A stretch of 64,000 nucleotides of DNA from an uncultured virus (IMG/VR IMGVR_UViG_3300030380_005539) (Duplodnaviria; Heunggongvirae; Uroviricota; Caudoviricetes), in the IMG/VR virus record IMGVR_UViG_3300030380_005539, positions 1-64,000 of that record; one strand, written 5' to 3'. The notes below the pieces were generated by a model. It was not told the origin of the DNA and made no database searches. It saw only the letters and a program-made list of their open reading frames with translations. Made by a program: the position numbers and the translations under genes. Below are positions 1 to 64,000 of the stretch, in pieces; positions within the stretch are counted from its first letter, which is position 1, and each line of letters begins with the position of its first letter.

Positions 1-164
1 TCATTTAAATTCTTTAATAATTCTACACGCGCGTTAATAGGCCATTTCTCTTCTTTTAAAATGTCCCATAATTTCATTAAGTGTTGTTCATTAGATAAAT
101 CTGGAATGCCAGATGAAACTCTATAACTTAACTCATTGAGTATTTTTTTCCAATTATTCTTCAT
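1..164 (-). CDS. hypothetical phage protein, runs off the left edge (MKNNWKKILNELSYRVSSGIPDLSNEQHL...)
   Basis: Read manually: ATG at 164, open to position 1, overlapping the stop of the 154..345 ORF. Not in the ORF track. Confidence 0.6.
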   Translation of the reverse strand, partial: MKNNWKKILNELSYRVSSGIPDLSNEQHLMKLWDILKEEKWPINARVELLKNLN

Positions 165-345
165 AAATGATTGTTAGTCCGTCTGTTTCTATTTGACCTG
201 TTCTGATTAGTGTTTGTATTTTACTTTTGTCCATACTAACCACGGTTGGTTTTTTAAAATCATATTTTTGTATTGTAGGGTGTGCTATACCTTCTTTATT
301 TGTATAACGAGTAGATATTTTTGATAGTTCTTTTATTTTACTCAT
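154..345 (-). CDS. hypothetical protein, 63 aa
   Basis: Start overlaps the stop of the polymerase-like gene; consistent operon. Confidence 0.55.
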   Translation of the reverse strand: MSKIKELSKISTRYTNKEGIAHPTIQKYDFKKPTVVSMDKSKIQTLIRTGQIETDGLTIIYEE

Positions 346-1566
346 TTAAACTTCTCCGTTATGTCGTCCATATCGTGATAGTTAACTCCTCGACTAATCT
401 TGACTGGATACTTACCACCACTTTCAATTGTTTGTTTTACCATATTTAAAAAATCTAATCCGTCTTTTGTATCAAAGTCAAACAAAAAGGCGTCATAATT
501 ATACAACACTAACTTACTATTGTATTGTTGTAATTTAGGTTGTAATTTATTTAAAATCTTGATATTGTTTTCTGTTTCCATTAATTGTATCATATAATTG
601 AACAATTTATTTGGATTCATATCAGTTAGATTTTTCCTATATATCTTTCTATTATAAATATAAGACTGAACAAAATTGTTAGTTTTGAAGTCGTTCCAAA
701 GTAATTTAATATAATCGTTTACTTTTGAGAAAAATGGATTGTCCGACACATCATCTGATATTCCACCATACAAATATTTAAATGATAGGGCTTTCGCTTC
801 ATCATAAGGTAGTCCATATAGTTTACCCATATGTTCGTGGACTGATGTTTCAGGAAAATCATAACCGACAATCTCACCGATTAATCTTAAATGGTATCCG
901 TCAAAGTCCATTTCTACCAAGACCCCATTATTATAACGACTAATGAATTGTTTTCTACTTCCGTCTGATTTGTTTAGTGCTGCGAAGTTCAATCCACCGA
1001 AACGATTACTTGGTCTTCCGGTTGATGTGTATGGATTATATTCTGNNNNNNNNNNCTATTTCGTATAGGTTTTCTAATATGGTTTGGTCGTGTTGTTCAT
1101 ATCGTTTATATAGTTCTTTGGATATTGGTCCAAAATATTCTGCGTGTTTTACCAAAGGAACAACATCATTGATGTTTTGTTTATCATAATGTAATCTGTA
1201 TTGATGATGATGTGCATTTGTTAAGTGTTGTTCGGTATCGTATGGTTGATTGGTTTGTTGATAGTATGCCCAATTTAAATCTCTTATGTCTTTACCGAAT
1301 ACTAATGTGTTGTGATGATATTGTTTTAAATCTTGAACATAAATTGTTTGTTCAGTTTCTATCATTGGTAGATTATCACGAAACTTTTCTGTATGATGAA
1401 CCGGAACAATGTATTGCTCAAATTGAAAATCAACCCAATAACAACTAATACGATTTTCTTGTGGATGCTTTTGAACATCTGAATACATTTGTAATAATAC
1501 AAATGGTTTTGATTGTATGTGTTGTTTGAGTTGGTTTAATAGAATATCTGTATTTACTATAACCAT
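342..1566 (-). CDS. small family-A DNA polymerase-like protein (one gene interrupted by the N gap at 1046-1055)
   Basis: After the gap the frame reads EYNPYTSTGRPSNRFGGLNFAAL (TGRxS motif). Motif A-like DFDGYHLRL, motif B-like AKALSFKYLYG, motif C-like LYNYDAFLFD. Confidence 0.75.
1046..1055. other. assembly gap (10 N)
   Basis: Run of n in the sequence. Confidence 0.99.
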
Positions 1567-1620
1567 TTATTATAAGTATTGATTTATATAATCAAAATGT
1601 AATTTTTTATTATTTCCTTA

Positions 1621-1627
1621 TATTTAT
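1621..1627 (+). promoter_or_regulatory. putative phage late promoter TATTTAT (representative copy)
   Basis: Same motif in intergenic gaps at 3722, 4151, 6995, 8900, 9137, 11503, 12353, 14229, 17254, 23998, 24846, 30359, 34321, 36155, 38161, 39507, 40260 and 43690 (+), and 10415, 11508, 21827, 46163 and 50187 (-). Confidence 0.65.
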
Positions 1628-1666
1628 ATAAAAAACTTATAATAAACTTATTTTAAAAATAATAAA

Positions 1667-2062
1667 ATGAAAATTAAAAAGAATGGTAAGGTAATTAGAT
1701 TAACAGAATCAGACCTTAAAAGAATTGTAAAAAGAGTATTGACTGAAGAAAAACTTAATGAACAGTGGTATAAAGATCTTTGGAATGATGTAAAAAGAGA
1801 TGCTAACTATATTGCAAGAGATATTAAAAGAGCGGCGGCAGAGATTCCTGATATTCCAGGAAGTTTTAAAAAATTAGGTGACTACTTAACAGATGGTAAA
1901 AACTGGGAACAAGTAGCAGCCGGTTTTAAACAAATGGGTAAAGAATTAGGTTTAGTTGACGAACAAGATGAAAAAGGTGGTTCTATGAAAGATAAACTTA
2001 AATCAGCTTTAGGAAACAAAACGTTTGAGAAAATAATGAAGTTAGTTAAGGCGGCTGAATAA
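1667..2062 (+). CDS. hypothetical protein with LTE-type leader (putative head-internal protein)
   Basis: Begins MKIKKNGKVIRLTESDLKRIVKRVLTEE; TATTTAT upstream. Confidence 0.8.
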   Translation: MKIKKNGKVIRLTESDLKRIVKRVLTEEKLNEQWYKDLWNDVKRDANYIARDIKRAAAEIPDIPGSFKKLGDYLTDGKNWEQVAAGFKQMGKELGLVDEQDEKGGSMKDKLKSALGNKTFEKIMKLVKAAE

Positions 2063-2087
2063 TAAAAGACTATCAATTAAATTTTAT

Positions 2088-2384
2088 ATGAAAATCAAAA
2101 AAAATGGTGAAGTAGTTAATTTAACAGAATCTGAATTAAAAGAAATTGTTAAACAATATAAAATTAAAAGATTTTTATCTGAAGATAGAGAGTCTAGGAT
2201 GACAGAAGATAAAAAAATTAAAATTAAGTCTATAATCAACAAGATTACTGAGTTAACTAATATTTTAAAAACTGCTGACACTAATTCCGAATCATTAGAA
2301 ACTTTACATAAGTTAGAGATGTCTATAGAAAAAGAAATTGAAAGATTAGAAGATAAAATTAATAAAGTAGAAGAAAAAAAATAA
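2088..2384 (+). CDS. hypothetical coiled-coil protein with LTE-type leader
   Basis: Begins MKIKKNGEVVNLTESELKEIVKQ, near-identical to the preceding gene's leader. Confidence 0.8.
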   Translation: MKIKKNGEVVNLTESELKEIVKQYKIKRFLSEDRESRMTEDKKIKIKSIINKITELTNILKTADTNSESLETLHKLEMSIEKEIERLEDKINKVEEKK

Positions 2385-2389
2385 ATGTT

Positions 2390-3226
2390 ATGAAAAAGCA
2401 TATGTTAAAAGAAACAAATGATATGAGAAGGTTAATGAACCTTCCTTTGTTAAAAGAAGAAATGGAATCTGCCGGTAAAGAAGATAAAAAAGCTTCTGGT
2501 GATTTGGATGAAATGAAAAATTATGGTGATCATCAAGAAAGAGATGAATTCGATGATAGAGAAAGCGAAGTAATTGGAGTGGATTCTGATATCGACAAAC
2601 AAAGGTTACAAAAAGAAGGAGAAGAATCATTACCAACAATGAAAGAAATGAAGAAATGTGTTTCTGAAGGTATGTCTAAGAAAGCGGTATGTGAAAAATA
2701 CGGTGGTTGTGATCAAGAGAAACTTAAAGAAATGTATGATTCATGTAAATCAATGAATGAAGAAGATACACTTAAAGAAGCAACTATGGAAGAAAAGAAT
2801 AAATACTGTCAAAAACATTTTAAATGTGATTATAAAGATTGTACTGACAAGCAAAAAGCACAATGTGACGAAAATTGTGGTAAAGCAATGAATGAAGATT
2901 CTGAAGGTGAAGAAACTTATAACTATGGTGAAGATGAAGGACATGATCATATGGAAGAAATGTCTATGGAAGATCATATAAAAGCAATTGAAGATCATTT
3001 GGGACACCTTAAGAAAGATATGTCTTTTGATGAAGATCACGAAGATAGAGATGAGAAAGGTACTCATTTCGCAGAAGGTAAAAGATACAGTAAAGTATTA
3101 AATACCCTTACTGAATCAGAATATAACAGATTAAGAAAATATGTATCTAACGGTAAAAAATATAATAAAATATTAAATACACTTACTGAATCGGAAATCA
3201 AAAAATTAAAGAAGTTTATTAAATAA
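2390..3226 (+). CDS. acidic modular protein with Cys-rich modules and a C-terminal LTESE tandem repeat
   Basis: Leader MKKHMLKETNDMRRLM; two 25-aa repeats GKxYxKxLNTLTESE near the C-terminus. Confidence 0.8.
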   Translation: MKKHMLKETNDMRRLMNLPLLKEEMESAGKEDKKASGDLDEMKNYGDHQERDEFDDRESEVIGVDSDIDKQRLQKEGEESLPTMKEMKKCVSEGMSKKAVCEKYGGCDQEKLKEMYDSCKSMNEEDTLKEATMEEKNKYCQKHFKCDYKDCTDKQKAQCDENCGKAMNEDSEGEETYNYGEDEGHDHMEEMSMEDHIKAIEDHLGHLKKDMSFDEDHEDRDEKGTHFAEGKRYSKVLNTLTESEYNRLRKYVSNGKKYNKILNTLTESEIKKLKKFIK

Positions 3227-3250
3227 TTTTCATTTTAATTTTAAAAATTT

Positions 3251-3283
3251 AACCCTATAATTAACTTTATAGGGTTTTTTTTT
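3251..3283 (+). terminator. Rho-independent terminator
   Basis: AACCCTATAA / TTATAGGGTT stem followed by a T run. Confidence 0.8.
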
Positions 3284-3291
3284 ATAAAATA

Positions 3292-3323
3292 TTTGGCAGT
3301 TTAATATATTTGCCTTATATTTG
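3292..3323 (+). promoter_or_regulatory. Bacteroidota-type primary sigma promoter (-33 TTTG, 20-bp spacer, -7 TATATTTG)
   Basis: TTTG 3292-3295 and TATATTTG 3316-3323, 19 bp before the ATG at 3343. Confidence 0.75.
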
Positions 3324-3342
3324 TATTATAAAATTAATAATT

Positions 3343-3666
3343 ATGAAAAATTCAAATCAATATCCAATGTATAACGAAGACAAAATGTTTACTAGTGACG
3401 GAATTAAAATGTCATTTATCGATGTATTATTTGCAATATGGGCAGTACTATGGTTTATAGGAGTAGTCTCTAGAGAATATCAAGAAAATACACCGATATT
3501 TTTTGCAATAGGTGTCTTATTAACTTATATCAGTACTAAAGGGTTATCTAAGGTTATTAGAAAAGCAATTACTAATAAAATAGGTTATAACAATTACGGC
3601 ATAAAAAGATTTTTAGTGGCAGTTCATTTACCACTATTAATTATTATTAGTATACTGTTAGCATAA
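3343..3666 (+). CDS. small membrane protein (about 3 hydrophobic segments)
   Basis: Hydrophobic stretches; start moved to ATG 3343 because the upstream TTG lies within the promoter. Confidence 0.7.
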   Translation: MKNSNQYPMYNEDKMFTSDGIKMSFIDVLFAIWAVLWFIGVVSREYQENTPIFFAIGVLLTYISTKGLSKVIRKAITNKIGYNNYGIKRFLVAVHLPLLIIISILLA

Positions 3667-3686
3667 TAGTAAAATAGTGAAATTAT

Positions 3687-3712
3687 AAACCCTCCATAGT
3701 GAGGGTTTTTTT
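3687..3712 (+). terminator. Rho-independent terminator
   Basis: AAACCCTC...GAGGGTTT stem followed by a T run. Confidence 0.75.
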
Positions 3713-3739
3713 ATGCGTAGATATTTATAAATAAAAAAC

Positions 3740-4150
3740 ATGTCTAAAAGAAAAACTAAAAATATTGTAAGTGAAACTACTAAACAAATTTATGTGACTC
3801 ATAACAATGATTCTACAATAGAAAAAATTAAAACTAATCTAGATTCATTAACAGAAGGCGAGTTTTTAAATACATACCGGTTACTAAAGACTTATAAGGA
3901 AAGATCCGACGCACTTATAAAAAGAGGATATGAAATTAATGAGGATGAAATAATAAATCCTAATCATTTTTATTCTACTATTACGGTTAATTTAAAAAGT
4001 GAAATAGAGACGTGGTATAAACGTAAACCATTTAATTTAATTAAAAAAGAATTACTAGCTAATCCTAATATAGTTTTGGAAAATCCATATAGTGAATTTA
4101 TTGTTTTTGATGACAATGGAAATCCACATACTTTTTATAAAAAGAACTGA
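3740..4150 (+). CDS. hypothetical protein
   Basis: 136-aa ORF with TATTTAT at 3722. Confidence 0.7.
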   Translation: MSKRKTKNIVSETTKQIYVTHNNDSTIEKIKTNLDSLTEGEFLNTYRLLKTYKERSDALIKRGYEINEDEIINPNHFYSTITVNLKSEIETWYKRKPFNLIKKELLANPNIVLENPYSEFIVFDDNGNPHTFYKKN

Positions 4151-4163
4151 TATTTATTTTTAG

Positions 4164-5978
4164 ATGGAAACACAATCTAATTCATATAAATTCTTAGAAA
4201 AAGTTGCAGATGAACTGATGAACAATATTCATGTAAGTCCTCCTTCAGAAGAAGATGGGGATATTTTTTGGGATTTTTGGTTTGCGTTTAGTAATAGTAT
4301 AGATGGAGATATACATTATCAGTTATCAAAATTTGATTTAGAAGAAATGCATGAGAGCAAGCAACCGTTAGTTGAGTTGACTAGGGATATAGTTAGGCAA
4401 ACTCTTAATGACTTTTTTATTATTTTTGAGGAACATTATGGATACTTTAACCTTGAAGATATAATAAATGTTTTGGCTAGATTTTTCATACCTAAACTTT
4501 ATAACAGATATCTTAAAGAAGATGATACTCCAGATGCACCTATTGTAATGAGGGAAAATAAAAATATGGAGTCATTAATTGATAAGGTGGTTAGAGATAT
4601 TGAAAAGAATTTTAGATACGGTAAAGAGAGTATAAATTTTAATACTGTAGATTATGGGTTTAGAGATAGAGATCTTAGTAGAAATGTTGATTTTTATTAT
4701 GATCCTTATCACAGTAATGTAGGAATATTTGATTATAAATATATGTTGGGTACTTTATCTAACTTAGTTGCATATTATCTGTATAAAATAATGGGTATAG
4801 GTGACCCAAAAAGTCTACAAATATCTAATAGACATTTCGATGATCCTATGGTTGCACCAATTGCAAAAAAATTAACACAAAATGCATATAAAATTGTAAA
4901 AGAAAAAAGATATGTAAAAGAATTGAGGAATGTTCGTTCTTCATTAACTGAACAAACTGCACCTCAGATTAGACAGAATGTGGGTAAAATATATCATGAG
5001 AATGGATTTATTAATAGAATAGTTACTGACATTTTAAAAATGACTGTTTTAAGATCCTTTAAAGTTTTATTTGATTTTAATGGGTTAGGTTTTACAGGTG
5101 GACATCATTTACCACAATTATTATATAGATGGAACGATAAAACAGGATTAACAAAAGATAGTATAAATGTAGTCAGAAGAAATATACCTGAATTAGTAAA
5201 ACAATATTTAAAGAAACAAAGTTTATTATCAGGAGATGATGATCCTACCGTACCTATAATATCCGAAATATTAAGTGATGAAATTATAGAACAAATAAAT
5301 AATTACCAAAGAGATGAAGATTGGGAGGATTGGAATGAAGAATGGATATTGGCGGAATCTACTAAACAGACAGACTATTTAGATAAAGTTAAAAAAAAAG
5401 TGATTGACTCTATAAGTGAAGACGATAGGTTTTGGAATTTCAATGATATGGTAGAACCTACTTACGATGATAATGTTGCGCCGGTTAGGGTAGAAAAACA
5501 AGGGATATTAAATAGGTTAAGGGGAGATTGGTTATTTAATAGATTTAAAGAGTTTTATGGTGAGTTGTATGCCTTATCGTATGAAGAGATTGAAGAGATT
5601 TATAATGCATCACTTTACCACATATTTAAAAATAATCGGTTAAATTCTATGAATAGCATTTTAATTGGTGATTGGGATTTAGAGTATACCCCCTCATTAA
5701 TAATTAGAGAAGAAGATTGGGGTAGTTATCTAACAAGAGATTATGATCTAAGAAAGATAGAAGACTATATAGATATGATTAAATGGTCCAGATATGGTAA
5801 AATAGATTATTTAGGTGCTGGTAGTGAATCAAAATTTTTTAAAGGTAAAAGAGCATACGAAGCCACATTAAAGGATGAAGGTTTTTTTGATGGGTGGACT
5901 AAGGAAGACTTTAAACCTTATCACGAAGATTTAATATCTTATTTAGAAGATTATCACGGACAAAAACTTACTTATTAG
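4164..5978 (+). CDS. multi-module hypothetical protein (repeated [FLY]-[LI]-[DE]KV modules)
   Basis: 604 aa; modules follow MRE, LTE, LAE and IRE sites. Confidence 0.8.
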   Translation: METQSNSYKFLEKVADELMNNIHVSPPSEEDGDIFWDFWFAFSNSIDGDIHYQLSKFDLEEMHESKQPLVELTRDIVRQTLNDFFIIFEEHYGYFNLEDIINVLARFFIPKLYNRYLKEDDTPDAPIVMRENKNMESLIDKVVRDIEKNFRYGKESINFNTVDYGFRDRDLSRNVDFYYDPYHSNVGIFDYKYMLGTLSNLVAYYLYKIMGIGDPKSLQISNRHFDDPMVAPIAKKLTQNAYKIVKEKRYVKELRNVRSSLTEQTAPQIRQNVGKIYHENGFINRIVTDILKMTVLRSFKVLFDFNGLGFTGGHHLPQLLYRWNDKTGLTKDSINVVRRNIPELVKQYLKKQSLLSGDDDPTVPIISEILSDEIIEQINNYQRDEDWEDWNEEWILAESTKQTDYLDKVKKKVIDSISEDDRFWNFNDMVEPTYDDNVAPVRVEKQGILNRLRGDWLFNRFKEFYGELYALSYEEIEEIYNASLYHIFKNNRLNSMNSILIGDWDLEYTPSLIIREEDWGSYLTRDYDLRKIEDYIDMIKWSRYGKIDYLGAGSESKFFKGKRAYEATLKDEGFFDGWTKEDFKPYHEDLISYLEDYHGQKLTY

Positions 5979-6129
5979 TCTCTAAATATTTCTCAACCCA
6001 AAGTCTTATTTCTCTTCTAGTTGTTGTATTATATAGGTGTGGATAGTTATCTAATAAATAACCTTCTATAATGTCAGTACACTCCATTTTTTTTACTGAA
6101 TCATCATAATCGGTGGTTGTGTTGTTCAT
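5968..6129 (-). CDS. small hypothetical protein, 53 aa (MNNTTTDYDDSVKKMECTDII...)
   Basis: Read manually; start overlaps the TGA of 6126..6353 (ATGA coupling). Confidence 0.5.
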   Translation of the reverse strand: MNNTTTDYDDSVKKMECTDIIEGYLLDNYPHLYNTTTRREIRLWVEKYLETNK

Positions 6130-6353
6130 TTTTTTATTTTTTCTATTTGTTTTGTTATTCTCATTGCTTCTTCATAGTCTTCTACTTCTAAAGCTTCTTC
6201 TAATTCTAAATCTAATTCCGTAAGGGTTTTTTCTTCTTTTTCTTCTTTAGGAAATAATTTGTCCTTATTAATACCTATAAGGTATCCACCCCAAAAAATA
6301 AAGGTTATTGATAAAAAAATTATTAAATATTCTATTAAACTTAAATCATTCAT
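6126..6353 (-). CDS. membrane-anchored protein with UvrB/UvrC (UVR) coiled-coil motif
   Basis: N-terminal TM segment; C-terminal LEEALEVEDYEEAMRITKQI. Confidence 0.65.
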   Translation of the reverse strand: MNDLSLIEYLIIFLSITFIFWGGYLIGINKDKLFPKEEKEEKTLTELDLELEEALEVEDYEEAMRITKQIEKIKK

Positions 6354-6946
6354 TTTTTATAAAATTTATATGCACCTACTATTCTACATTTTAGTTGTTT
6401 AGAATCACAAGAATTACCTACAACTACACCGTCTATTATTGTAAATGCGTGACCTCTTACATGTATTAAATATCTCCCAATATTATATTCTTTAATAAAT
6501 GTACCTACAGTCATTTGGCTGGCTCTGGTTTTACCATAGGTAGTTATAAGTGGGTAAAACTTACTATCTAATGTACGTTCTACATAACGATACTTATATT
6601 TACGATCTTCCCAAGAATAATACTTAACAGGTTTTTTAAAGGTGGTTTTATCGTGATTTTTTAATTCTTTATACTTATAACCATTTAACGTCTTTAAACC
6701 TTCTCTTTGACTCATTGTTAATGGAAAACGTGGCGTACCTTTTCCTTTTTTTCTTTTGAATATTTTCTTAACGTAATCGTGTGCATCGTCATAAGGTGAT
6801 TCTGTGACTGATGCAAACGCTCTTACACAACAATCATTATCCTCACTTTTTGCTATTGCACTTTTAGAATAACCTACTATTGCATCATCAGTATCTATAT
6901 AGGATATGTTCGTTTTGGGGTGTTTGAAAACTCTGTGTTTATTCAT
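6350..6946 (-). CDS. conserved phage-type hypothetical protein (DCxVRA...YL...H motif)
   Basis: NDCCVRAFA...GRYLIHVRGHAFTIIDG; host-type promoter upstream. Confidence 0.75.
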   Translation of the reverse strand: MNKHRVFKHPKTNISYIDTDDAIVGYSKSAIAKSEDNDCCVRAFASVTESPYDDAHDYVKKIFKRKKGKGTPRFPLTMSQREGLKTLNGYKYKELKNHDKTTFKKPVKYYSWEDRKYKYRYVERTLDSKFYPLITTYGKTRASQMTVGTFIKEYNIGRYLIHVRGHAFTIIDGVVVGNSCDSKQLKCRIVGAYKFYKK

Positions 6947-6962
6947 AATGTTTGATTTGATA

Positions 6963-6994
6963 CAAATATACGAAAATTTATTTATTTTTCCAAA
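6963..6994 (-). promoter_or_regulatory. Bacteroidota-type promoter
   Basis: Minus strand TTTG (6991-6994), N20, TATATTTG (6963-6970). Confidence 0.75.
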
Positions 6995-7010
6995 TATTTA
7001 TTAAAAGAAT

Positions 7011-7538
7011 ATGAAACAAATTATACGTAAAATATTAAAAGAAGAGGTAACTACCCAACAAGACAACTATCAAAGGAAAATGATAGAGATATTAAAGCGT
7101 GAAGGATTCGATGCTAGAACACCCTACCAAAAAATATTAAATTATCTTAATAGTGTAATGAATATTGTTGGAATGGAGGCGTTTGAGATGTATCAATTAT
7201 TTAAAGATAATGTTAGTACTATATCTAATAATCCTTTAGTAAGAAAAGACATAAAGGATAGGAAGATGAGAACTGCAAATATTAGATCTAGAGATTTAGT
7301 TATTAACAGAATACCATTTAAAGGTAATAATACACATGCAGAATATAGAAATGGTGCGTATGTGGTATTTTCTTATGGTTGGTATCCTGTATTTGTTTAT
7401 AAGGATGGACAATGGTTTGAAAATGAAGAGGGTTATTCTATGTCCACTAAAAAACAAATGAGTCAAATGAGACCATGGAATCAGGGAGAAATAATTAAAA
7501 CCAATAAAGATAAATTGTGGGATATTATTAGAGGATGA
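7011..7538 (+). CDS. hypothetical protein with IRKILKEE-type leader
   Basis: Begins MKQIIRKILKEE; C-terminal YVVFSYG...YS.ST.KQ module. Confidence 0.8.
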   Translation: MKQIIRKILKEEVTTQQDNYQRKMIEILKREGFDARTPYQKILNYLNSVMNIVGMEAFEMYQLFKDNVSTISNNPLVRKDIKDRKMRTANIRSRDLVINRIPFKGNNTHAEYRNGAYVVFSYGWYPVFVYKDGQWFENEEGYSMSTKKQMSQMRPWNQGEIIKTNKDKLWDIIRG

Positions 7539-8014
7539 AAAAATTAATTAAAAAAATTTTAAGGGAAGAGTATAGTGAAAGGATTGAGGACTATAAAAAA
7601 ATTATGTCTACACAATGGCAAGAATACTTCACTAACAAAAAAATATTACCATTAATAATAAAATATTTAGATAGTATCATTAATATAGATATGATTGTTA
7701 AATCCGATAATTCCACAACGTATACCGTTTATTTTGATGATGTAGAACCTATCGCTAAAAATTATTGTTATGGGTGTAGTGGTACATTCCATTACCCTAC
7801 AGGTACACACGACATATATAATGTAGTACATGCGGAAGATAACGATCAATTTGTTAGTGCAGTGGAGTTAGCGATAATAGATATGTTCGGTGGTGAATCA
7901 AGTGATATGGAATTTTATAGTATTATTTATCAATATTTATTTGATAGAATAAAAAAACATATGGATAATGATCCCATAAATGATTATCCTGAAGAACACG
8001 ATATGGATTGGTAA
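7535..8014 (+). CDS. hypothetical protein with IRKILKEE-type leader
   Basis: Begins MKKLIKKILREE. Confidence 0.8.
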   Translation: MKKLIKKILREEYSERIEDYKKIMSTQWQEYFTNKKILPLIIKYLDSIINIDMIVKSDNSTTYTVYFDDVEPIAKNYCYGCSGTFHYPTGTHDIYNVVHAEDNDQFVSAVELAIIDMFGGESSDMEFYSIIYQYLFDRIKKHMDNDPINDYPEEHDMDW

Positions 8015-8892
8015 TGAAAAAATTAATTAGAAAAATATTAAAAGAGGAAACATTAAACTTTAATAAGTTTGAATTGGGCGTATTTAAAATTATCGATAAG
8101 GTTGGTATTGAAAAATTTATTGGTGAGTATCTTAGAGATATGGGTCTAGATGTTGACGAAGAGGAAAATGTTCTTTTTGAATACTTTAATGCGTATGGTG
8201 GTGGATGTGATGACTATATTAATTTTGTATTAGAGGCAGACGAAATTTCAAATATGTTTTACGATGGCGATTATGGTATACAAAATATGGTAAAAAGGTT
8301 TTTAGAAGATGATTATGATTATACGTATGATGGTTACGAATGTTATTATGACGAATATCAATTAGATGATATTAATGAAGAGAACATGAAAACCATAATA
8401 AAAATATATGAATCACAAAAAGAGGAAGATGAAACCTTAAGAGAATTTATTAAAAACGGTGATTTAGAAAGTGTGATTGGTTGTGCATATAGTGACGCAC
8501 AACAAAATGCCGATATAAATGCATTACATGAAGACTTTTTAGATGGGGTACATGAAGTAACCGATAAAATAGAGGGTAAATGGGATTGGGATACCCACAC
8601 ATTAAAAGGTAGAATATCGGTTTGTGAGATAATGAATCATGAAGGCGCATTAGAGATACTGTCAGAAAGTTTACAACACGGCTATGATTGGAATGAGGTC
8701 GTTGACACCATAGTTGAAAGAGAGTGGGAAGAAGTTTGGAATGGTGATGAAGGAGATGTTTTATTTGGTGAACCAGTAGCTATAGATGAGTATAGACATT
8801 TCAGATATGGTGGTGCCGGAACAATAGATAAACAAGAATTTAATGAGTACTTAAATAATAGATTATACGATGAGTATAGTTCTTTTATGTAA
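8014..8892 (+). CDS. acidic hypothetical protein with IRKILKEE-type leader
   Basis: Begins MKKLIRKILKEE at ATG 8014 (TAATG coupling to the previous stop). Confidence 0.8.
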   Translation: MKKLIRKILKEETLNFNKFELGVFKIIDKVGIEKFIGEYLRDMGLDVDEEENVLFEYFNAYGGGCDDYINFVLEADEISNMFYDGDYGIQNMVKRFLEDDYDYTYDGYECYYDEYQLDDINEENMKTIIKIYESQKEEDETLREFIKNGDLESVIGCAYSDAQQNADINALHEDFLDGVHEVTDKIEGKWDWDTHTLKGRISVCEIMNHEGALEILSESLQHGYDWNEVVDTIVEREWEEVWNGDEGDVLFGEPVAIDEYRHFRYGGAGTIDKQEFNEYLNNRLYDEYSSFM

Positions 8893-8944
8893 TTACTCAT
8901 ATTTATTTATATATAAGACACTTATAATCTAAATTTTTTATAAT

Positions 8945-9064
8945 ATGAAAACAAGAAGAGGTTCTATTAGACTGACTGAACAAGACTTAGTAAAGTTGGT
9001 TAAGGATTTAAATGTTAAAACAAAGACTTCAAAATCTAAAGTTTTAGCAACAAGTTCAAAATAA
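8945..9064 (+). CDS. 39-aa micro-protein consisting mostly of the LTE-type leader
   Basis: MKTRRGSIRLTEQDLVKLVKDLNVKTKTSKSKVLATSSK; TATTTAT at 8900; below the ORF-track cutoff. Confidence 0.6.
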   Translation: MKTRRGSIRLTEQDLVKLVKDLNVKTKTSKSKVLATSSK

Positions 9065-9148
9065 AAGATTATATCATATAATCAACAATATTCACTTTAT
9101 TACTAAAAGTACGCAAAATTTTATCCACTTAACTCATATTTATATTAT

Positions 9149-10018
9149 ATGAAATCACTCATCAGAAAAATACTTAAAGAAGAAACACAACAAAGATCAC
9201 TAAAGGATGTAATTTTTGATGATTTAGTTAATACATTTAACGAAGAAGTATTAATTTATGATTGGGGACCAGAATATTATAACTGTATAAAGGCAATTAA
9301 GAATATTATTAATAATGCAGCCATACCACATATTGAGGATGTTTATAGTTTAGACTATTTTGAAAACGAAGATTTAATTAAACCTATTTTAGATAAATTT
9401 GTTAGATATTTGTATAACGATGATTATCCAATGGTTGGGGACACCATTGAAATGATTGAAATGGAGGGAGAAGATCCAAACCCGATACTACCGGGAACAA
9501 AGGGTGTAGTAACTAGAATAGACTCACAAGTTATTTCAGGTATACCTGAAGAACATTTATGGATTAATTGGGAAAATGGTAGAACTTTAAAAGTTTTATT
9601 ACCACATGATAAAATTAAAATAATCAAAAGAGGTGAAAGCAGTAGAGGTGTTATTGGACGATTAGAGTTAACGGAAGATAAAATAGATGATTTTGTTGAT
9701 TTTGTAAGTGGTGATTTAGAATTAGATGATAACTTTACCGTAGATATTACAAATGATTCTGACGATGTAGAAACATTGGCAAGTTACGATATTAACAATA
9801 ATGAAGTAACAGTATTAGGTAAAGATAGAGCTTTACCAGATATCATTCGTTCTGTTGCACATGAATTAGTTCACCATAAACAAAATGAGAGAGGTGAATT
9901 AACAGGTAGAAAAGAAGAAGGTGAAGATGGTTCACCGTGGGAAGATGAAGCAAATGCAAAAGCCGGAGAACTTGTTCGTAAATATGGTAGAGAGAATCCT
10001 GAAATTTATGAAACGTAA
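9149..10018 (+). CDS. leader + DUF4314-like domain + zincin-type (HExxH) metallopeptidase-like domain
   Basis: MKSLIRKILKEE; GDTIEMIEM...PGTKGVV...WENG; IRSVAHELVHHKQ...WEDEANAKAG. Confidence 0.75.
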   Translation: MKSLIRKILKEETQQRSLKDVIFDDLVNTFNEEVLIYDWGPEYYNCIKAIKNIINNAAIPHIEDVYSLDYFENEDLIKPILDKFVRYLYNDDYPMVGDTIEMIEMEGEDPNPILPGTKGVVTRIDSQVISGIPEEHLWINWENGRTLKVLLPHDKIKIIKRGESSRGVIGRLELTEDKIDDFVDFVSGDLELDDNFTVDITNDSDDVETLASYDINNNEVTVLGKDRALPDIIRSVAHELVHHKQNERGELTGRKEEGEDGSPWEDEANAKAGELVRKYGRENPEIYET

Positions 10019-10410
10019 ATAACGTCTCCTTTATTTATATTATTTTTATCACAAAAACCACCATTAACTTCTATGTTATATTTTGACCCATCTGGTGGAT
10101 ATACGTTGTCACCATCAGGTTCTGCAGTAACAATGTCTAAAATAGTACCATTACTATCACAAAAAATCATATCTAATGGAAATTTTACATTTTGCATATG
10201 GTAATATGTAGGTGACATTTCATCGAATAATATACCACAGTTTTCACACATAGAATCCATACCTAAAACACCTGTCATTTTTTCATTCGTAGTTTTAGCA
10301 TATTCGCAATCTACCCCAATTTCATTGTCATCACCATTTTTAATAATTATACTTTTTCTATTGGGAAAAGGATGTTTAACGATTTCATTTAAAATATTAA
10401 TAAATTTCAT
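10006..10410 (-). CDS. DUF192-family protein
   Basis: A.T..EK.TG...GILF...HMQNVKFPLDMIF...YNIEVNGG pattern. Confidence 0.8.
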   Translation of the reverse strand: MKFINILNEIVKHPFPNRKSIIIKNGDDNEIGVDCEYAKTTNEKMTGVLGMDSMCENCGILFDEMSPTYYHMQNVKFPLDMIFCDSNGTILDIVTAEPDGDNVYPPDGSKYNIEVNGGFCDKNNINKGDVIYVS

Positions 10411-10421
10411 ATTAATAAATA

Positions 10422-10453
10422 TTTGACATTTTAATAAAAGTAACTTATATTTA
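10422..10453 (+). promoter_or_regulatory. Bacteroidota-type promoter variant (TTTG-N20-TATATTTA)
   Basis: TTTG 10422-10425 and TATATTTA 10446-10453, upstream of ATG 10474. Confidence 0.55.
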
Positions 10454-10473
10454 GTTAATAAAATTTAATAATT

Positions 10474-10653
10474 ATGCCTAAAAGTAAACATAGAAAAAAT
10501 CAAAAACAAAAATCTAGAGCTAGAACTGAACGATTAAATGCTCAGAAAAGAACATTTAATAAAAAAATGCAAGAAGAGTTTAAAAAGTATATGGAGGAAA
10601 TGGAAAATAAAAAGTCTGATACGGAAGAAAGTGACTTAACACAAAATTCTTAG
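10474..10653 (+). CDS. small basic hypothetical protein, 59 aa (MPKSKHRKNQKQKSRAR...)
   Basis: Read manually; fills the gap between the promoter and the 10657 ORF. Confidence 0.65.
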   Translation: MPKSKHRKNQKQKSRARTERLNAQKRTFNKKMQEEFKKYMEEMENKKSDTEESDLTQNS

Positions 10654-10656
10654 AAA

Positions 10657-10860
10657 ATGAAGCATAGTTATATGATAAAAAAAACACTATTAGATAAAAA
10701 CGTAAATAAAATACAACATGTTTTTATGACTGATGGTAGTAGTCAAGTATTAGAAATGTCTGATGAAAAAATGGCAACACATTTTGTAGAAGTTATGAAT
10801 AACAATACTGATAGTGGATGTGTATATGAAGTAATAACAGTAAAAAATAAAAAAAAATAA
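10657..10860 (+). CDS. hypothetical protein
   Basis: 67-aa ORF in operon context. Confidence 0.7.
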   Translation: MKHSYMIKKTLLDKNVNKIQHVFMTDGSSQVLEMSDEKMATHFVEVMNNNTDSGCVYEVITVKNKKK

Positions 10861-10869
10861 AAAAATATT

Positions 10870-11070
10870 ATGAATAACGAAGAAAAAGCACAAATTTATC
10901 ACAGTTTATTATTACAACATGATAAATTAGACGGACAAGTAGCCGATATTAAGGCAGAAGCTGCAGGAATGACATTAAATGATGAACAAAAAAAGAGGTT
11001 AAACGAGTTAGAAATTAAAAAATCTCAGATTGTAGAGAAAGCACAAAGTTTATTCCACACTTATAAATAA
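10870..11070 (+). CDS. hypothetical coiled-coil protein
   Basis: 66-aa ORF in operon context. Confidence 0.7.
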   Translation: MNNEEKAQIYHSLLLQHDKLDGQVADIKAEAAGMTLNDEQKKRLNELEIKKSQIVEKAQSLFHTYK

Positions 11071-11078
11071 TAATATTT

Positions 11079-11501
11079 TTATTTTAACCTTTTTAACCTT
11101 CGTAAAGCGTTTCGTGACTCATTTGTTAGTGAAGAACCCTTACGAAGGTTCTCTTTGTATGGTATAAAACGTAAATTCTTTATGTTTCCTATCTTTTTAG
11201 GTGGTATTTTGTTGTGAAAACCCATTGCAATTGGGTAAATATGATCTAAATGATGGTTTTTCCACCCTCTTTTATCAGAATTCTCCAAAATTTGTAATGG
11301 TTGTTCTTCAGTAACCTCCCAAACCATTGCATAATACAATTTTTTATCTAAATTCTTAATACTTTTAATTTTCTGTTTAATTTTTGGGTATTTTTTGGTG
11401 ATTTTTCGTATTTTGTACCTAATTTTATCTATTTTAGGTTTTTTATTCAATTTATCACTTAAAATACTTTTATTTTTTTGTTTTTTTAACGATCTTTTCA
11501 T
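11079..11501 (-). CDS. HNH-like endonuclease domain protein
   Basis: HLDHIYPI...NLRFIPYKENLRKG (DH...N...N pattern). Confidence 0.65.
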   Translation of the reverse strand: MKRSLKKQKNKSILSDKLNKKPKIDKIRYKIRKITKKYPKIKQKIKSIKNLDKKLYYAMVWEVTEEQPLQILENSDKRGWKNHHLDHIYPIAMGFHNKIPPKKIGNIKNLRFIPYKENLRKGSSLTNESRNALRRLKRLK

Positions 11502-11513
11502 ATATTTATAAAT

Positions 11514-12098
11514 ATGAAAATTATTATTACAGAAAATCAGTTAAAAAAAGTAATTTTATCTGAAGGCGAGCAAGATTGGGAAAAGAAAGTAAAAGAATTT
11601 AAAAAAAGTGTCTCTGAAATAGCCAAAAAGGTGGACAATATAGGTTTAGGTAGTCCTATTGCCACTTTTTTAACCAGAATTGCAGCAACTGAGTCATGTT
11701 ATGGATTAAATAAGACTAATGGTAAAAATAACGTATTTCAAGTAGATGATATTGCGTTTGATGATACTCAAGACATTAAATCACATCCCGGACTGAAGGA
11801 AAAGTTCAAAATAATAAAAGACAAAACAGGTATTAATTGGTCTGGAGAAACTTACACTAATATTAGGGGTGATAAGTTTAAGAATGGGATTGCCGCTAGA
11901 TTATTATTGGGTAATAAACCTGGTAAGATACCCACAGATTTGAATGGACAAGCTAAATATTGGAAAAAATATTATAATACTGGATCTGGTGAAGGTGGTG
12001 AACAAGATTTTATCGATAAGAATGAAGGAGACGGTTTAGAGCACTGTATTTATTATGGTAAAAAAGAAATAGATAAAAATAAAAAGAAAGATGGGTAG
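11514..12098 (+). CDS. LTE-type leader + lysozyme-like fold (putative muralytic protein)
   Basis: MKIIITENQLKKVILSE; IAATESCYG...FQVD...QAKYWKKYYNT..G.G. Confidence 0.6.
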   Translation: MKIIITENQLKKVILSEGEQDWEKKVKEFKKSVSEIAKKVDNIGLGSPIATFLTRIAATESCYGLNKTNGKNNVFQVDDIAFDDTQDIKSHPGLKEKFKIIKDKTGINWSGETYTNIRGDKFKNGIAARLLLGNKPGKIPTDLNGQAKYWKKYYNTGSGEGGEQDFIDKNEGDGLEHCIYYGKKEIDKNKKKDG

Positions 12099-12348
12099 GG
12101 AACTTAATTTTTCATATAAGTCACACATATTAAAAAAAACAAATAAATCAAATATGGACGTTAGACGTAGGTGGGTGACATATGAAAAAATTTTAGATGA
12201 GATGGCTCTACTTGGTGAGTTTAAAAAAATAGACGAAATTAAATATAGGATTACTGATGGTGAAAATGATAAAAAAGTTTTTACAGAAGTATTAGATAAA
12301 ATAAAAGATAAGGGTGTTAGACTAAATTTATTAACAAATTCAATTTAA
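12091..12348 (+). CDS. hypothetical protein
   Basis: 85-aa ORF overlapping the previous stop. Confidence 0.65.
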   Translation: MGRELNFSYKSHILKKTNKSNMDVRRRWVTYEKILDEMALLGEFKKIDEIKYRITDGENDKKVFTEVLDKIKDKGVRLNLLTNSI

Positions 12349-12378
12349 GACATATTTATAAAGAAAAAGAAAGATAAA

Positions 12379-14001
12379 ATGAAATACGTAATCAGTGAAA
12401 ATCAGTACACTATTCTACTTAGAGAAGATAGAGTAGACTTTTTAAGAAATCAGTTTGTAATTGATCCAAAATTATTGGATAAAGCTACTGATGGAGAGAA
12501 TGAAGAAGAAGAATTTGAAGATGGTGATAGACCAGCCGGAGGTATGAGGAAATCTAAAGAAAAGATAGAACCAATACAAGGTCATGATGGTGTAGATATT
12601 GCATATATAGTAACCAATAAAAAAGGTAAAAGTAAAGTAGTTTTAACTGATGAGATCTTTACTGATATTGTAGATGCTGATCCAACTAGAAAAAAAGAAT
12701 TCGTACAATGGATGGTTACCGTATTTATGAGACATTTAAAAGATGGAGATGTTGATCAAGCAATTAGATTTTTAACTGAAGATTTACCTGAAGCAAATGA
12801 ATACTTAGAGGTATTCGATAAAGTAAGGAAGAAAAAAGTATTTAAAACAGGTGCACCTAACAGACCAAATGCACCAGAAAACGTAAGTGATATTACACAA
12901 TATAACGATTTAGCTCACCTATACTCAATAGTAAGTCCATTTATTGGTTCTGATGAGGAAGATGGTGGTTTATGGGGTAAATTAAAGAAATTTATAGATT
13001 TAGGACATGCTAAGTTAGCATATAGAGATAATGAAGTATTAGTTTACACACCTCAAACGATTGAATCAAGTTGTGAACCATTAGGTAATTTAGCATCTTG
13101 GTGTACTAGAAGAGAAGGAAATAGTTATTTTGATTCATATAGAAGAAATAACCCAAAACCTGATGGTAGTTTATCTGATTACTATGTAGTAATGCCTAAG
13201 AAGTTATTTGATGGTGATGATGAAGAATTGTATCCGTTACAATTCCATTTTGAATCTGGACAATTACACGATAAAAATAATAGAAGTATTGAAAGGGGTG
13301 AATTACCTAATGTATTATCTAAATTTGGTGGACTAACTGATTTCTTTAAAAAGGAATTAGGGGCATTAGCAACTGGTGACATTAGAAATGGTTCTGGTTT
13401 AATGGATAGTAAGTATTTAAATTATTTAACTAAGTTTGGTGGTAACGTTAAAGATGTTATCGATGATGATGTATGGGAGGCAGGTGTTCAGTCAATACGT
13501 AGATTGGCTAGTGAACAACAAGGGGCACTACAAAACAACAAATATTTAAAGTGGTTGATGGAAAACACTGAAGGAGTTGTTATAACTGATTATTTAGATA
13601 GAAGTATGCAAGTATTAGATTTTAGTGATATGCAATTAACACAATTACCTGATTTATCTGAATTTACAGAATGTAATAGGATAACTGCAAATAATTGTGG
13701 TTTAACAAGTTTACCACCTATAGATCAACTACCAAAAGGATTAGAAATTTTTACTATAGTCGGTAACCAACTACCGGAATTTCCATTACAAGGTTATGAG
13801 ATACTTACTACGTTATTTGTTGTAAATGCAGGTAAGAATCCATGGAGAAGAATTAATGTTGATATCTTAGAACAACTATTTCAAGAAAAATTAGCTAGAG
13901 TAGTATTGGATGTTGATGTAAACAACTTAGAGCCTGACAATAGAGAAGCTTACGAAAATATGTTGACAAATAGTAGGGCTAACGGATACATGTTACAATA
14001 A
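12379..14001 (+). CDS. leader + SWCT-motif domain + C-terminal leucine-rich repeats
   Basis: MKYVISENQYTILLRE; ASWCTR...YFDSY; LDFSDMQLTQLPDL, ITANNCGLTSLP, IVGNQLPEFP. Confidence 0.75.
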   Translation: MKYVISENQYTILLREDRVDFLRNQFVIDPKLLDKATDGENEEEEFEDGDRPAGGMRKSKEKIEPIQGHDGVDIAYIVTNKKGKSKVVLTDEIFTDIVDADPTRKKEFVQWMVTVFMRHLKDGDVDQAIRFLTEDLPEANEYLEVFDKVRKKKVFKTGAPNRPNAPENVSDITQYNDLAHLYSIVSPFIGSDEEDGGLWGKLKKFIDLGHAKLAYRDNEVLVYTPQTIESSCEPLGNLASWCTRREGNSYFDSYRRNNPKPDGSLSDYYVVMPKKLFDGDDEELYPLQFHFESGQLHDKNNRSIERGELPNVLSKFGGLTDFFKKELGALATGDIRNGSGLMDSKYLNYLTKFGGNVKDVIDDDVWEAGVQSIRRLASEQQGALQNNKYLKWLMENTEGVVITDYLDRSMQVLDFSDMQLTQLPDLSEFTECNRITANNCGLTSLPPIDQLPKGLEIFTIVGNQLPEFPLQGYEILTTLFVVNAGKNPWRRINVDILEQLFQEKLARVVLDVDVNNLEPDNREAYENMLTNSRANGYMLQ

Positions 14002-14033
14002 TTTGTTTATTATATTATTTTTCATTATATTTA
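14002..14033 (+). promoter_or_regulatory. Bacteroidota-type promoter variant (TTTG-N20-TATATTTA)
   Basis: TTTG 14002-14005 and TATATTTA 14026-14033. Confidence 0.5.
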
Positions 14034-14045
14034 TATAAAAATGAT

Positions 14046-14201
14046 ATGGGAAATTATATATTAACGCACAAAACCACAAAAGAGGTCTTATCAAAACATA
14101 GGTCACATAGTCTATCGTTAGCGATTTCTTATTTCGCAAAAATTAAAAACATCAGTGAATCAGATTTACTTAAAATCTATGATGTTTTAAAATCTAAGTA
14201 A
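14046..14201 (+). CDS. small hypothetical protein, 51 aa (MGNYILTHKTTKEVLSKH...)
   Basis: Read manually; directly downstream of the promoter. Confidence 0.6.
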   Translation: MGNYILTHKTTKEVLSKHRSHSLSLAISYFAKIKNISESDLLKIYDVLKSK

Positions 14202-14271
14202 ATTTTATTTTTTTTTAAGATTTCAATATATTTATAGTATATAATAACATATATTGTAAAAATATTAAGAC

Positions 14272-14643
14272 ATGGCAAATAAAAAAACAGTAAGATTAAC
14301 AGAATCTGAAATGGTTACTTTAATCGAAAATATTGTAAATCAAGTTAAATCTGAAAAGAAAAGAAAAATTAACGAATCTCGCAAACCTAATTTACTTAGG
14401 GAGAGACAATACAGACTTTTAATGGAGTCTGCAAATGCTGAATTAGAAGCAGATTTAGAATCTGTAGAAGGAGATCCAGAAAAAGAAGAAAAATTACTCG
14501 ATAAAATAGAAAATTTTATAGAACAAAAAAAATGTGATATAAAAAGTTTCTCTAGAAAAATGAAAATGAAAATTAAAAGATTATTTAGAAAATCTAAAAG
14601 AAAAGGAAGAAAAAATTTATCTATACTATGTCCAAAATGGTAA
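14272..14643 (+). CDS. hypothetical protein with LTE-type leader and basic C-terminus
   Basis: Begins MANKKTVRLTESEMVTLIENIV; internal INE, LRE and LME sites. Confidence 0.8.
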   Translation: MANKKTVRLTESEMVTLIENIVNQVKSEKKRKINESRKPNLLRERQYRLLMESANAELEADLESVEGDPEKEEKLLDKIENFIEQKKCDIKSFSRKMKMKIKRLFRKSKRKGRKNLSILCPKW

Positions 14644-14656
14644 AAAAATAGTAACT

Positions 14657-14747
14657 ATGGAAAATTTAAACGAACAAAAAAAAAAGAACTACCAAACACG
14701 GTATGAAAAATAGGTGGTTTGATGGTAATTCAAGAAATAGAGGTTAG
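14657..14747 (+). pseudogene. internally deleted remnant/mini-paralogue of the 14779..16452 gene
   Basis: ATG-GAA-AAT-TTA-AAC-GAA-C(A)10 then AGAACTACCAAACACGGTATGAAAAA.AGGTGGTTTGATGGTA, matching 16393-16435. One fewer A gives MENLNEQKKRTTKHGMKNRWFDGNSRNRG. Confidence 0.6.
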
Positions 14748-14778
14748 TAAATAAATTATACTTATAAAAAAAATATAT

Positions 14779-16452
14779 ATGAAATCACTTAATGAAGAAC
14801 AAAAAAGAATGAGAGAACTTATGGGTTTTACCTATGAGGATAATTCCCATAATATATTATCTGAAGAGTTTATAAATAAATCTTTAAACGAACAGAAAAA
14901 AACTAAAGGTGGTGGATTTAGTTTAGGTAAATCAGATATAAATATATTTGGTAGAACTGGTGGACACGTAGACTTTAATTGGGAAATAGATCCATTAAAA
15001 GTTAATATTGACTGGGATAAAGAGGCAGGAGTAGCTTTAGAAAGTGAAGATGATTTATTAAATAAAATGAATCAAGAGTTAGGTAAGAAAGAAGGTTATG
15101 GTAATTTAACTGCAGATCAAAAAAGAAAAGTGGCGATAGGGTTCTTCAACGGAATTAAAAAAATAGTTAAGGATAATTTAAAAGGTGTTGTTGATAAGAA
15201 ACAACGAAGAAACTTTAAAAAATTCTTTAAGAAATCTAATAGGTGGGAATTTGATATTGTTGATGTTAAATTAGAGGGGTGTAAAAGTGCAGCCGCTTGT
15301 AGGAAAGAAAAACTTTCACTATTAGATGAGATTAAACTTCAATATACTCAATACGAGGCACCGGATATACCTAAGAATGATGGTGCACAAATAGCATCAA
15401 ATACAAAACAACAATTAGATTCCATAATAGATAACAATACTTCTTTAGATGCAGTAATCAAATCAAAACCATCTCAGATAATCGATCAAAATCCACTTAT
15501 TACAAGTAATAATTTAATGCCATTTAAAATAGACGATATACCAACAGAGGACGCTGGTGATTTAGAAGTTGTATTTGCATATCAAAAACAAAAAATTAAA
15601 TATAAGAAAATAAGTGATGATAAACAAAGTGTTATCACAATAGATTTAGACGATCTAACTACTGGAAAGTTACCAATTGATTTTGCTGCTATGAAACACG
15701 AAATTAAAAGTGGAGATGCACAAAAGGTAAGACAAGCAATAATTGATGTCATTCGTAAAGTACCAGTAACATTACCTGAAAGTAGTAAAAGTGAAAACAA
15801 AAATACAACTATTGGTGAGATAGTTGACTTAGGTAATGGTTTTGTTAACATATCAACAATTAACTTAATTGGTGCAGCTAGTAATGCATGGGGTGGTAAA
15901 TTAGAAGCAACTCATGATATTAGTGGTAATAAATTACCTGGTGGTAGATCAGTTAATGATATTTTTAAGGATCCTAAAAGTAAGGAAGGTGATAAATTAA
16001 ACATTGAATTAGGTAGAAAAAGATTAAATTCTATGAGAAATTTAATTGTCCCTTTTATACAAAAAACCTCATGGTTAAAACCAAGTAAACAAACTAGAAT
16101 AGTTCCAGAACTAAAAATAATTGATACGGGTGGTGTACCTAATAGAAAAGGACAATACACTGAAGTTATATTAGATGGTACTCTACAAATACAAGAAACC
16201 AAATTCCAAAGAGGGACAGGTTCATTAACCGGTAAATTTGGAGGACAAAAAATAATCTTAGATTTTAAAGGTAAACCTAAAAGAGATTTCGATATTAATA
16301 TTGGTGGTGGAATGAGATTTAATAAAACATCAAGTCCTTCTAAAAATTCAAGATACTTTAAGAAAAAACTATTTGGTAAAGGTTTAAAACAAAGAACTAC
16401 CAAACACGGTATGAAAAAAAGGTGGTTTGATGGTAGTAGATTCGGAACTTAA
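14779..16452 (+). CDS. leader-bearing protein with OmpA-C-like region
   Basis: MKSLNEEQKRMRELMG; IGAASN...NIELGRKR...IIDTGG...GQY shared with the 17268 gene. Confidence 0.7.
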   Translation: MKSLNEEQKRMRELMGFTYEDNSHNILSEEFINKSLNEQKKTKGGGFSLGKSDINIFGRTGGHVDFNWEIDPLKVNIDWDKEAGVALESEDDLLNKMNQELGKKEGYGNLTADQKRKVAIGFFNGIKKIVKDNLKGVVDKKQRRNFKKFFKKSNRWEFDIVDVKLEGCKSAAACRKEKLSLLDEIKLQYTQYEAPDIPKNDGAQIASNTKQQLDSIIDNNTSLDAVIKSKPSQIIDQNPLITSNNLMPFKIDDIPTEDAGDLEVVFAYQKQKIKYKKISDDKQSVITIDLDDLTTGKLPIDFAAMKHEIKSGDAQKVRQAIIDVIRKVPVTLPESSKSENKNTTIGEIVDLGNGFVNISTINLIGAASNAWGGKLEATHDISGNKLPGGRSVNDIFKDPKSKEGDKLNIELGRKRLNSMRNLIVPFIQKTSWLKPSKQTRIVPELKIIDTGGVPNRKGQYTEVILDGTLQIQETKFQRGTGSLTGKFGGQKIILDFKGKPKRDFDINIGGGMRFNKTSSPSKNSRYFKKKLFGKGLKQRTTKHGMKKRWFDGSRFGT

Positions 16453-17177
16453 TTTCTCCAATTAGGTTCTACATACCTATTCATAGTGTATACAACACAA
16501 ACCATAGATGTTCCCCTATAAAGAATAGATATACCCACAAACACATTATTATGTATATGTAATGCGGTTTTATGTGGTGGAGAATTTAAAAACCCAATTA
16601 ATATTTTTTCTGATATATCTGAGTGTGAAACCCCATAATGATAATCAGTAATTAATCCTACGTTATTAACGTGTAAAATTTCTCCATTAAAATGTAGGGA
16701 ACTACCATCCGACTGAACCTCCTCAAAACCCATTTTGTCTCTATAATATCTATATCTATCATAATCATCTTCTATAATGGTATCATTACCAACATATTTA
16801 AACCCTATTGCTTCATAAGACTCACTGTGTGTAACTAAAAAAGTTTTATCGGGATTATCACTATTAACCATTTGAGTTAGATATGTGGTATGGTGTTTAG
16901 CACAACTATCTAATACTGGAAGTCTTTGTAAAGTGATATTTTTATGTTTAGGAAAAACACTATCTAAATAGTTTTCTAAATGTACTATAAAATAATACTC
17001 TAAACTATCTTTATCATATTGAATCTTAGATACGTCATATTCAAACTCATCCAAATCGAATAATAGGGAAGAATTAAAACTATCTTCCCACTCATCCAAA
17101 TCTTGTTCAATGGTATCATTCTGAGAATAACTACTTAAACTTACTAATACTAATAATAATGTGATTAACTTTTTCAT
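16449..17177 (-). CDS. secreted CAP/SCP-domain protein
   Basis: Signal peptide MKKLITLLLVLVSLSSYSQ; LDSCAKHH...GEI...GFLNSPPHKTAL...VGISI. Confidence 0.7.
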   Translation of the reverse strand: MKKLITLLLVLVSLSSYSQNDTIEQDLDEWEDSFNSSLLFDLDEFEYDVSKIQYDKDSLEYYFIVHLENYLDSVFPKHKNITLQRLPVLDSCAKHHTTYLTQMVNSDNPDKTFLVTHSESYEAIGFKYVGNDTIIEDDYDRYRYYRDKMGFEEVQSDGSSLHFNGEILHVNNVGLITDYHYGVSHSDISEKILIGFLNSPPHKTALHIHNNVFVGISILYRGTSMVCVVYTMNRYVEPNWRN

Positions 17178-17191
17178 AATTGTTTGATTTA
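17149..17191 (-). repeat. 43-bp exact repeat shared with 19254..19296 (5' UTR + signal-peptide codons)
   Basis: ACTAATAATAATGTGATTAACTTTTTCATAATTGTTTGATTTA is identical at both sites. Confidence 0.9.
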
Positions 17192-17193
17192 TA

Positions 17194-17225
17194 CAAATAT
17201 AAGGCAAATATTTTAAATAACCAAA
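17194..17225 (-). promoter_or_regulatory. Bacteroidota-type promoter
   Basis: Minus strand TTTG-N20-TATATTTG, nearly identical to the copy at 3292-3323. Confidence 0.75.
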
Positions 17226-17267
17226 TATATGTCAATCTTTATTTATTTATGGATATTTATAATATAT

Positions 17268-18596
17268 ATGAAAAGAAAAACACTTCACGAAGAAATAGAA
17301 AGAATAAAAGATTTATTTGTTTTTGAGCAAGGTCAACTTCCCAAAGACTTATTAACTGAAGCGGAGAGTGCACCTTTCGATAAACCAATCGTAACAGATG
17401 TAACATTAAAAGAAAATAATTCAGGAACAATTCGTATGTTTGGTGCTTTTCCTGTTAATATGACTAAAAATAGTGTTGCAAGTGAATTTGTTAAAATCAT
17501 TATGCAAAAATTAAAAGAGGCAAAACCAAAACAATATGAAAACCCTAATTTCACTATACGTATAAATAAAATGTGGGTTCAAGGGGGTGCAAGTAATTAT
17601 TATCAGACATCTAACGGTAAGTGTGAAATAGTTAAACCCCAAATAGCTTTCCAAACTAGTGACTGGAAAAAACAATCCAAACCAGTTATAGATAAAAATA
17701 TAGATTATTGTGGAAATGAAGAAGCAGATAAAAAATTAGCCAATGATAGAGCAGTTAATTTTGTTAAATATGTTCAGAAACAATTTCCTAAGTTAAGTGA
17801 TGGGAATATTACAGTTAAACTAGATCCAGACTACCCTAAAATAAGAAGTTATATTGTAGATACTGGTGGGAAATTAGACTCAAAGAGAGACAAAAAGAAA
17901 TATCCTGTCCCTGGACAATTTGTTAGAGCAGTAATTAATTTTATTACTACCAGAAAAAATATTGACATAGATGAGGGTGGTGGTGGAACACCAGAAGACG
18001 TTATGAAATGTTTACAAAATGCGGAATTTCTCATAGGATACAATGGTAAGGGTGGACATAGTTGTGATTTTGCATTATTTAATGTATATGCTAACAATGT
18101 AAAATTAGGTGTTGCAAATCTTAATAATGGATCATTTGACACTGGAGAAAAAAAGGCTCACACTAATACTGAAGGTAAAAAAATTACTGATTTTACTGAA
18201 AGTAGATATAGGACAGATAATAAATATGGTGGTATAAGATATTGTAAATTTAAATTAGATAAAAAACAGATTCAGTCTATTGCATCTAAAAGTAAAGAAG
18301 GTAAAGTCACTATTTCAATAGAAGGATTCAAAAGTAATTGGTACGCAGAAAAAGGAATATATGGGCATGAGGCACTTAAATGTGGTGCTGGACCAGGACA
18401 AAACTGTAGTAAAAAACCTATAGAAACACATGCTGATACACCGACAGTTGTAGTAAGATTGTTAGGTAGGGTACAATATAGTGGTAAACCACAAGTAAAA
18501 ATGGAAAGAGGTTCAATAAAAACCGATGTCTACACTTTTAAACCATGTGACATTTTTATAGAAGAAAAGAAGAAAAGAGAACAGGCAAAAAAATAA
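17268..18596 (+). CDS. leader-bearing protein with OmpA-C-like region, paralogue of the 14779 gene
   Basis: MKRKTLHEEIERIKDLF; QGGASN...KKLANDRAVNF...IVDTGG...GQFV. Confidence 0.7.
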   Translation: MKRKTLHEEIERIKDLFVFEQGQLPKDLLTEAESAPFDKPIVTDVTLKENNSGTIRMFGAFPVNMTKNSVASEFVKIIMQKLKEAKPKQYENPNFTIRINKMWVQGGASNYYQTSNGKCEIVKPQIAFQTSDWKKQSKPVIDKNIDYCGNEEADKKLANDRAVNFVKYVQKQFPKLSDGNITVKLDPDYPKIRSYIVDTGGKLDSKRDKKKYPVPGQFVRAVINFITTRKNIDIDEGGGGTPEDVMKCLQNAEFLIGYNGKGGHSCDFALFNVYANNVKLGVANLNNGSFDTGEKKAHTNTEGKKITDFTESRYRTDNKYGGIRYCKFKLDKKQIQSIASKSKEGKVTISIEGFKSNWYAEKGIYGHEALKCGAGPGQNCSKKPIETHADTPTVVVRLLGRVQYSGKPQVKMERGSIKTDVYTFKPCDIFIEEKKKREQAKK

Positions 18597-18649
18597 AAAT
18601 TTAAAAAATTAATATAGATAATAAAATAATAATTTTTTTCATTTTTTTC

Positions 18650-19282
18650 TTAGTTTTGATTAAAAACATTATAATGGAATTTAATAATTTCCCTATCAAT
18701 TTCAGAGTATTCTGTAACCTCAGTCCAACTCTGCTGGAAAATACTGTCATCGTATTTATATGAGTCATTAGGGAATCCCAAAGACTGTGTTAGTTCTTCT
18801 CTAAGTATATGTTTTGATGTTATGACATCATTTTTTAACCTAGTAGTATTAAGGAATACTTGTGATTCCATTACATAGTTATCCCACCCTCTAACACAAA
18901 AATATCCTACATTATATTGTAAACGGTTCTTTAGTTTTTTTCTTTTCTCTGAAGTTACACCTCTATAATCTATATAATCTAAAGGTGAACCTAAGAAAAT
19001 CACTAAGTTAGCCTCACCCTCATCGTCTATTATAACAACTCTAACAGTATTTATTAAATCATTTAATTCCTTAACGATACGGTTTAATTCATCATTTAAT
19101 TCCTTACTAATTTCTCCTTTTACATAAATTTTTATATCATTATGAAATTTTTTGGGTGTAGTCTTACCTCCCCATTCAGTATTAGATACTATTTCTTCAT
19201 AATATTCTTCTATCTCTTTTTTAGTTTGGGTATAGCTTGTGAAATTTACGATGACTAATAATAATGTGATTAACTTTTTCAT
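18650..19282 (-). CDS. secreted DUF2927-like protein
   Basis: Signal peptide MKKLITLLLVIVNFTSYTQ; HILREELTQSLGFPNDS...DSIFQQ. Confidence 0.75.
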   Translation of the reverse strand: MKKLITLLLVIVNFTSYTQTKKEIEEYYEEIVSNTEWGGKTTPKKFHNDIKIYVKGEISKELNDELNRIVKELNDLINTVRVVIIDDEGEANLVIFLGSPLDYIDYRGVTSEKRKKLKNRLQYNVGYFCVRGWDNYVMESQVFLNTTRLKNDVITSKHILREELTQSLGFPNDSYKYDDSIFQQSWTEVTEYSEIDREIIKFHYNVFNQN

Positions 19283-19296
19283 AATTGTTTGATTTA
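19254..19296 (-). repeat. second copy of the 43-bp repeat
   Basis: Identical to 17149..17191. Confidence 0.9.
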
Positions 19297-19299
19297 ATA

Positions 19300-19331
19300 C
19301 AAATATATAAAAAATAAATTAATCTGCCAAA
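19300..19331 (-). promoter_or_regulatory. Bacteroidota-type promoter
   Basis: Minus strand TTTG (19328-19331), N20, TATATTTG (19300-19307). Confidence 0.75.
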
Positions 19332-19341
19332 TAAAATAGTA

Positions 19342-21807
19342 TTAAACTACCTTAACTTCTATTTTTTCTTTAACTTTACTATAAGAAATACTAATAGTTT
19401 GTCCTTCTTTAATATTATCTTTTAAAATTTCTTCAGATATTGGATCTTCTACATATTTTTGTATTGCCCTATTAAGTGGTCTAGCACCGTATTCCTCATC
19501 GTATCCAGTTTCACATAAGAATTTTTTTGCAGATTTAAGAATTTTTAAATTAAAACCTAATTCCTCGATCCTACCAACGATCTTTACAATTTCTAATTCC
19601 ACTATTTGCGCAATCTCATCTTCTTTTAATGGGTTAAATATAACAACGTCATCTAATCTATTTAAAAATTCTGGTGGAAAGTGTTTCTTTAACTCTTTAT
19701 TTAAAATCTGTGCTCTATACGCTTCTTTATTATCAGATAAAGATTTAGTACTAAATCCTACACCTGTTCCAAAATCTTGTAGTTTTTTAATACCTACATT
19801 GGATGTCATAATAACCATACAGTTTTTAAAGTTTACTTTTCTACCTAAACTATCAGTTAACTGTCCATCATCTAATAATTGTAATAACATATTATATACG
19901 TCTTTATGTGCTTTCTCAATTTCATCAAATAAAATAATAGAGTATGGTTTTCTTCTTACTTTTTCAGTTAGTTGTCCACCTTCTTCATGTCCTACATATC
20001 CCGGAGGTGCACCCACCATTCGTGAAACTGCGTGTTTTTCCTGATATTCTGACATATCCACTCTTATCAATGAATCCTCATCTCCGAACATATATTTAGC
20101 CAATCTTTTTGCTAAATGAGTTTTTCCTGTTCCTGTTGGGCCTAAGAACATAAATGAACCAATAGGTTTTTTAGGGTTTCGTATCCCTACCCTATTTCTT
20201 CTTAAGGATTTAGCAATTTTAACCACTGCATCATCCTGACCTATTACAGAACCTTTCATTACTTTTTCCATACCTAATAATCTCTTCCCTTCATCATTAG
20301 ATAATCTCTTCAATGGAATTCCAGTCATAGATGCAACTACCTCACTTACATCTTCAGGGTTAATAATTGTTCTTTTCTTATCTAAATTATTTCTCCAAAC
20401 ATCTTTTTCTACTTCTAATTTTTCAGTAACTTGTCTTTCTTTATCTCTAAGTTTTGCGGCTTCTTCGTATTTTTGGCTTCTTACAACTCTATTTTTTTCT
20501 TCTTTAATTTCTACAATTTCTTGTTCTAAATCATTAATTACTTTGGGTGGTTTTGCGTTAACTTGTGATCTAGCACCTACTTCATCTAATATATCTATTG
20601 CTTTGTCTGGAAATTCTCTATCAGTTACGTATCTATCTGCTAATTTTACACATTGTATAACAGTATCTTCTAAATAAGTAACCTTATGATATTTCTCATA
20701 TGAACCTTTAATTTTTTCTAATATCTCAATAGTTTCCTCTATTGATGGTGGTTCAATTACTACTTGTTGGAATCTTCTGGTTAGTGCCCCATCTTTTTCA
20801 ATATGTTCCCTAAACTCATCTAATGTGGTTGCCCCAATAATTTGTAAATCTCCTCTAGATAATGCTGGTTTCATTACGTTAGCTGCGTCCATTGATCCCG
20901 TAGCGTTACCCGCACCTACTAATGTATGTAATTCATCTATAAACAAAATGATGTCATCTGTGTCCATCAACTCATCTACTACACCTTTAATTCTTTCCTC
21001 AAACTGACCCCTATATTTTGTACCAGCAACTAATGAGGTTAAATCTAAAGAAACTATTCTTTTATCTAATAATGTACGTGGAGCATCTCCTTCATTAATT
21101 TTTAATGCTAACCCTTCAATAACAGTAGTTTTTCCCACACCAGGATCACCAATTAAGACTGGGTTATTTTTTTTCTTTCTAGAAAGTATTTGTGCAACTC
21201 TTTGTATTACCTCATCTCTCCCAATTACAGGATCTATTTTTCCTTCCGATGCCCTTTTAGTTACATCTATAGAAAAATTATCTAGAATAGGTGTACCACT
21301 ATTTTTATTCTTTTTTCTTGTTGGTTTATTAAATATGTCTTCTTGTTCACCATCTGCCGGTTCAAAACTATCTTGAATTATATATTTTTTAACTGTTTTA
21401 TCATATTTTTTATAATCTACACCCATTTTTTTTAAAATTTTACTTATATTATTTTTTTCTTTTAATATTGATAACATAATATGTGATGTACCTAAATAAG
21501 GTTCTTTAAGTTTATCACATTCTATCTCTGCCTCTTTTATTAGTTTTTTAGTATATTGAGACATTGGTATTAATGACGTTGTTATTTTATCACTTTCTTT
21601 TTCTTTTAATACTTCTTTCTCTAATTTTTTATGTAGATCATCAACATCTATACCTAATTCCACTAAATATTTTATTGCGTCATTATCATAATCATTAATC
21701 ATCGCAATGGTAATATGTTCAATAGATATCTCATGTTGGTTATATAACCTAGCCTCTTCAATAGATTTATTTATGATTTTTTTAACTTTAGGTTGTACTT
21801 TTCTCAT
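19342..21807 (-). CDS. clpC: ATP-dependent Clp protease ATP-binding subunit, ClpC type
   Basis: Clp-N domain; Walker A GDPGVGKT and GPTGTGKT; Walker B IDELH and FDEIEK; UVR middle domain QKYEEAAKLRD; ClpP-docking-like VGF loop. Likely start MRKVQ at 21807. Confidence 0.92.
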   Translation of the reverse strand: MRKVQPKVKKIINKSIEEARLYNQHEISIEHITIAMINDYDNDAIKYLVELGIDVDDLHKKLEKEVLKEKESDKITTSLIPMSQYTKKLIKEAEIECDKLKEPYLGTSHIMLSILKEKNNISKILKKMGVDYKKYDKTVKKYIIQDSFEPADGEQEDIFNKPTRKKNKNSGTPILDNFSIDVTKRASEGKIDPVIGRDEVIQRVAQILSRKKKNNPVLIGDPGVGKTTVIEGLALKINEGDAPRTLLDKRIVSLDLTSLVAGTKYRGQFEERIKGVVDELMDTDDIILFIDELHTLVGAGNATGSMDAANVMKPALSRGDLQIIGATTLDEFREHIEKDGALTRRFQQVVIEPPSIEETIEILEKIKGSYEKYHKVTYLEDTVIQCVKLADRYVTDREFPDKAIDILDEVGARSQVNAKPPKVINDLEQEIVEIKEEKNRVVRSQKYEEAAKLRDKERQVTEKLEVEKDVWRNNLDKKRTIINPEDVSEVVASMTGIPLKRLSNDEGKRLLGMEKVMKGSVIGQDDAVVKIAKSLRRNRVGIRNPKKPIGSFMFLGPTGTGKTHLAKRLAKYMFGDEDSLIRVDMSEYQEKHAVSRMVGAPPGYVGHEEGGQLTEKVRRKPYSIILFDEIEKAHKDVYNMLLQLLDDGQLTDSLGRKVNFKNCMVIMTSNVGIKKLQDFGTGVGFSTKSLSDNKEAYRAQILNKELKKHFPPEFLNRLDDVVIFNPLKEDEIAQIVELEIVKIVGRIEELGFNLKILKSAKKFLCETGYDEEYGARPLNRAIQKYVEDPISEEILKDNIKEGQTISISYSKVKEKIEVKVV

Positions 21808-21813
21808 AATTGG

Positions 21814-21845
21814 TTTGTCTTTATTAATAAATATCATTATATTTG
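21814..21845 (+). promoter_or_regulatory. Bacteroidota-type promoter for the methyltransferase, overlapping the divergent TATTTAT motif of clpC
   Basis: TTTG 21814-21817, N20, TATATTTG 21838-21845; ATAAATA at 21827-21833 within the spacer. Confidence 0.7.
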
Positions 21846-21867
21846 TGTTAAATATAAAAATTAAAAT

Positions 21868-22791
21868 ATGAAAAGTCAATATAAACTCCACTTAGGTGAC
21901 ACAAAAAAAATTGTAAAAGAGATGATTAAAAATGGTGATATGGTAGATACTATTTTTACATCACCACCATATTTCTCAATGAGGAAAAATTATAGTGGTA
22001 ATGACGATGGAAAAATTGGTGCAATACATGTTGACGATTACGCAGATTGGTTTTTAGAATTTACCGATTTGTTTTTAAAAGTGTTGAAACCTAATGGTAG
22101 TTTTTTCTTAAATATTAATGATAAAATAGATAAGGGAGTAGTACATCCAGTAATTGACGAATTAAAGTATAAAATGAGAAAACAAGGTTGGTATATGGTT
22201 GCAAAACCATACATATGGTTTAAAAAAAATGCGATACCAACAAATTGTAAATATAGAGCAATAGATAGATATGAGTATGTTTTTCATTTTTCTAACTCTA
22301 ATAAACCTAAATTTATTGCAGATAATTGTAGGACGGAACATTCAGAAGTAACTAAAAAAAGATTTAAAAAACCAGTCACCACAATTAATTCTAGAGATGG
22401 TGTTTATAATTCAGAAATGAGAGAACTAAATGAAAAAGGTTCTTTACCTCATAATGTAGTAATTGCAGCATCGGAAACTAATCCAGGTATTCTACATCCC
22501 GCACCTTTCAGTGTTGATTTGGCAGAATGGTTTATTAAAATTGGTAGTGACGTTGGTGATACAATATTAGATCCTTTTGCCGGATCTTCAACTACTGGTG
22601 TAGCATCACTAAAACACAAAAGAAATTTTGTAGGTATTGATTTGGTAGAATTTAATATCAATTTTGGTAGAAAAAGAATGAACTATTTTTTAGAAACAGG
22701 TGAATGTTATATACCTAAAAGTAAATTAGAGGAATTGGGTATTGATGTTAACTACTATAAAGTTAAGGGAAAACATATAAATAATCCTTAG
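21868..22791 (+). CDS. N4-cytosine/N6-adenine DNA methyltransferase (beta class)
   Basis: TSPPY catalytic motif before the SAM-binding DPFAGSSTTG; HPAPFS. Confidence 0.9.
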   Translation: MKSQYKLHLGDTKKIVKEMIKNGDMVDTIFTSPPYFSMRKNYSGNDDGKIGAIHVDDYADWFLEFTDLFLKVLKPNGSFFLNINDKIDKGVVHPVIDELKYKMRKQGWYMVAKPYIWFKKNAIPTNCKYRAIDRYEYVFHFSNSNKPKFIADNCRTEHSEVTKKRFKKPVTTINSRDGVYNSEMRELNEKGSLPHNVVIAASETNPGILHPAPFSVDLAEWFIKIGSDVGDTILDPFAGSSTTGVASLKHKRNFVGIDLVEFNINFGRKRMNYFLETGECYIPKSKLEELGIDVNYYKVKGKHINNP

Positions 22792-22831
22792 TGACAAATT
22801 GTCATAAAAATTCTATTGGCATTAGTTTTGT
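22792..22831 (+). promoter_or_regulatory. palindrome TGACA-N3-TGTCA plus a sigma54-like -24/-12 element upstream of hsp20
   Basis: TGACAAATTGTCA 22792-22804; TGGCATTAGTTTTGT 22817-22831 with GG and GT 12 bp apart. Confidence 0.5.
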
Positions 22832-22873
22832 TTATGGTGTGATATAAAATAATAATAAAAAAAATAAAAAATT

Positions 22874-23338
22874 ATGTACAATAGAAATTTAAATGATTTA
22901 TTAAGAGAGTTTATGAATGAAGATTTATTTAGTAGTTCATTTACAGAATTCAGATTACCTAAATTAAGGTATAACAACGATGTAAATAAAAGAGAGTATT
23001 CTGAAAATACACCATCAACAAACGTTTATGAAGATGAATGGTCATATAGATATGAATTAGCTACACCAGGATTCACTAAAAAAGATTTAACTATTACCTT
23101 AAAAGAATCTAATTTAGAAATTAAAGGGGAAAGAAAAATAGAGAATAAAAAAGAAAAAGGTGAATATATCTCTAAAGAATATCACACCACAAAGTTTTTT
23201 AGATCTTTTAATCTACCAGAAAATGTTGTACTAGATGAGGTACACGCAAAAGTAGAGAATGGTATTACTATATTATTTTTACCAAAAGTAACTAAGACAA
23301 AAGTAAATAAAGGTACTAGAACAATAGAGATATCTTAA
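22874..23338 (+). CDS. Hsp20/alpha-crystallin small heat shock protein
   Basis: PSTNVYE...LATPGFTKKDL...F.RSFNLPENV...AKVENGI..I.LPK. Confidence 0.92.
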   Translation: MYNRNLNDLLREFMNEDLFSSSFTEFRLPKLRYNNDVNKREYSENTPSTNVYEDEWSYRYELATPGFTKKDLTITLKESNLEIKGERKIENKKEKGEYISKEYHTTKFFRSFNLPENVVLDEVHAKVENGITILFLPKVTKTKVNKGTRTIEIS

Positions 23339-23361
23339 TTTAACAACATACTTACTCAATT

Positions 23362-23397
23362 AAAAAAACCATAATAATTAAATTATGGTTTTTTTTT
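23362..23397 (+). terminator. Rho-independent terminator
   Basis: AAAAAAACCATAAT / ATTATGGTTTTTTT hairpin with a T run. Confidence 0.7.
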
Positions 23398-23437
23398 ATG
23401 GTTGATTTTTAAAAAAAAAATTATTATATTTGTTTTT

Positions 23438-23680
23438 ATGATTAATACGGCACCTAAATTTAAAAAAATTACTTTAGTTATAAAAAAAGAAAATAACTAT
23501 GACAAATATTTTAAATCCACTCAAACAATAGAACACGAAGATTGTGGAATGGTAATTACGGGTGATTATGTAATTATTACAGAAGATTTTAACGGTGATG
23601 TTATTGATGATGAACATTCAGTTAAAGGTAAAATTTACGAATTAAAAGACATAGATAGTTATAAATTATATAAAAATTAA
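23438..23680 (+). CDS. hypothetical protein
   Basis: Probable start ATG 23438, after TATATTTG at 23425-23432. Confidence 0.65.
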   Translation: MINTAPKFKKITLVIKKENNYDKYFKSTQTIEHEDCGMVITGDYVIITEDFNGDVIDDEHSVKGKIYELKDIDSYKLYKN

Positions 23681-23684
23681 AATT

Positions 23685-23978
23685 ATGTTATTACACAAAT
23701 ATAAAACTAATGAGGCAATAGAAAACCTATATAATTCCAGTAATATTTTAGCATCTAAATATAATATCCATAATAATAAATTAGCAATAATATTTAAAGG
23801 GGGTAGACAATATCTTTATCATGATGTAAAAAAAAGTGATTATGATATTTTTGAAAATGCAGAAAGTCAGGGAAAAGTTTTAAATACACACATTAAAAAT
23901 TATAAAGTAGAGAAAATAGAAGGTACTGTAGATATTACCCCTATTTTAGAACAAATAGAACAATTAAAAAAACAATAG
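23685..23978 (+). CDS. KTSC-domain protein
   Basis: SSNI...Y......L.I.FKGG.QY.Y.DV...Y..F..AESQGK..N..IK pattern. Confidence 0.8.
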   Translation: MLLHKYKTNEAIENLYNSSNILASKYNIHNNKLAIIFKGGRQYLYHDVKKSDYDIFENAESQGKVLNTHIKNYKVEKIEGTVDITPILEQIEQLKKQ

Positions 23979-24017
23979 ACTTTATTCGATTATTAAGTAT
24001 TTATAATAAAAATACTT

Positions 24018-24809
24018 ATGAAAATTAATAATTTAGAAGAACAAGAAATTAATGATATTATTGAAAAAGAAAATATCGATTTATCTTCTTTCAAAATAAA
24101 AGATACTCTAAACCCTAAAATATTTGATAGGGAACAAGAAATGCATAAAGAGGTAAGAAAAAGATTACTTATGATTGCTGATGATTTTTTTGAGACTTTG
24201 GATATTGGTTGGGTAGAAATAAGCGATATAATATTAACAGGTAGTTTAGCTAATTATAATTGGTCTCGTTTTTCAGATGTTGATTTACACATATTAGTAG
24301 ATTTTGGGGAAGTAGATGAAAATGAAGAGTTAGTAAGATCTTATTTTAATTCTAAGAAAAATTTATGGAATGAAAAACACAATATAACAGTAAAAGGATA
24401 TGATGTAGAACTATATGTACAAGATGAAGATGAACCACATATTGCAAGCGGAGTCTACTCTGTAATGTGGGATAAGTGGAACGTAAAACCAATCAAAGAA
24501 GATTTTAAGATAGATACTATAAAAGTAAAAGAAAAAGCAAATAGTATAATTGATACTATAAAACATTTTTTTGAGTTGTATAAAGGTGGTGATTATGATA
24601 AATTAATAAGGACAATAAAAAACCTTAAAGAGAAAATTAAAAAAATGCGGCAAACTGGTTTAGATAGAGAAGGTGAATACTCCTATGAAAATATTGCATT
24701 TAAAGTGTTAAGAAGAATGGAATTTTTAGATAAATTAAGTGAGTTAGAAACTTTAGCATATGATAAATCATTAACCCTTGACGAATCAATACAATTTATA
24801 AGAAACTAA
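24018..24809 (+). CDS. DNA polymerase beta-superfamily nucleotidyltransferase
   Basis: hGS...DhDh motif LTGSLANYNWSRFSDVDLHI; third acidic residue in DVELYVQD. Confidence 0.8.
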   Translation: MKINNLEEQEINDIIEKENIDLSSFKIKDTLNPKIFDREQEMHKEVRKRLLMIADDFFETLDIGWVEISDIILTGSLANYNWSRFSDVDLHILVDFGEVDENEELVRSYFNSKKNLWNEKHNITVKGYDVELYVQDEDEPHIASGVYSVMWDKWNVKPIKEDFKIDTIKVKEKANSIIDTIKHFFELYKGGDYDKLIRTIKNLKEKIKKMRQTGLDREGEYSYENIAFKVLRRMEFLDKLSELETLAYDKSLTLDESIQFIRN

Positions 24810-24868
24810 ATATACGTTATTTTAAGTTTTTTATTGAATTTGTAATATTTATTAAATAAAACATAATT

Positions 24869-25222
24869 ATGGGAACATATTTAACAGGAGAGGTATCAGT
24901 AATTCATGGAGGAGATGATGTAGACTTCGAAAATTATGCATACAGTGCAGTATTTGCTAATTCTGCAGGGACATACAAAATAAACGGAACTAATATGATA
25001 TTAGTTGCGGGAAGGGTAGTAAATGTTGTCGTACAAAAGAAAGGTACTACAATAACACCTGGTAAAACAGACTTATTGTTATTAGGTAACCCAATTGCTC
25101 CCCAAACAAAAGTGAAGACTGGTTTAATATCAGGTACTACTGAAACATTTGACAATAATATAGGTATCGTTGAGACATATCAATACGTTGATATTAAAAC
25201 TGGTAACCCAACACAAAGCTAA
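24869..25222 (+). CDS. hypothetical beta-rich protein, possibly structural
   Basis: 117 aa, Thr/Gly/Val-rich, TATTTAT upstream. Confidence 0.7.
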   Translation: MGTYLTGEVSVIHGGDDVDFENYAYSAVFANSAGTYKINGTNMILVAGRVVNVVVQKKGTTITPGKTDLLLLGNPIAPQTKVKTGLISGTTETFDNNIGIVETYQYVDIKTGNPTQS

Positions 25223-25243
25223 AAAAAATTAAAAAAAAATAAA

Positions 25244-27037
25244 ATGAAAAATTTTGTAAATCCAAAAAAAATTAAAGGACAAGATAAATTAGATAGAATT
25301 AAAGATCTAATGGGAAAAATGAGTACTTTAAATGAAAGCACATCTACATCTGAAGTAGATAATGTAAAAAGAGGTGCTAACGGAGTAATTTATGGTATAG
25401 TAAGAGAAAACCATAGTTATTTCATAAAAACCACTGAAAAAACTTCTGGTAATATAGTAGCAGAAGATTTTAACTATATTGGTGGTTTACAAAATAAAAA
25501 TATGGAAAGATATGGTTCTTATGCTGAAGCGTTAAAACAATTAAATTTAAAATTTGATATGTTGAATGAATCTTTTGGTGTTAAAAGTAATAGTAACTTA
25601 TTTGAGTCAGATGCGGTAGAAGTAAAAGAAGCCAATGCTAGTGGTGTTGTGGTTAAAAAAGAGGAGAAAGAGGTTATTGAAGACCAAAAGAAAGTGATTA
25701 AAGTTGATGCACCAGCACCAGCACCGGTAGAAGATGAGGTTGAGGATGAAGAAGAGGTGTCTATGGAAGAAGATCCATTTGGCGAAGAAGGTGGTGAAGA
25801 AGAAGTATCTATGGATATGGATGTAGAAGAAGAAGGTGGTGAAGATGATGGTGATGGATACACAAAAAAGATTCAAAAATTAACTGGTAAAATTGGACAG
25901 TTATTAAGAGATAAAGATGAACCAGATGCAGAATTAGACAAATACGTTATTAATTCTATTATATCAGCAATTGATTGGGAAGAGATTCCTGACGAAGATG
26001 TTGAAGATATTATCGCTAAGATTGAAGGTGAGGATGAAGAAGACGGTGAATTAGAAGGTGGTGATGAAGAATCAGTAGATTTAGATATGGATGTAGAAGA
26101 AGAAGGTGGTGAAGATCCATTTGCTGAAGAAGGTGGTGAAGAAGAATTGGCAGAGCAAGAGGAAATAGAAAATGAGGAACAAAAAAAACCAAGAGGTCTG
26201 AAGAAGGGAAAACCTTCTAAAAAACAAATGGAAAAAATTATGCAACAGATTCAGAAAAAGATTATGGATGGAGCGGAATTTAAAATGGATGGAAAAACTA
26301 TTGACATATTTAAGATATCAGAAAATGAACGATTGAATGAGGAAGAACCTGTAGATGAAGGAAATAAATTTAGTGGTGAAAGACAAAAAGCAATCGATGC
26401 AGGTGAAGAAGAGTTTGAAGTTGATGGTAAAAAATATGATGTTACTGGAGATAAGGAAGAAAAAAATGAGTCTAGAAAATTTTCTAAAAAACAATTAATG
26501 GAAAACTTTTTAAAAAAAAACATTAATGAGTCTTTAAACAAAATTCTTAAAGAGAATGAACTAATTTGTGAAAAATGTGGTGAAATGCATGAAGGTGACT
26601 GTGGTTCACATGTCGATGAAGATTTTGATATTACAAATCAAACTGCAGAATTGGCAGGTGACGATGTAGGTGTAGTACACGAAGAAAATATGTCTGTAGT
26701 AGATGCAATTGCAACAGGACAAAATTACTTACAAGCATCTGGAGATTTAGATAGAGATGGGGATCAGATTCCTAATAGATTAGATATGGATAGTAATATG
26801 GATGGTGAGTTAGATCACCCAACTTTTGATGATGAAGAATTTATCGAAATAGATTTTGATTCATTAATGGGTAATTCACCAGCACCAACTAAAGAACCGG
26901 GAATTGCACCACCGTCAACTACACCAGGTAGAAAGAAACCAAGATGGAAAAAAATACCTAGACCGGAAGTTAATCCAAAACCAAAAGCAACGGATAGAAG
27001 GAAATTTCATTTAGGTAGAAAAGGTATGTATAGATAA
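25244..27037 (+). CDS. large acidic protein with internal repeats (putative head core/internal protein)
   Basis: Many LNE/INE/LME/VDE sites; EDPFxEEGGEEE and MDVEEEGGED repeats; DxDxDG Ca-binding-like segment. Confidence 0.8.
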   Translation: MKNFVNPKKIKGQDKLDRIKDLMGKMSTLNESTSTSEVDNVKRGANGVIYGIVRENHSYFIKTTEKTSGNIVAEDFNYIGGLQNKNMERYGSYAEALKQLNLKFDMLNESFGVKSNSNLFESDAVEVKEANASGVVVKKEEKEVIEDQKKVIKVDAPAPAPVEDEVEDEEEVSMEEDPFGEEGGEEEVSMDMDVEEEGGEDDGDGYTKKIQKLTGKIGQLLRDKDEPDAELDKYVINSIISAIDWEEIPDEDVEDIIAKIEGEDEEDGELEGGDEESVDLDMDVEEEGGEDPFAEEGGEEELAEQEEIENEEQKKPRGLKKGKPSKKQMEKIMQQIQKKIMDGAEFKMDGKTIDIFKISENERLNEEEPVDEGNKFSGERQKAIDAGEEEFEVDGKKYDVTGDKEEKNESRKFSKKQLMENFLKKNINESLNKILKENELICEKCGEMHEGDCGSHVDEDFDITNQTAELAGDDVGVVHEENMSVVDAIATGQNYLQASGDLDRDGDQIPNRLDMDSNMDGELDHPTFDDEEFIEIDFDSLMGNSPAPTKEPGIAPPSTTPGRKKPRWKKIPRPEVNPKPKATDRRKFHLGRKGMYR

Positions 27038-27038
27038 A

Positions 27039-27437
27039 ATGAATTTAGTTTATATAAATAAGGTTGGACAAAATTGGAAAGGGAACTTCATATACGAATT
27101 TCTCTTTTCTGACATTATAACCGATATAGACGGAGAAGGATGGGATGCATATCCTGCGTCAGGAAATCCTGAATCACCAGAAGAAAAATTTATAAAAAAA
27201 ACTGGTTCATTAACAGGTGAACTAAAATTAGACGTTATACAAGAATCTGATTCATTTGCTATGTGGGATGCCGTAGACGGTATTATAGCAATGGCTTGGG
27301 AAAACTTAGAGGGGTATGATGAATATCCAGAAAAAAGATTATTCTTTGAGTTTGGGGAAAAAATAGACTCAGTAGAATCTAAATTATATGAAAAAGATAT
27401 GGTATTATCTTATAACAATGAATTAATAAATGGGTAA
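27039..27437 (+). CDS. hypothetical protein
   Basis: 132-aa ORF in operon context. Confidence 0.75.
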   Translation: MNLVYINKVGQNWKGNFIYEFLFSDIITDIDGEGWDAYPASGNPESPEEKFIKKTGSLTGELKLDVIQESDSFAMWDAVDGIIAMAWENLEGYDEYPEKRLFFEFGEKIDSVESKLYEKDMVLSYNNELING

Positions 27438-27438
27438 A

Positions 27439-28167
27439 ATGAAAAAAGTAAAAATATACGAATCAGAAATTAAAAGAGCAGTTAGAAGGAAACTAATGGA
27501 AAATATATTGTCAGAAGAAATACCTTCTAAACAGGATATTGAAGATCGAACTGAAGCAATAGGAGATTTGACTAATCAATATAAAGAATTACAAACAGTA
27601 ATGAATACTATGAAAGAAGATTCAGAAGGTGATAAAGAGGTGAATGAAGAATTCGAAATGAAAGATACATATAGTAGAAAAAATTATAGACAATCTCCAA
27701 GAGAAAAGGATATTGAAAGTGTCTTTGGACAGTATAGTGAAGAAATACCACCATCAGTATTAAGATATATGAGAAAAAATCCTGAGAAGATAGTTAAAAG
27801 ATTATATGACATATATGGTCAACAAATGTTTGATTACATATCACCTAACTTACCTGATAACCCACAATACGAAGTTAGTATTGAGGATATTGTTAGAGAA
27901 AATATGAAAAGATTCAATACTAAGAATCTTTCAGAACAAGATAAAAAAGATAGAACAAAGCGAGGTTCAACCGCAAATAATCCAATGTTGATGCAATTCT
28001 TTTTAGAAGAAGTTGTGGACAATGAAACTACAGGAAAAGTAGTAGGTGGTACTTTAGACGCAAAAAATAGAACTATAGTAATAGAAATTGAGTATACATC
28101 TTCATATGGGAATACTTTCAGAAAATTTCTTAAAGTATCCGCTGATGATTTAATGAATTGGAATTAA
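27439..28167 (+). CDS. hypothetical protein with leader
   Basis: MKKVKIYESEIKRAVRRKLMENILSEE (start 27430 or 27439). Confidence 0.75.
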   Translation: MKKVKIYESEIKRAVRRKLMENILSEEIPSKQDIEDRTEAIGDLTNQYKELQTVMNTMKEDSEGDKEVNEEFEMKDTYSRKNYRQSPREKDIESVFGQYSEEIPPSVLRYMRKNPEKIVKRLYDIYGQQMFDYISPNLPDNPQYEVSIEDIVRENMKRFNTKNLSEQDKKDRTKRGSTANNPMLMQFFLEEVVDNETTGKVVGGTLDAKNRTIVIEIEYTSSYGNTFRKFLKVSADDLMNWN

Positions 28168-28183
28168 GAAAATAATTTTTACT

Positions 28184-28867
28184 ATGCCATTTAAATCAGA
28201 AAAACAAAGGCGTTGGATGCATATAAACGAACCCGAAATTGCACAAAGGTGGGAAGAAATGTATGAAGAAGAAATGAAAACCGAAGAAAAAAATATCAAA
28301 CCAAAAATGAAAAAAAAAGATTTAGTAGAATATATTAAATTCAAAAAAGATGGTGGGCATAAAAAATTCAAAAAATCTGATTTATTAGGTGAAGCACGAA
28401 GAGATCAATATGATTTCCCTAGATTTACTAACGAACTACAAGGTGCAGAAGTTAAAATGTTAATCAAGTATTTAGAGAAAATTAGAGAGAGTGGATTAAC
28501 TAATATGTTTGGTGCACATCCTATCTTAAATTGGACTAAAGATGATTTACATAGATGGTTATATGGTATGAGAAAAGATTTAGATTCTTTAGAACAACAA
28601 AAAGAAGATTTAGAGTACGATATAGAAAATGAAGGTGAAGATAGGGGTATATACGAATCAGAATTAGATTCATTAGAAGAACAAATAGAGATTATAAAAT
28701 ATTTATTAGATAATAAAAGAGAAGTAAGAGACATATTAATAAGAGGAGCATTAAAAAGGATTGATAATACTGGTGGTGATCACGAAACCAGAAACGTACA
28801 AAGGGTGTTTGAGAAAATGGCAAAAGATGCTTGGGTTATGTGGACTTCATTATATGGTATAGGTTAA
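28184..28867 (+). CDS. modular hypothetical protein
   Basis: N-terminal MPFKSEKQRRWM module; YLEKIRESGLTNMFGA module after LGE. Confidence 0.75.
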   Translation: MPFKSEKQRRWMHINEPEIAQRWEEMYEEEMKTEEKNIKPKMKKKDLVEYIKFKKDGGHKKFKKSDLLGEARRDQYDFPRFTNELQGAEVKMLIKYLEKIRESGLTNMFGAHPILNWTKDDLHRWLYGMRKDLDSLEQQKEDLEYDIENEGEDRGIYESELDSLEEQIEIIKYLLDNKREVRDILIRGALKRIDNTGGDHETRNVQRVFEKMAKDAWVMWTSLYGIG

Positions 28868-28877
28868 AACAAAAGAA

Positions 28878-30302
28878 ATGAAAAAGAAAATTAAAATAGA
28901 CTTAGATAAAATTACTAAGAAAGTAATTAAAGAACACCAAATGTTAAAAGGTGAGTTAAAAAGAATTGAAAAACTTAATGAAGGTATTGAATATGATCCT
29001 AATCATCCAGAAAGAATGAATCCTGATTTAGAAGGTAAATTAAGAAGTGGTGAACATCCCTTTGGTAGAAATAAAGGTTTACCTGCGACAGGTACTAATC
29101 AAAACTTTTCAGAAAAAATAGCAAGTTCTCGTTTTAAAGATATTATTAATAAAGTCAAAAGGTATCATGGTATTCAACAAATCAATCCTCAAATGATGAT
29201 GCAGATGATGATGATTATGCAACAAGTTGCCCAAATAGAAACACAACACAAAGATGCGTTAGAAAGATTAGCAGTAGAAATTGTAAGTGAGGAATTTGAT
29301 ATTCCAGATGATATGTTAGATGCGGAATTATTACCTCCGGGTTCACCATTAGATTTAGATCAAGATGAAGATGGGGAAGAAGAAGAACAGGAAGAGTTTC
29401 AGTCTAAGAGTGCTGAACGAATGGAAGAATTAGAAATTGAGGTAGATAAAAGAAATGTAATTAATGCATTAATGCAGGGAGCAGCCAAAAAAGGACATTA
29501 TATTTTCCATATGGTTGCAGATGAGTTAGACAGTATCGATCCTAGATTAATGAGTTTATATGGTAAACTAATGTCTTTAGCAGATTTCCAATATTGGGTG
29601 ATACCTGATCAAGTAATGGGCGGACAAATAGGTGGAACAGAAAAAATTAAATGGGAAAAACCTAAAGATGAAGAAGGTAATGAACAGGAGGATGAAGAAG
29701 AAGAACCAGTGGTAGAAGCTAAAGCATGGATATTCCCACTATTAGTACATGAACTTATTAAAGGTGCTATGGAATTAGCTGCATCCAATTGGGGAGAAGG
29801 TCATTTAGACTTTGAAGAACAAAAACACGTTATAGATAGAGCAGACACACCAGAAAATGAAATATGGGGAATGAGATTAGGTCCTGGTATGTGGGAAAAA
29901 TTTGTAGCTTGTATAGATGATGATGATTACAAATTAAAACAATGGTTCTTTCATGAACTTACTAAGTTACCGGCACAACAATTTCATACCTTTATGAAAG
30001 AGATATTGTCTAATAGTGCAAAATGTAAAGAAGTAATTGCACACTTAAAAGAATTACACTTAGCAGACGAGGATGAGGAGTTAGAAGATTTAATTATTGG
30101 TGATGAGGGTAACTTTGAAGATGGTTTAGATGACTTAATGGTTGATGCTGGTGTTGCACCACCACAAGATGAACCAAGTGAAGAAGTAGATGTTGAAGTT
30201 GATTATTCAGAAATGTCACCTAGAGAAATACAAGATCTTATAGATGATGCATTAGATGCGGGTGATTTTGATACCGTAGGTATGTTATCTAAGTATTTAT
30301 AA
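28878..30302 (+). CDS. hypothetical protein with C-terminal IDEAL/UVR-like motif
   Basis: Leader ending ITKKVIKE; C-terminal EIQDLIDDALDAGDF. Confidence 0.75.
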   Translation: MKKKIKIDLDKITKKVIKEHQMLKGELKRIEKLNEGIEYDPNHPERMNPDLEGKLRSGEHPFGRNKGLPATGTNQNFSEKIASSRFKDIINKVKRYHGIQQINPQMMMQMMMIMQQVAQIETQHKDALERLAVEIVSEEFDIPDDMLDAELLPPGSPLDLDQDEDGEEEEQEEFQSKSAERMEELEIEVDKRNVINALMQGAAKKGHYIFHMVADELDSIDPRLMSLYGKLMSLADFQYWVIPDQVMGGQIGGTEKIKWEKPKDEEGNEQEDEEEEPVVEAKAWIFPLLVHELIKGAMELAASNWGEGHLDFEEQKHVIDRADTPENEIWGMRLGPGMWEKFVACIDDDDYKLKQWFFHELTKLPAQQFHTFMKEILSNSAKCKEVIAHLKELHLADEDEELEDLIIGDEGNFEDGLDDLMVDAGVAPPQDEPSEEVDVEVDYSEMSPREIQDLIDDALDAGDFDTVGMLSKYL

Positions 30303-30321
30303 AATTATAAAAAAATAATAT

Positions 30322-30346
30322 ATCCCACTTAGGTGGGATTTTTTTT
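30322..30346 (+). terminator. Rho-independent terminator
   Basis: ATCCCAC / GTGGGAT stem followed by a T run. Confidence 0.8.
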
Positions 30347-30380
30347 GCTCTTTCGTAATATTTATTAATAAAACATTGCG

Positions 30381-31682
30381 ATGAAAATTAAATTAACAGA
30401 ATCACAACTGAAAAGAGTTTTAAATGAAATGCGTTTTGATGGTAAATCTACCGGTTTATTTTCAGAAGAAGAACATATAGACGAGGGTAGAAAGAAAAGG
30501 AGAAAAAAACGTAAATCAAGTAAACGTAAATCTAAGAAAAAGAAAAATACATTATGTGCTAGAGGTAAGAGCGCTGCTAAGGCAAAGTTTGATGTTTATC
30601 CATCGGCTTATGCTAATGGATATGCAGTTCAAGTATGTAAAGGTAAAATAAAAGGTTTAGATGGTACTAAAAAATGTAGTGGAAGTTACTGTAGAGGAAA
30701 AAAAAATGAATCTTACGAAATAGGTGAGTTAGAAGTTGTAGAAAGGTTAGACGAAGATTTAGCCGTATGGTTCGGTACAAAAAAAAAGAAAAAAGGGGGT
30801 AAACAACCACAAGGACCATGGGTAAACATATGTAGAAAAAAGAAAGGTGGTGGACACCCTACATGTGGAAGAAGTGATTCAGATAAAGGAGGTTATCCTG
30901 TATGTAGAGCAAAAAGTGTTGCAGCTAATATGTCACAATCTGCAAAAGATTCAGCATGTAGACGTAAAAGAGAAAAAGAAAAGAATGATGGTAAATCGGG
31001 TAAAGGACAATCCCCTAGCCCAATTAAAGTAAAAAATTACAAACCAAGAAAAAGAAAAAAGTCTAAAAAGAATGAATCAGTAAACATCAACAGAATGATG
31101 ATTACTGAAAACAGAACAATTGTTAGTGAAGGATTAAGATATCATTTAGATAATCAAATACCTTTATCAGAAAACATTTATAGATACGGTAGTGAATCTT
31201 TTTTTAATTTAATTAATGAAGTAAGAAAATTACATAGTAGTAATAAAGTTAATTTATCTTATTTAGATGAAGAATTACTTAAAACAGATATTGGTAGGAA
31301 AGCAGTATTTGAGGGTAAAGAAGTTTGGCTAGATATCCCAATGGAAGACAATGAAATTTTAACTGAAGCAAAATTTAGAGGTAAGACAGTAAAGACTAGT
31401 TCTCCACAAAGAAGTTCTTCTGGTGGTAAAGCATATAGAGTATATGTAAGTGGATGTGTTAATAAAACCAAATCCAACCCATCTGGAGTAAAACAAATTA
31501 GATTTGGTTCAGGTGGATTAAAGGCTAAGTTAAGTAATAAAGATGCTAAGAAATCCTACAACGCTAGACACGGTTGTTCTAAAGGTAGACATAACGATAA
31601 ATGTAAGGCAGGATATTGGTCTTGTAGGTTACCAAGATACGCTAAGAAATTAGGATTATCTGGTGGTGGAACATGGTGGTAA
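30381..31682 (+). CDS. LTE-leader polyprotein-like protein with basic, Cys-rich modules
   Basis: MKIKLTESQLKRVLNE; four modules separated by IDE, KNE/LDE, KNE/ITE and LTE. Confidence 0.8.
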   Translation: MKIKLTESQLKRVLNEMRFDGKSTGLFSEEEHIDEGRKKRRKKRKSSKRKSKKKKNTLCARGKSAAKAKFDVYPSAYANGYAVQVCKGKIKGLDGTKKCSGSYCRGKKNESYEIGELEVVERLDEDLAVWFGTKKKKKGGKQPQGPWVNICRKKKGGGHPTCGRSDSDKGGYPVCRAKSVAANMSQSAKDSACRRKREKEKNDGKSGKGQSPSPIKVKNYKPRKRKKSKKNESVNINRMMITENRTIVSEGLRYHLDNQIPLSENIYRYGSESFFNLINEVRKLHSSNKVNLSYLDEELLKTDIGRKAVFEGKEVWLDIPMEDNEILTEAKFRGKTVKTSSPQRSSSGGKAYRVYVSGCVNKTKSNPSGVKQIRFGSGGLKAKLSNKDAKKSYNARHGCSKGRHNDKCKAGYWSCRLPRYAKKLGLSGGGTWW

Positions 31683-31692
31683 AAAAAAAGAT

Positions 31693-31959
31693 ATGAAAAA
31701 GATAAAATTAACAGAAAAGGATTTATTGAGAATAGTTAAGAAAACTATTAAGGAAGATAGAAAAACTGAAAATTACATGTTTTTTAGTAACCTTAAACAA
31801 ATGAGAAGACAGATTGATATGATGTTGGAAAATTTAAATCCTCATTGGGTAGATTCAACATTGGCAGATGGGCACGATTGGGCAGATGATAAGATAAGTG
31901 AATCTAAAACAAATATTGATAGTGTATTCGATTTCTTTATGAATAAAAAAGAAGAGTAA
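31693..31959 (+). CDS. hypothetical protein with LTE-type leader
   Basis: MKKIKLTEKDLLRIVKKTIKE from ATG 31693. Confidence 0.8.
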   Translation: MKKIKLTEKDLLRIVKKTIKEDRKTENYMFFSNLKQMRRQIDMMLENLNPHWVDSTLADGHDWADDKISESKTNIDSVFDFFMNKKEE

Positions 31960-32219
31960 TGAGTTTACCATTTAAAGAAAAGTTAGATAATGGATATCAT
32001 ATTAGAACATTCTCTAATGAAACTGATAGTGGTGAATTAGTGTGGCATAGAGACAAAGAAGATAGAATTGTAGAATCTATAGGTGACACTAACTGGATGA
32101 TTCAATTAGACAATGAAATACCTAAACCTTTAACTGAAAGAACCTTTATACCTAAAGAGGTATATCATAGAGTAATAAAAGGAGATGGAGATTTAAAAGT
32201 AAGAATTAAAAAACTATGA
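31959..32219 (+). CDS. small cupin-like protein
   Basis: ELVWHRDKEDR...FIPKEVYHRVIKG (two-His cupin-like pattern). Confidence 0.65.
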   Translation: MSLPFKEKLDNGYHIRTFSNETDSGELVWHRDKEDRIVESIGDTNWMIQLDNEIPKPLTERTFIPKEVYHRVIKGDGDLKVRIKKL

Positions 32220-33460
32220 ATTTAAACTTCCAACATATAATTAACGAAAGTATTGAGGACAACCCTAAAATAGAAAACATGATGTTTCGTCTGTTTAATA
32301 GGGAGTTTTTTAATATATGGAGGGATAAAGATGATAGTCCTCATAGAACAGGTTTTAGGTACGATAATGTTGCACAGGTATTAGATTACTTTGGAGAAAT
32401 GGTTGCATTAGAACAGGAAGTTGTTTTATATTTTTTCATAAAATGGACACTAGATCCTAATTCTAAATGGAATGAAGAAGATATTGGTAATATATTTAGT
32501 GAGTTTCAGATAGATGAGTTAAGGGGTTGGAGAGATATAACTAATATATATGGTATATTGAAAAAGTTAGATTTTTTCAATAAAACTTTTAACACAGGAA
32601 AAACTGATAAAGATGGGAATCCCGAAAAACTTAATTATTATGATACTATGTCATTTAGTGATACCGAAGGATTATATCCTAATATGGTATTGTCTGTTGA
32701 TGGGTGGGATGATTTAACAGAGTTATTTAAAAATGAGGAGTTGGCAGAAGAGGTATTTAGTGAAGATCATAGTGATTTCTTTTCTTATTACGATACCCCA
32801 ATGGATGAGATAGTCTCAGATATGACAGGAAAGGCAATGGATAGTGTAATAGAATCCATTCCTGCATATACAGACAAAATTATGGTTGGTGTGAATGGAG
32901 GAGAAGAGTTATATGAAATGGGTATGTCTGAAGAGGTTGTAGGTGATGATGATTTCTTAGACATTAACCCAACTTTTATAAATACATTAAGAACACAGAT
33001 AAAAAATAATGAAGTAGATGGGGAAGATGTTTTAGAATTTTTATTAAATCATGGTGAACTGATTGACTTAGAAAGAGATATTAGAAGTGCATACGAAAGA
33101 ACAATGAATGATGTGATAGAAACAGACATGAGGAATAGGGGTATAGAAGAAATTACTGAGTTATTTGGTAGTAAACCAGATTGGGTAGAAAATACTAAAA
33201 GTGGGGATAGTAGAAGATATGATTTAAAAGTACCAATACCTACAGAATTAATAGATAGGGTAATTGAACATTATATTGATGTTGAAAGCGCTTTTGTTGA
33301 GGAACAAGAATCAAACTTTGTAGATGCGGTTGTAGAAATGTTAGATCAGGAAAGTGATTTATTAGACTTACCTAATTTAGACTACTACTATCCTGACACT
33401 ACAAAGGCGAAAGAGTGGTTTGAAGAGAGTTTATATAATTATTTAGAAATGAGTGCGTAA
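32216..33460 (+). CDS. acidic hypothetical protein
   Basis: 414 aa; N-terminus ends in IINE. Confidence 0.75.
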   Translation: MNLNFQHIINESIEDNPKIENMMFRLFNREFFNIWRDKDDSPHRTGFRYDNVAQVLDYFGEMVALEQEVVLYFFIKWTLDPNSKWNEEDIGNIFSEFQIDELRGWRDITNIYGILKKLDFFNKTFNTGKTDKDGNPEKLNYYDTMSFSDTEGLYPNMVLSVDGWDDLTELFKNEELAEEVFSEDHSDFFSYYDTPMDEIVSDMTGKAMDSVIESIPAYTDKIMVGVNGGEELYEMGMSEEVVGDDDFLDINPTFINTLRTQIKNNEVDGEDVLEFLLNHGELIDLERDIRSAYERTMNDVIETDMRNRGIEEITELFGSKPDWVENTKSGDSRRYDLKVPIPTELIDRVIEHYIDVESAFVEEQESNFVDAVVEMLDQESDLLDLPNLDYYYPDTTKAKEWFEESLYNYLEMSA

Positions 33461-33464
33461 TATT

Positions 33465-34301
33465 ATGAAGATTAAATTAACAGAGGAACAATATCGTAAG
33501 TTTGTATCGGAAGATACTAACCGCACTAACTTTATGGATAAAGTTTATAAAGAAATTGAAAATGATGATTTTGAATATGTTTGGGATTTAATAGTAAATA
33601 CATATGGGTTTACTGTAGATGAAGTTATAGAAGATGAGATGTTATATCACTTATTAGGTTATAAAATGTTAGATAGAGTACGAAATTCGGGTTACTTAGG
33701 TTTTAATCCTAGACCTTATAGAAGGTATATGAATGCAATTGCAGAAAAACTTAGTGATGACGTATATGTATCCAATATCCCACCCCCACAGAAGGCAATA
33801 GAACTAAAACAAATACTTTATTTATTTGATGATTCGGTGGCAGGAAATGAAACCGTAGAAAGAATTCTATTGTCAATAGAACCCGCACTAGAATACCTTT
33901 TTAAAAATAACCCACCTAAAAAAGCAATACAATTAGCATCAATTTTATATAAAAAAATAAGGGGTATAGGTTTTGATGGGGAAATTATAAATAAAATTCA
34001 TAATTTTGCAGAAAGACACGGACTAGTGCTATTCCCTAAAACTGCGGGACTAACTTTTGAGAAAAAGGATGGTATGATACAGTCACTAATAAATTACATT
34101 CAAGAAAAACCTAAGAAAACTAAAGAAGGATTTTTAAGATATATAAATTCTAGAGGTAGATCATCAGGACAACACTCAACATTTTTTAGAGCGGCAGTAC
34201 ATGCGGGTATTATTAAAAAAGTTAGGGATGGTAGAACAATCACTTACGAATTAGGACCCAATTACGAAGCGTGGAAAAACGGTAATTTAGTTGCATTTTA
34301 A
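33465..34301 (+). CDS. hypothetical protein with LTE-type leader, possible C-terminal winged helix
   Basis: MKIKLTEEQYRKFVSE; C-terminal STFFRAAVHAGIIKKVRDGRTITYELG. Confidence 0.75.
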   Translation: MKIKLTEEQYRKFVSEDTNRTNFMDKVYKEIENDDFEYVWDLIVNTYGFTVDEVIEDEMLYHLLGYKMLDRVRNSGYLGFNPRPYRRYMNAIAEKLSDDVYVSNIPPPQKAIELKQILYLFDDSVAGNETVERILLSIEPALEYLFKNNPPKKAIQLASILYKKIRGIGFDGEIINKIHNFAERHGLVLFPKTAGLTFEKKDGMIQSLINYIQEKPKKTKEGFLRYINSRGRSSGQHSTFFRAAVHAGIIKKVRDGRTITYELGPNYEAWKNGNLVAF

Positions 34302-34342
34302 CTATTTATTTACATTTTGATATTTATTAGTAAACTTATCTT

Positions 34343-36136
34343 ATGGATAGAGGACAACAATTAAAGGTATATGCGAAGTGTTTGGGTGATCCTATATACG
34401 CAATAGAGACGTTTCTTAAAACATATGATTTAACACAAAAAGGATTTGTTCCTTTTAAATTATTTCATAAACAGAAAGAAATAATTAAATCATATGAAAA
34501 ACATAATCGTAATATTGTAACTAAACCAAGACAGGCAGGTGTATCTACAACTACTGCAGCATATATTGCAGCAAAAATTGCGTTTGGTGATCCTAATAAT
34601 CCTTGGAAAGTACTAGTATTAGCCAATAAACAAACATTAGCACAAGAGTTTTTAAAAAAAATAAAAGATTTCTTAGATCAGATACCATCATGGGTATGGG
34701 GTATTGATGAAGGGGATTCTTATTTATCTATTGAAGCCAAAGGACATATCAAAACTAAAGACACTCAATGTGAAGTAAAAGCATTAGCAACATCAAAAGA
34801 TGCACTTAGGGGTTATACACCGACATTTTTAATTATGGATGAGGCAGCGTTTATCGATAATGGTGCAGAAGTATTCGGTGCCGCTTTAACATCGTTAGGT
34901 ACGGGTGGTAAGGTAACACTTATTTCAACACCTAATGGTCAAGATGCATTATATTATAAAACTTATGATGGTGCAAAACAAGGGGATAATAACTTCAATA
35001 TAATTGAAATGAGGTGGCATGAAGATATTAGATACAATAGAGGTTTAAGGTGGTTAAGAGGTGAAAATGAGGAAATTGTTTGTGAGACAGTAGGTAGAGA
35101 AACATTAAGGTGGGAATATAGTGGTAAAACTTACGAAACTAATAGTATAGATATTAAAGACTATAATATAATGGTTAGTGATGGTTGGAAAGGTTCTTCT
35201 CCATGGTATGAAGAAATGTGTAGAGACATGAATGGGGATAAAAAACAAATTGCACAAGAATTAGATGTATCATTTGTATCCTCTGGTGGTAATGTTATTG
35301 ATGATGAATACATAGAATTTCAAGAACAAAATAATGTACAAGAACCTAAATATAAGGCAGAGATGGAAAAATCTATGTGGATATGGAAAGAACCAGAAGA
35401 AGGTCATAAATATATTATGGGTGTGGATGTTTCTAGAGGTGATGGTAAAGATAGTTCTACTATTGTTATTTTAGATTTTGAAAACTTAGAACAAGTTGCA
35501 GAATTTAAATATAAATTACCTCCAGATTTGTTGGCAGAAATAGTTTATAAATATGGTAATTTATATAATGCATATACTGTAGTAGATATTACAGGTGGTA
35601 TGGGAGTTTCTACAGTTATGAAATTATTAGAAATGGGATACACACATTTACACTACGATGATCCTAAAAGTAGAAAATTAAGTGAAAAATATGCTAAAAC
35701 CTTATATAAACAAGGGGATAAAGTACCTGGTTTTAATGTGGGTAGTAGTAGATTACAAATGGTTAGTGATTTAGAAGAACATATTAGGGAGAATAAAACT
35801 ATTATACGATCAGTAAGATTAATTTCAGAATTAAAAACTTTTGTCTATAGAAATGGTAGACCAGATCATATGGATGGATATCATGATGATATAATTATGG
35901 CATTAGCAATGCCAATATTTGTGGTACAAACTACGTTTAAAAAATTAAAACAGATAGAAAATCAAACTAGAGCAATGTTAGATAGTTGGACTACAGTTAG
36001 TAATAATACTAATAAGATTACACCTAAACAAACACATGTAAATCCATTTTATAGTAATACCCCTACATATGAACCTAAACAAAATAATGGAAATAACGAT
36101 AATGGAGAATATAATTGGTTATTTGGTATAAAGTAA
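34343..36136 (+). CDS. terL: terminase large subunit (T4 gp17-like)
   Basis: Walker A KPRQAGVST, Walker B LIMDEAAF, STPNG coupling motif, nuclease motifs GVDVSRG and HDDIIMA. Confidence 0.95.
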   Translation: MDRGQQLKVYAKCLGDPIYAIETFLKTYDLTQKGFVPFKLFHKQKEIIKSYEKHNRNIVTKPRQAGVSTTTAAYIAAKIAFGDPNNPWKVLVLANKQTLAQEFLKKIKDFLDQIPSWVWGIDEGDSYLSIEAKGHIKTKDTQCEVKALATSKDALRGYTPTFLIMDEAAFIDNGAEVFGAALTSLGTGGKVTLISTPNGQDALYYKTYDGAKQGDNNFNIIEMRWHEDIRYNRGLRWLRGENEEIVCETVGRETLRWEYSGKTYETNSIDIKDYNIMVSDGWKGSSPWYEEMCRDMNGDKKQIAQELDVSFVSSGGNVIDDEYIEFQEQNNVQEPKYKAEMEKSMWIWKEPEEGHKYIMGVDVSRGDGKDSSTIVILDFENLEQVAEFKYKLPPDLLAEIVYKYGNLYNAYTVVDITGGMGVSTVMKLLEMGYTHLHYDDPKSRKLSEKYAKTLYKQGDKVPGFNVGSSRLQMVSDLEEHIRENKTIIRSVRLISELKTFVYRNGRPDHMDGYHDDIIMALAMPIFVVQTTFKKLKQIENQTRAMLDSWTTVSNNTNKITPKQTHVNPFYSNTPTYEPKQNNGNNDNGEYNWLFGIK

Positions 36137-36188
36137 TATTTAGTTTTTACTAGATATTTATTATAATAGTAAAAAGATATTTAATAAA

Positions 36189-38141
36189 ATGGCAAGAAAA
36201 ACAATATTTCAACAGTTAAGTGACTTATTTGGTCCTGAAAGAAAACAAGCGGAAAGTAAATCAAGATATTCAATAAACGATAAAGAGTTGTTAAAAACTC
36301 AATCAAAAGAAGAATATGATTATGAATTACTTCAAAAACAACAAGACGCATATCTAGCGAATCAATGGAAAAAGGTAGACAATGAGATTTACCAACACTC
36401 AATATATTATGAAACAACAAGATTGGCATCTTATGCAGATTTTGAGGGGATGGAATTCTTTCCAGAAATTGCTGCGGCGTTGGATATTTTTATGGAGGAA
36501 TCTACAACACCTAATAGTGATGGTAAAATACTTAATATATTTTCAGAAAGTAAAAGAGTAAGAAGAATATTACAAGACTTATTTTTTAATAGACTAGATA
36601 TTCACACTAACTTACCAATGTGGGTGAGAAACACATGTAAATATGGTGATAATTTTTTATATTTGTCTATCGATAGTGAAGATGGAGTCCAAAGTGTAAA
36701 ACAATTACCTAATATTGAAATTGCGAGAAAAGAAAATGATGGATTTGGTGAAAATTCTAACTTATCTACACAAGATAAATTTAATCCAGTTAAATTTGTG
36801 TGGGGACAAAAAGATATGGAGTTTAATGCGTGGCAAGTGGCACACTTTAGATTATTAGGTGATGATAGAAGATTACCATATGGGACTTCTATTTTAGAAA
36901 AAGCTAGAAGAATTTGGAAACAATTACTTTTGTCCGAAGATGCTATGTTAATATATAGAGTAACTAGAGCACCTGAAAGAAGAATATTTAAAATATTTGT
37001 TGGTAACATCGATGAGAAAGATGTACCAGCATATGTGAACAAAATCGCAGATAACTTTAAAAGAAGTCCTGTAATTGACCAACAAACAGGACAAATAGAT
37101 ACACGTTACAATCAAATGGCACAAGATCAAGATTATTTTGTACCTGTAAGGGATCAAAATGCACCTAGCCCTATTGATACTCTTCCTGGTGCTACTAACC
37201 TATCTGAAATTGCTGATATACAATTCCTTCAAAAGAAATTATTTACTGCATTAAGAGTACCTAAACCATTTTTAGGTTTTGAAGAAGTAACAGGTGAGGG
37301 TAAAAATTTAGCATTACAAGATATTAGATTCTCTAGGACAATTAATAGAGTACAACAGGCAATTATACAAGAATTAAATAAAATTGCAATCATACACCTT
37401 TATATTTTAGGTTTAGAAGATGAATTAGAAAATTTTACATTAACACTTAATAACCCATCTACACAAGCAGAGATGTTGAAGATAGAACAAACCCAATTAA
37501 AAGTTACCTTATATAAAGACGCAGTGTCAGACGCAGGTAATGGGTTTGGTGCTTATTCTATGACTAGAGCTAAAAGAGATATATTAGGTATGTCTGAAGA
37601 AGAAATACGCAATGACTTAGAACAACAAAGAATGGAAAAAGCGGCTAGTGCAGAAATGGAACAAACGTCTACAGTAATTAAGAAAACAGGTATCTTTGAT
37701 AGAGTTGATACATTATATGGTGATCCAATGGGTGCTGAAGGAGAATCTGGAGGTGACGCAGCAGGAGGTGATATGGGTGGAGACACTGGTGGTGATGACT
37801 TCGGAGGTGGATCTGACTTTGGTGCAGACTTAGCTGGTGGTATGGATGATGCTGCGGCTACTGATGCAGGTGGAGAAGCAGCGGCAGCTGAAGCGGGTGC
37901 AGCAGTCGAATCTATAGACAAAAAAGAAAATCTTTTAATGGAAGAAAAACAAAGAGAAGTGTTAAATAGTAAAGTTAAAAAATATCAAAATATGTACTTC
38001 AAAAGATTAATGGAAAGTATAGATGAAAATGAAAAAGTTTTTAATGTAGAAAATTTAGACGATGAAGTTAATACAATTAACTCTAAGATAGAAGAAATGT
38101 CAAAAGAAATAGATAGTATTATTGAAAACGAAGAAAAGTAA
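36189..38141 (+). CDS. portal protein (T4 gp20-like) with C-terminal Gly/Asp-rich extension
   Basis: LLSEDAMLIYRVTRAPERRIFKIFVGN, DYFVPVR, IDTLPG, LFTALRVPK, DIRFSRTI. Confidence 0.93.
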   Translation: MARKTIFQQLSDLFGPERKQAESKSRYSINDKELLKTQSKEEYDYELLQKQQDAYLANQWKKVDNEIYQHSIYYETTRLASYADFEGMEFFPEIAAALDIFMEESTTPNSDGKILNIFSESKRVRRILQDLFFNRLDIHTNLPMWVRNTCKYGDNFLYLSIDSEDGVQSVKQLPNIEIARKENDGFGENSNLSTQDKFNPVKFVWGQKDMEFNAWQVAHFRLLGDDRRLPYGTSILEKARRIWKQLLLSEDAMLIYRVTRAPERRIFKIFVGNIDEKDVPAYVNKIADNFKRSPVIDQQTGQIDTRYNQMAQDQDYFVPVRDQNAPSPIDTLPGATNLSEIADIQFLQKKLFTALRVPKPFLGFEEVTGEGKNLALQDIRFSRTINRVQQAIIQELNKIAIIHLYILGLEDELENFTLTLNNPSTQAEMLKIEQTQLKVTLYKDAVSDAGNGFGAYSMTRAKRDILGMSEEEIRNDLEQQRMEKAASAEMEQTSTVIKKTGIFDRVDTLYGDPMGAEGESGGDAAGGDMGGDTGGDDFGGGSDFGADLAGGMDDAAATDAGGEAAAAEAGAAVESIDKKENLLMEEKQREVLNSKVKKYQNMYFKRLMESIDENEKVFNVENLDDEVNTINSKIEEMSKEIDSIIENEEK

Positions 38142-38183
38142 ACTTTTTATTAAAACTTAATATTTATAAATAAACAAAAGAAT

Positions 38184-38945
38184 ATGACTAATTTTGGACA
38201 CATAAAGGACACTTTTAATAATATATTATCTGAATCTATTTTAACTAAAAATAATGAAGGTAAAAAATTATTTAAAAAATATATACAAGTACTTAAAGAA
38301 GATAGTAGCTTAAAAAGAGAATATCTTATTTATAAAAACTTAACTACTAAAAAATTTAATAATGAATCTGACGCTAAAGATTATATCAAAGAAAACATAG
38401 ATTTATTAAAAAATAACAATCCATCTAAAGGATTAAATAAACTTAAAAGTATTCTAGGTGATAAGGAATTAGTAAATGAAAATGATGAAATATATAAACA
38501 TCTTAATATTTTACGTAACACTAAAAAGACACCTAATAGTTTAGAAAAAATACAAAAGTCTTTAAATTTCTTTAAAGAAAGAATGTTAAAAGAAGAAATA
38601 ATAGTAGAAAGTGAATATGATGCTACAGGTGTACCACCTTCAATTTTAACTAAATTAGCAGTAAATAAATTTAATAACAAATATGAAAATATTAGTGAAG
38701 AAGAAAAAAGTATTATTAAAAACATTTTAAACGGTAATGAGGAAGATAAGAAAGAAACTTATACTAATTTAAAAAATGAGTGTATAGATATTATTGATAA
38801 ACGTTTAAATGAAAATTCAGATTTAGATTTAAAAGATAAACTTTTAAAAGTTAAAGATAAATTATTAAGAACATCTTTTAATGAAGAAACATTCCCTACT
38901 GATATCGATAGTATATATAATTTAAAAAATTCAGTAACAGAATAA
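38184..38945 (+). CDS. hypothetical protein in the head module (possible core protein)
   Basis: Between portal and protease; TATTTAT upstream; several [LIV]xE sites. Confidence 0.75.
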   Translation: MTNFGHIKDTFNNILSESILTKNNEGKKLFKKYIQVLKEDSSLKREYLIYKNLTTKKFNNESDAKDYIKENIDLLKNNNPSKGLNKLKSILGDKELVNENDEIYKHLNILRNTKKTPNSLEKIQKSLNFFKERMLKEEIIVESEYDATGVPPSILTKLAVNKFNNKYENISEEEKSIIKNILNGNEEDKKETYTNLKNECIDIIDKRLNENSDLDLKDKLLKVKDKLLRTSFNEETFPTDIDSIYNLKNSVTE

Positions 38946-38952
38946 ACCTATT

Positions 38953-38979
38953 AAAACCCACTAAACAGTGGGTTTTTTT
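38953..38979 (+). terminator. Rho-independent terminator
   Basis: AAAACCCACT / AGTGGGTTTT hairpin with a T run. Confidence 0.8.
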
Positions 38980-38987
38980 ATGCATAG

Positions 38988-39019
38988 TTTGACATCATAA
39001 ATAAAAATGATTATCTTTA
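38988..39019 (+). promoter_or_regulatory. Bacteroidota-type promoter variant (TTTG-N20-TATCTTTA)
   Basis: TTTG 38988-38991 and TATCTTTA 39012-39019, upstream of 39052. Confidence 0.45.
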
Positions 39020-39051
39020 TATTAAAATAACATAAAAGAAATTAACTATGA

Positions 39052-39486
39052 ATGAAACGAGGAAAAGAATTAAAATTAGATTTAAACCCAAATTATAAAA
39101 TAAAAGTTGGGACGGTGGATAATAAAAACCCAAAAACAATATACATAAATCTCTCCGCTTGGGGACAATTAAAAAAATATGATATAGATTTAAACTATGA
39201 AGGTGTAATTAATAAATTAAGAAAAAATATTAAACACAAAATTAATAGTTATAATTTAAATGAATTCCATAGAGGAAAATATATAGTAGATCTTGATATG
39301 AGATCTTCAGGTATAAAACCAACCAAAAGAAGTTTTATGTCTTGTGAAATAACTTTATTTCAAAAAGAATCAATACCTGTTAATAATCCATTAATTGTAG
39401 ATTCATCTAAACAAATTATAAAAGATGTTATAAAAGATTGTTTAGACACTAACAACCATTTCTCTTTTTATAAAACTAAAAACTAA
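39052..39486 (+). CDS. hypothetical protein
   Basis: 144-aa ORF. Confidence 0.75.
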   Translation: MKRGKELKLDLNPNYKIKVGTVDNKNPKTIYINLSAWGQLKKYDIDLNYEGVINKLRKNIKHKINSYNLNEFHRGKYIVDLDMRSSGIKPTKRSFMSCEITLFQKESIPVNNPLIVDSSKQIIKDVIKDCLDTNNHFSFYKTKN

Positions 39487-39533
39487 AGTTTTTTATAATA
39501 AAGGTATATTTATATGTAAAGTATATCTATATT

Positions 39534-40223
39534 ATGGAAATTTTAAAAAACAATGAGTTAAATAAAAAAGGTATCTTAGTAGAATATGATGCGGGATACA
39601 TCTCTCCTAAAGATAATAGACACTTCATTAATGAAATAAATAAACTAACTAAAGGTGGACAAATAGTCGAAGATCCTTTAGTTGTTTATGCAGTAATGCA
39701 AAAATATGGTGTGGAGAATAGAAATGGTAGAGTATATCCTGAAAAGATACTTAAAAAAGAATCTGAAAACTATATGAAACTTATTGAAGAAAAAAGGGCT
39801 ATGGGTGAGGCAGACCATCCAGATTCTTCAATTGTTGCTATTAGTAGAATTTCTCATAACGTAACTGAACTATGGTGGGAAGGTAATGTGCTAATGGGTA
39901 AATTAGAAATCATTATGTCACCAGGATTTGTTACACAAGGTATTATATCATGTGAAGGAGATCAAGTTGCTAACCTTTTAAGAAAAGGTTTAAAGATAGG
40001 TGTATCATCTAGAGGTGTAGGTTCATTAAAAAAAGAAGATGGTAAAAACATTGTACAAGATGACTTCGAATTAATATGTTGGGATGTAGTTACTTCACCA
40101 TCAACACCAGGATCTTGGATATATAATGAATCACCTTCCAAAGAACAACAAATGTCCGAATCTAAAGAAAATAAAGATAAAGATTTATTAATTGATTCTT
40201 TAGATAATTTTTTGTCAGATTAA
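39534..40223 (+). CDS. prohead core protease (T4 gp21-like)
   Basis: NRNGRVYP, GEADHP, GVSSRGVGS, WDVVTSPSTPGS. Confidence 0.93.
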   Translation: MEILKNNELNKKGILVEYDAGYISPKDNRHFINEINKLTKGGQIVEDPLVVYAVMQKYGVENRNGRVYPEKILKKESENYMKLIEEKRAMGEADHPDSSIVAISRISHNVTELWWEGNVLMGKLEIIMSPGFVTQGIISCEGDQVANLLRKGLKIGVSSRGVGSLKKEDGKNIVQDDFELICWDVVTSPSTPGSWIYNESPSKEQQMSESKENKDKDLLIDSLDNFLSD

Positions 40224-40337
40224 TTTCACAATAAATCCACACTTTTATCATTTTTTGCATATTTATAAAAAAATGGCATTTTATAGTGCTGCATTTTTTA
40301 TTATAATAACAAAATGTAAAAAAAATAAAAATTTACA

Positions 40338-41840
40338 ATGGCTACAAAAAGAAAATCAATCATCGAAGAGGCTTTGTTAGAAGCGAAGTCTTTAGAGGAT
40401 GCCTTAAAAGCCAATACGAAAGAAATGCTTGCTTCACATATGAAACAAGAAATTGAGAACATCGTTGAGTCGTCTCTAAATGAACAAGAAGACGAAGAAG
40501 AATTAGAAATCGATGTGGAAGGGTCCGATGAAGAAATGGAAGAAATGCCAGCAGAAGCTGGAGATGACTCAGAAGAGTCAGAATTAATGGATTTAGATGT
40601 CGATCTTGACGCTTTGGCGGGAGACGGTGGTGAAGAAGTTGAATTAGATGTTGCTGAATTACCTGCAGAATTAGATATGGGTGATGAGGAAGAATTAGAT
40701 TTAACTGGTGCATCAGACGAAGAAGTAATCGCAGTATTTAAGAAAATGAGCGATGAAGACGAAGTTGAAGTTGTTAAAGACGCTGACGGAATCCACTTAA
40801 CAGATAACGAAACCGGTGCAGAATACTACATCAAAGAAGGTGACGAACATTATGAAGAATCATACGATAGTCTTGACGAAGAGGAAGGATGTATGAATGA
40901 GGAAGCAGGATGTGGTAAAAAATATGAAGGTCACGATCCTATTGACGAAGAAGTAATGTACGAAATCGAACTTTCTGAAGAACAACCTTATGGAGGCAAT
41001 AAAGGAGACGAATCTAAAAGTCGTAGAGATTACATGGAAGAAGGTAAATATGGCGGCAATAAAGGAGACGAATCTAGAAGTCACAGAGACTATATGGAAG
41101 AAGGTGAATATGGCGGAAATAAAGGCGATGAGTCTAGAAGTCACAGAGACTATATGGAAGAAGGTGAAGACTATATGGAAGAAGGTGAAGACTATATGAA
41201 AGAAGGTGAATATGGCGGAAATAAAGGCGATGAGTCTAGAAGTCATAGAGACTATATGGATGAAACCGAAGAAATCGTTGATTTAGACGAAGAAGAAGCA
41301 ATCGAAGAAGACAAACTTAAAAGACACCAATCAACTGGTTACCAAAGATATAGTGGTGCCAAAGCTGGGTCAGATCAAGCAAGTCCTTACGGTGGTGTAT
41401 CAGAATCTAGAAAAAGAAGAACACCTAAAAATGTACAAAAAGTATCGGAATCAAAAATTATGAAGGAATACAAAGAGTTAAAATCCAAAAACGAAGAGTA
41501 TAAAGGAGCACTTAAAGTATTCAAGAATAAGTTAAACGAAGTTGCTTTATTCAACACAAATTTAGCATACGTAAATAGATTATTCACTGAACATTCTACA
41601 ACCAAATCAGAAAAGATGGAAATCTTAAAAAGATTTGATAATGCAGAAAGTATCAAAGAATCAAAATCTATCTACAAGTCAGTAAAAAGTGAATTAGATT
41701 CTAAGTCACCAATTACAGAATCTGTAGAGAATAAAGTTAATAAAACTGTTAAGTCTTCTAAATCGGATTTGAATGAATCTACTGCTTATGTAGATCCACA
41801 AATAACTGCGATTAAAGATTTGATGAGAAAATTATCATAA
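40338..41840 (+). CDS. prohead scaffold/core protein (T4 gp22 position) with internal peptide repeats
   Basis: Acidic coiled-coil protein between protease and capsid genes; many [LIVM]xE sites. Confidence 0.8.
   Translation: MATKRKSIIEEALLEAKSLEDALKANTKEMLASHMKQEIENIVESSLNEQEDEEELEIDVEGSDEEMEEMPAEAGDDSEESELMDLDVDLDALAGDGGEEVELDVAELPAELDMGDEEELDLTGASDEEVIAVFKKMSDEDEVEVVKDADGIHLTDNETGAEYYIKEGDEHYEESYDSLDEEEGCMNEEAGCGKKYEGHDPIDEEVMYEIELSEEQPYGGNKGDESKSRRDYMEEGKYGGNKGDESRSHRDYMEEGEYGGNKGDESRSHRDYMEEGEDYMEEGEDYMKEGEYGGNKGDESRSHRDYMDETEEIVDLDEEEAIEEDKLKRHQSTGYQRYSGAKAGSDQASPYGGVSESRKRRTPKNVQKVSESKIMKEYKELKSKNEEYKGALKVFKNKLNEVALFNTNLAYVNRLFTEHSTTKSEKMEILKRFDNAESIKESKSIYKSVKSELDSKSPITESVENKVNKTVKSSKSDLNESTAYVDPQITAIKDLMRKLS
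40989..41264 (+). repeat. coding tandem repeat: four 60-bp-type units (YGGNKGDESRSHRDYMEEG) with two 21-bp partial units (EDYMxEG)
   Basis: Lines 40981, 41041 and 41101 align at period 60; fourth unit starts at 41211. Confidence 0.95.
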
Positions 41841-41876
41841 AATAATAAAATAACAAAAAAATAAAAAACTCAAAAA

Positions 41877-43619
41877 ATGGGACATTTATTAAATTCAGGT
41901 GAAGTTGGAAATATCGGACTTGAACACTTGAAGCAAATTAGATCTAAAACCATCGGAAAATGGGATTCTTTAGGATTCTTAGAAGGTTTAAAAGGTCACG
42001 TAAAAGAGAACATCGCTCAGTTATACGAAAACCAAGCTTCAGCTTTATTGACAGAAGCAACAGATGCTCAATCGTCTGGTTCTTTCGAAACTGTAGTTTT
42101 CCCTATCGTAAGAAGGGTATTCTCAAAATTATTGGCTAACGATATCGTATCGGTACAGGCGATGAACATGCCAATTGGAAAATTATTCTACTTTGTACCA
42201 AAAACAACTGGAAGAAATCACAATCCTTTAAATGGTAATGCTGAAAACGGTTCTTTACCAGAATGTGTATTTAGTTCTTGTAGTGGAAATGCCGTTTCAG
42301 AATTCTTACAAAAATCATTATATGATGTATTCTATAATGATGGTATGTTTGATGCATCTAAAGGTACTGCTACAATTTTTGAATCTACCGCTTATGGTGT
42401 TATTGTAAGTGCAAACGGTGAAACTGTTGTTACTGCATTTGACGATCAACCAGCTGCTGCTGATGGATCAGTTAGAAATCTTACAATGTGTGTATCAGGA
42501 TTTACATCTGCTGGAGCTGGAAGATTAACTGGACCTGACGGAAACGAAATGGATACAGAATCTTTCTTATCTTCATTAAGAATTGTTGCTGATGTTGATA
42601 TCGTAGACGGTGATGGTGAAGTTATTATCACTGCTGGTGATTCAATTCCATTTAACTTAACTGCACAAGTATACGGTAAAGGTATCGTTAATTATGATGA
42701 TATCTGTGATCCACAAGGATGTTTAATGTTAACTGCAGACTTATCTCACCCAGCGTGTGTTAGTTGTAATGCAGGTACATTCGATGGTTATATCGGAGCA
42801 GTAACAGGAACTAATCCTACAATTACTGCATCTTGGATGCAATATGCAACTTTAGAATTTGCAACTGAAATGGGAGAAGTTTCTTTCGAACTTGATGAAG
42901 TAGTTGTTTCGGTAACTGAAAGAAAATTAAGAGCAACTTGGTCTCCAGAATTAGCACAAGACGTTAGTGCATTCCATAACATTGATGCTGAAGCTGAATT
43001 AACGGCTTTATTATCTGAGCAAGTAGCAGCTGAAATCGACAGGGAAATCCTTAGAGATTTAAGATCTGGTGCAGCTTGGACATTAAGATGGGATTACAAC
43101 GGATGGAAAAGAGCTAATAATGGTGGTGGATTTAACGCATACACTCAGAAAGAGTGGAATCAGACGTTAATCACTAGAATTAACCAATTATCTGCACAAA
43201 TTCATAAATCAACTCTAAGAGGTGGTGCTAACTTTATCGTAGTTTCTTCTGAAGCTTCTGCGATATTTGATGATTTAGAATACTTCCACGTATCTAACGC
43301 AGCACCAGAGCAAGATCAGTACAATATGGGTATTGAGAAGATTGGTTCATTAGGAGGAAGATACACTGTATATAGAGATCCTTACGCACCAGCTAACTCA
43401 ATCATTGTTGGACACAAAGGAAAGTCATTATTGGACACTGGGTACATTTATGCACCTTACGTACCATTACAATTGACTCCTACGTTACAAAACCCATTCA
43501 ACTTTGCACCAACTAAGGGTATCATGACTAGATACGCTAAGAAAATGGTTAATAACCGTTTCTACGCAACGTTGACAATTGATGGAGTTGTAACATTTGA
43601 TGTTAACTTATTAAGATAA
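41877..43619 (+). CDS. major capsid protein (T4 gp23-like)
   Basis: VFPIVRRVF...VSVQAMNMPIG; RKLRATWSPELAQD...IDAEAELT...EIDREI; YAPYVPL...GIMTRY. Confidence 0.95.
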   Translation: MGHLLNSGEVGNIGLEHLKQIRSKTIGKWDSLGFLEGLKGHVKENIAQLYENQASALLTEATDAQSSGSFETVVFPIVRRVFSKLLANDIVSVQAMNMPIGKLFYFVPKTTGRNHNPLNGNAENGSLPECVFSSCSGNAVSEFLQKSLYDVFYNDGMFDASKGTATIFESTAYGVIVSANGETVVTAFDDQPAAADGSVRNLTMCVSGFTSAGAGRLTGPDGNEMDTESFLSSLRIVADVDIVDGDGEVIITAGDSIPFNLTAQVYGKGIVNYDDICDPQGCLMLTADLSHPACVSCNAGTFDGYIGAVTGTNPTITASWMQYATLEFATEMGEVSFELDEVVVSVTERKLRATWSPELAQDVSAFHNIDAEAELTALLSEQVAAEIDREILRDLRSGAAWTLRWDYNGWKRANNGGGFNAYTQKEWNQTLITRINQLSAQIHKSTLRGGANFIVVSSEASAIFDDLEYFHVSNAAPEQDQYNMGIEKIGSLGGRYTVYRDPYAPANSIIVGHKGKSLLDTGYIYAPYVPLQLTPTLQNPFNFAPTKGIMTRYAKKMVNNRFYATLTIDGVVTFDVNLLR

Positions 43620-43642
43620 TCTTAATAATACAACTTAATACT

Positions 43643-43678
43643 AAAAAGGGTGGAATTTATTTTCTACCCTTTTTTTTT
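43643..43678 (+). terminator. Rho-independent terminator after the capsid gene
   Basis: AAAAAGGGTGGAA / TTCTACCCTTTTT stem with a T run. Confidence 0.8.
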
Positions 43679-43713
43679 GTTTTATAAGATATTTATTATT
43701 ATATTAGCATACT

Positions 43714-44604
43714 ATGATTATTAAGAAAAAGCACGTATTATTAGAATCACTTTTAATTGACACTATTGATGAGTTTACACCACAAGAAAAAAAGTTATTA
43801 TCTGTTCTTCATCAGAAATTTGGTATGGCATCAGGTAAGATTGAAAAATCGTGGAATTTTGATAAGTGGGCTGCAGCAGCATTCTTAATAGAATTTTTTG
43901 AAATACCTTATGATATTGCACACGATTTGGCATCTACGTATTTTTGGAATGGTGAAAAATTGTTTAAGGAGTTCGAAAGTCTTAGGAAAAAAAATAATAG
44001 AAGTGATTTATTTATGAATCACGCATTTAGAGATATATTAGATGACTACATTGAATCAAAGAAAAATGAAGATAATAATTTTTATCTAACAAAACCTGTA
44101 GAATATAACGTTAAAACTCAAAATGAAAATGAGGTACTTCCTGGTATAATATATCAAAGTTTCCCACCAAGAAGTTATAAGGAATTGGAGGAATCTAGAA
44201 AAGAAGCAAATGAAGTAAAATTATCTGTAAGACCTCTGGTTTGGTCTACTTATAATGGTGTGATGTTATATATTCAACCTACTGAAGAAAATATTATAGA
44301 ACCAAAGGATATAGAGGCTACTAGTTGGGATACTATGCGTAATATGGGTATAACTGCATCAATACGATTAGATTATTATAAAGATGAAGATGAAAAATCT
44401 CAAAATTATCTTCAAGGTAAATGTGAATATAAATTCGGACATGAGTATAAAGATGAGGGTATAATATGGACTGAGGACATAAAATTACCTGAAGTTTTAT
44501 CTAAGGAAAGTGTTATTGAATTTATAGATATGTTAATAGAAAAATTACGTTCTACACTTAATGGAATGACGTTTATTTATGGTAAAGGTGTAAAAGACGA
44601 CTAA
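43714..44604 (+). CDS. hypothetical protein
   Basis: 296 aa; TATTTAT upstream; N-terminus ends in VLLE. Confidence 0.75.
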   Translation: MIIKKKHVLLESLLIDTIDEFTPQEKKLLSVLHQKFGMASGKIEKSWNFDKWAAAAFLIEFFEIPYDIAHDLASTYFWNGEKLFKEFESLRKKNNRSDLFMNHAFRDILDDYIESKKNEDNNFYLTKPVEYNVKTQNENEVLPGIIYQSFPPRSYKELEESRKEANEVKLSVRPLVWSTYNGVMLYIQPTEENIIEPKDIEATSWDTMRNMGITASIRLDYYKDEDEKSQNYLQGKCEYKFGHEYKDEGIIWTEDIKLPEVLSKESVIEFIDMLIEKLRSTLNGMTFIYGKGVKDD

Positions 44605-44674
44605 ATGACATAAATCCTGTCTTATATGTATATTACATATAAGACTGTTAAAAATCCCCTAAAATCGACTAAAA

Positions 44675-46150
44675 TCAGTGTAATTTGTCTACTTGATTGA
44701 CAATATTAAAGTTCATTACATTAGTATACTGTTTAACTTCTTGATTTGACGTTAATTTAATGTCTATATAATATTCATTAGGTATCATCCAAGAAGTATC
44801 CAATAAGAAATAATTAGATAGATATGCCATATTAACATCCCTCCAATCAATTACATTTACTTGTGTGTTTCCTTCAGTAACCCAAACTCTATATTCTAAA
44901 TTATCAATAGTTTTACTTTCGTCAACTGTAAAAGGTAACCTCGCAGATACTAAAATTTTTCTTACATCACCTCTTTTGATTCTTTCATCTCTTTTAACAC
45001 CACTTAATGACATTGCATAATCTACAGGAAGAGAATCATTATTACCTATTTGATAGTATTCACTTTCTGGTTTAATTTCAAATGATAATTCAACATTTTC
45101 AATATTTATACCATCTACTGTTAAATCACTCCATTCATCGAAGTATAATACACCACTTTCAACAGTATTTGGTACGAATACTTCTGCGTAATAAATTCCA
45201 GTTGAGACTTGTACTGTTTCTGTAATAGAAGAAAATATAGTGCCCTCATTATCATATATGGTAACACTAGGATTACTATCTAAATTTTTAGGTTCTCCAC
45301 CTACGTTACTATAAAGGTATATTTTATTATTTTTATTTTTATAGAAATTTTTTCTATCATCCTTAATTGGGTTATTATAATCAGTATCTAAAAATGGTTG
45401 GTAGTATGTCTGTGTATGTCTACTAAAAAAACCTACATATTGTGCAGGAACTATAATAGTTTCTTCTAATGGTGGGACAAAGGCAATTCCGTAACCATAA
45501 TTAGTTGTTCCACCAGTAATTAAACTATTAACTTCTTCAGTCATATCCATTTCAATATTTTCATTACCTTTATCAAAATGTTGTGTTGTAACTGTAATTC
45601 CTGTTACTGAAGGTGTTACTGTTGTATGACCTGTCAAACCTTCACAAGTTGATCCACTATCTCCATTAAAATCACAATAAGTTTCTGCAGAATAGACTCC
45701 CTCACTAGACCAAGGATTCAATGTATCTGCCAAAAACCAATTACTAGCACTTTGTACAAATGTAATGTCATTGTCGTCCTCTAATTTCATATATCTTTGG
45801 TAATCATAACCTGTACCTTCATCCCAATCTTGATTAACTCTAAATAACATTAATTCAAAAGAAGATGTTCGTTGTTTATCATCTAATACTTTTTGTGCTT
45901 GAAGATTACTATCAAAAAAAGAACTGTTACACATTCTTAGAGTATGAGTAACTTTAGATAAATCCCCTAATTCTCCATTATTATATCTATTTTGTAAATC
46001 TTCAACATCAAAGTATAATAAATGTCTAGTAAAATCAGTTTCTCCAGTTTTTCCACCATAAAATAATTCTACTATAGGATTTCTACCCGTATTAACGTCA
46101 CTATTTTTAATTATAGTGTTGTTTTTATCTATGTAAGTTCTTATTACCAT
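44675..46150 (-). CDS. putative virion structural (tail/baseplate-associated) protein
   Basis: 491 aa, beta-rich, WDEGTGYDY motif, TATTTAT upstream, next to the spike-like gene. Confidence 0.55.
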   Translation of the reverse strand: MVIRTYIDKNNTIIKNSDVNTGRNPIVELFYGGKTGETDFTRHLLYFDVEDLQNRYNNGELGDLSKVTHTLRMCNSSFFDSNLQAQKVLDDKQRTSSFELMLFRVNQDWDEGTGYDYQRYMKLEDDNDITFVQSASNWFLADTLNPWSSEGVYSAETYCDFNGDSGSTCEGLTGHTTVTPSVTGITVTTQHFDKGNENIEMDMTEEVNSLITGGTTNYGYGIAFVPPLEETIIVPAQYVGFFSRHTQTYYQPFLDTDYNNPIKDDRKNFYKNKNNKIYLYSNVGGEPKNLDSNPSVTIYDNEGTIFSSITETVQVSTGIYYAEVFVPNTVESGVLYFDEWSDLTVDGINIENVELSFEIKPESEYYQIGNNDSLPVDYAMSLSGVKRDERIKRGDVRKILVSARLPFTVDESKTIDNLEYRVWVTEGNTQVNVIDWRDVNMAYLSNYFLLDTSWMIPNEYYIDIKLTSNQEVKQYTNVMNFNIVNQVDKLH

Positions 46151-46171
46151 TTCTTTTTATTAATAAATATC

Positions 46172-47494
46172 TTAATTACTGTTAATGTTTTTATTTAATA
46201 TCCTATCTAAGTTAAAATTTAGAACATTTATTTTATTTGGTAATTCTGTTGCCGGCATTCCATGATAATTATGAATGTGTCCTGCAACATATGATTTAAC
46301 TAATTCTAAAAATTCTACTAATATATCTCCATATACTAAAGGGTGTGCGTCATTATTTATTTTATTTTGTTCTTCAGTAGAAATTAGTTCTTCAGGATTT
46401 GTTAAATTAAAAGTATGAGGCCCATCGTGACTAATTAAATTAATTTTATTACCTACCACATTAATTACACTACCACCCTTACCTTTATTAACTTCTGATT
46501 TTACAACTTTTATTGTTTTTTTAACCTCTTTTTTATTACCTTTAAAAAACGCAACACCAGTTTTTACTGCTAAATCACCACCAAATTCTTTTAATATTTC
46601 ATCTGAGTTAGATTTTAACTTCCATTTACCACTAATAAAAGGTTTAACTGCAGTGGTTGCCGCAATAATTGCTTCATCTCTAGTAGTAAATCCTGGATTT
46701 AAAAAATCTTGTTCAAAAACAGTAGACTTGTTTTTTATTTTACTAACATTTATTCTAACTACATTTTTAGTACTTTGACTATACTCATTAGGTGTTAAAT
46801 TACCTGCTAAAACTTCATTATCAACATTTAATGTGTCTATTTGAACATCAATTAGTGTTTCTGCTTTATCATAAACATAACTACTAATAACTTTATCTTT
46901 TAATGTTCTTACTAATTCATTACCACCATACTTTACTTGAATGTAACCTAAATCTTTATCGTTGAATTGATTTTTTTCTTCAGTATCTTTATATTTACCT
47001 GCTCTTAACCATATCTGCCCTTCTTTTAATATTACATCAGTATTACCTCTACTTTGTAACGCAATATCTTCATCATTCGGATAAACACCAGTTGTATTAC
47101 TTAAAGTTATATCAGGAATTTTAAATTTACCACCAGTCATTACTGACCTAGCATCTATAATAGGATCAAAATTCAATTTATTAGATTGGGATATTAAAGG
47201 ACCCATCCAAAACCTTTGACTTGTAAATTCAGTATATTTAATACCTTTCTTATGTTCATACTGAAATACTAAAACTAATTCACCTAATTTAGGCATTACA
47301 TTTAAAAAACGAGGAGTTAAAGGAACACAATACGGTAAAGAATTAACTGTAACATCACCTTTATCAATACCCTCAATTCGAACTTTAATTCTACCAGTTT
47401 TTTTAGGATCATAAACATCTACAACTTCACCTACCCTAATAAATGGTATTGTTTCTCTGTTTAACTTTTCATATGTAGCATTTGCAGTAGACAT
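46172..47494 (-). CDS. baseplate hub/spike-like protein (gp5/VgrG/gpV OB-fold)
   Basis: GEVVDVYDPKKTGRIKVRI...MPKLGELVLV; C-terminal HIH.YHG apex-like motif. Confidence 0.7.
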   Translation of the reverse strand: MSTANATYEKLNRETIPFIRVGEVVDVYDPKKTGRIKVRIEGIDKGDVTVNSLPYCVPLTPRFLNVMPKLGELVLVFQYEHKKGIKYTEFTSQRFWMGPLISQSNKLNFDPIIDARSVMTGGKFKIPDITLSNTTGVYPNDEDIALQSRGNTDVILKEGQIWLRAGKYKDTEEKNQFNDKDLGYIQVKYGGNELVRTLKDKVISSYVYDKAETLIDVQIDTLNVDNEVLAGNLTPNEYSQSTKNVVRINVSKIKNKSTVFEQDFLNPGFTTRDEAIIAATTAVKPFISGKWKLKSNSDEILKEFGGDLAVKTGVAFFKGNKKEVKKTIKVVKSEVNKGKGGSVINVVGNKINLISHDGPHTFNLTNPEELISTEEQNKINNDAHPLVYGDILVEFLELVKSYVAGHIHNYHGMPATELPNKINVLNFNLDRILNKNINSN

Positions 47495-47691
47495 TAATCA
47501 ATTCCTTTTTTTCTTTTTTCTAATATGTTATTACCTAAGAAGTATTCTTTTTCTAATTCATCTATTTTATCTAACAATTTAGATATTTGTGTTTTTAGTG
47601 ATAAGTGATATTCTTTTATACTTTCTAATTCATGTTTAATAGAAGCATTAGACATATTATTCCACTTTATTATTTCTTTTTCTTTTTCCAT
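47494..47691 (-). CDS. small coiled-coil hypothetical protein
   Basis: 65 aa, tightly packed operon. Confidence 0.65.
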   Translation of the reverse strand: MEKEKEIIKWNNMSNASIKHELESIKEYHLSLKTQISKLLDKIDELEKEYFLGNNILEKRKKGID

Positions 47692-48090
47692 TTATCTAAT
47701 TATACCTGCACCTTTTGCTTGACCAATTACTGGTTGATCATTAATTCCAAACCCAATGGGTGTTGGTCCTGCCGGAGAAATACTATATACGGTTACTTTA
47801 ATTTGTCCTTCAGGTATTACTACTTCTATTTTAGCATCTGTTAATAGAGCATCAACTATTGCCTCTATTCTTATCATTTCCATTGCTAAATCTTCTTCCG
47901 AAGGTACTTGAGGTAAACCAGCGTCTCCTTTTTGTGAAGCAATTCTAGACCATATTTTTTGTGCACTTAAACCAGGTCTTAATGGCATACCCAATGAAAT
48001 CTGTAATTTAGTTATTGGTGGTAATGGCGTTGGTGGTGACATTAAACCTTTTAAAAACTTAGCTATTGTATTTAATGATGTTATACTCAT
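47692..48090 (-). CDS. hypothetical protein
   Basis: 132 aa, tightly packed operon. Confidence 0.7.
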   Translation of the reverse strand: MSITSLNTIAKFLKGLMSPPTPLPPITKLQISLGMPLRPGLSAQKIWSRIASQKGDAGLPQVPSEEDLAMEMIRIEAIVDALLTDAKIEVVIPEGQIKVTVYSISPAGPTPIGFGINDQPVIGQAKGAGIIR

Positions 48091-48092
48091 AA

Positions 48093-49784
48093 TTAACAGA
48101 ATTTTCCTAACCCCTCTCCCTTTAAACCTAATGCGTCCTTAACTGAACCTAGATTTAATTTATTTGTAAAGTTACCCGCAACATTATTGGCTTTACTTAA
48201 ACCATTAGATATACCACTTATTGCTTTAAGTATTTTTAATTGAGCTTCTGGAGGTAATAAACCAAATCCTGGAACTAAAGATGTCATAGATAATTGAGTA
48301 TTCTTTATTTTTTCTTTTAATAATTTAGTTATTACACAGATAATTATCGGTTTTAGATTTTTTATTAACCATGGCAATAATAATTCATATATTAGTTTTT
48401 TAAGTAATTCTTTTAATATGTCTTTCCATGTACAAGAACTAGATTTATAATAACTTTTTAAAACACCTTTTGTCTCACCGTTAGTAAAATATTCCATCAT
48501 TTGGGTTAACATTTTATTTTTAGGTGAATTAGTCAACTTAAATATTTCTTTAGTCATATTACTTAATAATCTAATTAAAAATTCTAAACTTGCTTTAGGT
48601 GAATCAATTGGGTCTACGTTATTAGTTGTTTGATTAATAATATCAGTCATTCCCTTTTCTAATATTTCTACTTTTTCTCCATCATTAACTGCTTGTGACA
48701 TTTGGTTATTAATATCAACCAATGTTTGAGAATTTATCGATGCAGTTTTTTTATTACAACAATCAGTAAAAACCATTTCACCTTTTTTCTTATCTTCTAT
48801 AGTCTGTCTTATATTAGTAATTCTTCTCTCACTGAACTCAAATAAAGAATCGTCTAAAACAGTTTCTGTTTCATCTTCTAAACCAAACTCTAAAATTTGT
48901 TCAATATAGGCATCAGCCTCCATTTCTTTTTCAATACATCTATCACTAATTTGACTTCTTTTCCTTAACTCACTAATAGATACACCAAAAACTCCATCTA
49001 ATGCGGTAGTAAAAACAGTTTGTACATCAAAAAGTGGTAAAATACTATCTAAATACTCCATAGTAAAATCTGTTAATGTTTTATTTTGATAGTAATCATC
49101 TATTTTAACATTAATAACATTAGGTTCTGGATTAGTAGTTTGTGGATTATTTGTTGAACCGACAGTAAATGCCGTAGATGAATTTTCTAAAAAAGTAAAA
49201 TGTGCAATAGTTCTACCATTATTAGGATTAACCCACGGTATTGTTGCTGGAGTTTGTTGTATTACATCCCATAAAAATCTATTAAACCCATCATCATATT
49301 TTGTTGCACCTATTTCACTATTAGGATTTATTTTAAGTATACATCTTTCATCTATATCCTCAACTTTAATGTTAAAACCATTTCCTGATTGTCCAGTATC
49401 TGGATTATTTTTAAACATCCAAGGTCCAATATTAGGTTGGCATTTACATGTATAACAACTTTTTAAACCTTGTTTAAAAATATTGTTTAATCTATTTGAT
49501 AAAGGATCAATTACTGACACCAACCAATTAATTATTTTTGTTTTTATTTCATCTACTTTTAAATCACCGGCAACTGCTAAAATATCTTTTATAAAATAAA
49601 ATATTGCGAAATTTACATTTAAAGAAGGTAAAGAAGCATCTATAGAAAATTGTGGTGCACCATTACATTGAGACTTCAATCTTTTTATCTCATCTATAAT
49701 TTTTTGTTTAATATTCAGTTGTTCTTTTAACGTTTCAATATTATCACAAATTTTATTTAGTCTATCTCTTTTTCCTTCTCCCAT
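48093..49784 (-). CDS. hypothetical protein
   Basis: 563-aa ORF. Confidence 0.8.
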   Translation of the reverse strand: MGEGKRDRLNKICDNIETLKEQLNIKQKIIDEIKRLKSQCNGAPQFSIDASLPSLNVNFAIFYFIKDILAVAGDLKVDEIKTKIINWLVSVIDPLSNRLNNIFKQGLKSCYTCKCQPNIGPWMFKNNPDTGQSGNGFNIKVEDIDERCILKINPNSEIGATKYDDGFNRFLWDVIQQTPATIPWVNPNNGRTIAHFTFLENSSTAFTVGSTNNPQTTNPEPNVINVKIDDYYQNKTLTDFTMEYLDSILPLFDVQTVFTTALDGVFGVSISELRKRSQISDRCIEKEMEADAYIEQILEFGLEDETETVLDDSLFEFSERRITNIRQTIEDKKKGEMVFTDCCNKKTASINSQTLVDINNQMSQAVNDGEKVEILEKGMTDIINQTTNNVDPIDSPKASLEFLIRLLSNMTKEIFKLTNSPKNKMLTQMMEYFTNGETKGVLKSYYKSSSCTWKDILKELLKKLIYELLLPWLIKNLKPIIICVITKLLKEKIKNTQLSMTSLVPGFGLLPPEAQLKILKAISGISNGLSKANNVAGNFTNKLNLGSVKDALGLKGEGLGKFC

Positions 49785-49787
49785 TGA

Positions 49788-50171
49788 TTAATCTAATTCG
49801 TAATCGGTATTATTTTTTTCTTTTTGTTCGTTAAATAAATCCCTTAATAAACTTTTATCATCTTCACTTAAAGAACTATCATTGTTAATTTTATTGTCTT
49901 CTTTATTATCAGTGTCAACAATTTGACTTTGTAATTTGGCTAATGCTAACTTTCTATCTATAGTACCCTCTATTATTTTTAGTGTATCATTATTTACTTT
50001 ACCAATCATAGATTCATCATTAATATCCTCAATCTCCGCTCTATTTTTACGCTCATTAAGTTCTTTGCGAGCACTATTCATAACATTCACACAGTCGTTA
50101 TAAATTTCTTGCATAAATTCTTGTAAACTACCCTTATCTAAATTTATTTTAGTTTTCTTTGGTCTTCCCAT
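49788..50171 (-). CDS. hypothetical protein
   Basis: 127 aa; TATTTAT at 50187-50193. Confidence 0.75.
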   Translation of the reverse strand: MGRPKKTKINLDKGSLQEFMQEIYNDCVNVMNSARKELNERKNRAEIEDINDESMIGKVNNDTLKIIEGTIDRKLALAKLQSQIVDTDNKEDNKINNDSSLSEDDKSLLRDLFNEQKEKNNTDYELD

Positions 50172-50207
50172 AAGATATGTTTTTATATAAATACTGGAAA
50201 ATTAAAA

Positions 50208-50945
50208 TTATAATAATCCCTTTTCTATTTTGAATCCTTTTAATGCAGAGTAAATCTTTTTAAATCTTCTCATAGCTACACGTATGTCTTTAGTAGTTAA
50301 ACCTGATAATTCTCTAATATAAGCTAGTATTAAATTTTTATTATACTTATTACCACTTTCTACTTGTTCAAAAATAGTTTCCCAGTTATCTAAAACTTGC
50401 ATTAGAGAATTACCAACGGCTAATTCATTTTCATTTAATTTACCGTGTTCAATTTCAGCTTTAATATTTGCTGATATTTCTCTAATAAATTCATCTAATG
50501 GGGTTTTATCTCTTTCTTCTAATGTATATTGATAGTCATCCATTTCTTCTACAGTCTTATAAACATCATCATATGCTAAGTCTGTTTTCATTCTTTTATC
50601 AGACTTAAGTAATTGACCTAATAGGTAATTTTTACAAATAGTACCAAAATATGAATAGGCTTTTTTACCTTGTTCAGGTTCAAACTTATTCATTTTCATT
50701 GCTAAAAATGATAAGGTATCGGCATGAAGATCTTCGAACTCCATATCTTTCCTATAAAGTTTATATCTTCTTATTATAGACTCTATCATTTTATTTAAAG
50801 GTGCACGTAAACTATTATTATATATACGATTACGTTTATGATCATCTTCACAAGTTAAAAATTCTACAACCGCTTTTTCTTCTTCTGGTCCGAAATATAA
50901 ATTAGTGGTTCTTTTCCTACCTCTCTTTTTAGATTCTTCAGACAT
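50208..50945 (-). CDS. phage sigma factor, T4 gp55-like (late transcription)
   Basis: Sigma region-2-like EDLHADTLSFL...KFEPEQGKKAYSYFGTICKNYL. Confidence 0.65.
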   Translation of the reverse strand: MSEESKKRGRKRTTNLYFGPEEEKAVVEFLTCEDDHKRNRIYNNSLRAPLNKMIESIIRRYKLYRKDMEFEDLHADTLSFLAMKMNKFEPEQGKKAYSYFGTICKNYLLGQLLKSDKRMKTDLAYDDVYKTVEEMDDYQYTLEERDKTPLDEFIREISANIKAEIEHGKLNENELAVGNSLMQVLDNWETIFEQVESGNKYNKNLILAYIRELSGLTTKDIRVAMRRFKKIYSALKGFKIEKGLL

Positions 50946-51743
50946 TTAAGTTGTTTCTACATCATATGTTATTTCTCTGTCTTCGGTGAAAAAATATTCT
51001 TTTTTTGCTTTATTAACCCAAAATTTACTTTCTAATACATTAATATTGTTTTTATATTCGTCAAACAATGATCCAGCACGATTATTAATATGTTTATAAC
51101 CTAATTTAGGTATCACCATTATTTGTACATCTAAGTAACTTAATCGTAATAAAAATTCATAAGTAAAAGTTAATTTCATATGTTTTTTTAACCCACCATG
51201 TTCTTTAAATAATTCTTTATTAACTACCATACCATCAAAATTAAAATTTTGTATTTTTTGTAACGTCTCATGATCTAATAGTCCCATACTTTCTGATACA
51301 TTTTGCACCCAAACATTTTCATTAGTAAAAGAAATAAATTCACCATTTTCGTTACATTCAAAAATTATAGGTAAAAATACATCTACTTCAGGATATGCAT
51401 CTCTATACTTAACTACATTATCAAACCATATAGGGGATAATGAATCATCGTATTCTAAAAATGAGAAGTATTTAGATGTAGATTGTTCTACACCGTAATT
51501 TATTTGTGACTGAAAGTCGTAATCACCACTTTTATTTTCCACAACTTTTGTAATTGAGGATATATCACCGTATTCAAAGGAATTTAAAAAGTCTTTTAAT
51601 TTTTTATTTTTTGCATGTACGATTAAAACCTCATCCGGAAGTGTTTTTTGTTCATTAACACTTTTAATTGCTTTTTCAAAATATTCACTTACACTATCAT
51701 CTAACTTGTGAATTGGAATAATTAAACTAATATCTGTTTTCAT
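50946..51743 (-). CDS. glycosyltransferase, GT-A/GT2-like
   Basis: ISLIIPIH...AIKSVNEQ...NYGV...YFSFLEYDD. Confidence 0.8.
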   Translation of the reverse strand: MKTDISLIIPIHKLDDSVSEYFEKAIKSVNEQKTLPDEVLIVHAKNKKLKDFLNSFEYGDISSITKVVENKSGDYDFQSQINYGVEQSTSKYFSFLEYDDSLSPIWFDNVVKYRDAYPEVDVFLPIIFECNENGEFISFTNENVWVQNVSESMGLLDHETLQKIQNFNFDGMVVNKELFKEHGGLKKHMKLTFTYEFLLRLSYLDVQIMVIPKLGYKHINNRAGSLFDEYKNNINVLESKFWVNKAKKEYFFTEDREITYDVETT

Positions 51744-51752
51744 AACTATTTT

Positions 51753-52883
51753 TTATTTTGTTGTAATTTCTTCTTTTTTGTTATTTTCAGTCTCTTTAGC
51801 ATCTACTACACCTAATTCTGTTAGTCTTCTACTAAAAATTCTATTATATACCTCTTTAATGTGTTGTCTAGTTTCTTCTTCACTATATTTATTTTCATAC
51901 TCTTCCATCTTACTTAATACGTTCTGAGGTAACGCATCCTCTAAATATAAACCAACCATAGTGGATATCATGTCTGGTATAGCATTTAAATTAGTAACCC
52001 AAACACCATTATCTATTAACTTAAGTGATCCATTTTCATCTGTTTCACCCATCCATTCAGGTATCATTCTAGGAATTTTACCAATAACTGGTGTTTTTGA
52101 CTTAATAGCTTCTAGTGGAAATGTACCAAAACTTGATAATTCATCTACCCAAACACCTAAAAATGATTCAGATAAAGTTTTTGCAAATTCTTTTCTAGGT
52201 AAACCTGACATATCTCTAAAAGTTATAAAACGATAGTGAGGGTATTTTTGGAAAAATACTTTTACAATTTTCAAAATTTCTCTTTTATCTCTAGCAGAAA
52301 TAGCAATTGTAGGTATTTTAGGTTTATCACTATTTTTAAAATAATTAGGGATACCAATAGGAATTACTTCTGTAACTAAGTTTCTAAAAATTGACTCGGC
52401 ATACTTTTTTAAATTTTCATTAGTGGTTATTACTTCATTAATACCAAAGGCACTCCAATTTTCACCAATCTCTAACATTTCGAAAATGTATTCGTAAGAT
52501 TGTAAGAATACTATTCTTTTACAAGGAAAATTTACTGTTTGTTTCATAATACTAGCAAATGCTTCAGGAATTATTACAAAATCTTGTGGTCCCACTTTAA
52601 GTGTTTGAGATTCAATGGATATGTGTGGTAATTCTGCATATTCTTCACCCAACCATTCAGCAATACCCATACCTTCTTCATCACCTCTTAATTTGTAATC
52701 ATTTTTATCATGTAATATTTGAGCATTAAAACCTAATTCTCTTAATATTTTAACATGTTCATAAATGGTTGCCACACCTGCAGTGGGATTACCTTTAGTA
52801 TCTAAAGTAAAGAAGTAGATACCGAAATCTTTTTTAACTATCTTTTCGATAGTATCTTTTACTGTACTTTTATTTTCACTCAT
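51753..52883 (-). CDS. glycosyltransferase, GT-B/GT4-like
   Basis: PTAGVATIYEHV...VIIPE...SFGTFPLEAIKSKTPVIG. Confidence 0.7.
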   Translation of the reverse strand: MSENKSTVKDTIEKIVKKDFGIYFFTLDTKGNPTAGVATIYEHVKILRELGFNAQILHDKNDYKLRGDEEGMGIAEWLGEEYAELPHISIESQTLKVGPQDFVIIPEAFASIMKQTVNFPCKRIVFLQSYEYIFEMLEIGENWSAFGINEVITTNENLKKYAESIFRNLVTEVIPIGIPNYFKNSDKPKIPTIAISARDKREILKIVKVFFQKYPHYRFITFRDMSGLPRKEFAKTLSESFLGVWVDELSSFGTFPLEAIKSKTPVIGKIPRMIPEWMGETDENGSLKLIDNGVWVTNLNAIPDMISTMVGLYLEDALPQNVLSKMEEYENKYSEEETRQHIKEVYNRIFSRRLTELGVVDAKETENNKKEEITTK

Positions 52884-52905
52884 TTTTTCGTTTTTAATTT
52901 ATTTA

Positions 52906-53220
52906 TTATAATTCTTTTATTATACCTTTCATTAGTAAGGTGTTAAATGATAGTTTAAATGGTATTGGTAATTGATTTAATCCCATCATACCCATTTTAT
53001 CGTCTACTATATCATTATAACTAAGTAATGCACCAATTAAATCTCTATACATTTCGTATTTAGTTACATCTATTTTTAACGATGCTAAAGATTCATCTTC
53101 ATTAGTTTCTTTTGAATTGTCCTCACACTTAGTTTCAATGTCATATTGTACTTGATTTGCTAATTGATCGATATCGAAATAAAATTCTTTACCCCCCACA
53201 TTTAATAATATATCATCCAT
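52906..53220 (-). CDS. hypothetical protein
   Basis: 104-aa ORF. Confidence 0.7.
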   Translation of the reverse strand: MDDILLNVGGKEFYFDIDQLANQVQYDIETKCEDNSKETNEDESLASLKIDVTKYEMYRDLIGALLSYNDIVDDKMGMMGLNQLPIPFKLSFNTLLMKGIIKEL

Positions 53221-53276
53221 ATTAATCTTTTTTTTTTAATTTAAATTATTATTGTCATAAGTAAACATTAAACTGA

Positions 53277-53900
53277 TTATATATCTTCATATTCAATTGT
53301 TTCAGTACTTAAAATTTTTTCTAACATACTTTTATCTTCTAATAATTCTTTTAAATCAACTATTGTATAATCTGAGTTACAATTTTTATTGTACGTATTG
53401 ATAACTTTAATTGATACTTTTTCTGATGGTTTTGTTAATAATGTATCAGGAGACGCAGTTATTAATACATCAACATGTTCCCATTTATCTTTGTAGTCTC
53501 TTACAAATTTAATGGTATTTACTTTACAAGATAATTTAGATAAAAAGAATAATGTTGCCGGTTTACTATTATTTAACTCTTTACTAATAATAATTGGGGT
53601 ATGGCCCATATCCTCTATCATATTATGTAATTGGTTTAAGTGTTCCACAGAATTTAATTTTACTTCACCCGCATGTCCAAATATTTCTAATGATGCATCA
53701 ACATACATAAATTTGTTTAAGTCTTTTGTACCACCAGTAAATTCAAAATGACTCAATAAATTTAAATCTTTTATATCCCTTTCTATTTCTTTATTCTCAC
53801 CTGTTTCTTCATCAATAACAGGATAATATTTATCATACACTAATTCAAATTTTGTTATAAAATCTCTTACAACACCATCTATTGTTATACCTATTTTCAT
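53277..53900 (-). CDS. HAD/5'(3')-deoxyribonucleotidase (NT5C)-like protein with degenerate motif I
   Basis: MKIGITIDGVVRDF (DxD replaced by TxD); NTYNKN tail. Confidence 0.6.
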   Translation of the reverse strand: MKIGITIDGVVRDFITKFELVYDKYYPVIDEETGENKEIERDIKDLNLLSHFEFTGGTKDLNKFMYVDASLEIFGHAGEVKLNSVEHLNQLHNMIEDMGHTPIIISKELNNSKPATLFFLSKLSCKVNTIKFVRDYKDKWEHVDVLITASPDTLLTKPSEKVSIKVINTYNKNCNSDYTIVDLKELLEDKSMLEKILSTETIEYEDI

Positions 53901-53924
53901 TTTTTTAATACTTATTATATTTTT

Positions 53925-54875
53925 TTATTGTTGAGATGTAACTATTGATTGATTTTTTGTTCCTCTAATTTTGTCATAATTAGTCTCAAACCAACTTATA
54001 GTTTCACTTAAACCTTTATAAATTGGGGTGAATTTAAAATTAGGTAAATAATGTTTTATTTTACTATTATCCGAAGGTTTTCTGTACTGTCCATCTGGTT
54101 TATTAATATCCCATTTAACTTCACCTTTAAAATTCATTATTTCTATAATCATATCAACCACTTCCTTTATTGATATTTCTTCAGAAGTGGATAAAATTAT
54201 TGGTTCATCTTCGTTATAATTATGTAATACCCATTCAGTAAGTTTAGCAACATCTTTATTATATATAAATTCTCTTAAAGGTTTTCCACTACCCCAAATA
54301 GTTAAGGGAGTATTAGTTTCTCTTGCGATGTAACATTTATGGATTAAAGAAGGTACTACATGTCCATTTTCTATATCGAAATTATCGTTTATTCCATATA
54401 TGTTAGTAGGTATGACTGATTTATAATTTAAACCATATTGTTCTCTATACGCTCTTATTTGAATGTCTGCCATTCTTTTGGCATATGCATAAGCATCATT
54501 ACTAAAATGTGGTGGACCCATATGTATATTTTTTTCCGTTAATGGGTATTCTACATCATTTGGGAACACACAGGTTGATAAGAAACAAACTAAGTTTTCA
54601 ACACGAGTTTTTCTCGCAGTTTCAATAACATTAGTATTAATCATTATATTTTCATAGAAAAACTCACCTTTAAAATTCATATTACCACCTAAACCACCTA
54701 CTTTAGCTGCAGCATGAATTACACCATCAAAAATCTCTTCACTCATACTTTTCTCAACTGAATATTTATTACGTAAATCACAATGATCTCTACCCCAAGT
54801 TACATAGTTTTTTTTACCTTTAAAGTTAGAACCAACTAACCCATTACCACCCGTTACTAAAATTTTTTTACTCAT
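53925..54875 (-). CDS. fcl: GDP-L-fucose synthase
   Basis: GGNGLVG, HAAAKVGG, STCVFP, YAYAKR, PTNIYG, HVVPSLI, WGSGKPLREF. Confidence 0.92.
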   Translation of the reverse strand: MSKKILVTGGNGLVGSNFKGKKNYVTWGRDHCDLRNKYSVEKSMSEEIFDGVIHAAAKVGGLGGNMNFKGEFFYENIMINTNVIETARKTRVENLVCFLSTCVFPNDVEYPLTEKNIHMGPPHFSNDAYAYAKRMADIQIRAYREQYGLNYKSVIPTNIYGINDNFDIENGHVVPSLIHKCYIARETNTPLTIWGSGKPLREFIYNKDVAKLTEWVLHNYNEDEPIILSTSEEISIKEVVDMIIEIMNFKGEVKWDINKPDGQYRKPSDNSKIKHYLPNFKFTPIYKGLSETISWFETNYDKIRGTKNQSIVTSQQ

Positions 54876-55893
54876 AAATCTAAATTTTCTACTTTTTCAT
54901 TATTTACTATCCAGTTATTATTTAAATAAGGTTTTTTGTTATAATAATAATCTAACCAATATTTAATCATTTCATCAATCATAGACTCAAACGTATATTT
55001 AGGATTCCACCCTAATTTGTTTTTAATCTTTGTTGAATCACCTTTTAAGTTTCTTAATTCTTCAGGTCTTTTATGTTTTTCATCTACTTTAACATAATCT
55101 TCATAATTTAAATTTAGTGATTTAAATGTGTACTCACATAAATCTCTTACCGAATGAGATACGCCTGTAGCACAAACATAATCCTCTGGTTTATCGTCTT
55201 GTAACATTAACCACATAGCCTCAACATAATCTTTCGCGTGTCCCCAATCTCTAGTTGCATCTAAATTACCTAAACGTAATTCTTTTTGTAACCCTAATTT
55301 GATTTTAACTGCCGCTTTAACCACTTTGTTGGTTACAAAATTAGTCCCTCTTCTAGGCGACTCATGGTTAAATAAAATACCATTCCATATTTTCATATTA
55401 TAAGAATTCCTATAGTTTCTACATATATTATAAGAAAATACTTTAGCACAACCATAAGGTGATACTGGGCTCAATGGTGTAGTTTNNNNNNNNNNTTACC
55501 AAACATTTCTGAAGAGGATGCTTGATACATCTTAGATTGTGGTGAAACCATTCGTATTGCTTCTAATAAGTTAAGTGTTCCTAAACCTGTTGCATTCGCA
55601 GTATATATTGGTTGATCGAAACTAATCCTAACATGTGACTGTGCAGCTAAATTATATATTTCATCTGGTTGTACTTTTTGTAAAACCCTCACTAAAGAAG
55701 CCATATCTGTTAAATCCGCATATTCTAAATTAATTTTATTTAATTCTCTTAAATGCTCTATTCTAGTAGATTGAGTTTCTGAAACAGAGTTTCTTTTAAC
55801 TGTACCCCAAACCTCATATTTTTTTTCTATTAAAAATTCAGCCAAATAAGAACCATCTTGTCCATTAATTCCTGTTATTAAAACTTTTTTCAT
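54872..55893 (-). CDS. gmd: GDP-mannose 4,6-dehydratase (one gene split by the N gap)
   Basis: LITGINGQDGSYLAE, NLAAQSHV, QASSSEMFG | TTPLSPVSPYGCAK, NHESPRRG, RDWGHAKDYV. Confidence 0.93.
55486..55495. other. assembly gap (10 N)
   Basis: Run of n inside gmd. Confidence 0.99.
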
Positions 55894-55904
55894 TTATTTT
55901 GTTT

Positions 55905-56765
55905 TTATAGATTTTCTTTTATAATATTTATTAATTGTGCAGCCCTTTTATAATATGTGTGGTTTTTCTTAACATGTTCATAACCTTTTTCTACCATCTT
56001 TTCCCTTTCTTTATCATTGTCTAAATAAAATTTTATTTTATCTATTAAGTCTTTTTCATTTTCGTAAACAACAATGTTTTCACCGATAGTGAATAGGTTT
56101 TCTAATCCTGCAGTACGATTAGTAATTAATAAAGTTTTACACCCTAAAGTCTCAAAGGTTCTGAAATTTATGTCCTCAGATAAATTTCTATTAAAATGTA
56201 TTTTATAGGAATTAATTGCTTTCACCATTTCATCACCAATGACAAATATATCTTTTTTCACCGGTATTTTATTTCTTTCAATTAAATTAATCCATTGTCT
56301 TCTATTTAACCAATTACCACAAAAACCTACATTATTTATTTTTTCCACATTGTCTATTGGATAAATTAAATCATCAGGATACGCATTAGGGAAATAAATA
56401 CATTTTTGAGTGAAGTATTTTTCATGTCCGTATACCGCATGTAAAACAATATCAATATTATGTTTATTACAGGTATTAATATGTTTTTGGTGTATGCAGT
56501 GAGAATCTATTGACCAAAATATTTTTAGTCCTGTGAAATTACTTAAATCAGGCACCCAGTTATTTTCTTCATAATTCTCCAACAATAGAATCACATCACA
56601 ATCTTTAGAAATTTCATTAAATGGTATTATAAAATTATCATAATTGAGCCCCCACACTATAGACTCAACGTTATATTTCTGTAAGGATCTATTTAAGTTT
56701 AGGGCTTCCCGATATTCTAAATTACCACTGTTTCTACCTTTTTCCTGAATAATTAATATTTTCAT
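55905..56765 (-). CDS. glycosyltransferase, CgeB-like GT-B
   Basis: NFRTFETLGC...LFTIGE.IVVY...IKFYL...GYEHVKKNHTY..RA. Confidence 0.8.
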   Translation of the reverse strand: MKILIIQEKGRNSGNLEYREALNLNRSLQKYNVESIVWGLNYDNFIIPFNEISKDCDVILLLENYEENNWVPDLSNFTGLKIFWSIDSHCIHQKHINTCNKHNIDIVLHAVYGHEKYFTQKCIYFPNAYPDDLIYPIDNVEKINNVGFCGNWLNRRQWINLIERNKIPVKKDIFVIGDEMVKAINSYKIHFNRNLSEDINFRTFETLGCKTLLITNRTAGLENLFTIGENIVVYENEKDLIDKIKFYLDNDKEREKMVEKGYEHVKKNHTYYKRAAQLINIIKENL

Positions 56766-56774
56766 AAGATAATT

Positions 56775-57620
56775 TTATTTCTCTTGAGATTTTTTTATAC
56801 CCAATTCTACTAATTCTTTATCAATCCCTAAATAATCATAAAGAGGTTGTAATTGTTGTCTATGTTGTGATAGAGGTCGTAAACAATGAGCATCTAAATA
56901 AAATCCTTTTTTTAGTTGTTCCACATCATATCTCCAGTTAGCTCTATCAATACGTCTAACTGCCATTCCATTACTCCAACCTCCAGGACGTTTTAATTTG
57001 ACTATATTTTTAAGTTTTGGATCCCACCTGTATACTAATACTCTACATAAAGATTCTTCAGAAAATTGACTATAAGGATAATTAATACCTTCTTTATAAA
57101 TTCCGTTTTCTTTATACACTTTTAAATTGTAAAAACTTTTAATTAACTCATCTTCTGATAAATTATTAGGATTATTTATTTCTTTCCATATTTTACCTGT
57201 TGCAATCATATAACAACCAGGAAATTTATAATAAGGAAATGTACCCCAATATGGAGTATTTTTATAAGCTTCATACGAAGATAGTACTAGTTTATCGTCA
57301 TCATAATTGAATAAACTATCAAAATATTCTTTATTCAATGGTAACATATCCATATCACCTACCATCCCTTTATCATTTTTATATTTATAATAACTAAAAT
57401 ATCTAGCTACTTTAGCCCAATTACCGGCTGGTATTTCCGGTCTCAGATTAAATTTACTCACTTCACCAAACTCTTCCATCCATTTCCACGACTCATAATT
57501 TCTGTTAGTTATTAAAGTTAACATAGGTTCATACCCCATATTCCTCCATGCGGTAGCAGCAATCGGCCAAAATTGGATATATAAAGGATTATCATCGGTG
57601 CTTAAAAATACTCTTTTCAT
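56775..57620 (-). CDS. putative GT-A-fold glycosyltransferase
   Basis: YIQFWP...W...VAR...GDMDMLPL (DxD)...DAH..RP; located in the GT cluster. Confidence 0.5.
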   Translation of the reverse strand: MKRVFLSTDDNPLYIQFWPIAATAWRNMGYEPMLTLITNRNYESWKWMEEFGEVSKFNLRPEIPAGNWAKVARYFSYYKYKNDKGMVGDMDMLPLNKEYFDSLFNYDDDKLVLSSYEAYKNTPYWGTFPYYKFPGCYMIATGKIWKEINNPNNLSEDELIKSFYNLKVYKENGIYKEGINYPYSQFSEESLCRVLVYRWDPKLKNIVKLKRPGGWSNGMAVRRIDRANWRYDVEQLKKGFYLDAHCLRPLSQHRQQLQPLYDYLGIDKELVELGIKKSQEK

Positions 57621-57643
57621 TATATTTGTTTTTTTATTTATTG

Positions 57644-58342
57644 TTATTTAGATATATTTCTCATAATATTATCATAAGGGATTAATTTATAGTGTTCTTT
57701 ATTTCTATTATCATATTCATCATATATTTCCCCAACAAATCCTCTATCTATTCTTCCAGCAGGAAACTTCTTTATGTTACCACCAAATCTACCCCAATCG
57801 TCATGTATCAATGATTTATCTTTTACTAATGGATATATAATTTGGTCTAAGAAATCTTGATCCACACCTTTACGATCAAATTTAGTCCACTGTTTTATTT
57901 TATTTGTTATATTAACTTCTCTTAAAATACCATTTCTTGCACCCCACATTCCACCTAATATTGGGACATTATGGTGCGGATGATCTCGCATTATGTGAAA
58001 ATCTTTATCTGATTCTAACCATTCATTTATAGCTTTTATCTCTCTTTCACTAATTCTGCTATCACAATCTCTACTTAATATAACATCAACTTCTGGATCA
58101 TCTGCCGCCCAAAATCTCCAAAACATCCCATAAAAAGATTCTTTATTTGAATCTACTAATATCTTTTCTACTAAATCATTTTCTGGTATAGAGTCTATTA
58201 GAGACTGATTACTATTTTTATCAATGTAGAATCGACATATAAAGTCTGGTAGGTATTTTTCTATTATTTCAATATTTCTTAATGCCCCAATCCAATACAT
58301 TGGATGGTTACCCCATAAACTATATGATACAATTTTTTTCAT
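57644..58342 (-). CDS. putative glycosyltransferase-like protein
   Basis: SYSLWG...MFWRF...SRDCDSR (DxD)...FHIMRDHP.H..PILGGMWG...DQDFL. Confidence 0.55.
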   Translation of the reverse strand: MKKIVSYSLWGNHPMYWIGALRNIEIIEKYLPDFICRFYIDKNSNQSLIDSIPENDLVEKILVDSNKESFYGMFWRFWAADDPEVDVILSRDCDSRISEREIKAINEWLESDKDFHIMRDHPHHNVPILGGMWGARNGILREVNITNKIKQWTKFDRKGVDQDFLDQIIYPLVKDKSLIHDDWGRFGGNIKKFPAGRIDRGFVGEIYDEYDNRNKEHYKLIPYDNIMRNISK

Positions 58343-58346
58343 TTTT

Positions 58347-59126
58347 TTATTTATAACTAGATGTATTATAATAATAAAGAGGGTAGGATATAAGTAAACC
58401 TTTATTATATTTATGTACCATTCTCATAAAAAACTCATAGTCTTGACCTCTTCCTATTGGGTTATTTATACTAAATAAAAAATCTCTACTATTCCATTTT
58501 ATTTCATCCATAACATCTCTTTTTATAGCGCAAGCTCCCATCGCCATTGAATGGTTAAAGACGGCAAATGAATAACCAATCTGTTTTTGAATTTGTGATC
58601 CTGTTTTTATATTACCATCAGGAAAATATTTCTTATATATTTGATCGGTAGTGTAAATATTAATATCATCTAAATTAAATGTATGATGTAAGTTTTTAAG
58701 TTTATGTGAACTACCCCAAGATTCTTTTTTTGCGTCCCAATTTTTACCATGTGTTAAATTACCATTACATTTATGGTAAGAATGATGTAAATGTTTTATA
58801 TCGTAATTTTTAAAAAAATACTTAACTAATTCGATTCTATGAAAATGTGGAAAATCATCAGAACCATGATATAAAATTATATCTGAATTTGTTTTATTAG
58901 AGTCTATTAAATTTTCTGCAGTTAATTTGTTTTCTTTATTCCTAATTATTTTAACACTTTCTTTTTTTTCTAAATCATCGAAAAAAATTTTATTTACGTC
59001 TTTGTATCCTGAAACACTAATAATAATATTATCGGCTTTTTCCGTTGATTTTAAATACATATCAACAATTTTATTTAAATAAGTGAAATGTGGTGGATAT
59101 GTAGGTATATAAACGTCTAATTTCAT
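58347..59126 (-). CDS. glycosyltransferase, GT-A-like
   Basis: VYIPTY...ILYHGSDD...GQDYEF...PLYYY. Confidence 0.6.
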   Translation of the reverse strand: MKLDVYIPTYPPHFTYLNKIVDMYLKSTEKADNIIISVSGYKDVNKIFFDDLEKKESVKIIRNKENKLTAENLIDSNKTNSDIILYHGSDDFPHFHRIELVKYFFKNYDIKHLHHSYHKCNGNLTHGKNWDAKKESWGSSHKLKNLHHTFNLDDINIYTTDQIYKKYFPDGNIKTGSQIQKQIGYSFAVFNHSMAMGACAIKRDVMDEIKWNSRDFLFSINNPIGRGQDYEFFMRMVHKYNKGLLISYPLYYYNTSSYK

Positions 59127-59782
59127 AAGTTAAAATTTTGTCTTTTTCTTAAATTATAAAGCTCTCTATCATGTTTTTCATTTTTCATATTAGTTTGATG
59201 GATTTCATCTCTATTCCCATGCCCCCAATCAGGATGTTCATGTTTAATTATTACATCACTAAAATAAGTTTGTTTTTTCAAAATATTAGCAACGTCCATA
59301 AATTCATTATCACACCATACCGAAATATATTTAGGATAATATATATAATTAAATCTATTGTAATATTTTTTACCTAAAATACAAAGAGTATTTAATTTTT
59401 CTTTTTGATAACCATCATTAAACCACAATACCCCATCAGTATCTGGATAATATTTATTCATTTTGTTTTTAATGATTTTATCATAACCTTTTTCTACCGG
59501 TATCATATCGTCTGACGCTAATAATATAATATCAAAAACTTCACCTTCAATATTAGCATTTATTGCTTCTATTTTACTTTTATTGTCACCCCAAAAAACT
59601 TTAACATTTTTATAACCACTTAATACTTCTTTTACATGAGTTTGATTCATATCTTTATCATCATTATCGCAACTAACAATAATTTTAGTAGACTTATCTT
59701 CTAATAAATCATTATATTTTTTTAAAACTTTTAAAAATTTATTTGATCTACCTCTTGTTGGAAACTTTATCAGTAATTTCAT
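59123..59782 (-). CDS. glycosyltransferase, GT2-like
   Basis: IKFPTRGR...SKIEAIN...LASDDM...WCDNEF...IKHEH. Confidence 0.7.
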   Translation of the reverse strand: MKLLIKFPTRGRSNKFLKVLKKYNDLLEDKSTKIIVSCDNDDKDMNQTHVKEVLSGYKNVKVFWGDNKSKIEAINANIEGEVFDIILLASDDMIPVEKGYDKIIKNKMNKYYPDTDGVLWFNDGYQKEKLNTLCILGKKYYNRFNYIYYPKYISVWCDNEFMDVANILKKQTYFSDVIIKHEHPDWGHGNRDEIHQTNMKNEKHDRELYNLRKRQNFNL

Positions 59783-61422
59783 ATCAAACTTTCATATTCT
59801 TTTTTTATTTGATTAGTTATATTAGAAGATTTATATTTTTCAATATCTGTAGGTATACTATGTAATTTTTTATCTATTATCGTACCTTCTTCGTCAATAT
59901 TGTATATCCAACCTGATTTACCACATAACCACCCTTCAATAGTGGTTCTACCCATCAATATACTTGCAGTTTGTTCACATTCTCTAACATATTTTTCCAC
60001 ACCCCATAAAGATTCATGATATTTCACGTGTTTATTTTTAATTAAATCTTCTAAATAATCTGACTTATTTTTACCGACTAACCATAATTCTTTTTCATTA
60101 TCTTCACAATATTTTACTAAATCGTATATTGTATTTTTTCTAAGATAATCTATAGAACCTACAAATAAAATTGATGGTTTAGTTTTAATATTATCATAGA
60201 TTTTAAATCTAGTATCATCTATAGGATTATAAATTACCTTTATTTTTTCGTCATCAATACCCCAATCAGTCTTTATAAAATCTTTTATACTTTCTCTTAT
60301 AGCTATATACTTCCCTACTTTTTCATTTAATACCGGTTCTTCTAATTCCGGAATCACTTCTGAATGTATTGTGTTTATGAATGTTAAGTTAGGGTATAAC
60401 TTTATTAAGTGATTACCAATAGGTTTATGGTTTATATGCACAATGTCATATTTTACATCACTTAATTTATATAATTTATTTTTTTCAGATATTGTAGGCC
60501 CATTACTCGTTTTTAAAATCCATTTACCATCACCTAATTTATATCCTGGCGGTTCTTGTATAGGATAACAATTTACCCCATATTTTTTAATTCTTTGCAC
60601 CATTTTAGGTCCAATATTAGAAACGATATCTACTTCACAATTCTCTTTTACTAACTGTTTGGCTAATTCATATACATATAGTTCTGATCCAGTGTAATCA
60701 TTAAAAAATAGACAACCTATTAAAACTTTCATTTTATTATTTTTACTAAATATTTTTTTTACCTTTGCAGGTAAATTATCCTTAAATTTTTCACTAAAAA
60801 TAATTCTATTTTCTTCCCATTCTTTATTAGTTGCACCAATAGATAAGTGGGTGACATCTATATCTGATATTACACCTATTTTTACCCCCTTTAAATAATT
60901 TCTGAAACAAAAATCTATTTCATAAAAATGAAATCCTTTAACATTTTCATCAAACTCACATTTTATTTTTTCTTTATTTACACTAAAAAATAAACCATCA
61001 ACAATTATTACATTATCAATATAACCATTATTTTTATTTGAATACTTAGAAAGCCATTTTTTTCCTTCATGTTGGTGGTAAACTTGACCGTACATATGGT
61101 TAGAGTTTTCCCACCATTTTCCAGAAACAGGCATTTCTCTACTACCAGCAATACCTATAATACCATATTCTGTATTTTTTTCATATAACTTTAATAGTTT
61201 TTTACCCCAATTCTTAGTTTCAAAAATAATATCATCATGACAAAAAACCACAATATTATTTGTAGTTTCTTTAAGTGCTTTATTATATATTTCAGTTAAA
61301 GAGTATTTACCATTATTAATATATTGAATTACTTCTATTCCTTTATGTATTCCAGAAGTTTTTCTTATATGTTCTATGTGACTATCTTTATTTTCTTTAG
61401 TTGAGTAAATTACGCTAATCAT
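59779..61422 (-). CDS. two-domain glycosyltransferase (GT-A + GT-B)
   Basis: N-terminal VFCHDD...DGLF...FHFYEID; C-terminal TGSELYVYELA...VIYNPID...GRTTIEGWLCG. Confidence 0.8.
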   Translation of the reverse strand: MISVIYSTKENKDSHIEHIRKTSGIHKGIEVIQYINNGKYSLTEIYNKALKETTNNIVVFCHDDIIFETKNWGKKLLKLYEKNTEYGIIGIAGSREMPVSGKWWENSNHMYGQVYHQHEGKKWLSKYSNKNNGYIDNVIIVDGLFFSVNKEKIKCEFDENVKGFHFYEIDFCFRNYLKGVKIGVISDIDVTHLSIGATNKEWEENRIIFSEKFKDNLPAKVKKIFSKNNKMKVLIGCLFFNDYTGSELYVYELAKQLVKENCEVDIVSNIGPKMVQRIKKYGVNCYPIQEPPGYKLGDGKWILKTSNGPTISEKNKLYKLSDVKYDIVHINHKPIGNHLIKLYPNLTFINTIHSEVIPELEEPVLNEKVGKYIAIRESIKDFIKTDWGIDDEKIKVIYNPIDDTRFKIYDNIKTKPSILFVGSIDYLRKNTIYDLVKYCEDNEKELWLVGKNKSDYLEDLIKNKHVKYHESLWGVEKYVRECEQTASILMGRTTIEGWLCGKSGWIYNIDEEGTIIDKKLHSIPTDIEKYKSSNITNQIKKEYESLI

Positions 61423-61570
61423 CTTCGATTTTTTTTAGTTCTTCTTCTAATTTTAGTAATTTTTTTTCGTAATCTTTAGACATCATATGTCCATTACGAT
61501 CACCCATAATAATTTCTAACTTAACTCTCCTTATCTCTCTTAATAAATCAGATTTATTTTTTTTATTCAT
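61415..61570 (-). CDS. small hypothetical protein, 51 aa (MNKKNKSDLLREIRRVKLE...)
   Basis: Read manually; fills the gap between dUTPase and the GT gene. Confidence 0.55.
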   Translation of the reverse strand: MNKKNKSDLLREIRRVKLEIIMGDRNGHMMSKDYEKKLLKLEEELKKIEDD

Positions 61571-61575
61571 TTATT

Positions 61576-62247
61576 TTATTTTTTGCCGGTAGAACCAAAT
61601 CCATCGCCTCCCCTTTTGGTTTCACTCAAATTATTACTATTAACTAAATCTGAAATGTTTTGTCCAATTACGTTCATAATAACTCCCTGAGCAATTCTAT
61701 CACCATCATTAACAGTATATTTTTCATTACTTAAATTAACTAATATCACACCAACATCACCTCTATATCCTTCATCTACTGTACCAGGCGTATTTAATAC
61801 TGTAATACCATGTTTAAGTGCCATTCCACTTCTAGGTCTGATTTGTAATTCAGTATTAGGTGATAATTCAAAACTTAAACCGGTACTAATTAATTTTCTT
61901 TCTAAAGGTTTTAAAATGACAGGATCTTTCAAAGACGCTCTTATATCAAAACCGCTATCACCTACATGTGCATAAATAGGATCAGCATTATTACTTCTAT
62001 TATTAAATTTAGTAACATTTTTCATTACACCAAATAATGGTGGATTTGTTACATTAAATGTTCCACCATTTAAATTTTTATAATGATCTACTACTTGATT
62101 AAGTTCATTTAAATCATTTTGAATTTCATCTGTAGATCTTTGAATACCACTATAATCATTTACAACACTACTTATATTTTCTAAAATCTGAGTTAGTTCC
62201 TCAATACTTTTATCTTCTAAATCCTCATTCAATATGTCTTCACTCAT
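61576..62247 (-). CDS. dut: trimeric dUTPase with N-terminal extension
   Basis: SGFDIRA, RPRSGMA, GTVDEGYRG, DRIAQ, RGGDGFGSTG. Confidence 0.93.
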   Translation of the reverse strand: MSEDILNEDLEDKSIEELTQILENISSVVNDYSGIQRSTDEIQNDLNELNQVVDHYKNLNGGTFNVTNPPLFGVMKNVTKFNNRSNNADPIYAHVGDSGFDIRASLKDPVILKPLERKLISTGLSFELSPNTELQIRPRSGMALKHGITVLNTPGTVDEGYRGDVGVILVNLSNEKYTVNDGDRIAQGVIMNVIGQNISDLVNSNNLSETKRGGDGFGSTGKK

Positions 62248-62821
62248 TATTGTTATTTTTTTCTTCTATTATTGCCAATTCATTAGCTTGTTTTAAAATA
62301 GTAGATAGTGTACTACCATACCACTTAGATTGTTTGTCATCTTCAGGTTTATCATAATTTACTATTGCCTGATATTCTTCTTCACTTAACTTAATACCAT
62401 ATTTCATAGCATAATAAACTGATCTTTCACCTATTTTCATCGAAATTAATTCTTCGTTGAATTCGTACATTTTTCCTTGATTATTCCTATGCCACTCTGA
62501 TTCACACCATTTATAAAGAAATGTTTTACCTATTTGGTGTAGAAAACATACTTTTACTATGGATTGTGCGTCCACAGATATACTATCAGGTAATAGTTTA
62601 TTGATACCTATTGCATATTTAGTAGTTTTAAGTACATGATCAATTAAACCGCCAGGAAATGCATTATGTAAAGATGTCATAGTTGATGCGGGTGCCGTTA
62701 ATAAATCTTCACCCAAATAATCTAATAACTCTTTATTTAAGATTCCATACAATTCATTTTTTTCTAAAAATGTTTGTTTGTTTTTTAATATTTTATCTTT
62801 TAATTCTATTGTTTTTGACAT
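62240..62821 (-). CDS. HD-domain (YhaM-like) protein with HD changed to HQ
   Basis: APAS...LHNAFPGGLIDH...FLHQIGK. Confidence 0.65.
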   Translation of the reverse strand: MSKTIELKDKILKNKQTFLEKNELYGILNKELLDYLGEDLLTAPASTMTSLHNAFPGGLIDHVLKTTKYAIGINKLLPDSISVDAQSIVKVCFLHQIGKTFLYKWCESEWHRNNQGKMYEFNEELISMKIGERSVYYAMKYGIKLSEEEYQAIVNYDKPEDDKQSKWYGSTLSTILKQANELAIIEEKNNNNE

Positions 62822-62850
62822 AATTTTAATTTTTATTAAAAATAATGAAT

Positions 62851-64000
62851 TTATTTTACAACGTCAAATTCTTTTAATTCTTTTTTACCAACCAAAGATT
62901 TATATAGTAAAGCTCTTTTTTCACAAACAGATTTCATATCATATTTACCGTTTACTGTATTATAAAGATTATCCCCTAACTTTTTAATTTCGTTAGGATT
63001 CTCAATAAGATATTTTATATGTTTAAACCAAAATTTATGATTTTTATTTNNNNNNNNNNTTTTCAGGTATTAAAATACCGTTACAATCATTAGTGTTAAA
63101 ATTACCTCCTTTTTCATAAGCATTATTTATATCTATTTGATATGGTCCGAAATCCTGACCAATTAATGCTTTTCGATGAAATCCTGCCTCAATTACTTTT
63201 AATTGAGACTTTACTCTATTAAATTCACTCTCTTTTAATGGTGCTAAAGACACATCAAATAAATTGTAGTTGGATGCATATGTTGTTATAGGTTTAGTCC
63301 ATATTCTTCTATAAGGTTCATTACTAACATTTTCATACTCACCCTTCTCAAACTTTAATAAAAAGTCTTTATATTCAGGACTAATAATTTTGTAATTATC
63401 AGTAAATATTTTTTCATATTTATACCATACACTTTCTTTTGGTTTAATAGGTCTTTGTTTTTGTTTTCCTGTTTGTTTATCTATTACAGTCATAGTACCT
63501 CTTAAATCATATCCACATAATACAAATTGGACTTTATCTATTAATCCTGCAGATTTTATATTACTTACTACACCATTTAAAATCTCTAAATCTTTTAAGT
63601 GTGAAGATCCACCTAACCAACCAATTCTAACTCTATCACTTTTTTCGCTATTACTTTGGTATTGTTTTTCATTAGGGTTAATTGCATTAGGTAAAACAAA
63701 TACATTTTCATTAAATTTACTTATTTCTTTTGCAAATATAGGTGTGGTAGTAGTTATATTTCTAGAAACTTTTAAATTATCAGCAATTTTTTTATTTAAG
63801 TTTTGTTGTTTTATAATCGCCCATGCGGGGTGATCGGGACCTGGTGACCAATGATCATCAATATCCATAATAGTTGTAATCCCTAATTCGTCACATCTTT
63901 TTAAAACTGATTCTATTTCTTCATACGAACCTAAAGTTCTATGATAGTGAATTAAATCGTATTGTTTTAAAAATTCATCATTTTTTAAATCTGGTGTATA
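62851..64000 (-). CDS. glycosyltransferase, GT-B/GT4-like (5' end outside the window; split by the N gap)
   Basis: DIDD, RIGWLGGSSHLKDL, SLAPL...FNRVKSQLKVIEAG; after the gap reads KNHKFWFKHIKYL...DVVK* with stop at 62851. Confidence 0.8.
63050..63059. other. assembly gap (10 N)
   Basis: Run of n. Confidence 0.99.

Follow-up and report, generated by a model that had tools for sequence, protein, structure and literature searches.

Short leader peptides of a few interchangeable kinds open about one fifth of the genes on a 127-kb contig of an uncultured marine T4-like giant phage, and the leader end is the cutting motif of the head protease. We observe 23 leader genes on this contig; 17 of them (10 class A, 4 class B and 3 class C) lie in the window, the 64,000-nucleotide stretch analysed here, which holds a partial case at 2390 in addition. 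The structural half of the idea, that these are portable, N-terminal tags selected as peptides and ending in L-x-E, is well supported. This part of the preliminary description stands, whereas several loosely matching leaders and some of its cargo labels do not. The leader set is most likely a putative, much enlarged counterpart of the tag that loads T4 proteins into the head and is then clipped off. Judging from sequence, we put at about 0.63 the probability that the leaders serve as T4-style propeptides for capsid targeting, a tag type here expanded to several interchangeable classes, with packaging, cleavage and injection as predictions.

Leader genes and their cargo

All ten class A leaders proposed earlier proved robust, and all are on the + strand. 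The canonical form opens a 131-aa protein (1667..2062), where it spans residues 1-27 and ends in VLTE, and the canonical type is found on a 98-aa protein (2088..2384), where it diverges past residue 22. Short class A leaders are found on a protein with a lysozyme-like domain (11514..12098; about 17 aa, ILSE/G, the slash marking the leader end), a 540-aa protein (12379..14001), a Cys-rich, very basic 433-aa protein (30381..31682; VLNE/M) and a 278-aa protein (33465..34301; FVSE/D). The others are a 39-aa ORF that is scarcely more than a leader and has its own upstream ATATTTAT motif (8945..9064), a 123-aa protein with a basic C-terminus (14272..14643), a 242-aa protein with a weaker, class A-like match (27439..28167) and an 88-aa protein (31693..31959) whose mature domain, YMFFSNL, is kept, together with class A leaders, in many relatives.

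The four class B leaders likewise held up, all on the + strand: a 175-aa protein starting MKxxIRKILKE/E (7011..7538) and proteins of 159 aa (7535..8014), 292 aa (8014..8892) and 289 aa (9149..10018), the last with DUF4314 in its mature part. Three + strand genes carry robust class C leaders: a 557-aa protein with a very basic C-terminus (14779..16452; core KRMRELM, then ILSE/E), a 442-aa protein (17268..18596; core ERIKDLF, then LLTE/A, as in the capsid protein) and a 597-aa protein with acidic repeats and a basic tail (25244..27037), whose DRIKDLMGKM...TLNE/S mirrors the scaffold tail. The acidic, Cys-rich 278-aa protein at 2390..3226 (+ strand), also assigned to class C earlier, is merely C-like at its N-terminus; its C-terminus has two class A-like helices (LNTLTESE...), and both ends are kept in a homologue of 34% identity. 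Six further leader genes lie on the same contig beyond the window (98827, 106976, 107863, 108285, 109386 and 112509).

Of 22 positions initially listed as leader starts, 21 are ATG starts of + strand ORFs; the exception, 10410, is the start of a - strand gene (10006-10410), for which the DUF192 label is confirmed. Together with 28878, 32216 and 43714, it had been listed as a looser form, but these four match no leader pattern and carry just [LI]xE near the start. Since this motif, sought within residues 6-34, occurs in 40 of 98 other proteins as well as in 21 of 23 leader proteins, the loose cases are not confirmed.

The downstream parts are unrelated, as had been proposed: among 27 leader proteins stripped of their first 32 residues, we found no BLASTP match at E<=0.01. 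The lysozyme-like label is supported for 11514, and this domain has 15 homologues without a leader in other phages, which identifies the leader, by sequence comparison, as an add-on to a lysozyme-like protein. Other labels fared less well. The LRR signal of 12379 is weak, at E 0.009 short of the cut-off; no HExxH was present in the 12 leader proteins inspected for a zincin, and no zincin Pfam match was obtained; the OmpA label is just an Atlas lead at 0.76.

The leaders are N-terminal and conserved as peptides

Leader motifs are nearly all N-terminal and almost absent from shuffled sequences, as the preliminary description had expected. Among 566 ORFs of six related records, N-terminal and internal matches numbered 41 and 5 for class A, 15 and 0 for B, 7 and 0 for C and 6 and 0 for D, counting as N-terminal the first 26 residues, which make up only 10.3% of positions; the patterns were derived from these same N-termini. 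An independent set of 1060 ORFs from the loci of 74 relatives gave 27 N-terminal and 6 internal class A matches (p = 4e-23). When the first 40 residues were shuffled 300 times, means of 0.15, 0 and 0.06 genes matched, against 11, 5 and 5 observed. Additionally, with an HMM made from 84 class A leaders of metagenomic origin, the eight best matches in the six-frame translation of the contig all fell at + strand ORF starts.

Residues 1-27 of the 1667 protein are common to 84 proteins from marine metagenomes; their cargo forms 48 BLAST clusters, a lower bound on the number of unrelated cargo clusters that this one class A leader heads. Column entropy is at most 1.3 bits over positions 1-25 and 3.6-4.0 bits from position 29, and L25 and E27 are present in 83 and 84 of the 84 proteins, respectively. 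Conservation thus collapses directly past L-x-E. This sample was gathered by leader similarity, so the conservation within the leader is partly a selection effect, whereas the cliff after E27 is not. Synonymous divergence between leader copies, pointed out earlier for 1667 and 2088, is general: over 66 pairs of 12 copies pS is 0.644 and pN is 0.101, and the pN/pS of about 0.16 (0.157) indicates selection on the peptide. Members of the 1667 family differ less in the leader than in the cargo. The class A leader is predicted at low confidence (AlphaFold pLDDT 58.8) to form a beta-hairpin and an amphipathic helix, and the conserved LTE inside it may cap a helix instead of marking a cut site.

A T4-like head gene block with a matching predicted cut site

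The contig encodes a large terminase (34343..36136), a T4 gp20-type portal (36189..38141), two candidate core proteins at the positions of T4 gp67 (38184..38945) and gp68 (39052..39486) that are assigned by synteny only, a prohead protease (39534..40223), an acidic scaffold-like protein at the position of T4 gp22 (40338..41840) and a major capsid protein of the T4 gp23 family (41877..43619), all on the + strand. From portal to capsid protein this is the T4 order 20-67-68-21-22-23. The gp21-like protease claimed previously is indeed encoded, with a Peptidase_S77 match of E 1.6e-25 (90.2 bits; cut-off 27) that places it in the T4 gp21 family.

The predicted maturation site of the capsid protein, LLTE/A, includes L58-T59-E60 (codons 42048..42056, + strand). 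It lies in ...ALLTE/ATD, 16 residues ahead of the conserved FETVVFPIVRR, and E60 is nearly invariant in 71 diverse homologues. The site matches FLTE65/AE at the known cut of T4 gp23, and the T4 leaders end in IAE/A (IPII and IPIII) or ITE/A (IPI). The terminal L-x-E of our leaders is thus the motif of the capsid protein's conserved predicted maturation site.

Class C leaders copy the scaffold tail

Scaffolding proteins, such as that of P22, have a coat-binding tail at the C-terminus. Here the scaffold ends in LNE/STAYVDPQITAIKDLMRKLS (tail at 41778..41837, + strand), the core of which is the class C leader core, and the 25244 protein starts ...DRIKDLMGKMSTLNE/STS. As in P22-type scaffolds, a short helix motif is conserved at the extreme C-terminus: all 120 of the close scaffold homologues have AIKDLM, and R[MI][KR][DE][LI][MI] occurs in 63 of 74 more distant tails, all 74 of which have [LIVM]xE 12-32 residues from the end. 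In contrast to P22, the motif recurs here as an N-terminal element of other proteins, and in both settings a protease site bounds it on the cargo side. A cultured Flavobacterium phage, immuto, has at the scaffold position a protein that ends ...SRWQKLAGIIK and, close by, one that starts ...FRRMQKLAGIITE/S. This is the same pairing with a different sequence, indicating that leader and tail change together. A class C leader that copies the scaffold tail would use whatever site that tail uses, and the copying suggests docking at the head core or shell.

Among the 40 orthologues of the 108285 protein listed, the leader is of class C type in 3 and of class A type in 37, and in all 40 the junction is x-E/G followed by the same mature domain. 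Given this exchange between the two classes on a single orthologous cargo, one destination is expected for both.

Leader genes share a promoter motif with head genes

The preliminary description also held that leader genes share an upstream motif with head genes. Counting copies up to 100 nt upstream, ATATTTAT accompanies 14 of the 23 leader genes and 26 of 98 others (p = 0.003), and copies likewise lie upstream of terL, portal, 38184, protease, scaffold, sheath and tube. The copy upstream of 1667 is at 1620..1627 (+ strand); other + strand copies start at 6994, 7933, 8899, 9136, 11502, 12352, 14228, 17253, 30358, 34320, 36154, 38160, 39506, 40259 and 43689. The association had the same direction in three relatives and was significant in one. 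Every one of the 23 leader genes shares its strand with the structural genes. As a point against head loading, a related contig has an array of about 20 small leader-like genes with the appearance of an early-gene array, although 10 of 17 there have the promoter motif.

Alternative explanations

Instead of targeting the head, the leaders may be docking or chaperone tags for another late process, with the terminal L-x-E incidental; candidate processes are tail or baseplate assembly, recognition by a ClpB-like unfoldase or Hsp20, and membrane targeting by a basic amphipathic helix. The sheath-tube-baseplate block does contain six leader genes, placed between sheath and tube and after them, and the product of one, 1030 aa long, could belong to the tail; the phage also encodes a ClpB-like AAA+ protein and an Hsp20, and the helices of classes A and B have a basic, amphipathic character. 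However, head and tail late genes are scattered in T4 too, and such a tag fits poorly with a class C leader that copies the head scaffold tail and co-varies with it in a second phage, with the A/C swap on one orthologous cargo, and with a conservation cliff exactly past the capsid's predicted cut motif. We consider this explanation unlikely.

We regard it as more doubtful still that the leaders are protease-removed propeptides holding proteins inactive or folded until maturation, with entry into the head through other parts of the protein. Both the L-x-E end and the S77 protease are compatible with this as well, and masking might be needed for one cargo, a cell-wall hydrolase. However, masking hardly explains 27 near-invariant residues on 48 unrelated cargo clusters, the scaffold-tail copy favours docking, and the protease works inside proheads, so its substrates must somehow enter.

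It is very improbable that the peptide is a by-product of a shared nucleic-acid element, be it a recombination cassette, translational operator or promoter-linked module. The promoter motif adjoins the leaders, and T4-type phages are known for modular shuffling through shared regulatory cassettes. However, the near-saturated synonymous sites in a conserved peptide largely refute such an element; moreover, the upstream regions of leader copies differ from one another and the distance from ATATTTAT to the ATG ranges from 6 to 81 nt. Chance in an AT-rich genome with Lys- and Ile-rich N-termini, where MK(K/I) starts are common, or paralogy within one diverged gene family is least credible of all and is refuted by the shuffles (0-0.15 genes against 5-11 observed), by 27 mature parts without BLAST similarity and by one leader on 48 cargo clusters, and one cargo has leaderless homologues.

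Comparison with known systems

The capsid-targeting sequence (CTS) of T4 was reportedly the subject of earlier work by Mullaney and Black in 1996. In two papers (PMC3012670, PMC9026906), the CTS is described as a tag of IPI, IPII and IPIII, which are internal proteins, and of Alt, that is removed by gp21, and as a proposed route for T4-like phages to load varied proteins. Our leaders resemble it as short N-terminal tags on otherwise unrelated and partly basic proteins, with an (L/I)-x-E end, the motif past which gp21 cuts, in a phage with a gp21-family protease and T4-like head gene order. However, we found no sequence similarity between the leaders and the T4 CTS MKTYQEFIAE beyond MK and the final x-E, and homology with the T4 system is therefore not established. 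T4 has one class of CTS on three internal proteins and Alt, whereas here leaders of 11-34 residues form at least three or four classes on 23 genes in 127 kb, one leader heads at least 48 metagenomic cargo clusters, one class copies the scaffold tail and classes swap on one cargo. One fifth of genes as head cargo would far exceed any measured T4 precedent, which counts against this reading.

Encapsulin cargo-loading peptides, which mostly lie at the C-terminus, undergo no proteolytic removal and serve cellular compartments, likewise direct unrelated cargo into an HK97-fold shell through a short terminal peptide. The leaders would differ in being N-terminal, predicted to be removed by a protease and part of a virion system. 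The giant phages phiKZ, 201phi2-1 and SPN3US, as described in part of one source (PMC10052503), have a diverged gp21-like protease that cuts past a short x-E motif, many head proteins, and N-terminal propeptides on head and ejection proteins that are thought to direct proteins to the core. In SPN3US the motif is A-x-E, only 9 substrates were identified and most propeptides have 111-254 residues; that part of the source reports no shared leader sequence, whereas the leaders here are short, stereotyped and portable. Altogether, the novelty lies in scale and variety, not in principle, since the concept is already in print for T4; the class C leader as a copy of the phage's own scaffold C-terminal tail is new, as is the corresponding pairing in phage immuto.

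A model for head loading

If the leaders are capsid-targeting propeptides, head core proteins, capsid protein and a large leader-tagged set would be co-produced late, a timing suggested by the shared motif. Each leader would then dock its cargo on the assembling prohead, class B as a basic helix and class C as the copied docking tail. The activated gp21-family protease would cut past L/I-x-E, as suggested by motif identity with the proven T4 sites, removing leaders and the N-terminal piece of the capsid protein alike; the scaffold tail, preceded by its own L-x-E, would be clipped too. By analogy, the freed cargo, which includes a lysozyme-like enzyme, numerous small orphan proteins and basic proteins of DNA-binding-like character, would remain in the head with the DNA, some acidic cargo may serve as extra scaffold and then leave, and part of the cargo would probably be ejected into the host, like the internal proteins of T4.

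Leaders lie at gene starts beyond chance expectation

The preliminary description had placed leaders, short N-terminal peptides ending in [LI]-x-E, on about 20 genes of the window. We found that 21 of the 22 start coordinates are ATG codons of plus-strand ORFs; 10410 is the start of a minus-strand DUF192 gene. Seventeen leaders are robust (10 of class A, 4 of class B and 3 of class C) and that of 2390 is partial, while 10410, 28878, 32216 and 43714 fit no pattern and were dropped. Across the contig, 23 of about 121 ORFs are leader genes, six of them beyond the window, and all 23 are on the plus strand. Six leader genes are situated in the tail block, none of these six with a known family.

When a class A profile built from 84 metagenomic leaders was run over the six frames of the contig, its best eight matches all fell at plus-strand ORF starts, in line with the expected N-terminal enrichment. 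Among 566 ORFs of six related records, N-terminal and internal pattern matches numbered 41 and 5 for class A, 15 and 0 for class B, 7 and 0 for class C, and 6 and 0 for a further class D (MGRLxKLKRE...), with N-terminal residues making up only 10.3% of all residues. Since these patterns had been derived from the very N-termini counted, the count was repeated on 74 independently fetched loci from phages with capsid proteins 55-68% identical, where class A gave 27 N-terminal and 6 internal matches (p = 4e-23). Shuffling the first 40 residues 300 times produced the class A motif in at most 2 genes versus 11 observed. The terminal [LI]xE, compared at motif level only, occurs at residues 6-34 in 21/23 leader proteins versus 40/98 others (p = 1e-5). 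The leader feature is real.

The proteins were said to be unrelated downstream of the leader, and 27 leader proteins stripped of their first 32 residues indeed gave 0 mutual BLASTP matches at E<=0.01. Given this result, the shuffles and the 48 cargo clusters described below, descent of the leader genes from one another as paralogues is out as an explanation. Gene duplication does occur in a related record: an array of about 20 small genes (G002 1-20000, L026) has leader-like starts, MK(V/I/L)(I/L)ITE..., and some of its members are true paralogues past the leader (common ...IE..EYG...), so leader-like N-termini can also spread in this way. At 8945-9064 (+), a 39-aa ORF with its own promoter motif is scarcely more than a class A leader and could be a cargo-gene remnant or a free leader peptide.

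The class A leader is a portable module

Searching with the 131-aa 1667 protein yielded 34 full-length relatives and then 86 proteins matching its start only. Of the latter, 84 begin MKIKKNG... and are alike up to residue 27, 83 of the 86 are without a Pfam domain, and the remainders of the 84 canonical-leader proteins form 48 BLAST clusters. Column entropy over these 84 leaders is <=1.3 bits to position 25 and 3.6-4.0 bits, a random level, from position 29 on; L25 is kept in 83 of them and E27 in all 84. Conservation inside the leader is partly selected because the sample was collected through the leader; the position of the cliff is unaffected. The 1667 family keeps its leader nearly invariant, with cargo identity down to 43%. 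An AF2 model of the 1667 protein, at pLDDT 58.8 readable at secondary structure level only, gives the leader a hairpin (2-11) and a helix (14-26).

A conserved DNA or RNA element could also have been carried at the starts of these genes. However, synonymous sites are near saturation (pS 0.644) and the peptide is kept (pN 0.101) among 12 DNA copies, and the DNA upstream differs between copies; this reading was therefore rejected, and the proposed selection on the peptide is borne out.

Three metagenomic proteins (P0114, P0118 and P0119) have the canonical leader fused to a phosphoribosyltransferase domain, a homoserine-dehydrogenase fragment and a LysM domain, respectively, and are either enzyme cargo or assembly chimeras. 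None of 50,697 phage records matched the 30-aa leader in tblastn at E<=10, a result to which the low-complexity filter possibly contributed.

A T4-like head module encodes a gp21-family protease

The record is 127,027 bp long with a G+C content of about 28-30%, and the window is its first 64 kb. The full genome is probably of jumbo size, about 300 kb, because related IMG/VR fragments of 32-160 kb are rated 10-48% complete and an identical 1667 protein is found on a 285-kb contig. On the plus strand, the head module comprises the large terminase (34343-36136) and a gp20-type portal (36189-38141), both assigned by Pfam/PHROGs; two genes without an assigned family between portal and protease (38184 and 39052); a Peptidase_S77 prohead protease of the gp21 family (39534-40223; Pfam E 1.6e-25, 90.2 bits, cut-off 27; phrog_207), as the preliminary description had stated; a 500-aa acidic protein (40338-41840); and a gp23-family capsid protein (41877-43619; Pfam Gp23, 245 bits). 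This order is that of 20-67-68-21-22-23 in the T4 record. Based on order and composition, we treat the 40338 product as the putative scaffold protein. The S77 protease was detected in one of five related records, all five being fragments of 10-48% completeness. By capsid protein, the closest cultured phage is Flavobacterium phage vB_FspM_immuto (37.7% identity, 70% of query).

Several other features were observed in the window. Thirty consecutive N (bases masked or unresolved) lie at about 1040-1070, within the region between 943 and 1068. Two proteins encoded opposite in strand to the surrounding leader genes, 16449-17177 (-) and 18650-19282 (-), have Bacteroidota-style lipoprotein-like signal peptides, MKKLITLLLV...S(Y)(S/T)Q, and one of them has a DUF2927 domain. 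A full double AAA+ ClpB/ClpA-like protein with a Clp_N domain (19342-21837, -) and an Hsp20 small heat-shock protein (22874-23338, +) are possibly linked to folding or handling of tagged proteins. A long block of glycosyltransferase-like and sugar-nucleotide-enzyme-like genes (50946-64000, -; GT2 at 50946-51743) has a possible role in modifying the virion or the surface of the host.

Leader ends resemble the predicted capsid cleavage site

Class A leaders end in VLTE, VLNE or TLKE and class B leaders in ILKE or ILRE; class C leaders have LLTE|A, TLNE|S, ILSE|E or NLNE|G some 30 residues from the start. The tags of the internal proteins end IAE|A and ITE|A in the T4 record. In the window's capsid protein (...ENQASALLTE60|ATD), the predicted cut is 16 residues ahead of the conserved FETVVFPIVRR; E60 is nearly invariant in a 71-sequence alignment, and its place in 26 aligned N-termini is occupied by [LIMQ]-x-E, with A, S or T next in most of them. 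This LLTE|A is comparable to the gp23 site of the T4 record, ...FLTE65|AEIGG. Passages of PMC3012670 and PMC9026906 describe the loss of a 65-residue propeptide from gp23 and cleavage by gp21 after a short motif ending in Glu.

Class C leaders match the putative scaffold tail

The C-terminus of the 40338 protein reads ...DLNE|STAYVDPQITAIKDLMRKLS and the N-terminus of the 25244 protein ...KLDRIKDLMGKMSTLNE|STS; the remaining class C cores are ERIKDLF, KRMRELM, ERMKSLF and ERIKSLF. Judged by these strings, class C leaders appear to copy the scaffold tail. AIKDLM is present in 120/120 close scaffold homologues. The protein encoded upstream of the capsid gene in 74 relatives at greater distance has, for the most part, the ending ...E|SKTYENPQFLRMKDLMSKIK; the tail pattern R[MI][KR][DE][LI][MI] is present in 63 and [LIVM]xE 12-32 residues before the C-terminus in all 74. 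The core thus follows a putative cut site in the scaffold protein and precedes one in the leaders.

Phage immuto has ...SRWQKLAGIIK at the C-terminus of its scaffold-position protein and, 14 kb upstream, a gene whose product begins MKKQILSEQFRRMQKLAGIITE|SQF. Tail and leader are thus related as in the window but in other letters, as would be predicted for a co-evolving docking motif. Of the 74 relatives' loci, only 1 (L054) had class C-type leader genes at most 10 kb from the capsid gene, too few for covariation. When the capsid protein (71-row alignment) was paired with 25244 residues 1-40, a complex prediction run without controls gave a score of 0.00 and a mark of 0.32 and is uninformative either way.

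The immuto protein (MW353176, L035 18659-19900) is annotated as 'DNA polymerase phi-like protein'; it is acidic, lies between the protease and capsid genes, starts like the window scaffold and is probably a mis-named scaffold protein. The scaffold-like protein of the window (40338-41840) has about four tandem YGGNKGDES(K/R)S(R/H)RDYMEEG(E/K) repeats (residues ~218-305) in an acidic middle, and scaffold proteins of relatives range from 245 to 580 aa. Portal N-termini (36189-38141; relatives' loci L038, L042, L043 and L035) contain TIFQQLSDLF, LTVFQRLNNIF and NLFNSLQRLF, an amphipathic F/LxxLxxLF helix that recalls the class C/scaffold-tail core. The 2390 protein (2390-3226, +) and its homologue in a related record (G003 39540-40166, -) have a diverged middle (34% identity) and keep both ends: the N-terminus is class C-like, and the C-terminus carries two helices in tandem that resemble class A. 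The protein may link the leader classes as an adaptor.

Leaders can be exchanged on and added to cargo

The gene at 108285, between sheath and tube, encodes a 147-aa protein whose orthologues have a class A-type leader in 37 and a class C-type leader in 3 of 40 N-termini (every third of 120 matches). In all 40, whichever the class, the junction between the leader and one and the same mature domain is x-E|G(L/I). The 11514 protein has an extra MKIIITENQLKKVILSE found only in the window copy; 15 homologues from other viral contigs (27-32% identity) start directly with the domain. From these comparisons, the leader classes appear to be interchangeable on one cargo, and a leader can apparently be added.

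The 11514 domain is a candidate lysozyme-like fold. E60 of this protein is invariant among the 16 homologues, and its AF2 model (pLDDT 81.4) aligned best by VIA-align with muramidase 8b2e (Z 9.9, rmsd 3.0, 111 residues), nearly all of the 50 entries listed being lysozyme-like (muramidases, lytic transglycosylases and phage lysins). The model had no Foldseek match in the PDB at E<=0.001, the protein has no Pfam match, and sequence searches of the PDB brought no meaningful match for the 11514, 17268 and 28878 proteins. An OmpA label for 17268 was withdrawn, its Atlas lead of 0.76 being inside the chance range. The other cargo includes a very basic, Cys-rich protein (30381), basic-tailed proteins (14779 and 14272) and acidic, scaffold-like proteins (25244 and 2390). 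Basic Cys-rich modules of 30381-31682 (...PSAYANGYAVQVCKG) recur in an immuto protein (L035 4217-4687; ...PSAYRSGAIVRCRKG) that also has a leader-like start, IIKEILSE; these modules match phrog_27331 and phrog_23735, neither with a known function.

A likely late promoter precedes leader and structural genes

The motif ATATTTAT occurs in 51 copies on the plus and 20 on the minus strand of the contig, and most plus-strand copies are 6-100 nt upstream of plus-strand starts. Plus-strand copies of ATATTTAT(A/T) in the window are at 1620, 3721, 4150, 6994, 8899, 9136, 11502, 12352, 14027, 14228, 17253, 24845, 30358, 34320, 36154, 38160, 39506, 40259 and 43689. As had been noted, leader and structural genes have the motif in common, at a distance of 6-80 nt: it precedes terL, portal, 38184, protease and scaffold, and it is also found ahead of sheath, tube and fibre genes. 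The anticipated enrichment was observed, with the motif at 14/23 leader genes versus 26/98 others (p = 0.003); in three relatives the trend is in the same direction, significantly in only one. ATATTTAT is likely a late promoter. It is distinct from the TATAAATA of T4, which has no strand bias here (26 vs 33). A 245-aa protein (50208-50945, -) with a weak Sigma70_r2 match (E 8e-4, below cut-off) may be a gp55-like late sigma factor reading ATATTTAT.

The leaders resemble T4 capsid targeting sequences

The leaders are like the capsid targeting sequence (CTS) of T4 in their place at the extreme N-terminus, their (L/I)-x-E end, the unrelated mature proteins and the encoded gp21-family protease. 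Compared with the N-termini of IPI, IPII and IPIII in the T4 record, only MK and the terminal x-E are common to the leaders and the CTS MKTYQEFIAE, so we regard the leaders as an analogue and not as a demonstrated homologue. In passages of PMC3012670 and PMC9026906, T-even internal proteins have only the CTS in common, by which they enter the scaffolding core; ten N-terminal residues are enough in IPIII; and the CTS is perhaps a general route by which T4-like phages load varied proteins. In SPN3US, according to PMC10052503, the protease has nine documented substrates; their motif is A-x-E, and most of the propeptides are long. Our full-text literature search, which covered main texts, found no paper with the strings LTESDL, LTESDLKRIV or KIKKNGKVI and, among the papers listed, no description of leader sets like these, whether in flavophages or in marine T4-like phages. 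PMC7077304 makes no mention of phage immuto or virion mass spectrometry.

Altogether, we favor, with a probability of roughly 0.63, the reading that the leaders constitute a much-expanded, multi-class, T4-style system of capsid-targeting propeptides; the concept itself is already T4's. More speculatively, and on balance doubtfully, the classes could be words of an address code, each class mimicking a different prohead core component in its docking motif, with class C standing for the scaffold tail and 2390 possibly bridging A and C. Because the classes appear interchangeable and all end in the protease motif, any gene could then be made head cargo by a 10-30 residue prefix. Such a code, if true, would let giant marine phages bring fast-evolving proteins and enzymes by the dozen into the host, and design rules for cargo loading in non-model phages would follow from it. 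The correspondence of scaffold tail and leader is a concrete candidate docking rule, and leaders that are portable and include their own release site would be useful for filling non-coliphage capsids with proteins. A single leader is shared by at least 48 cargo families. If the leaders work like the CTS, head cargo in this abundant group of marine giant phages would be a gene pool that is large, modular and quickly exchanged, not three or four proteins, and many orphan genes would encode injected proteins, likely anti-defence or take-over factors.
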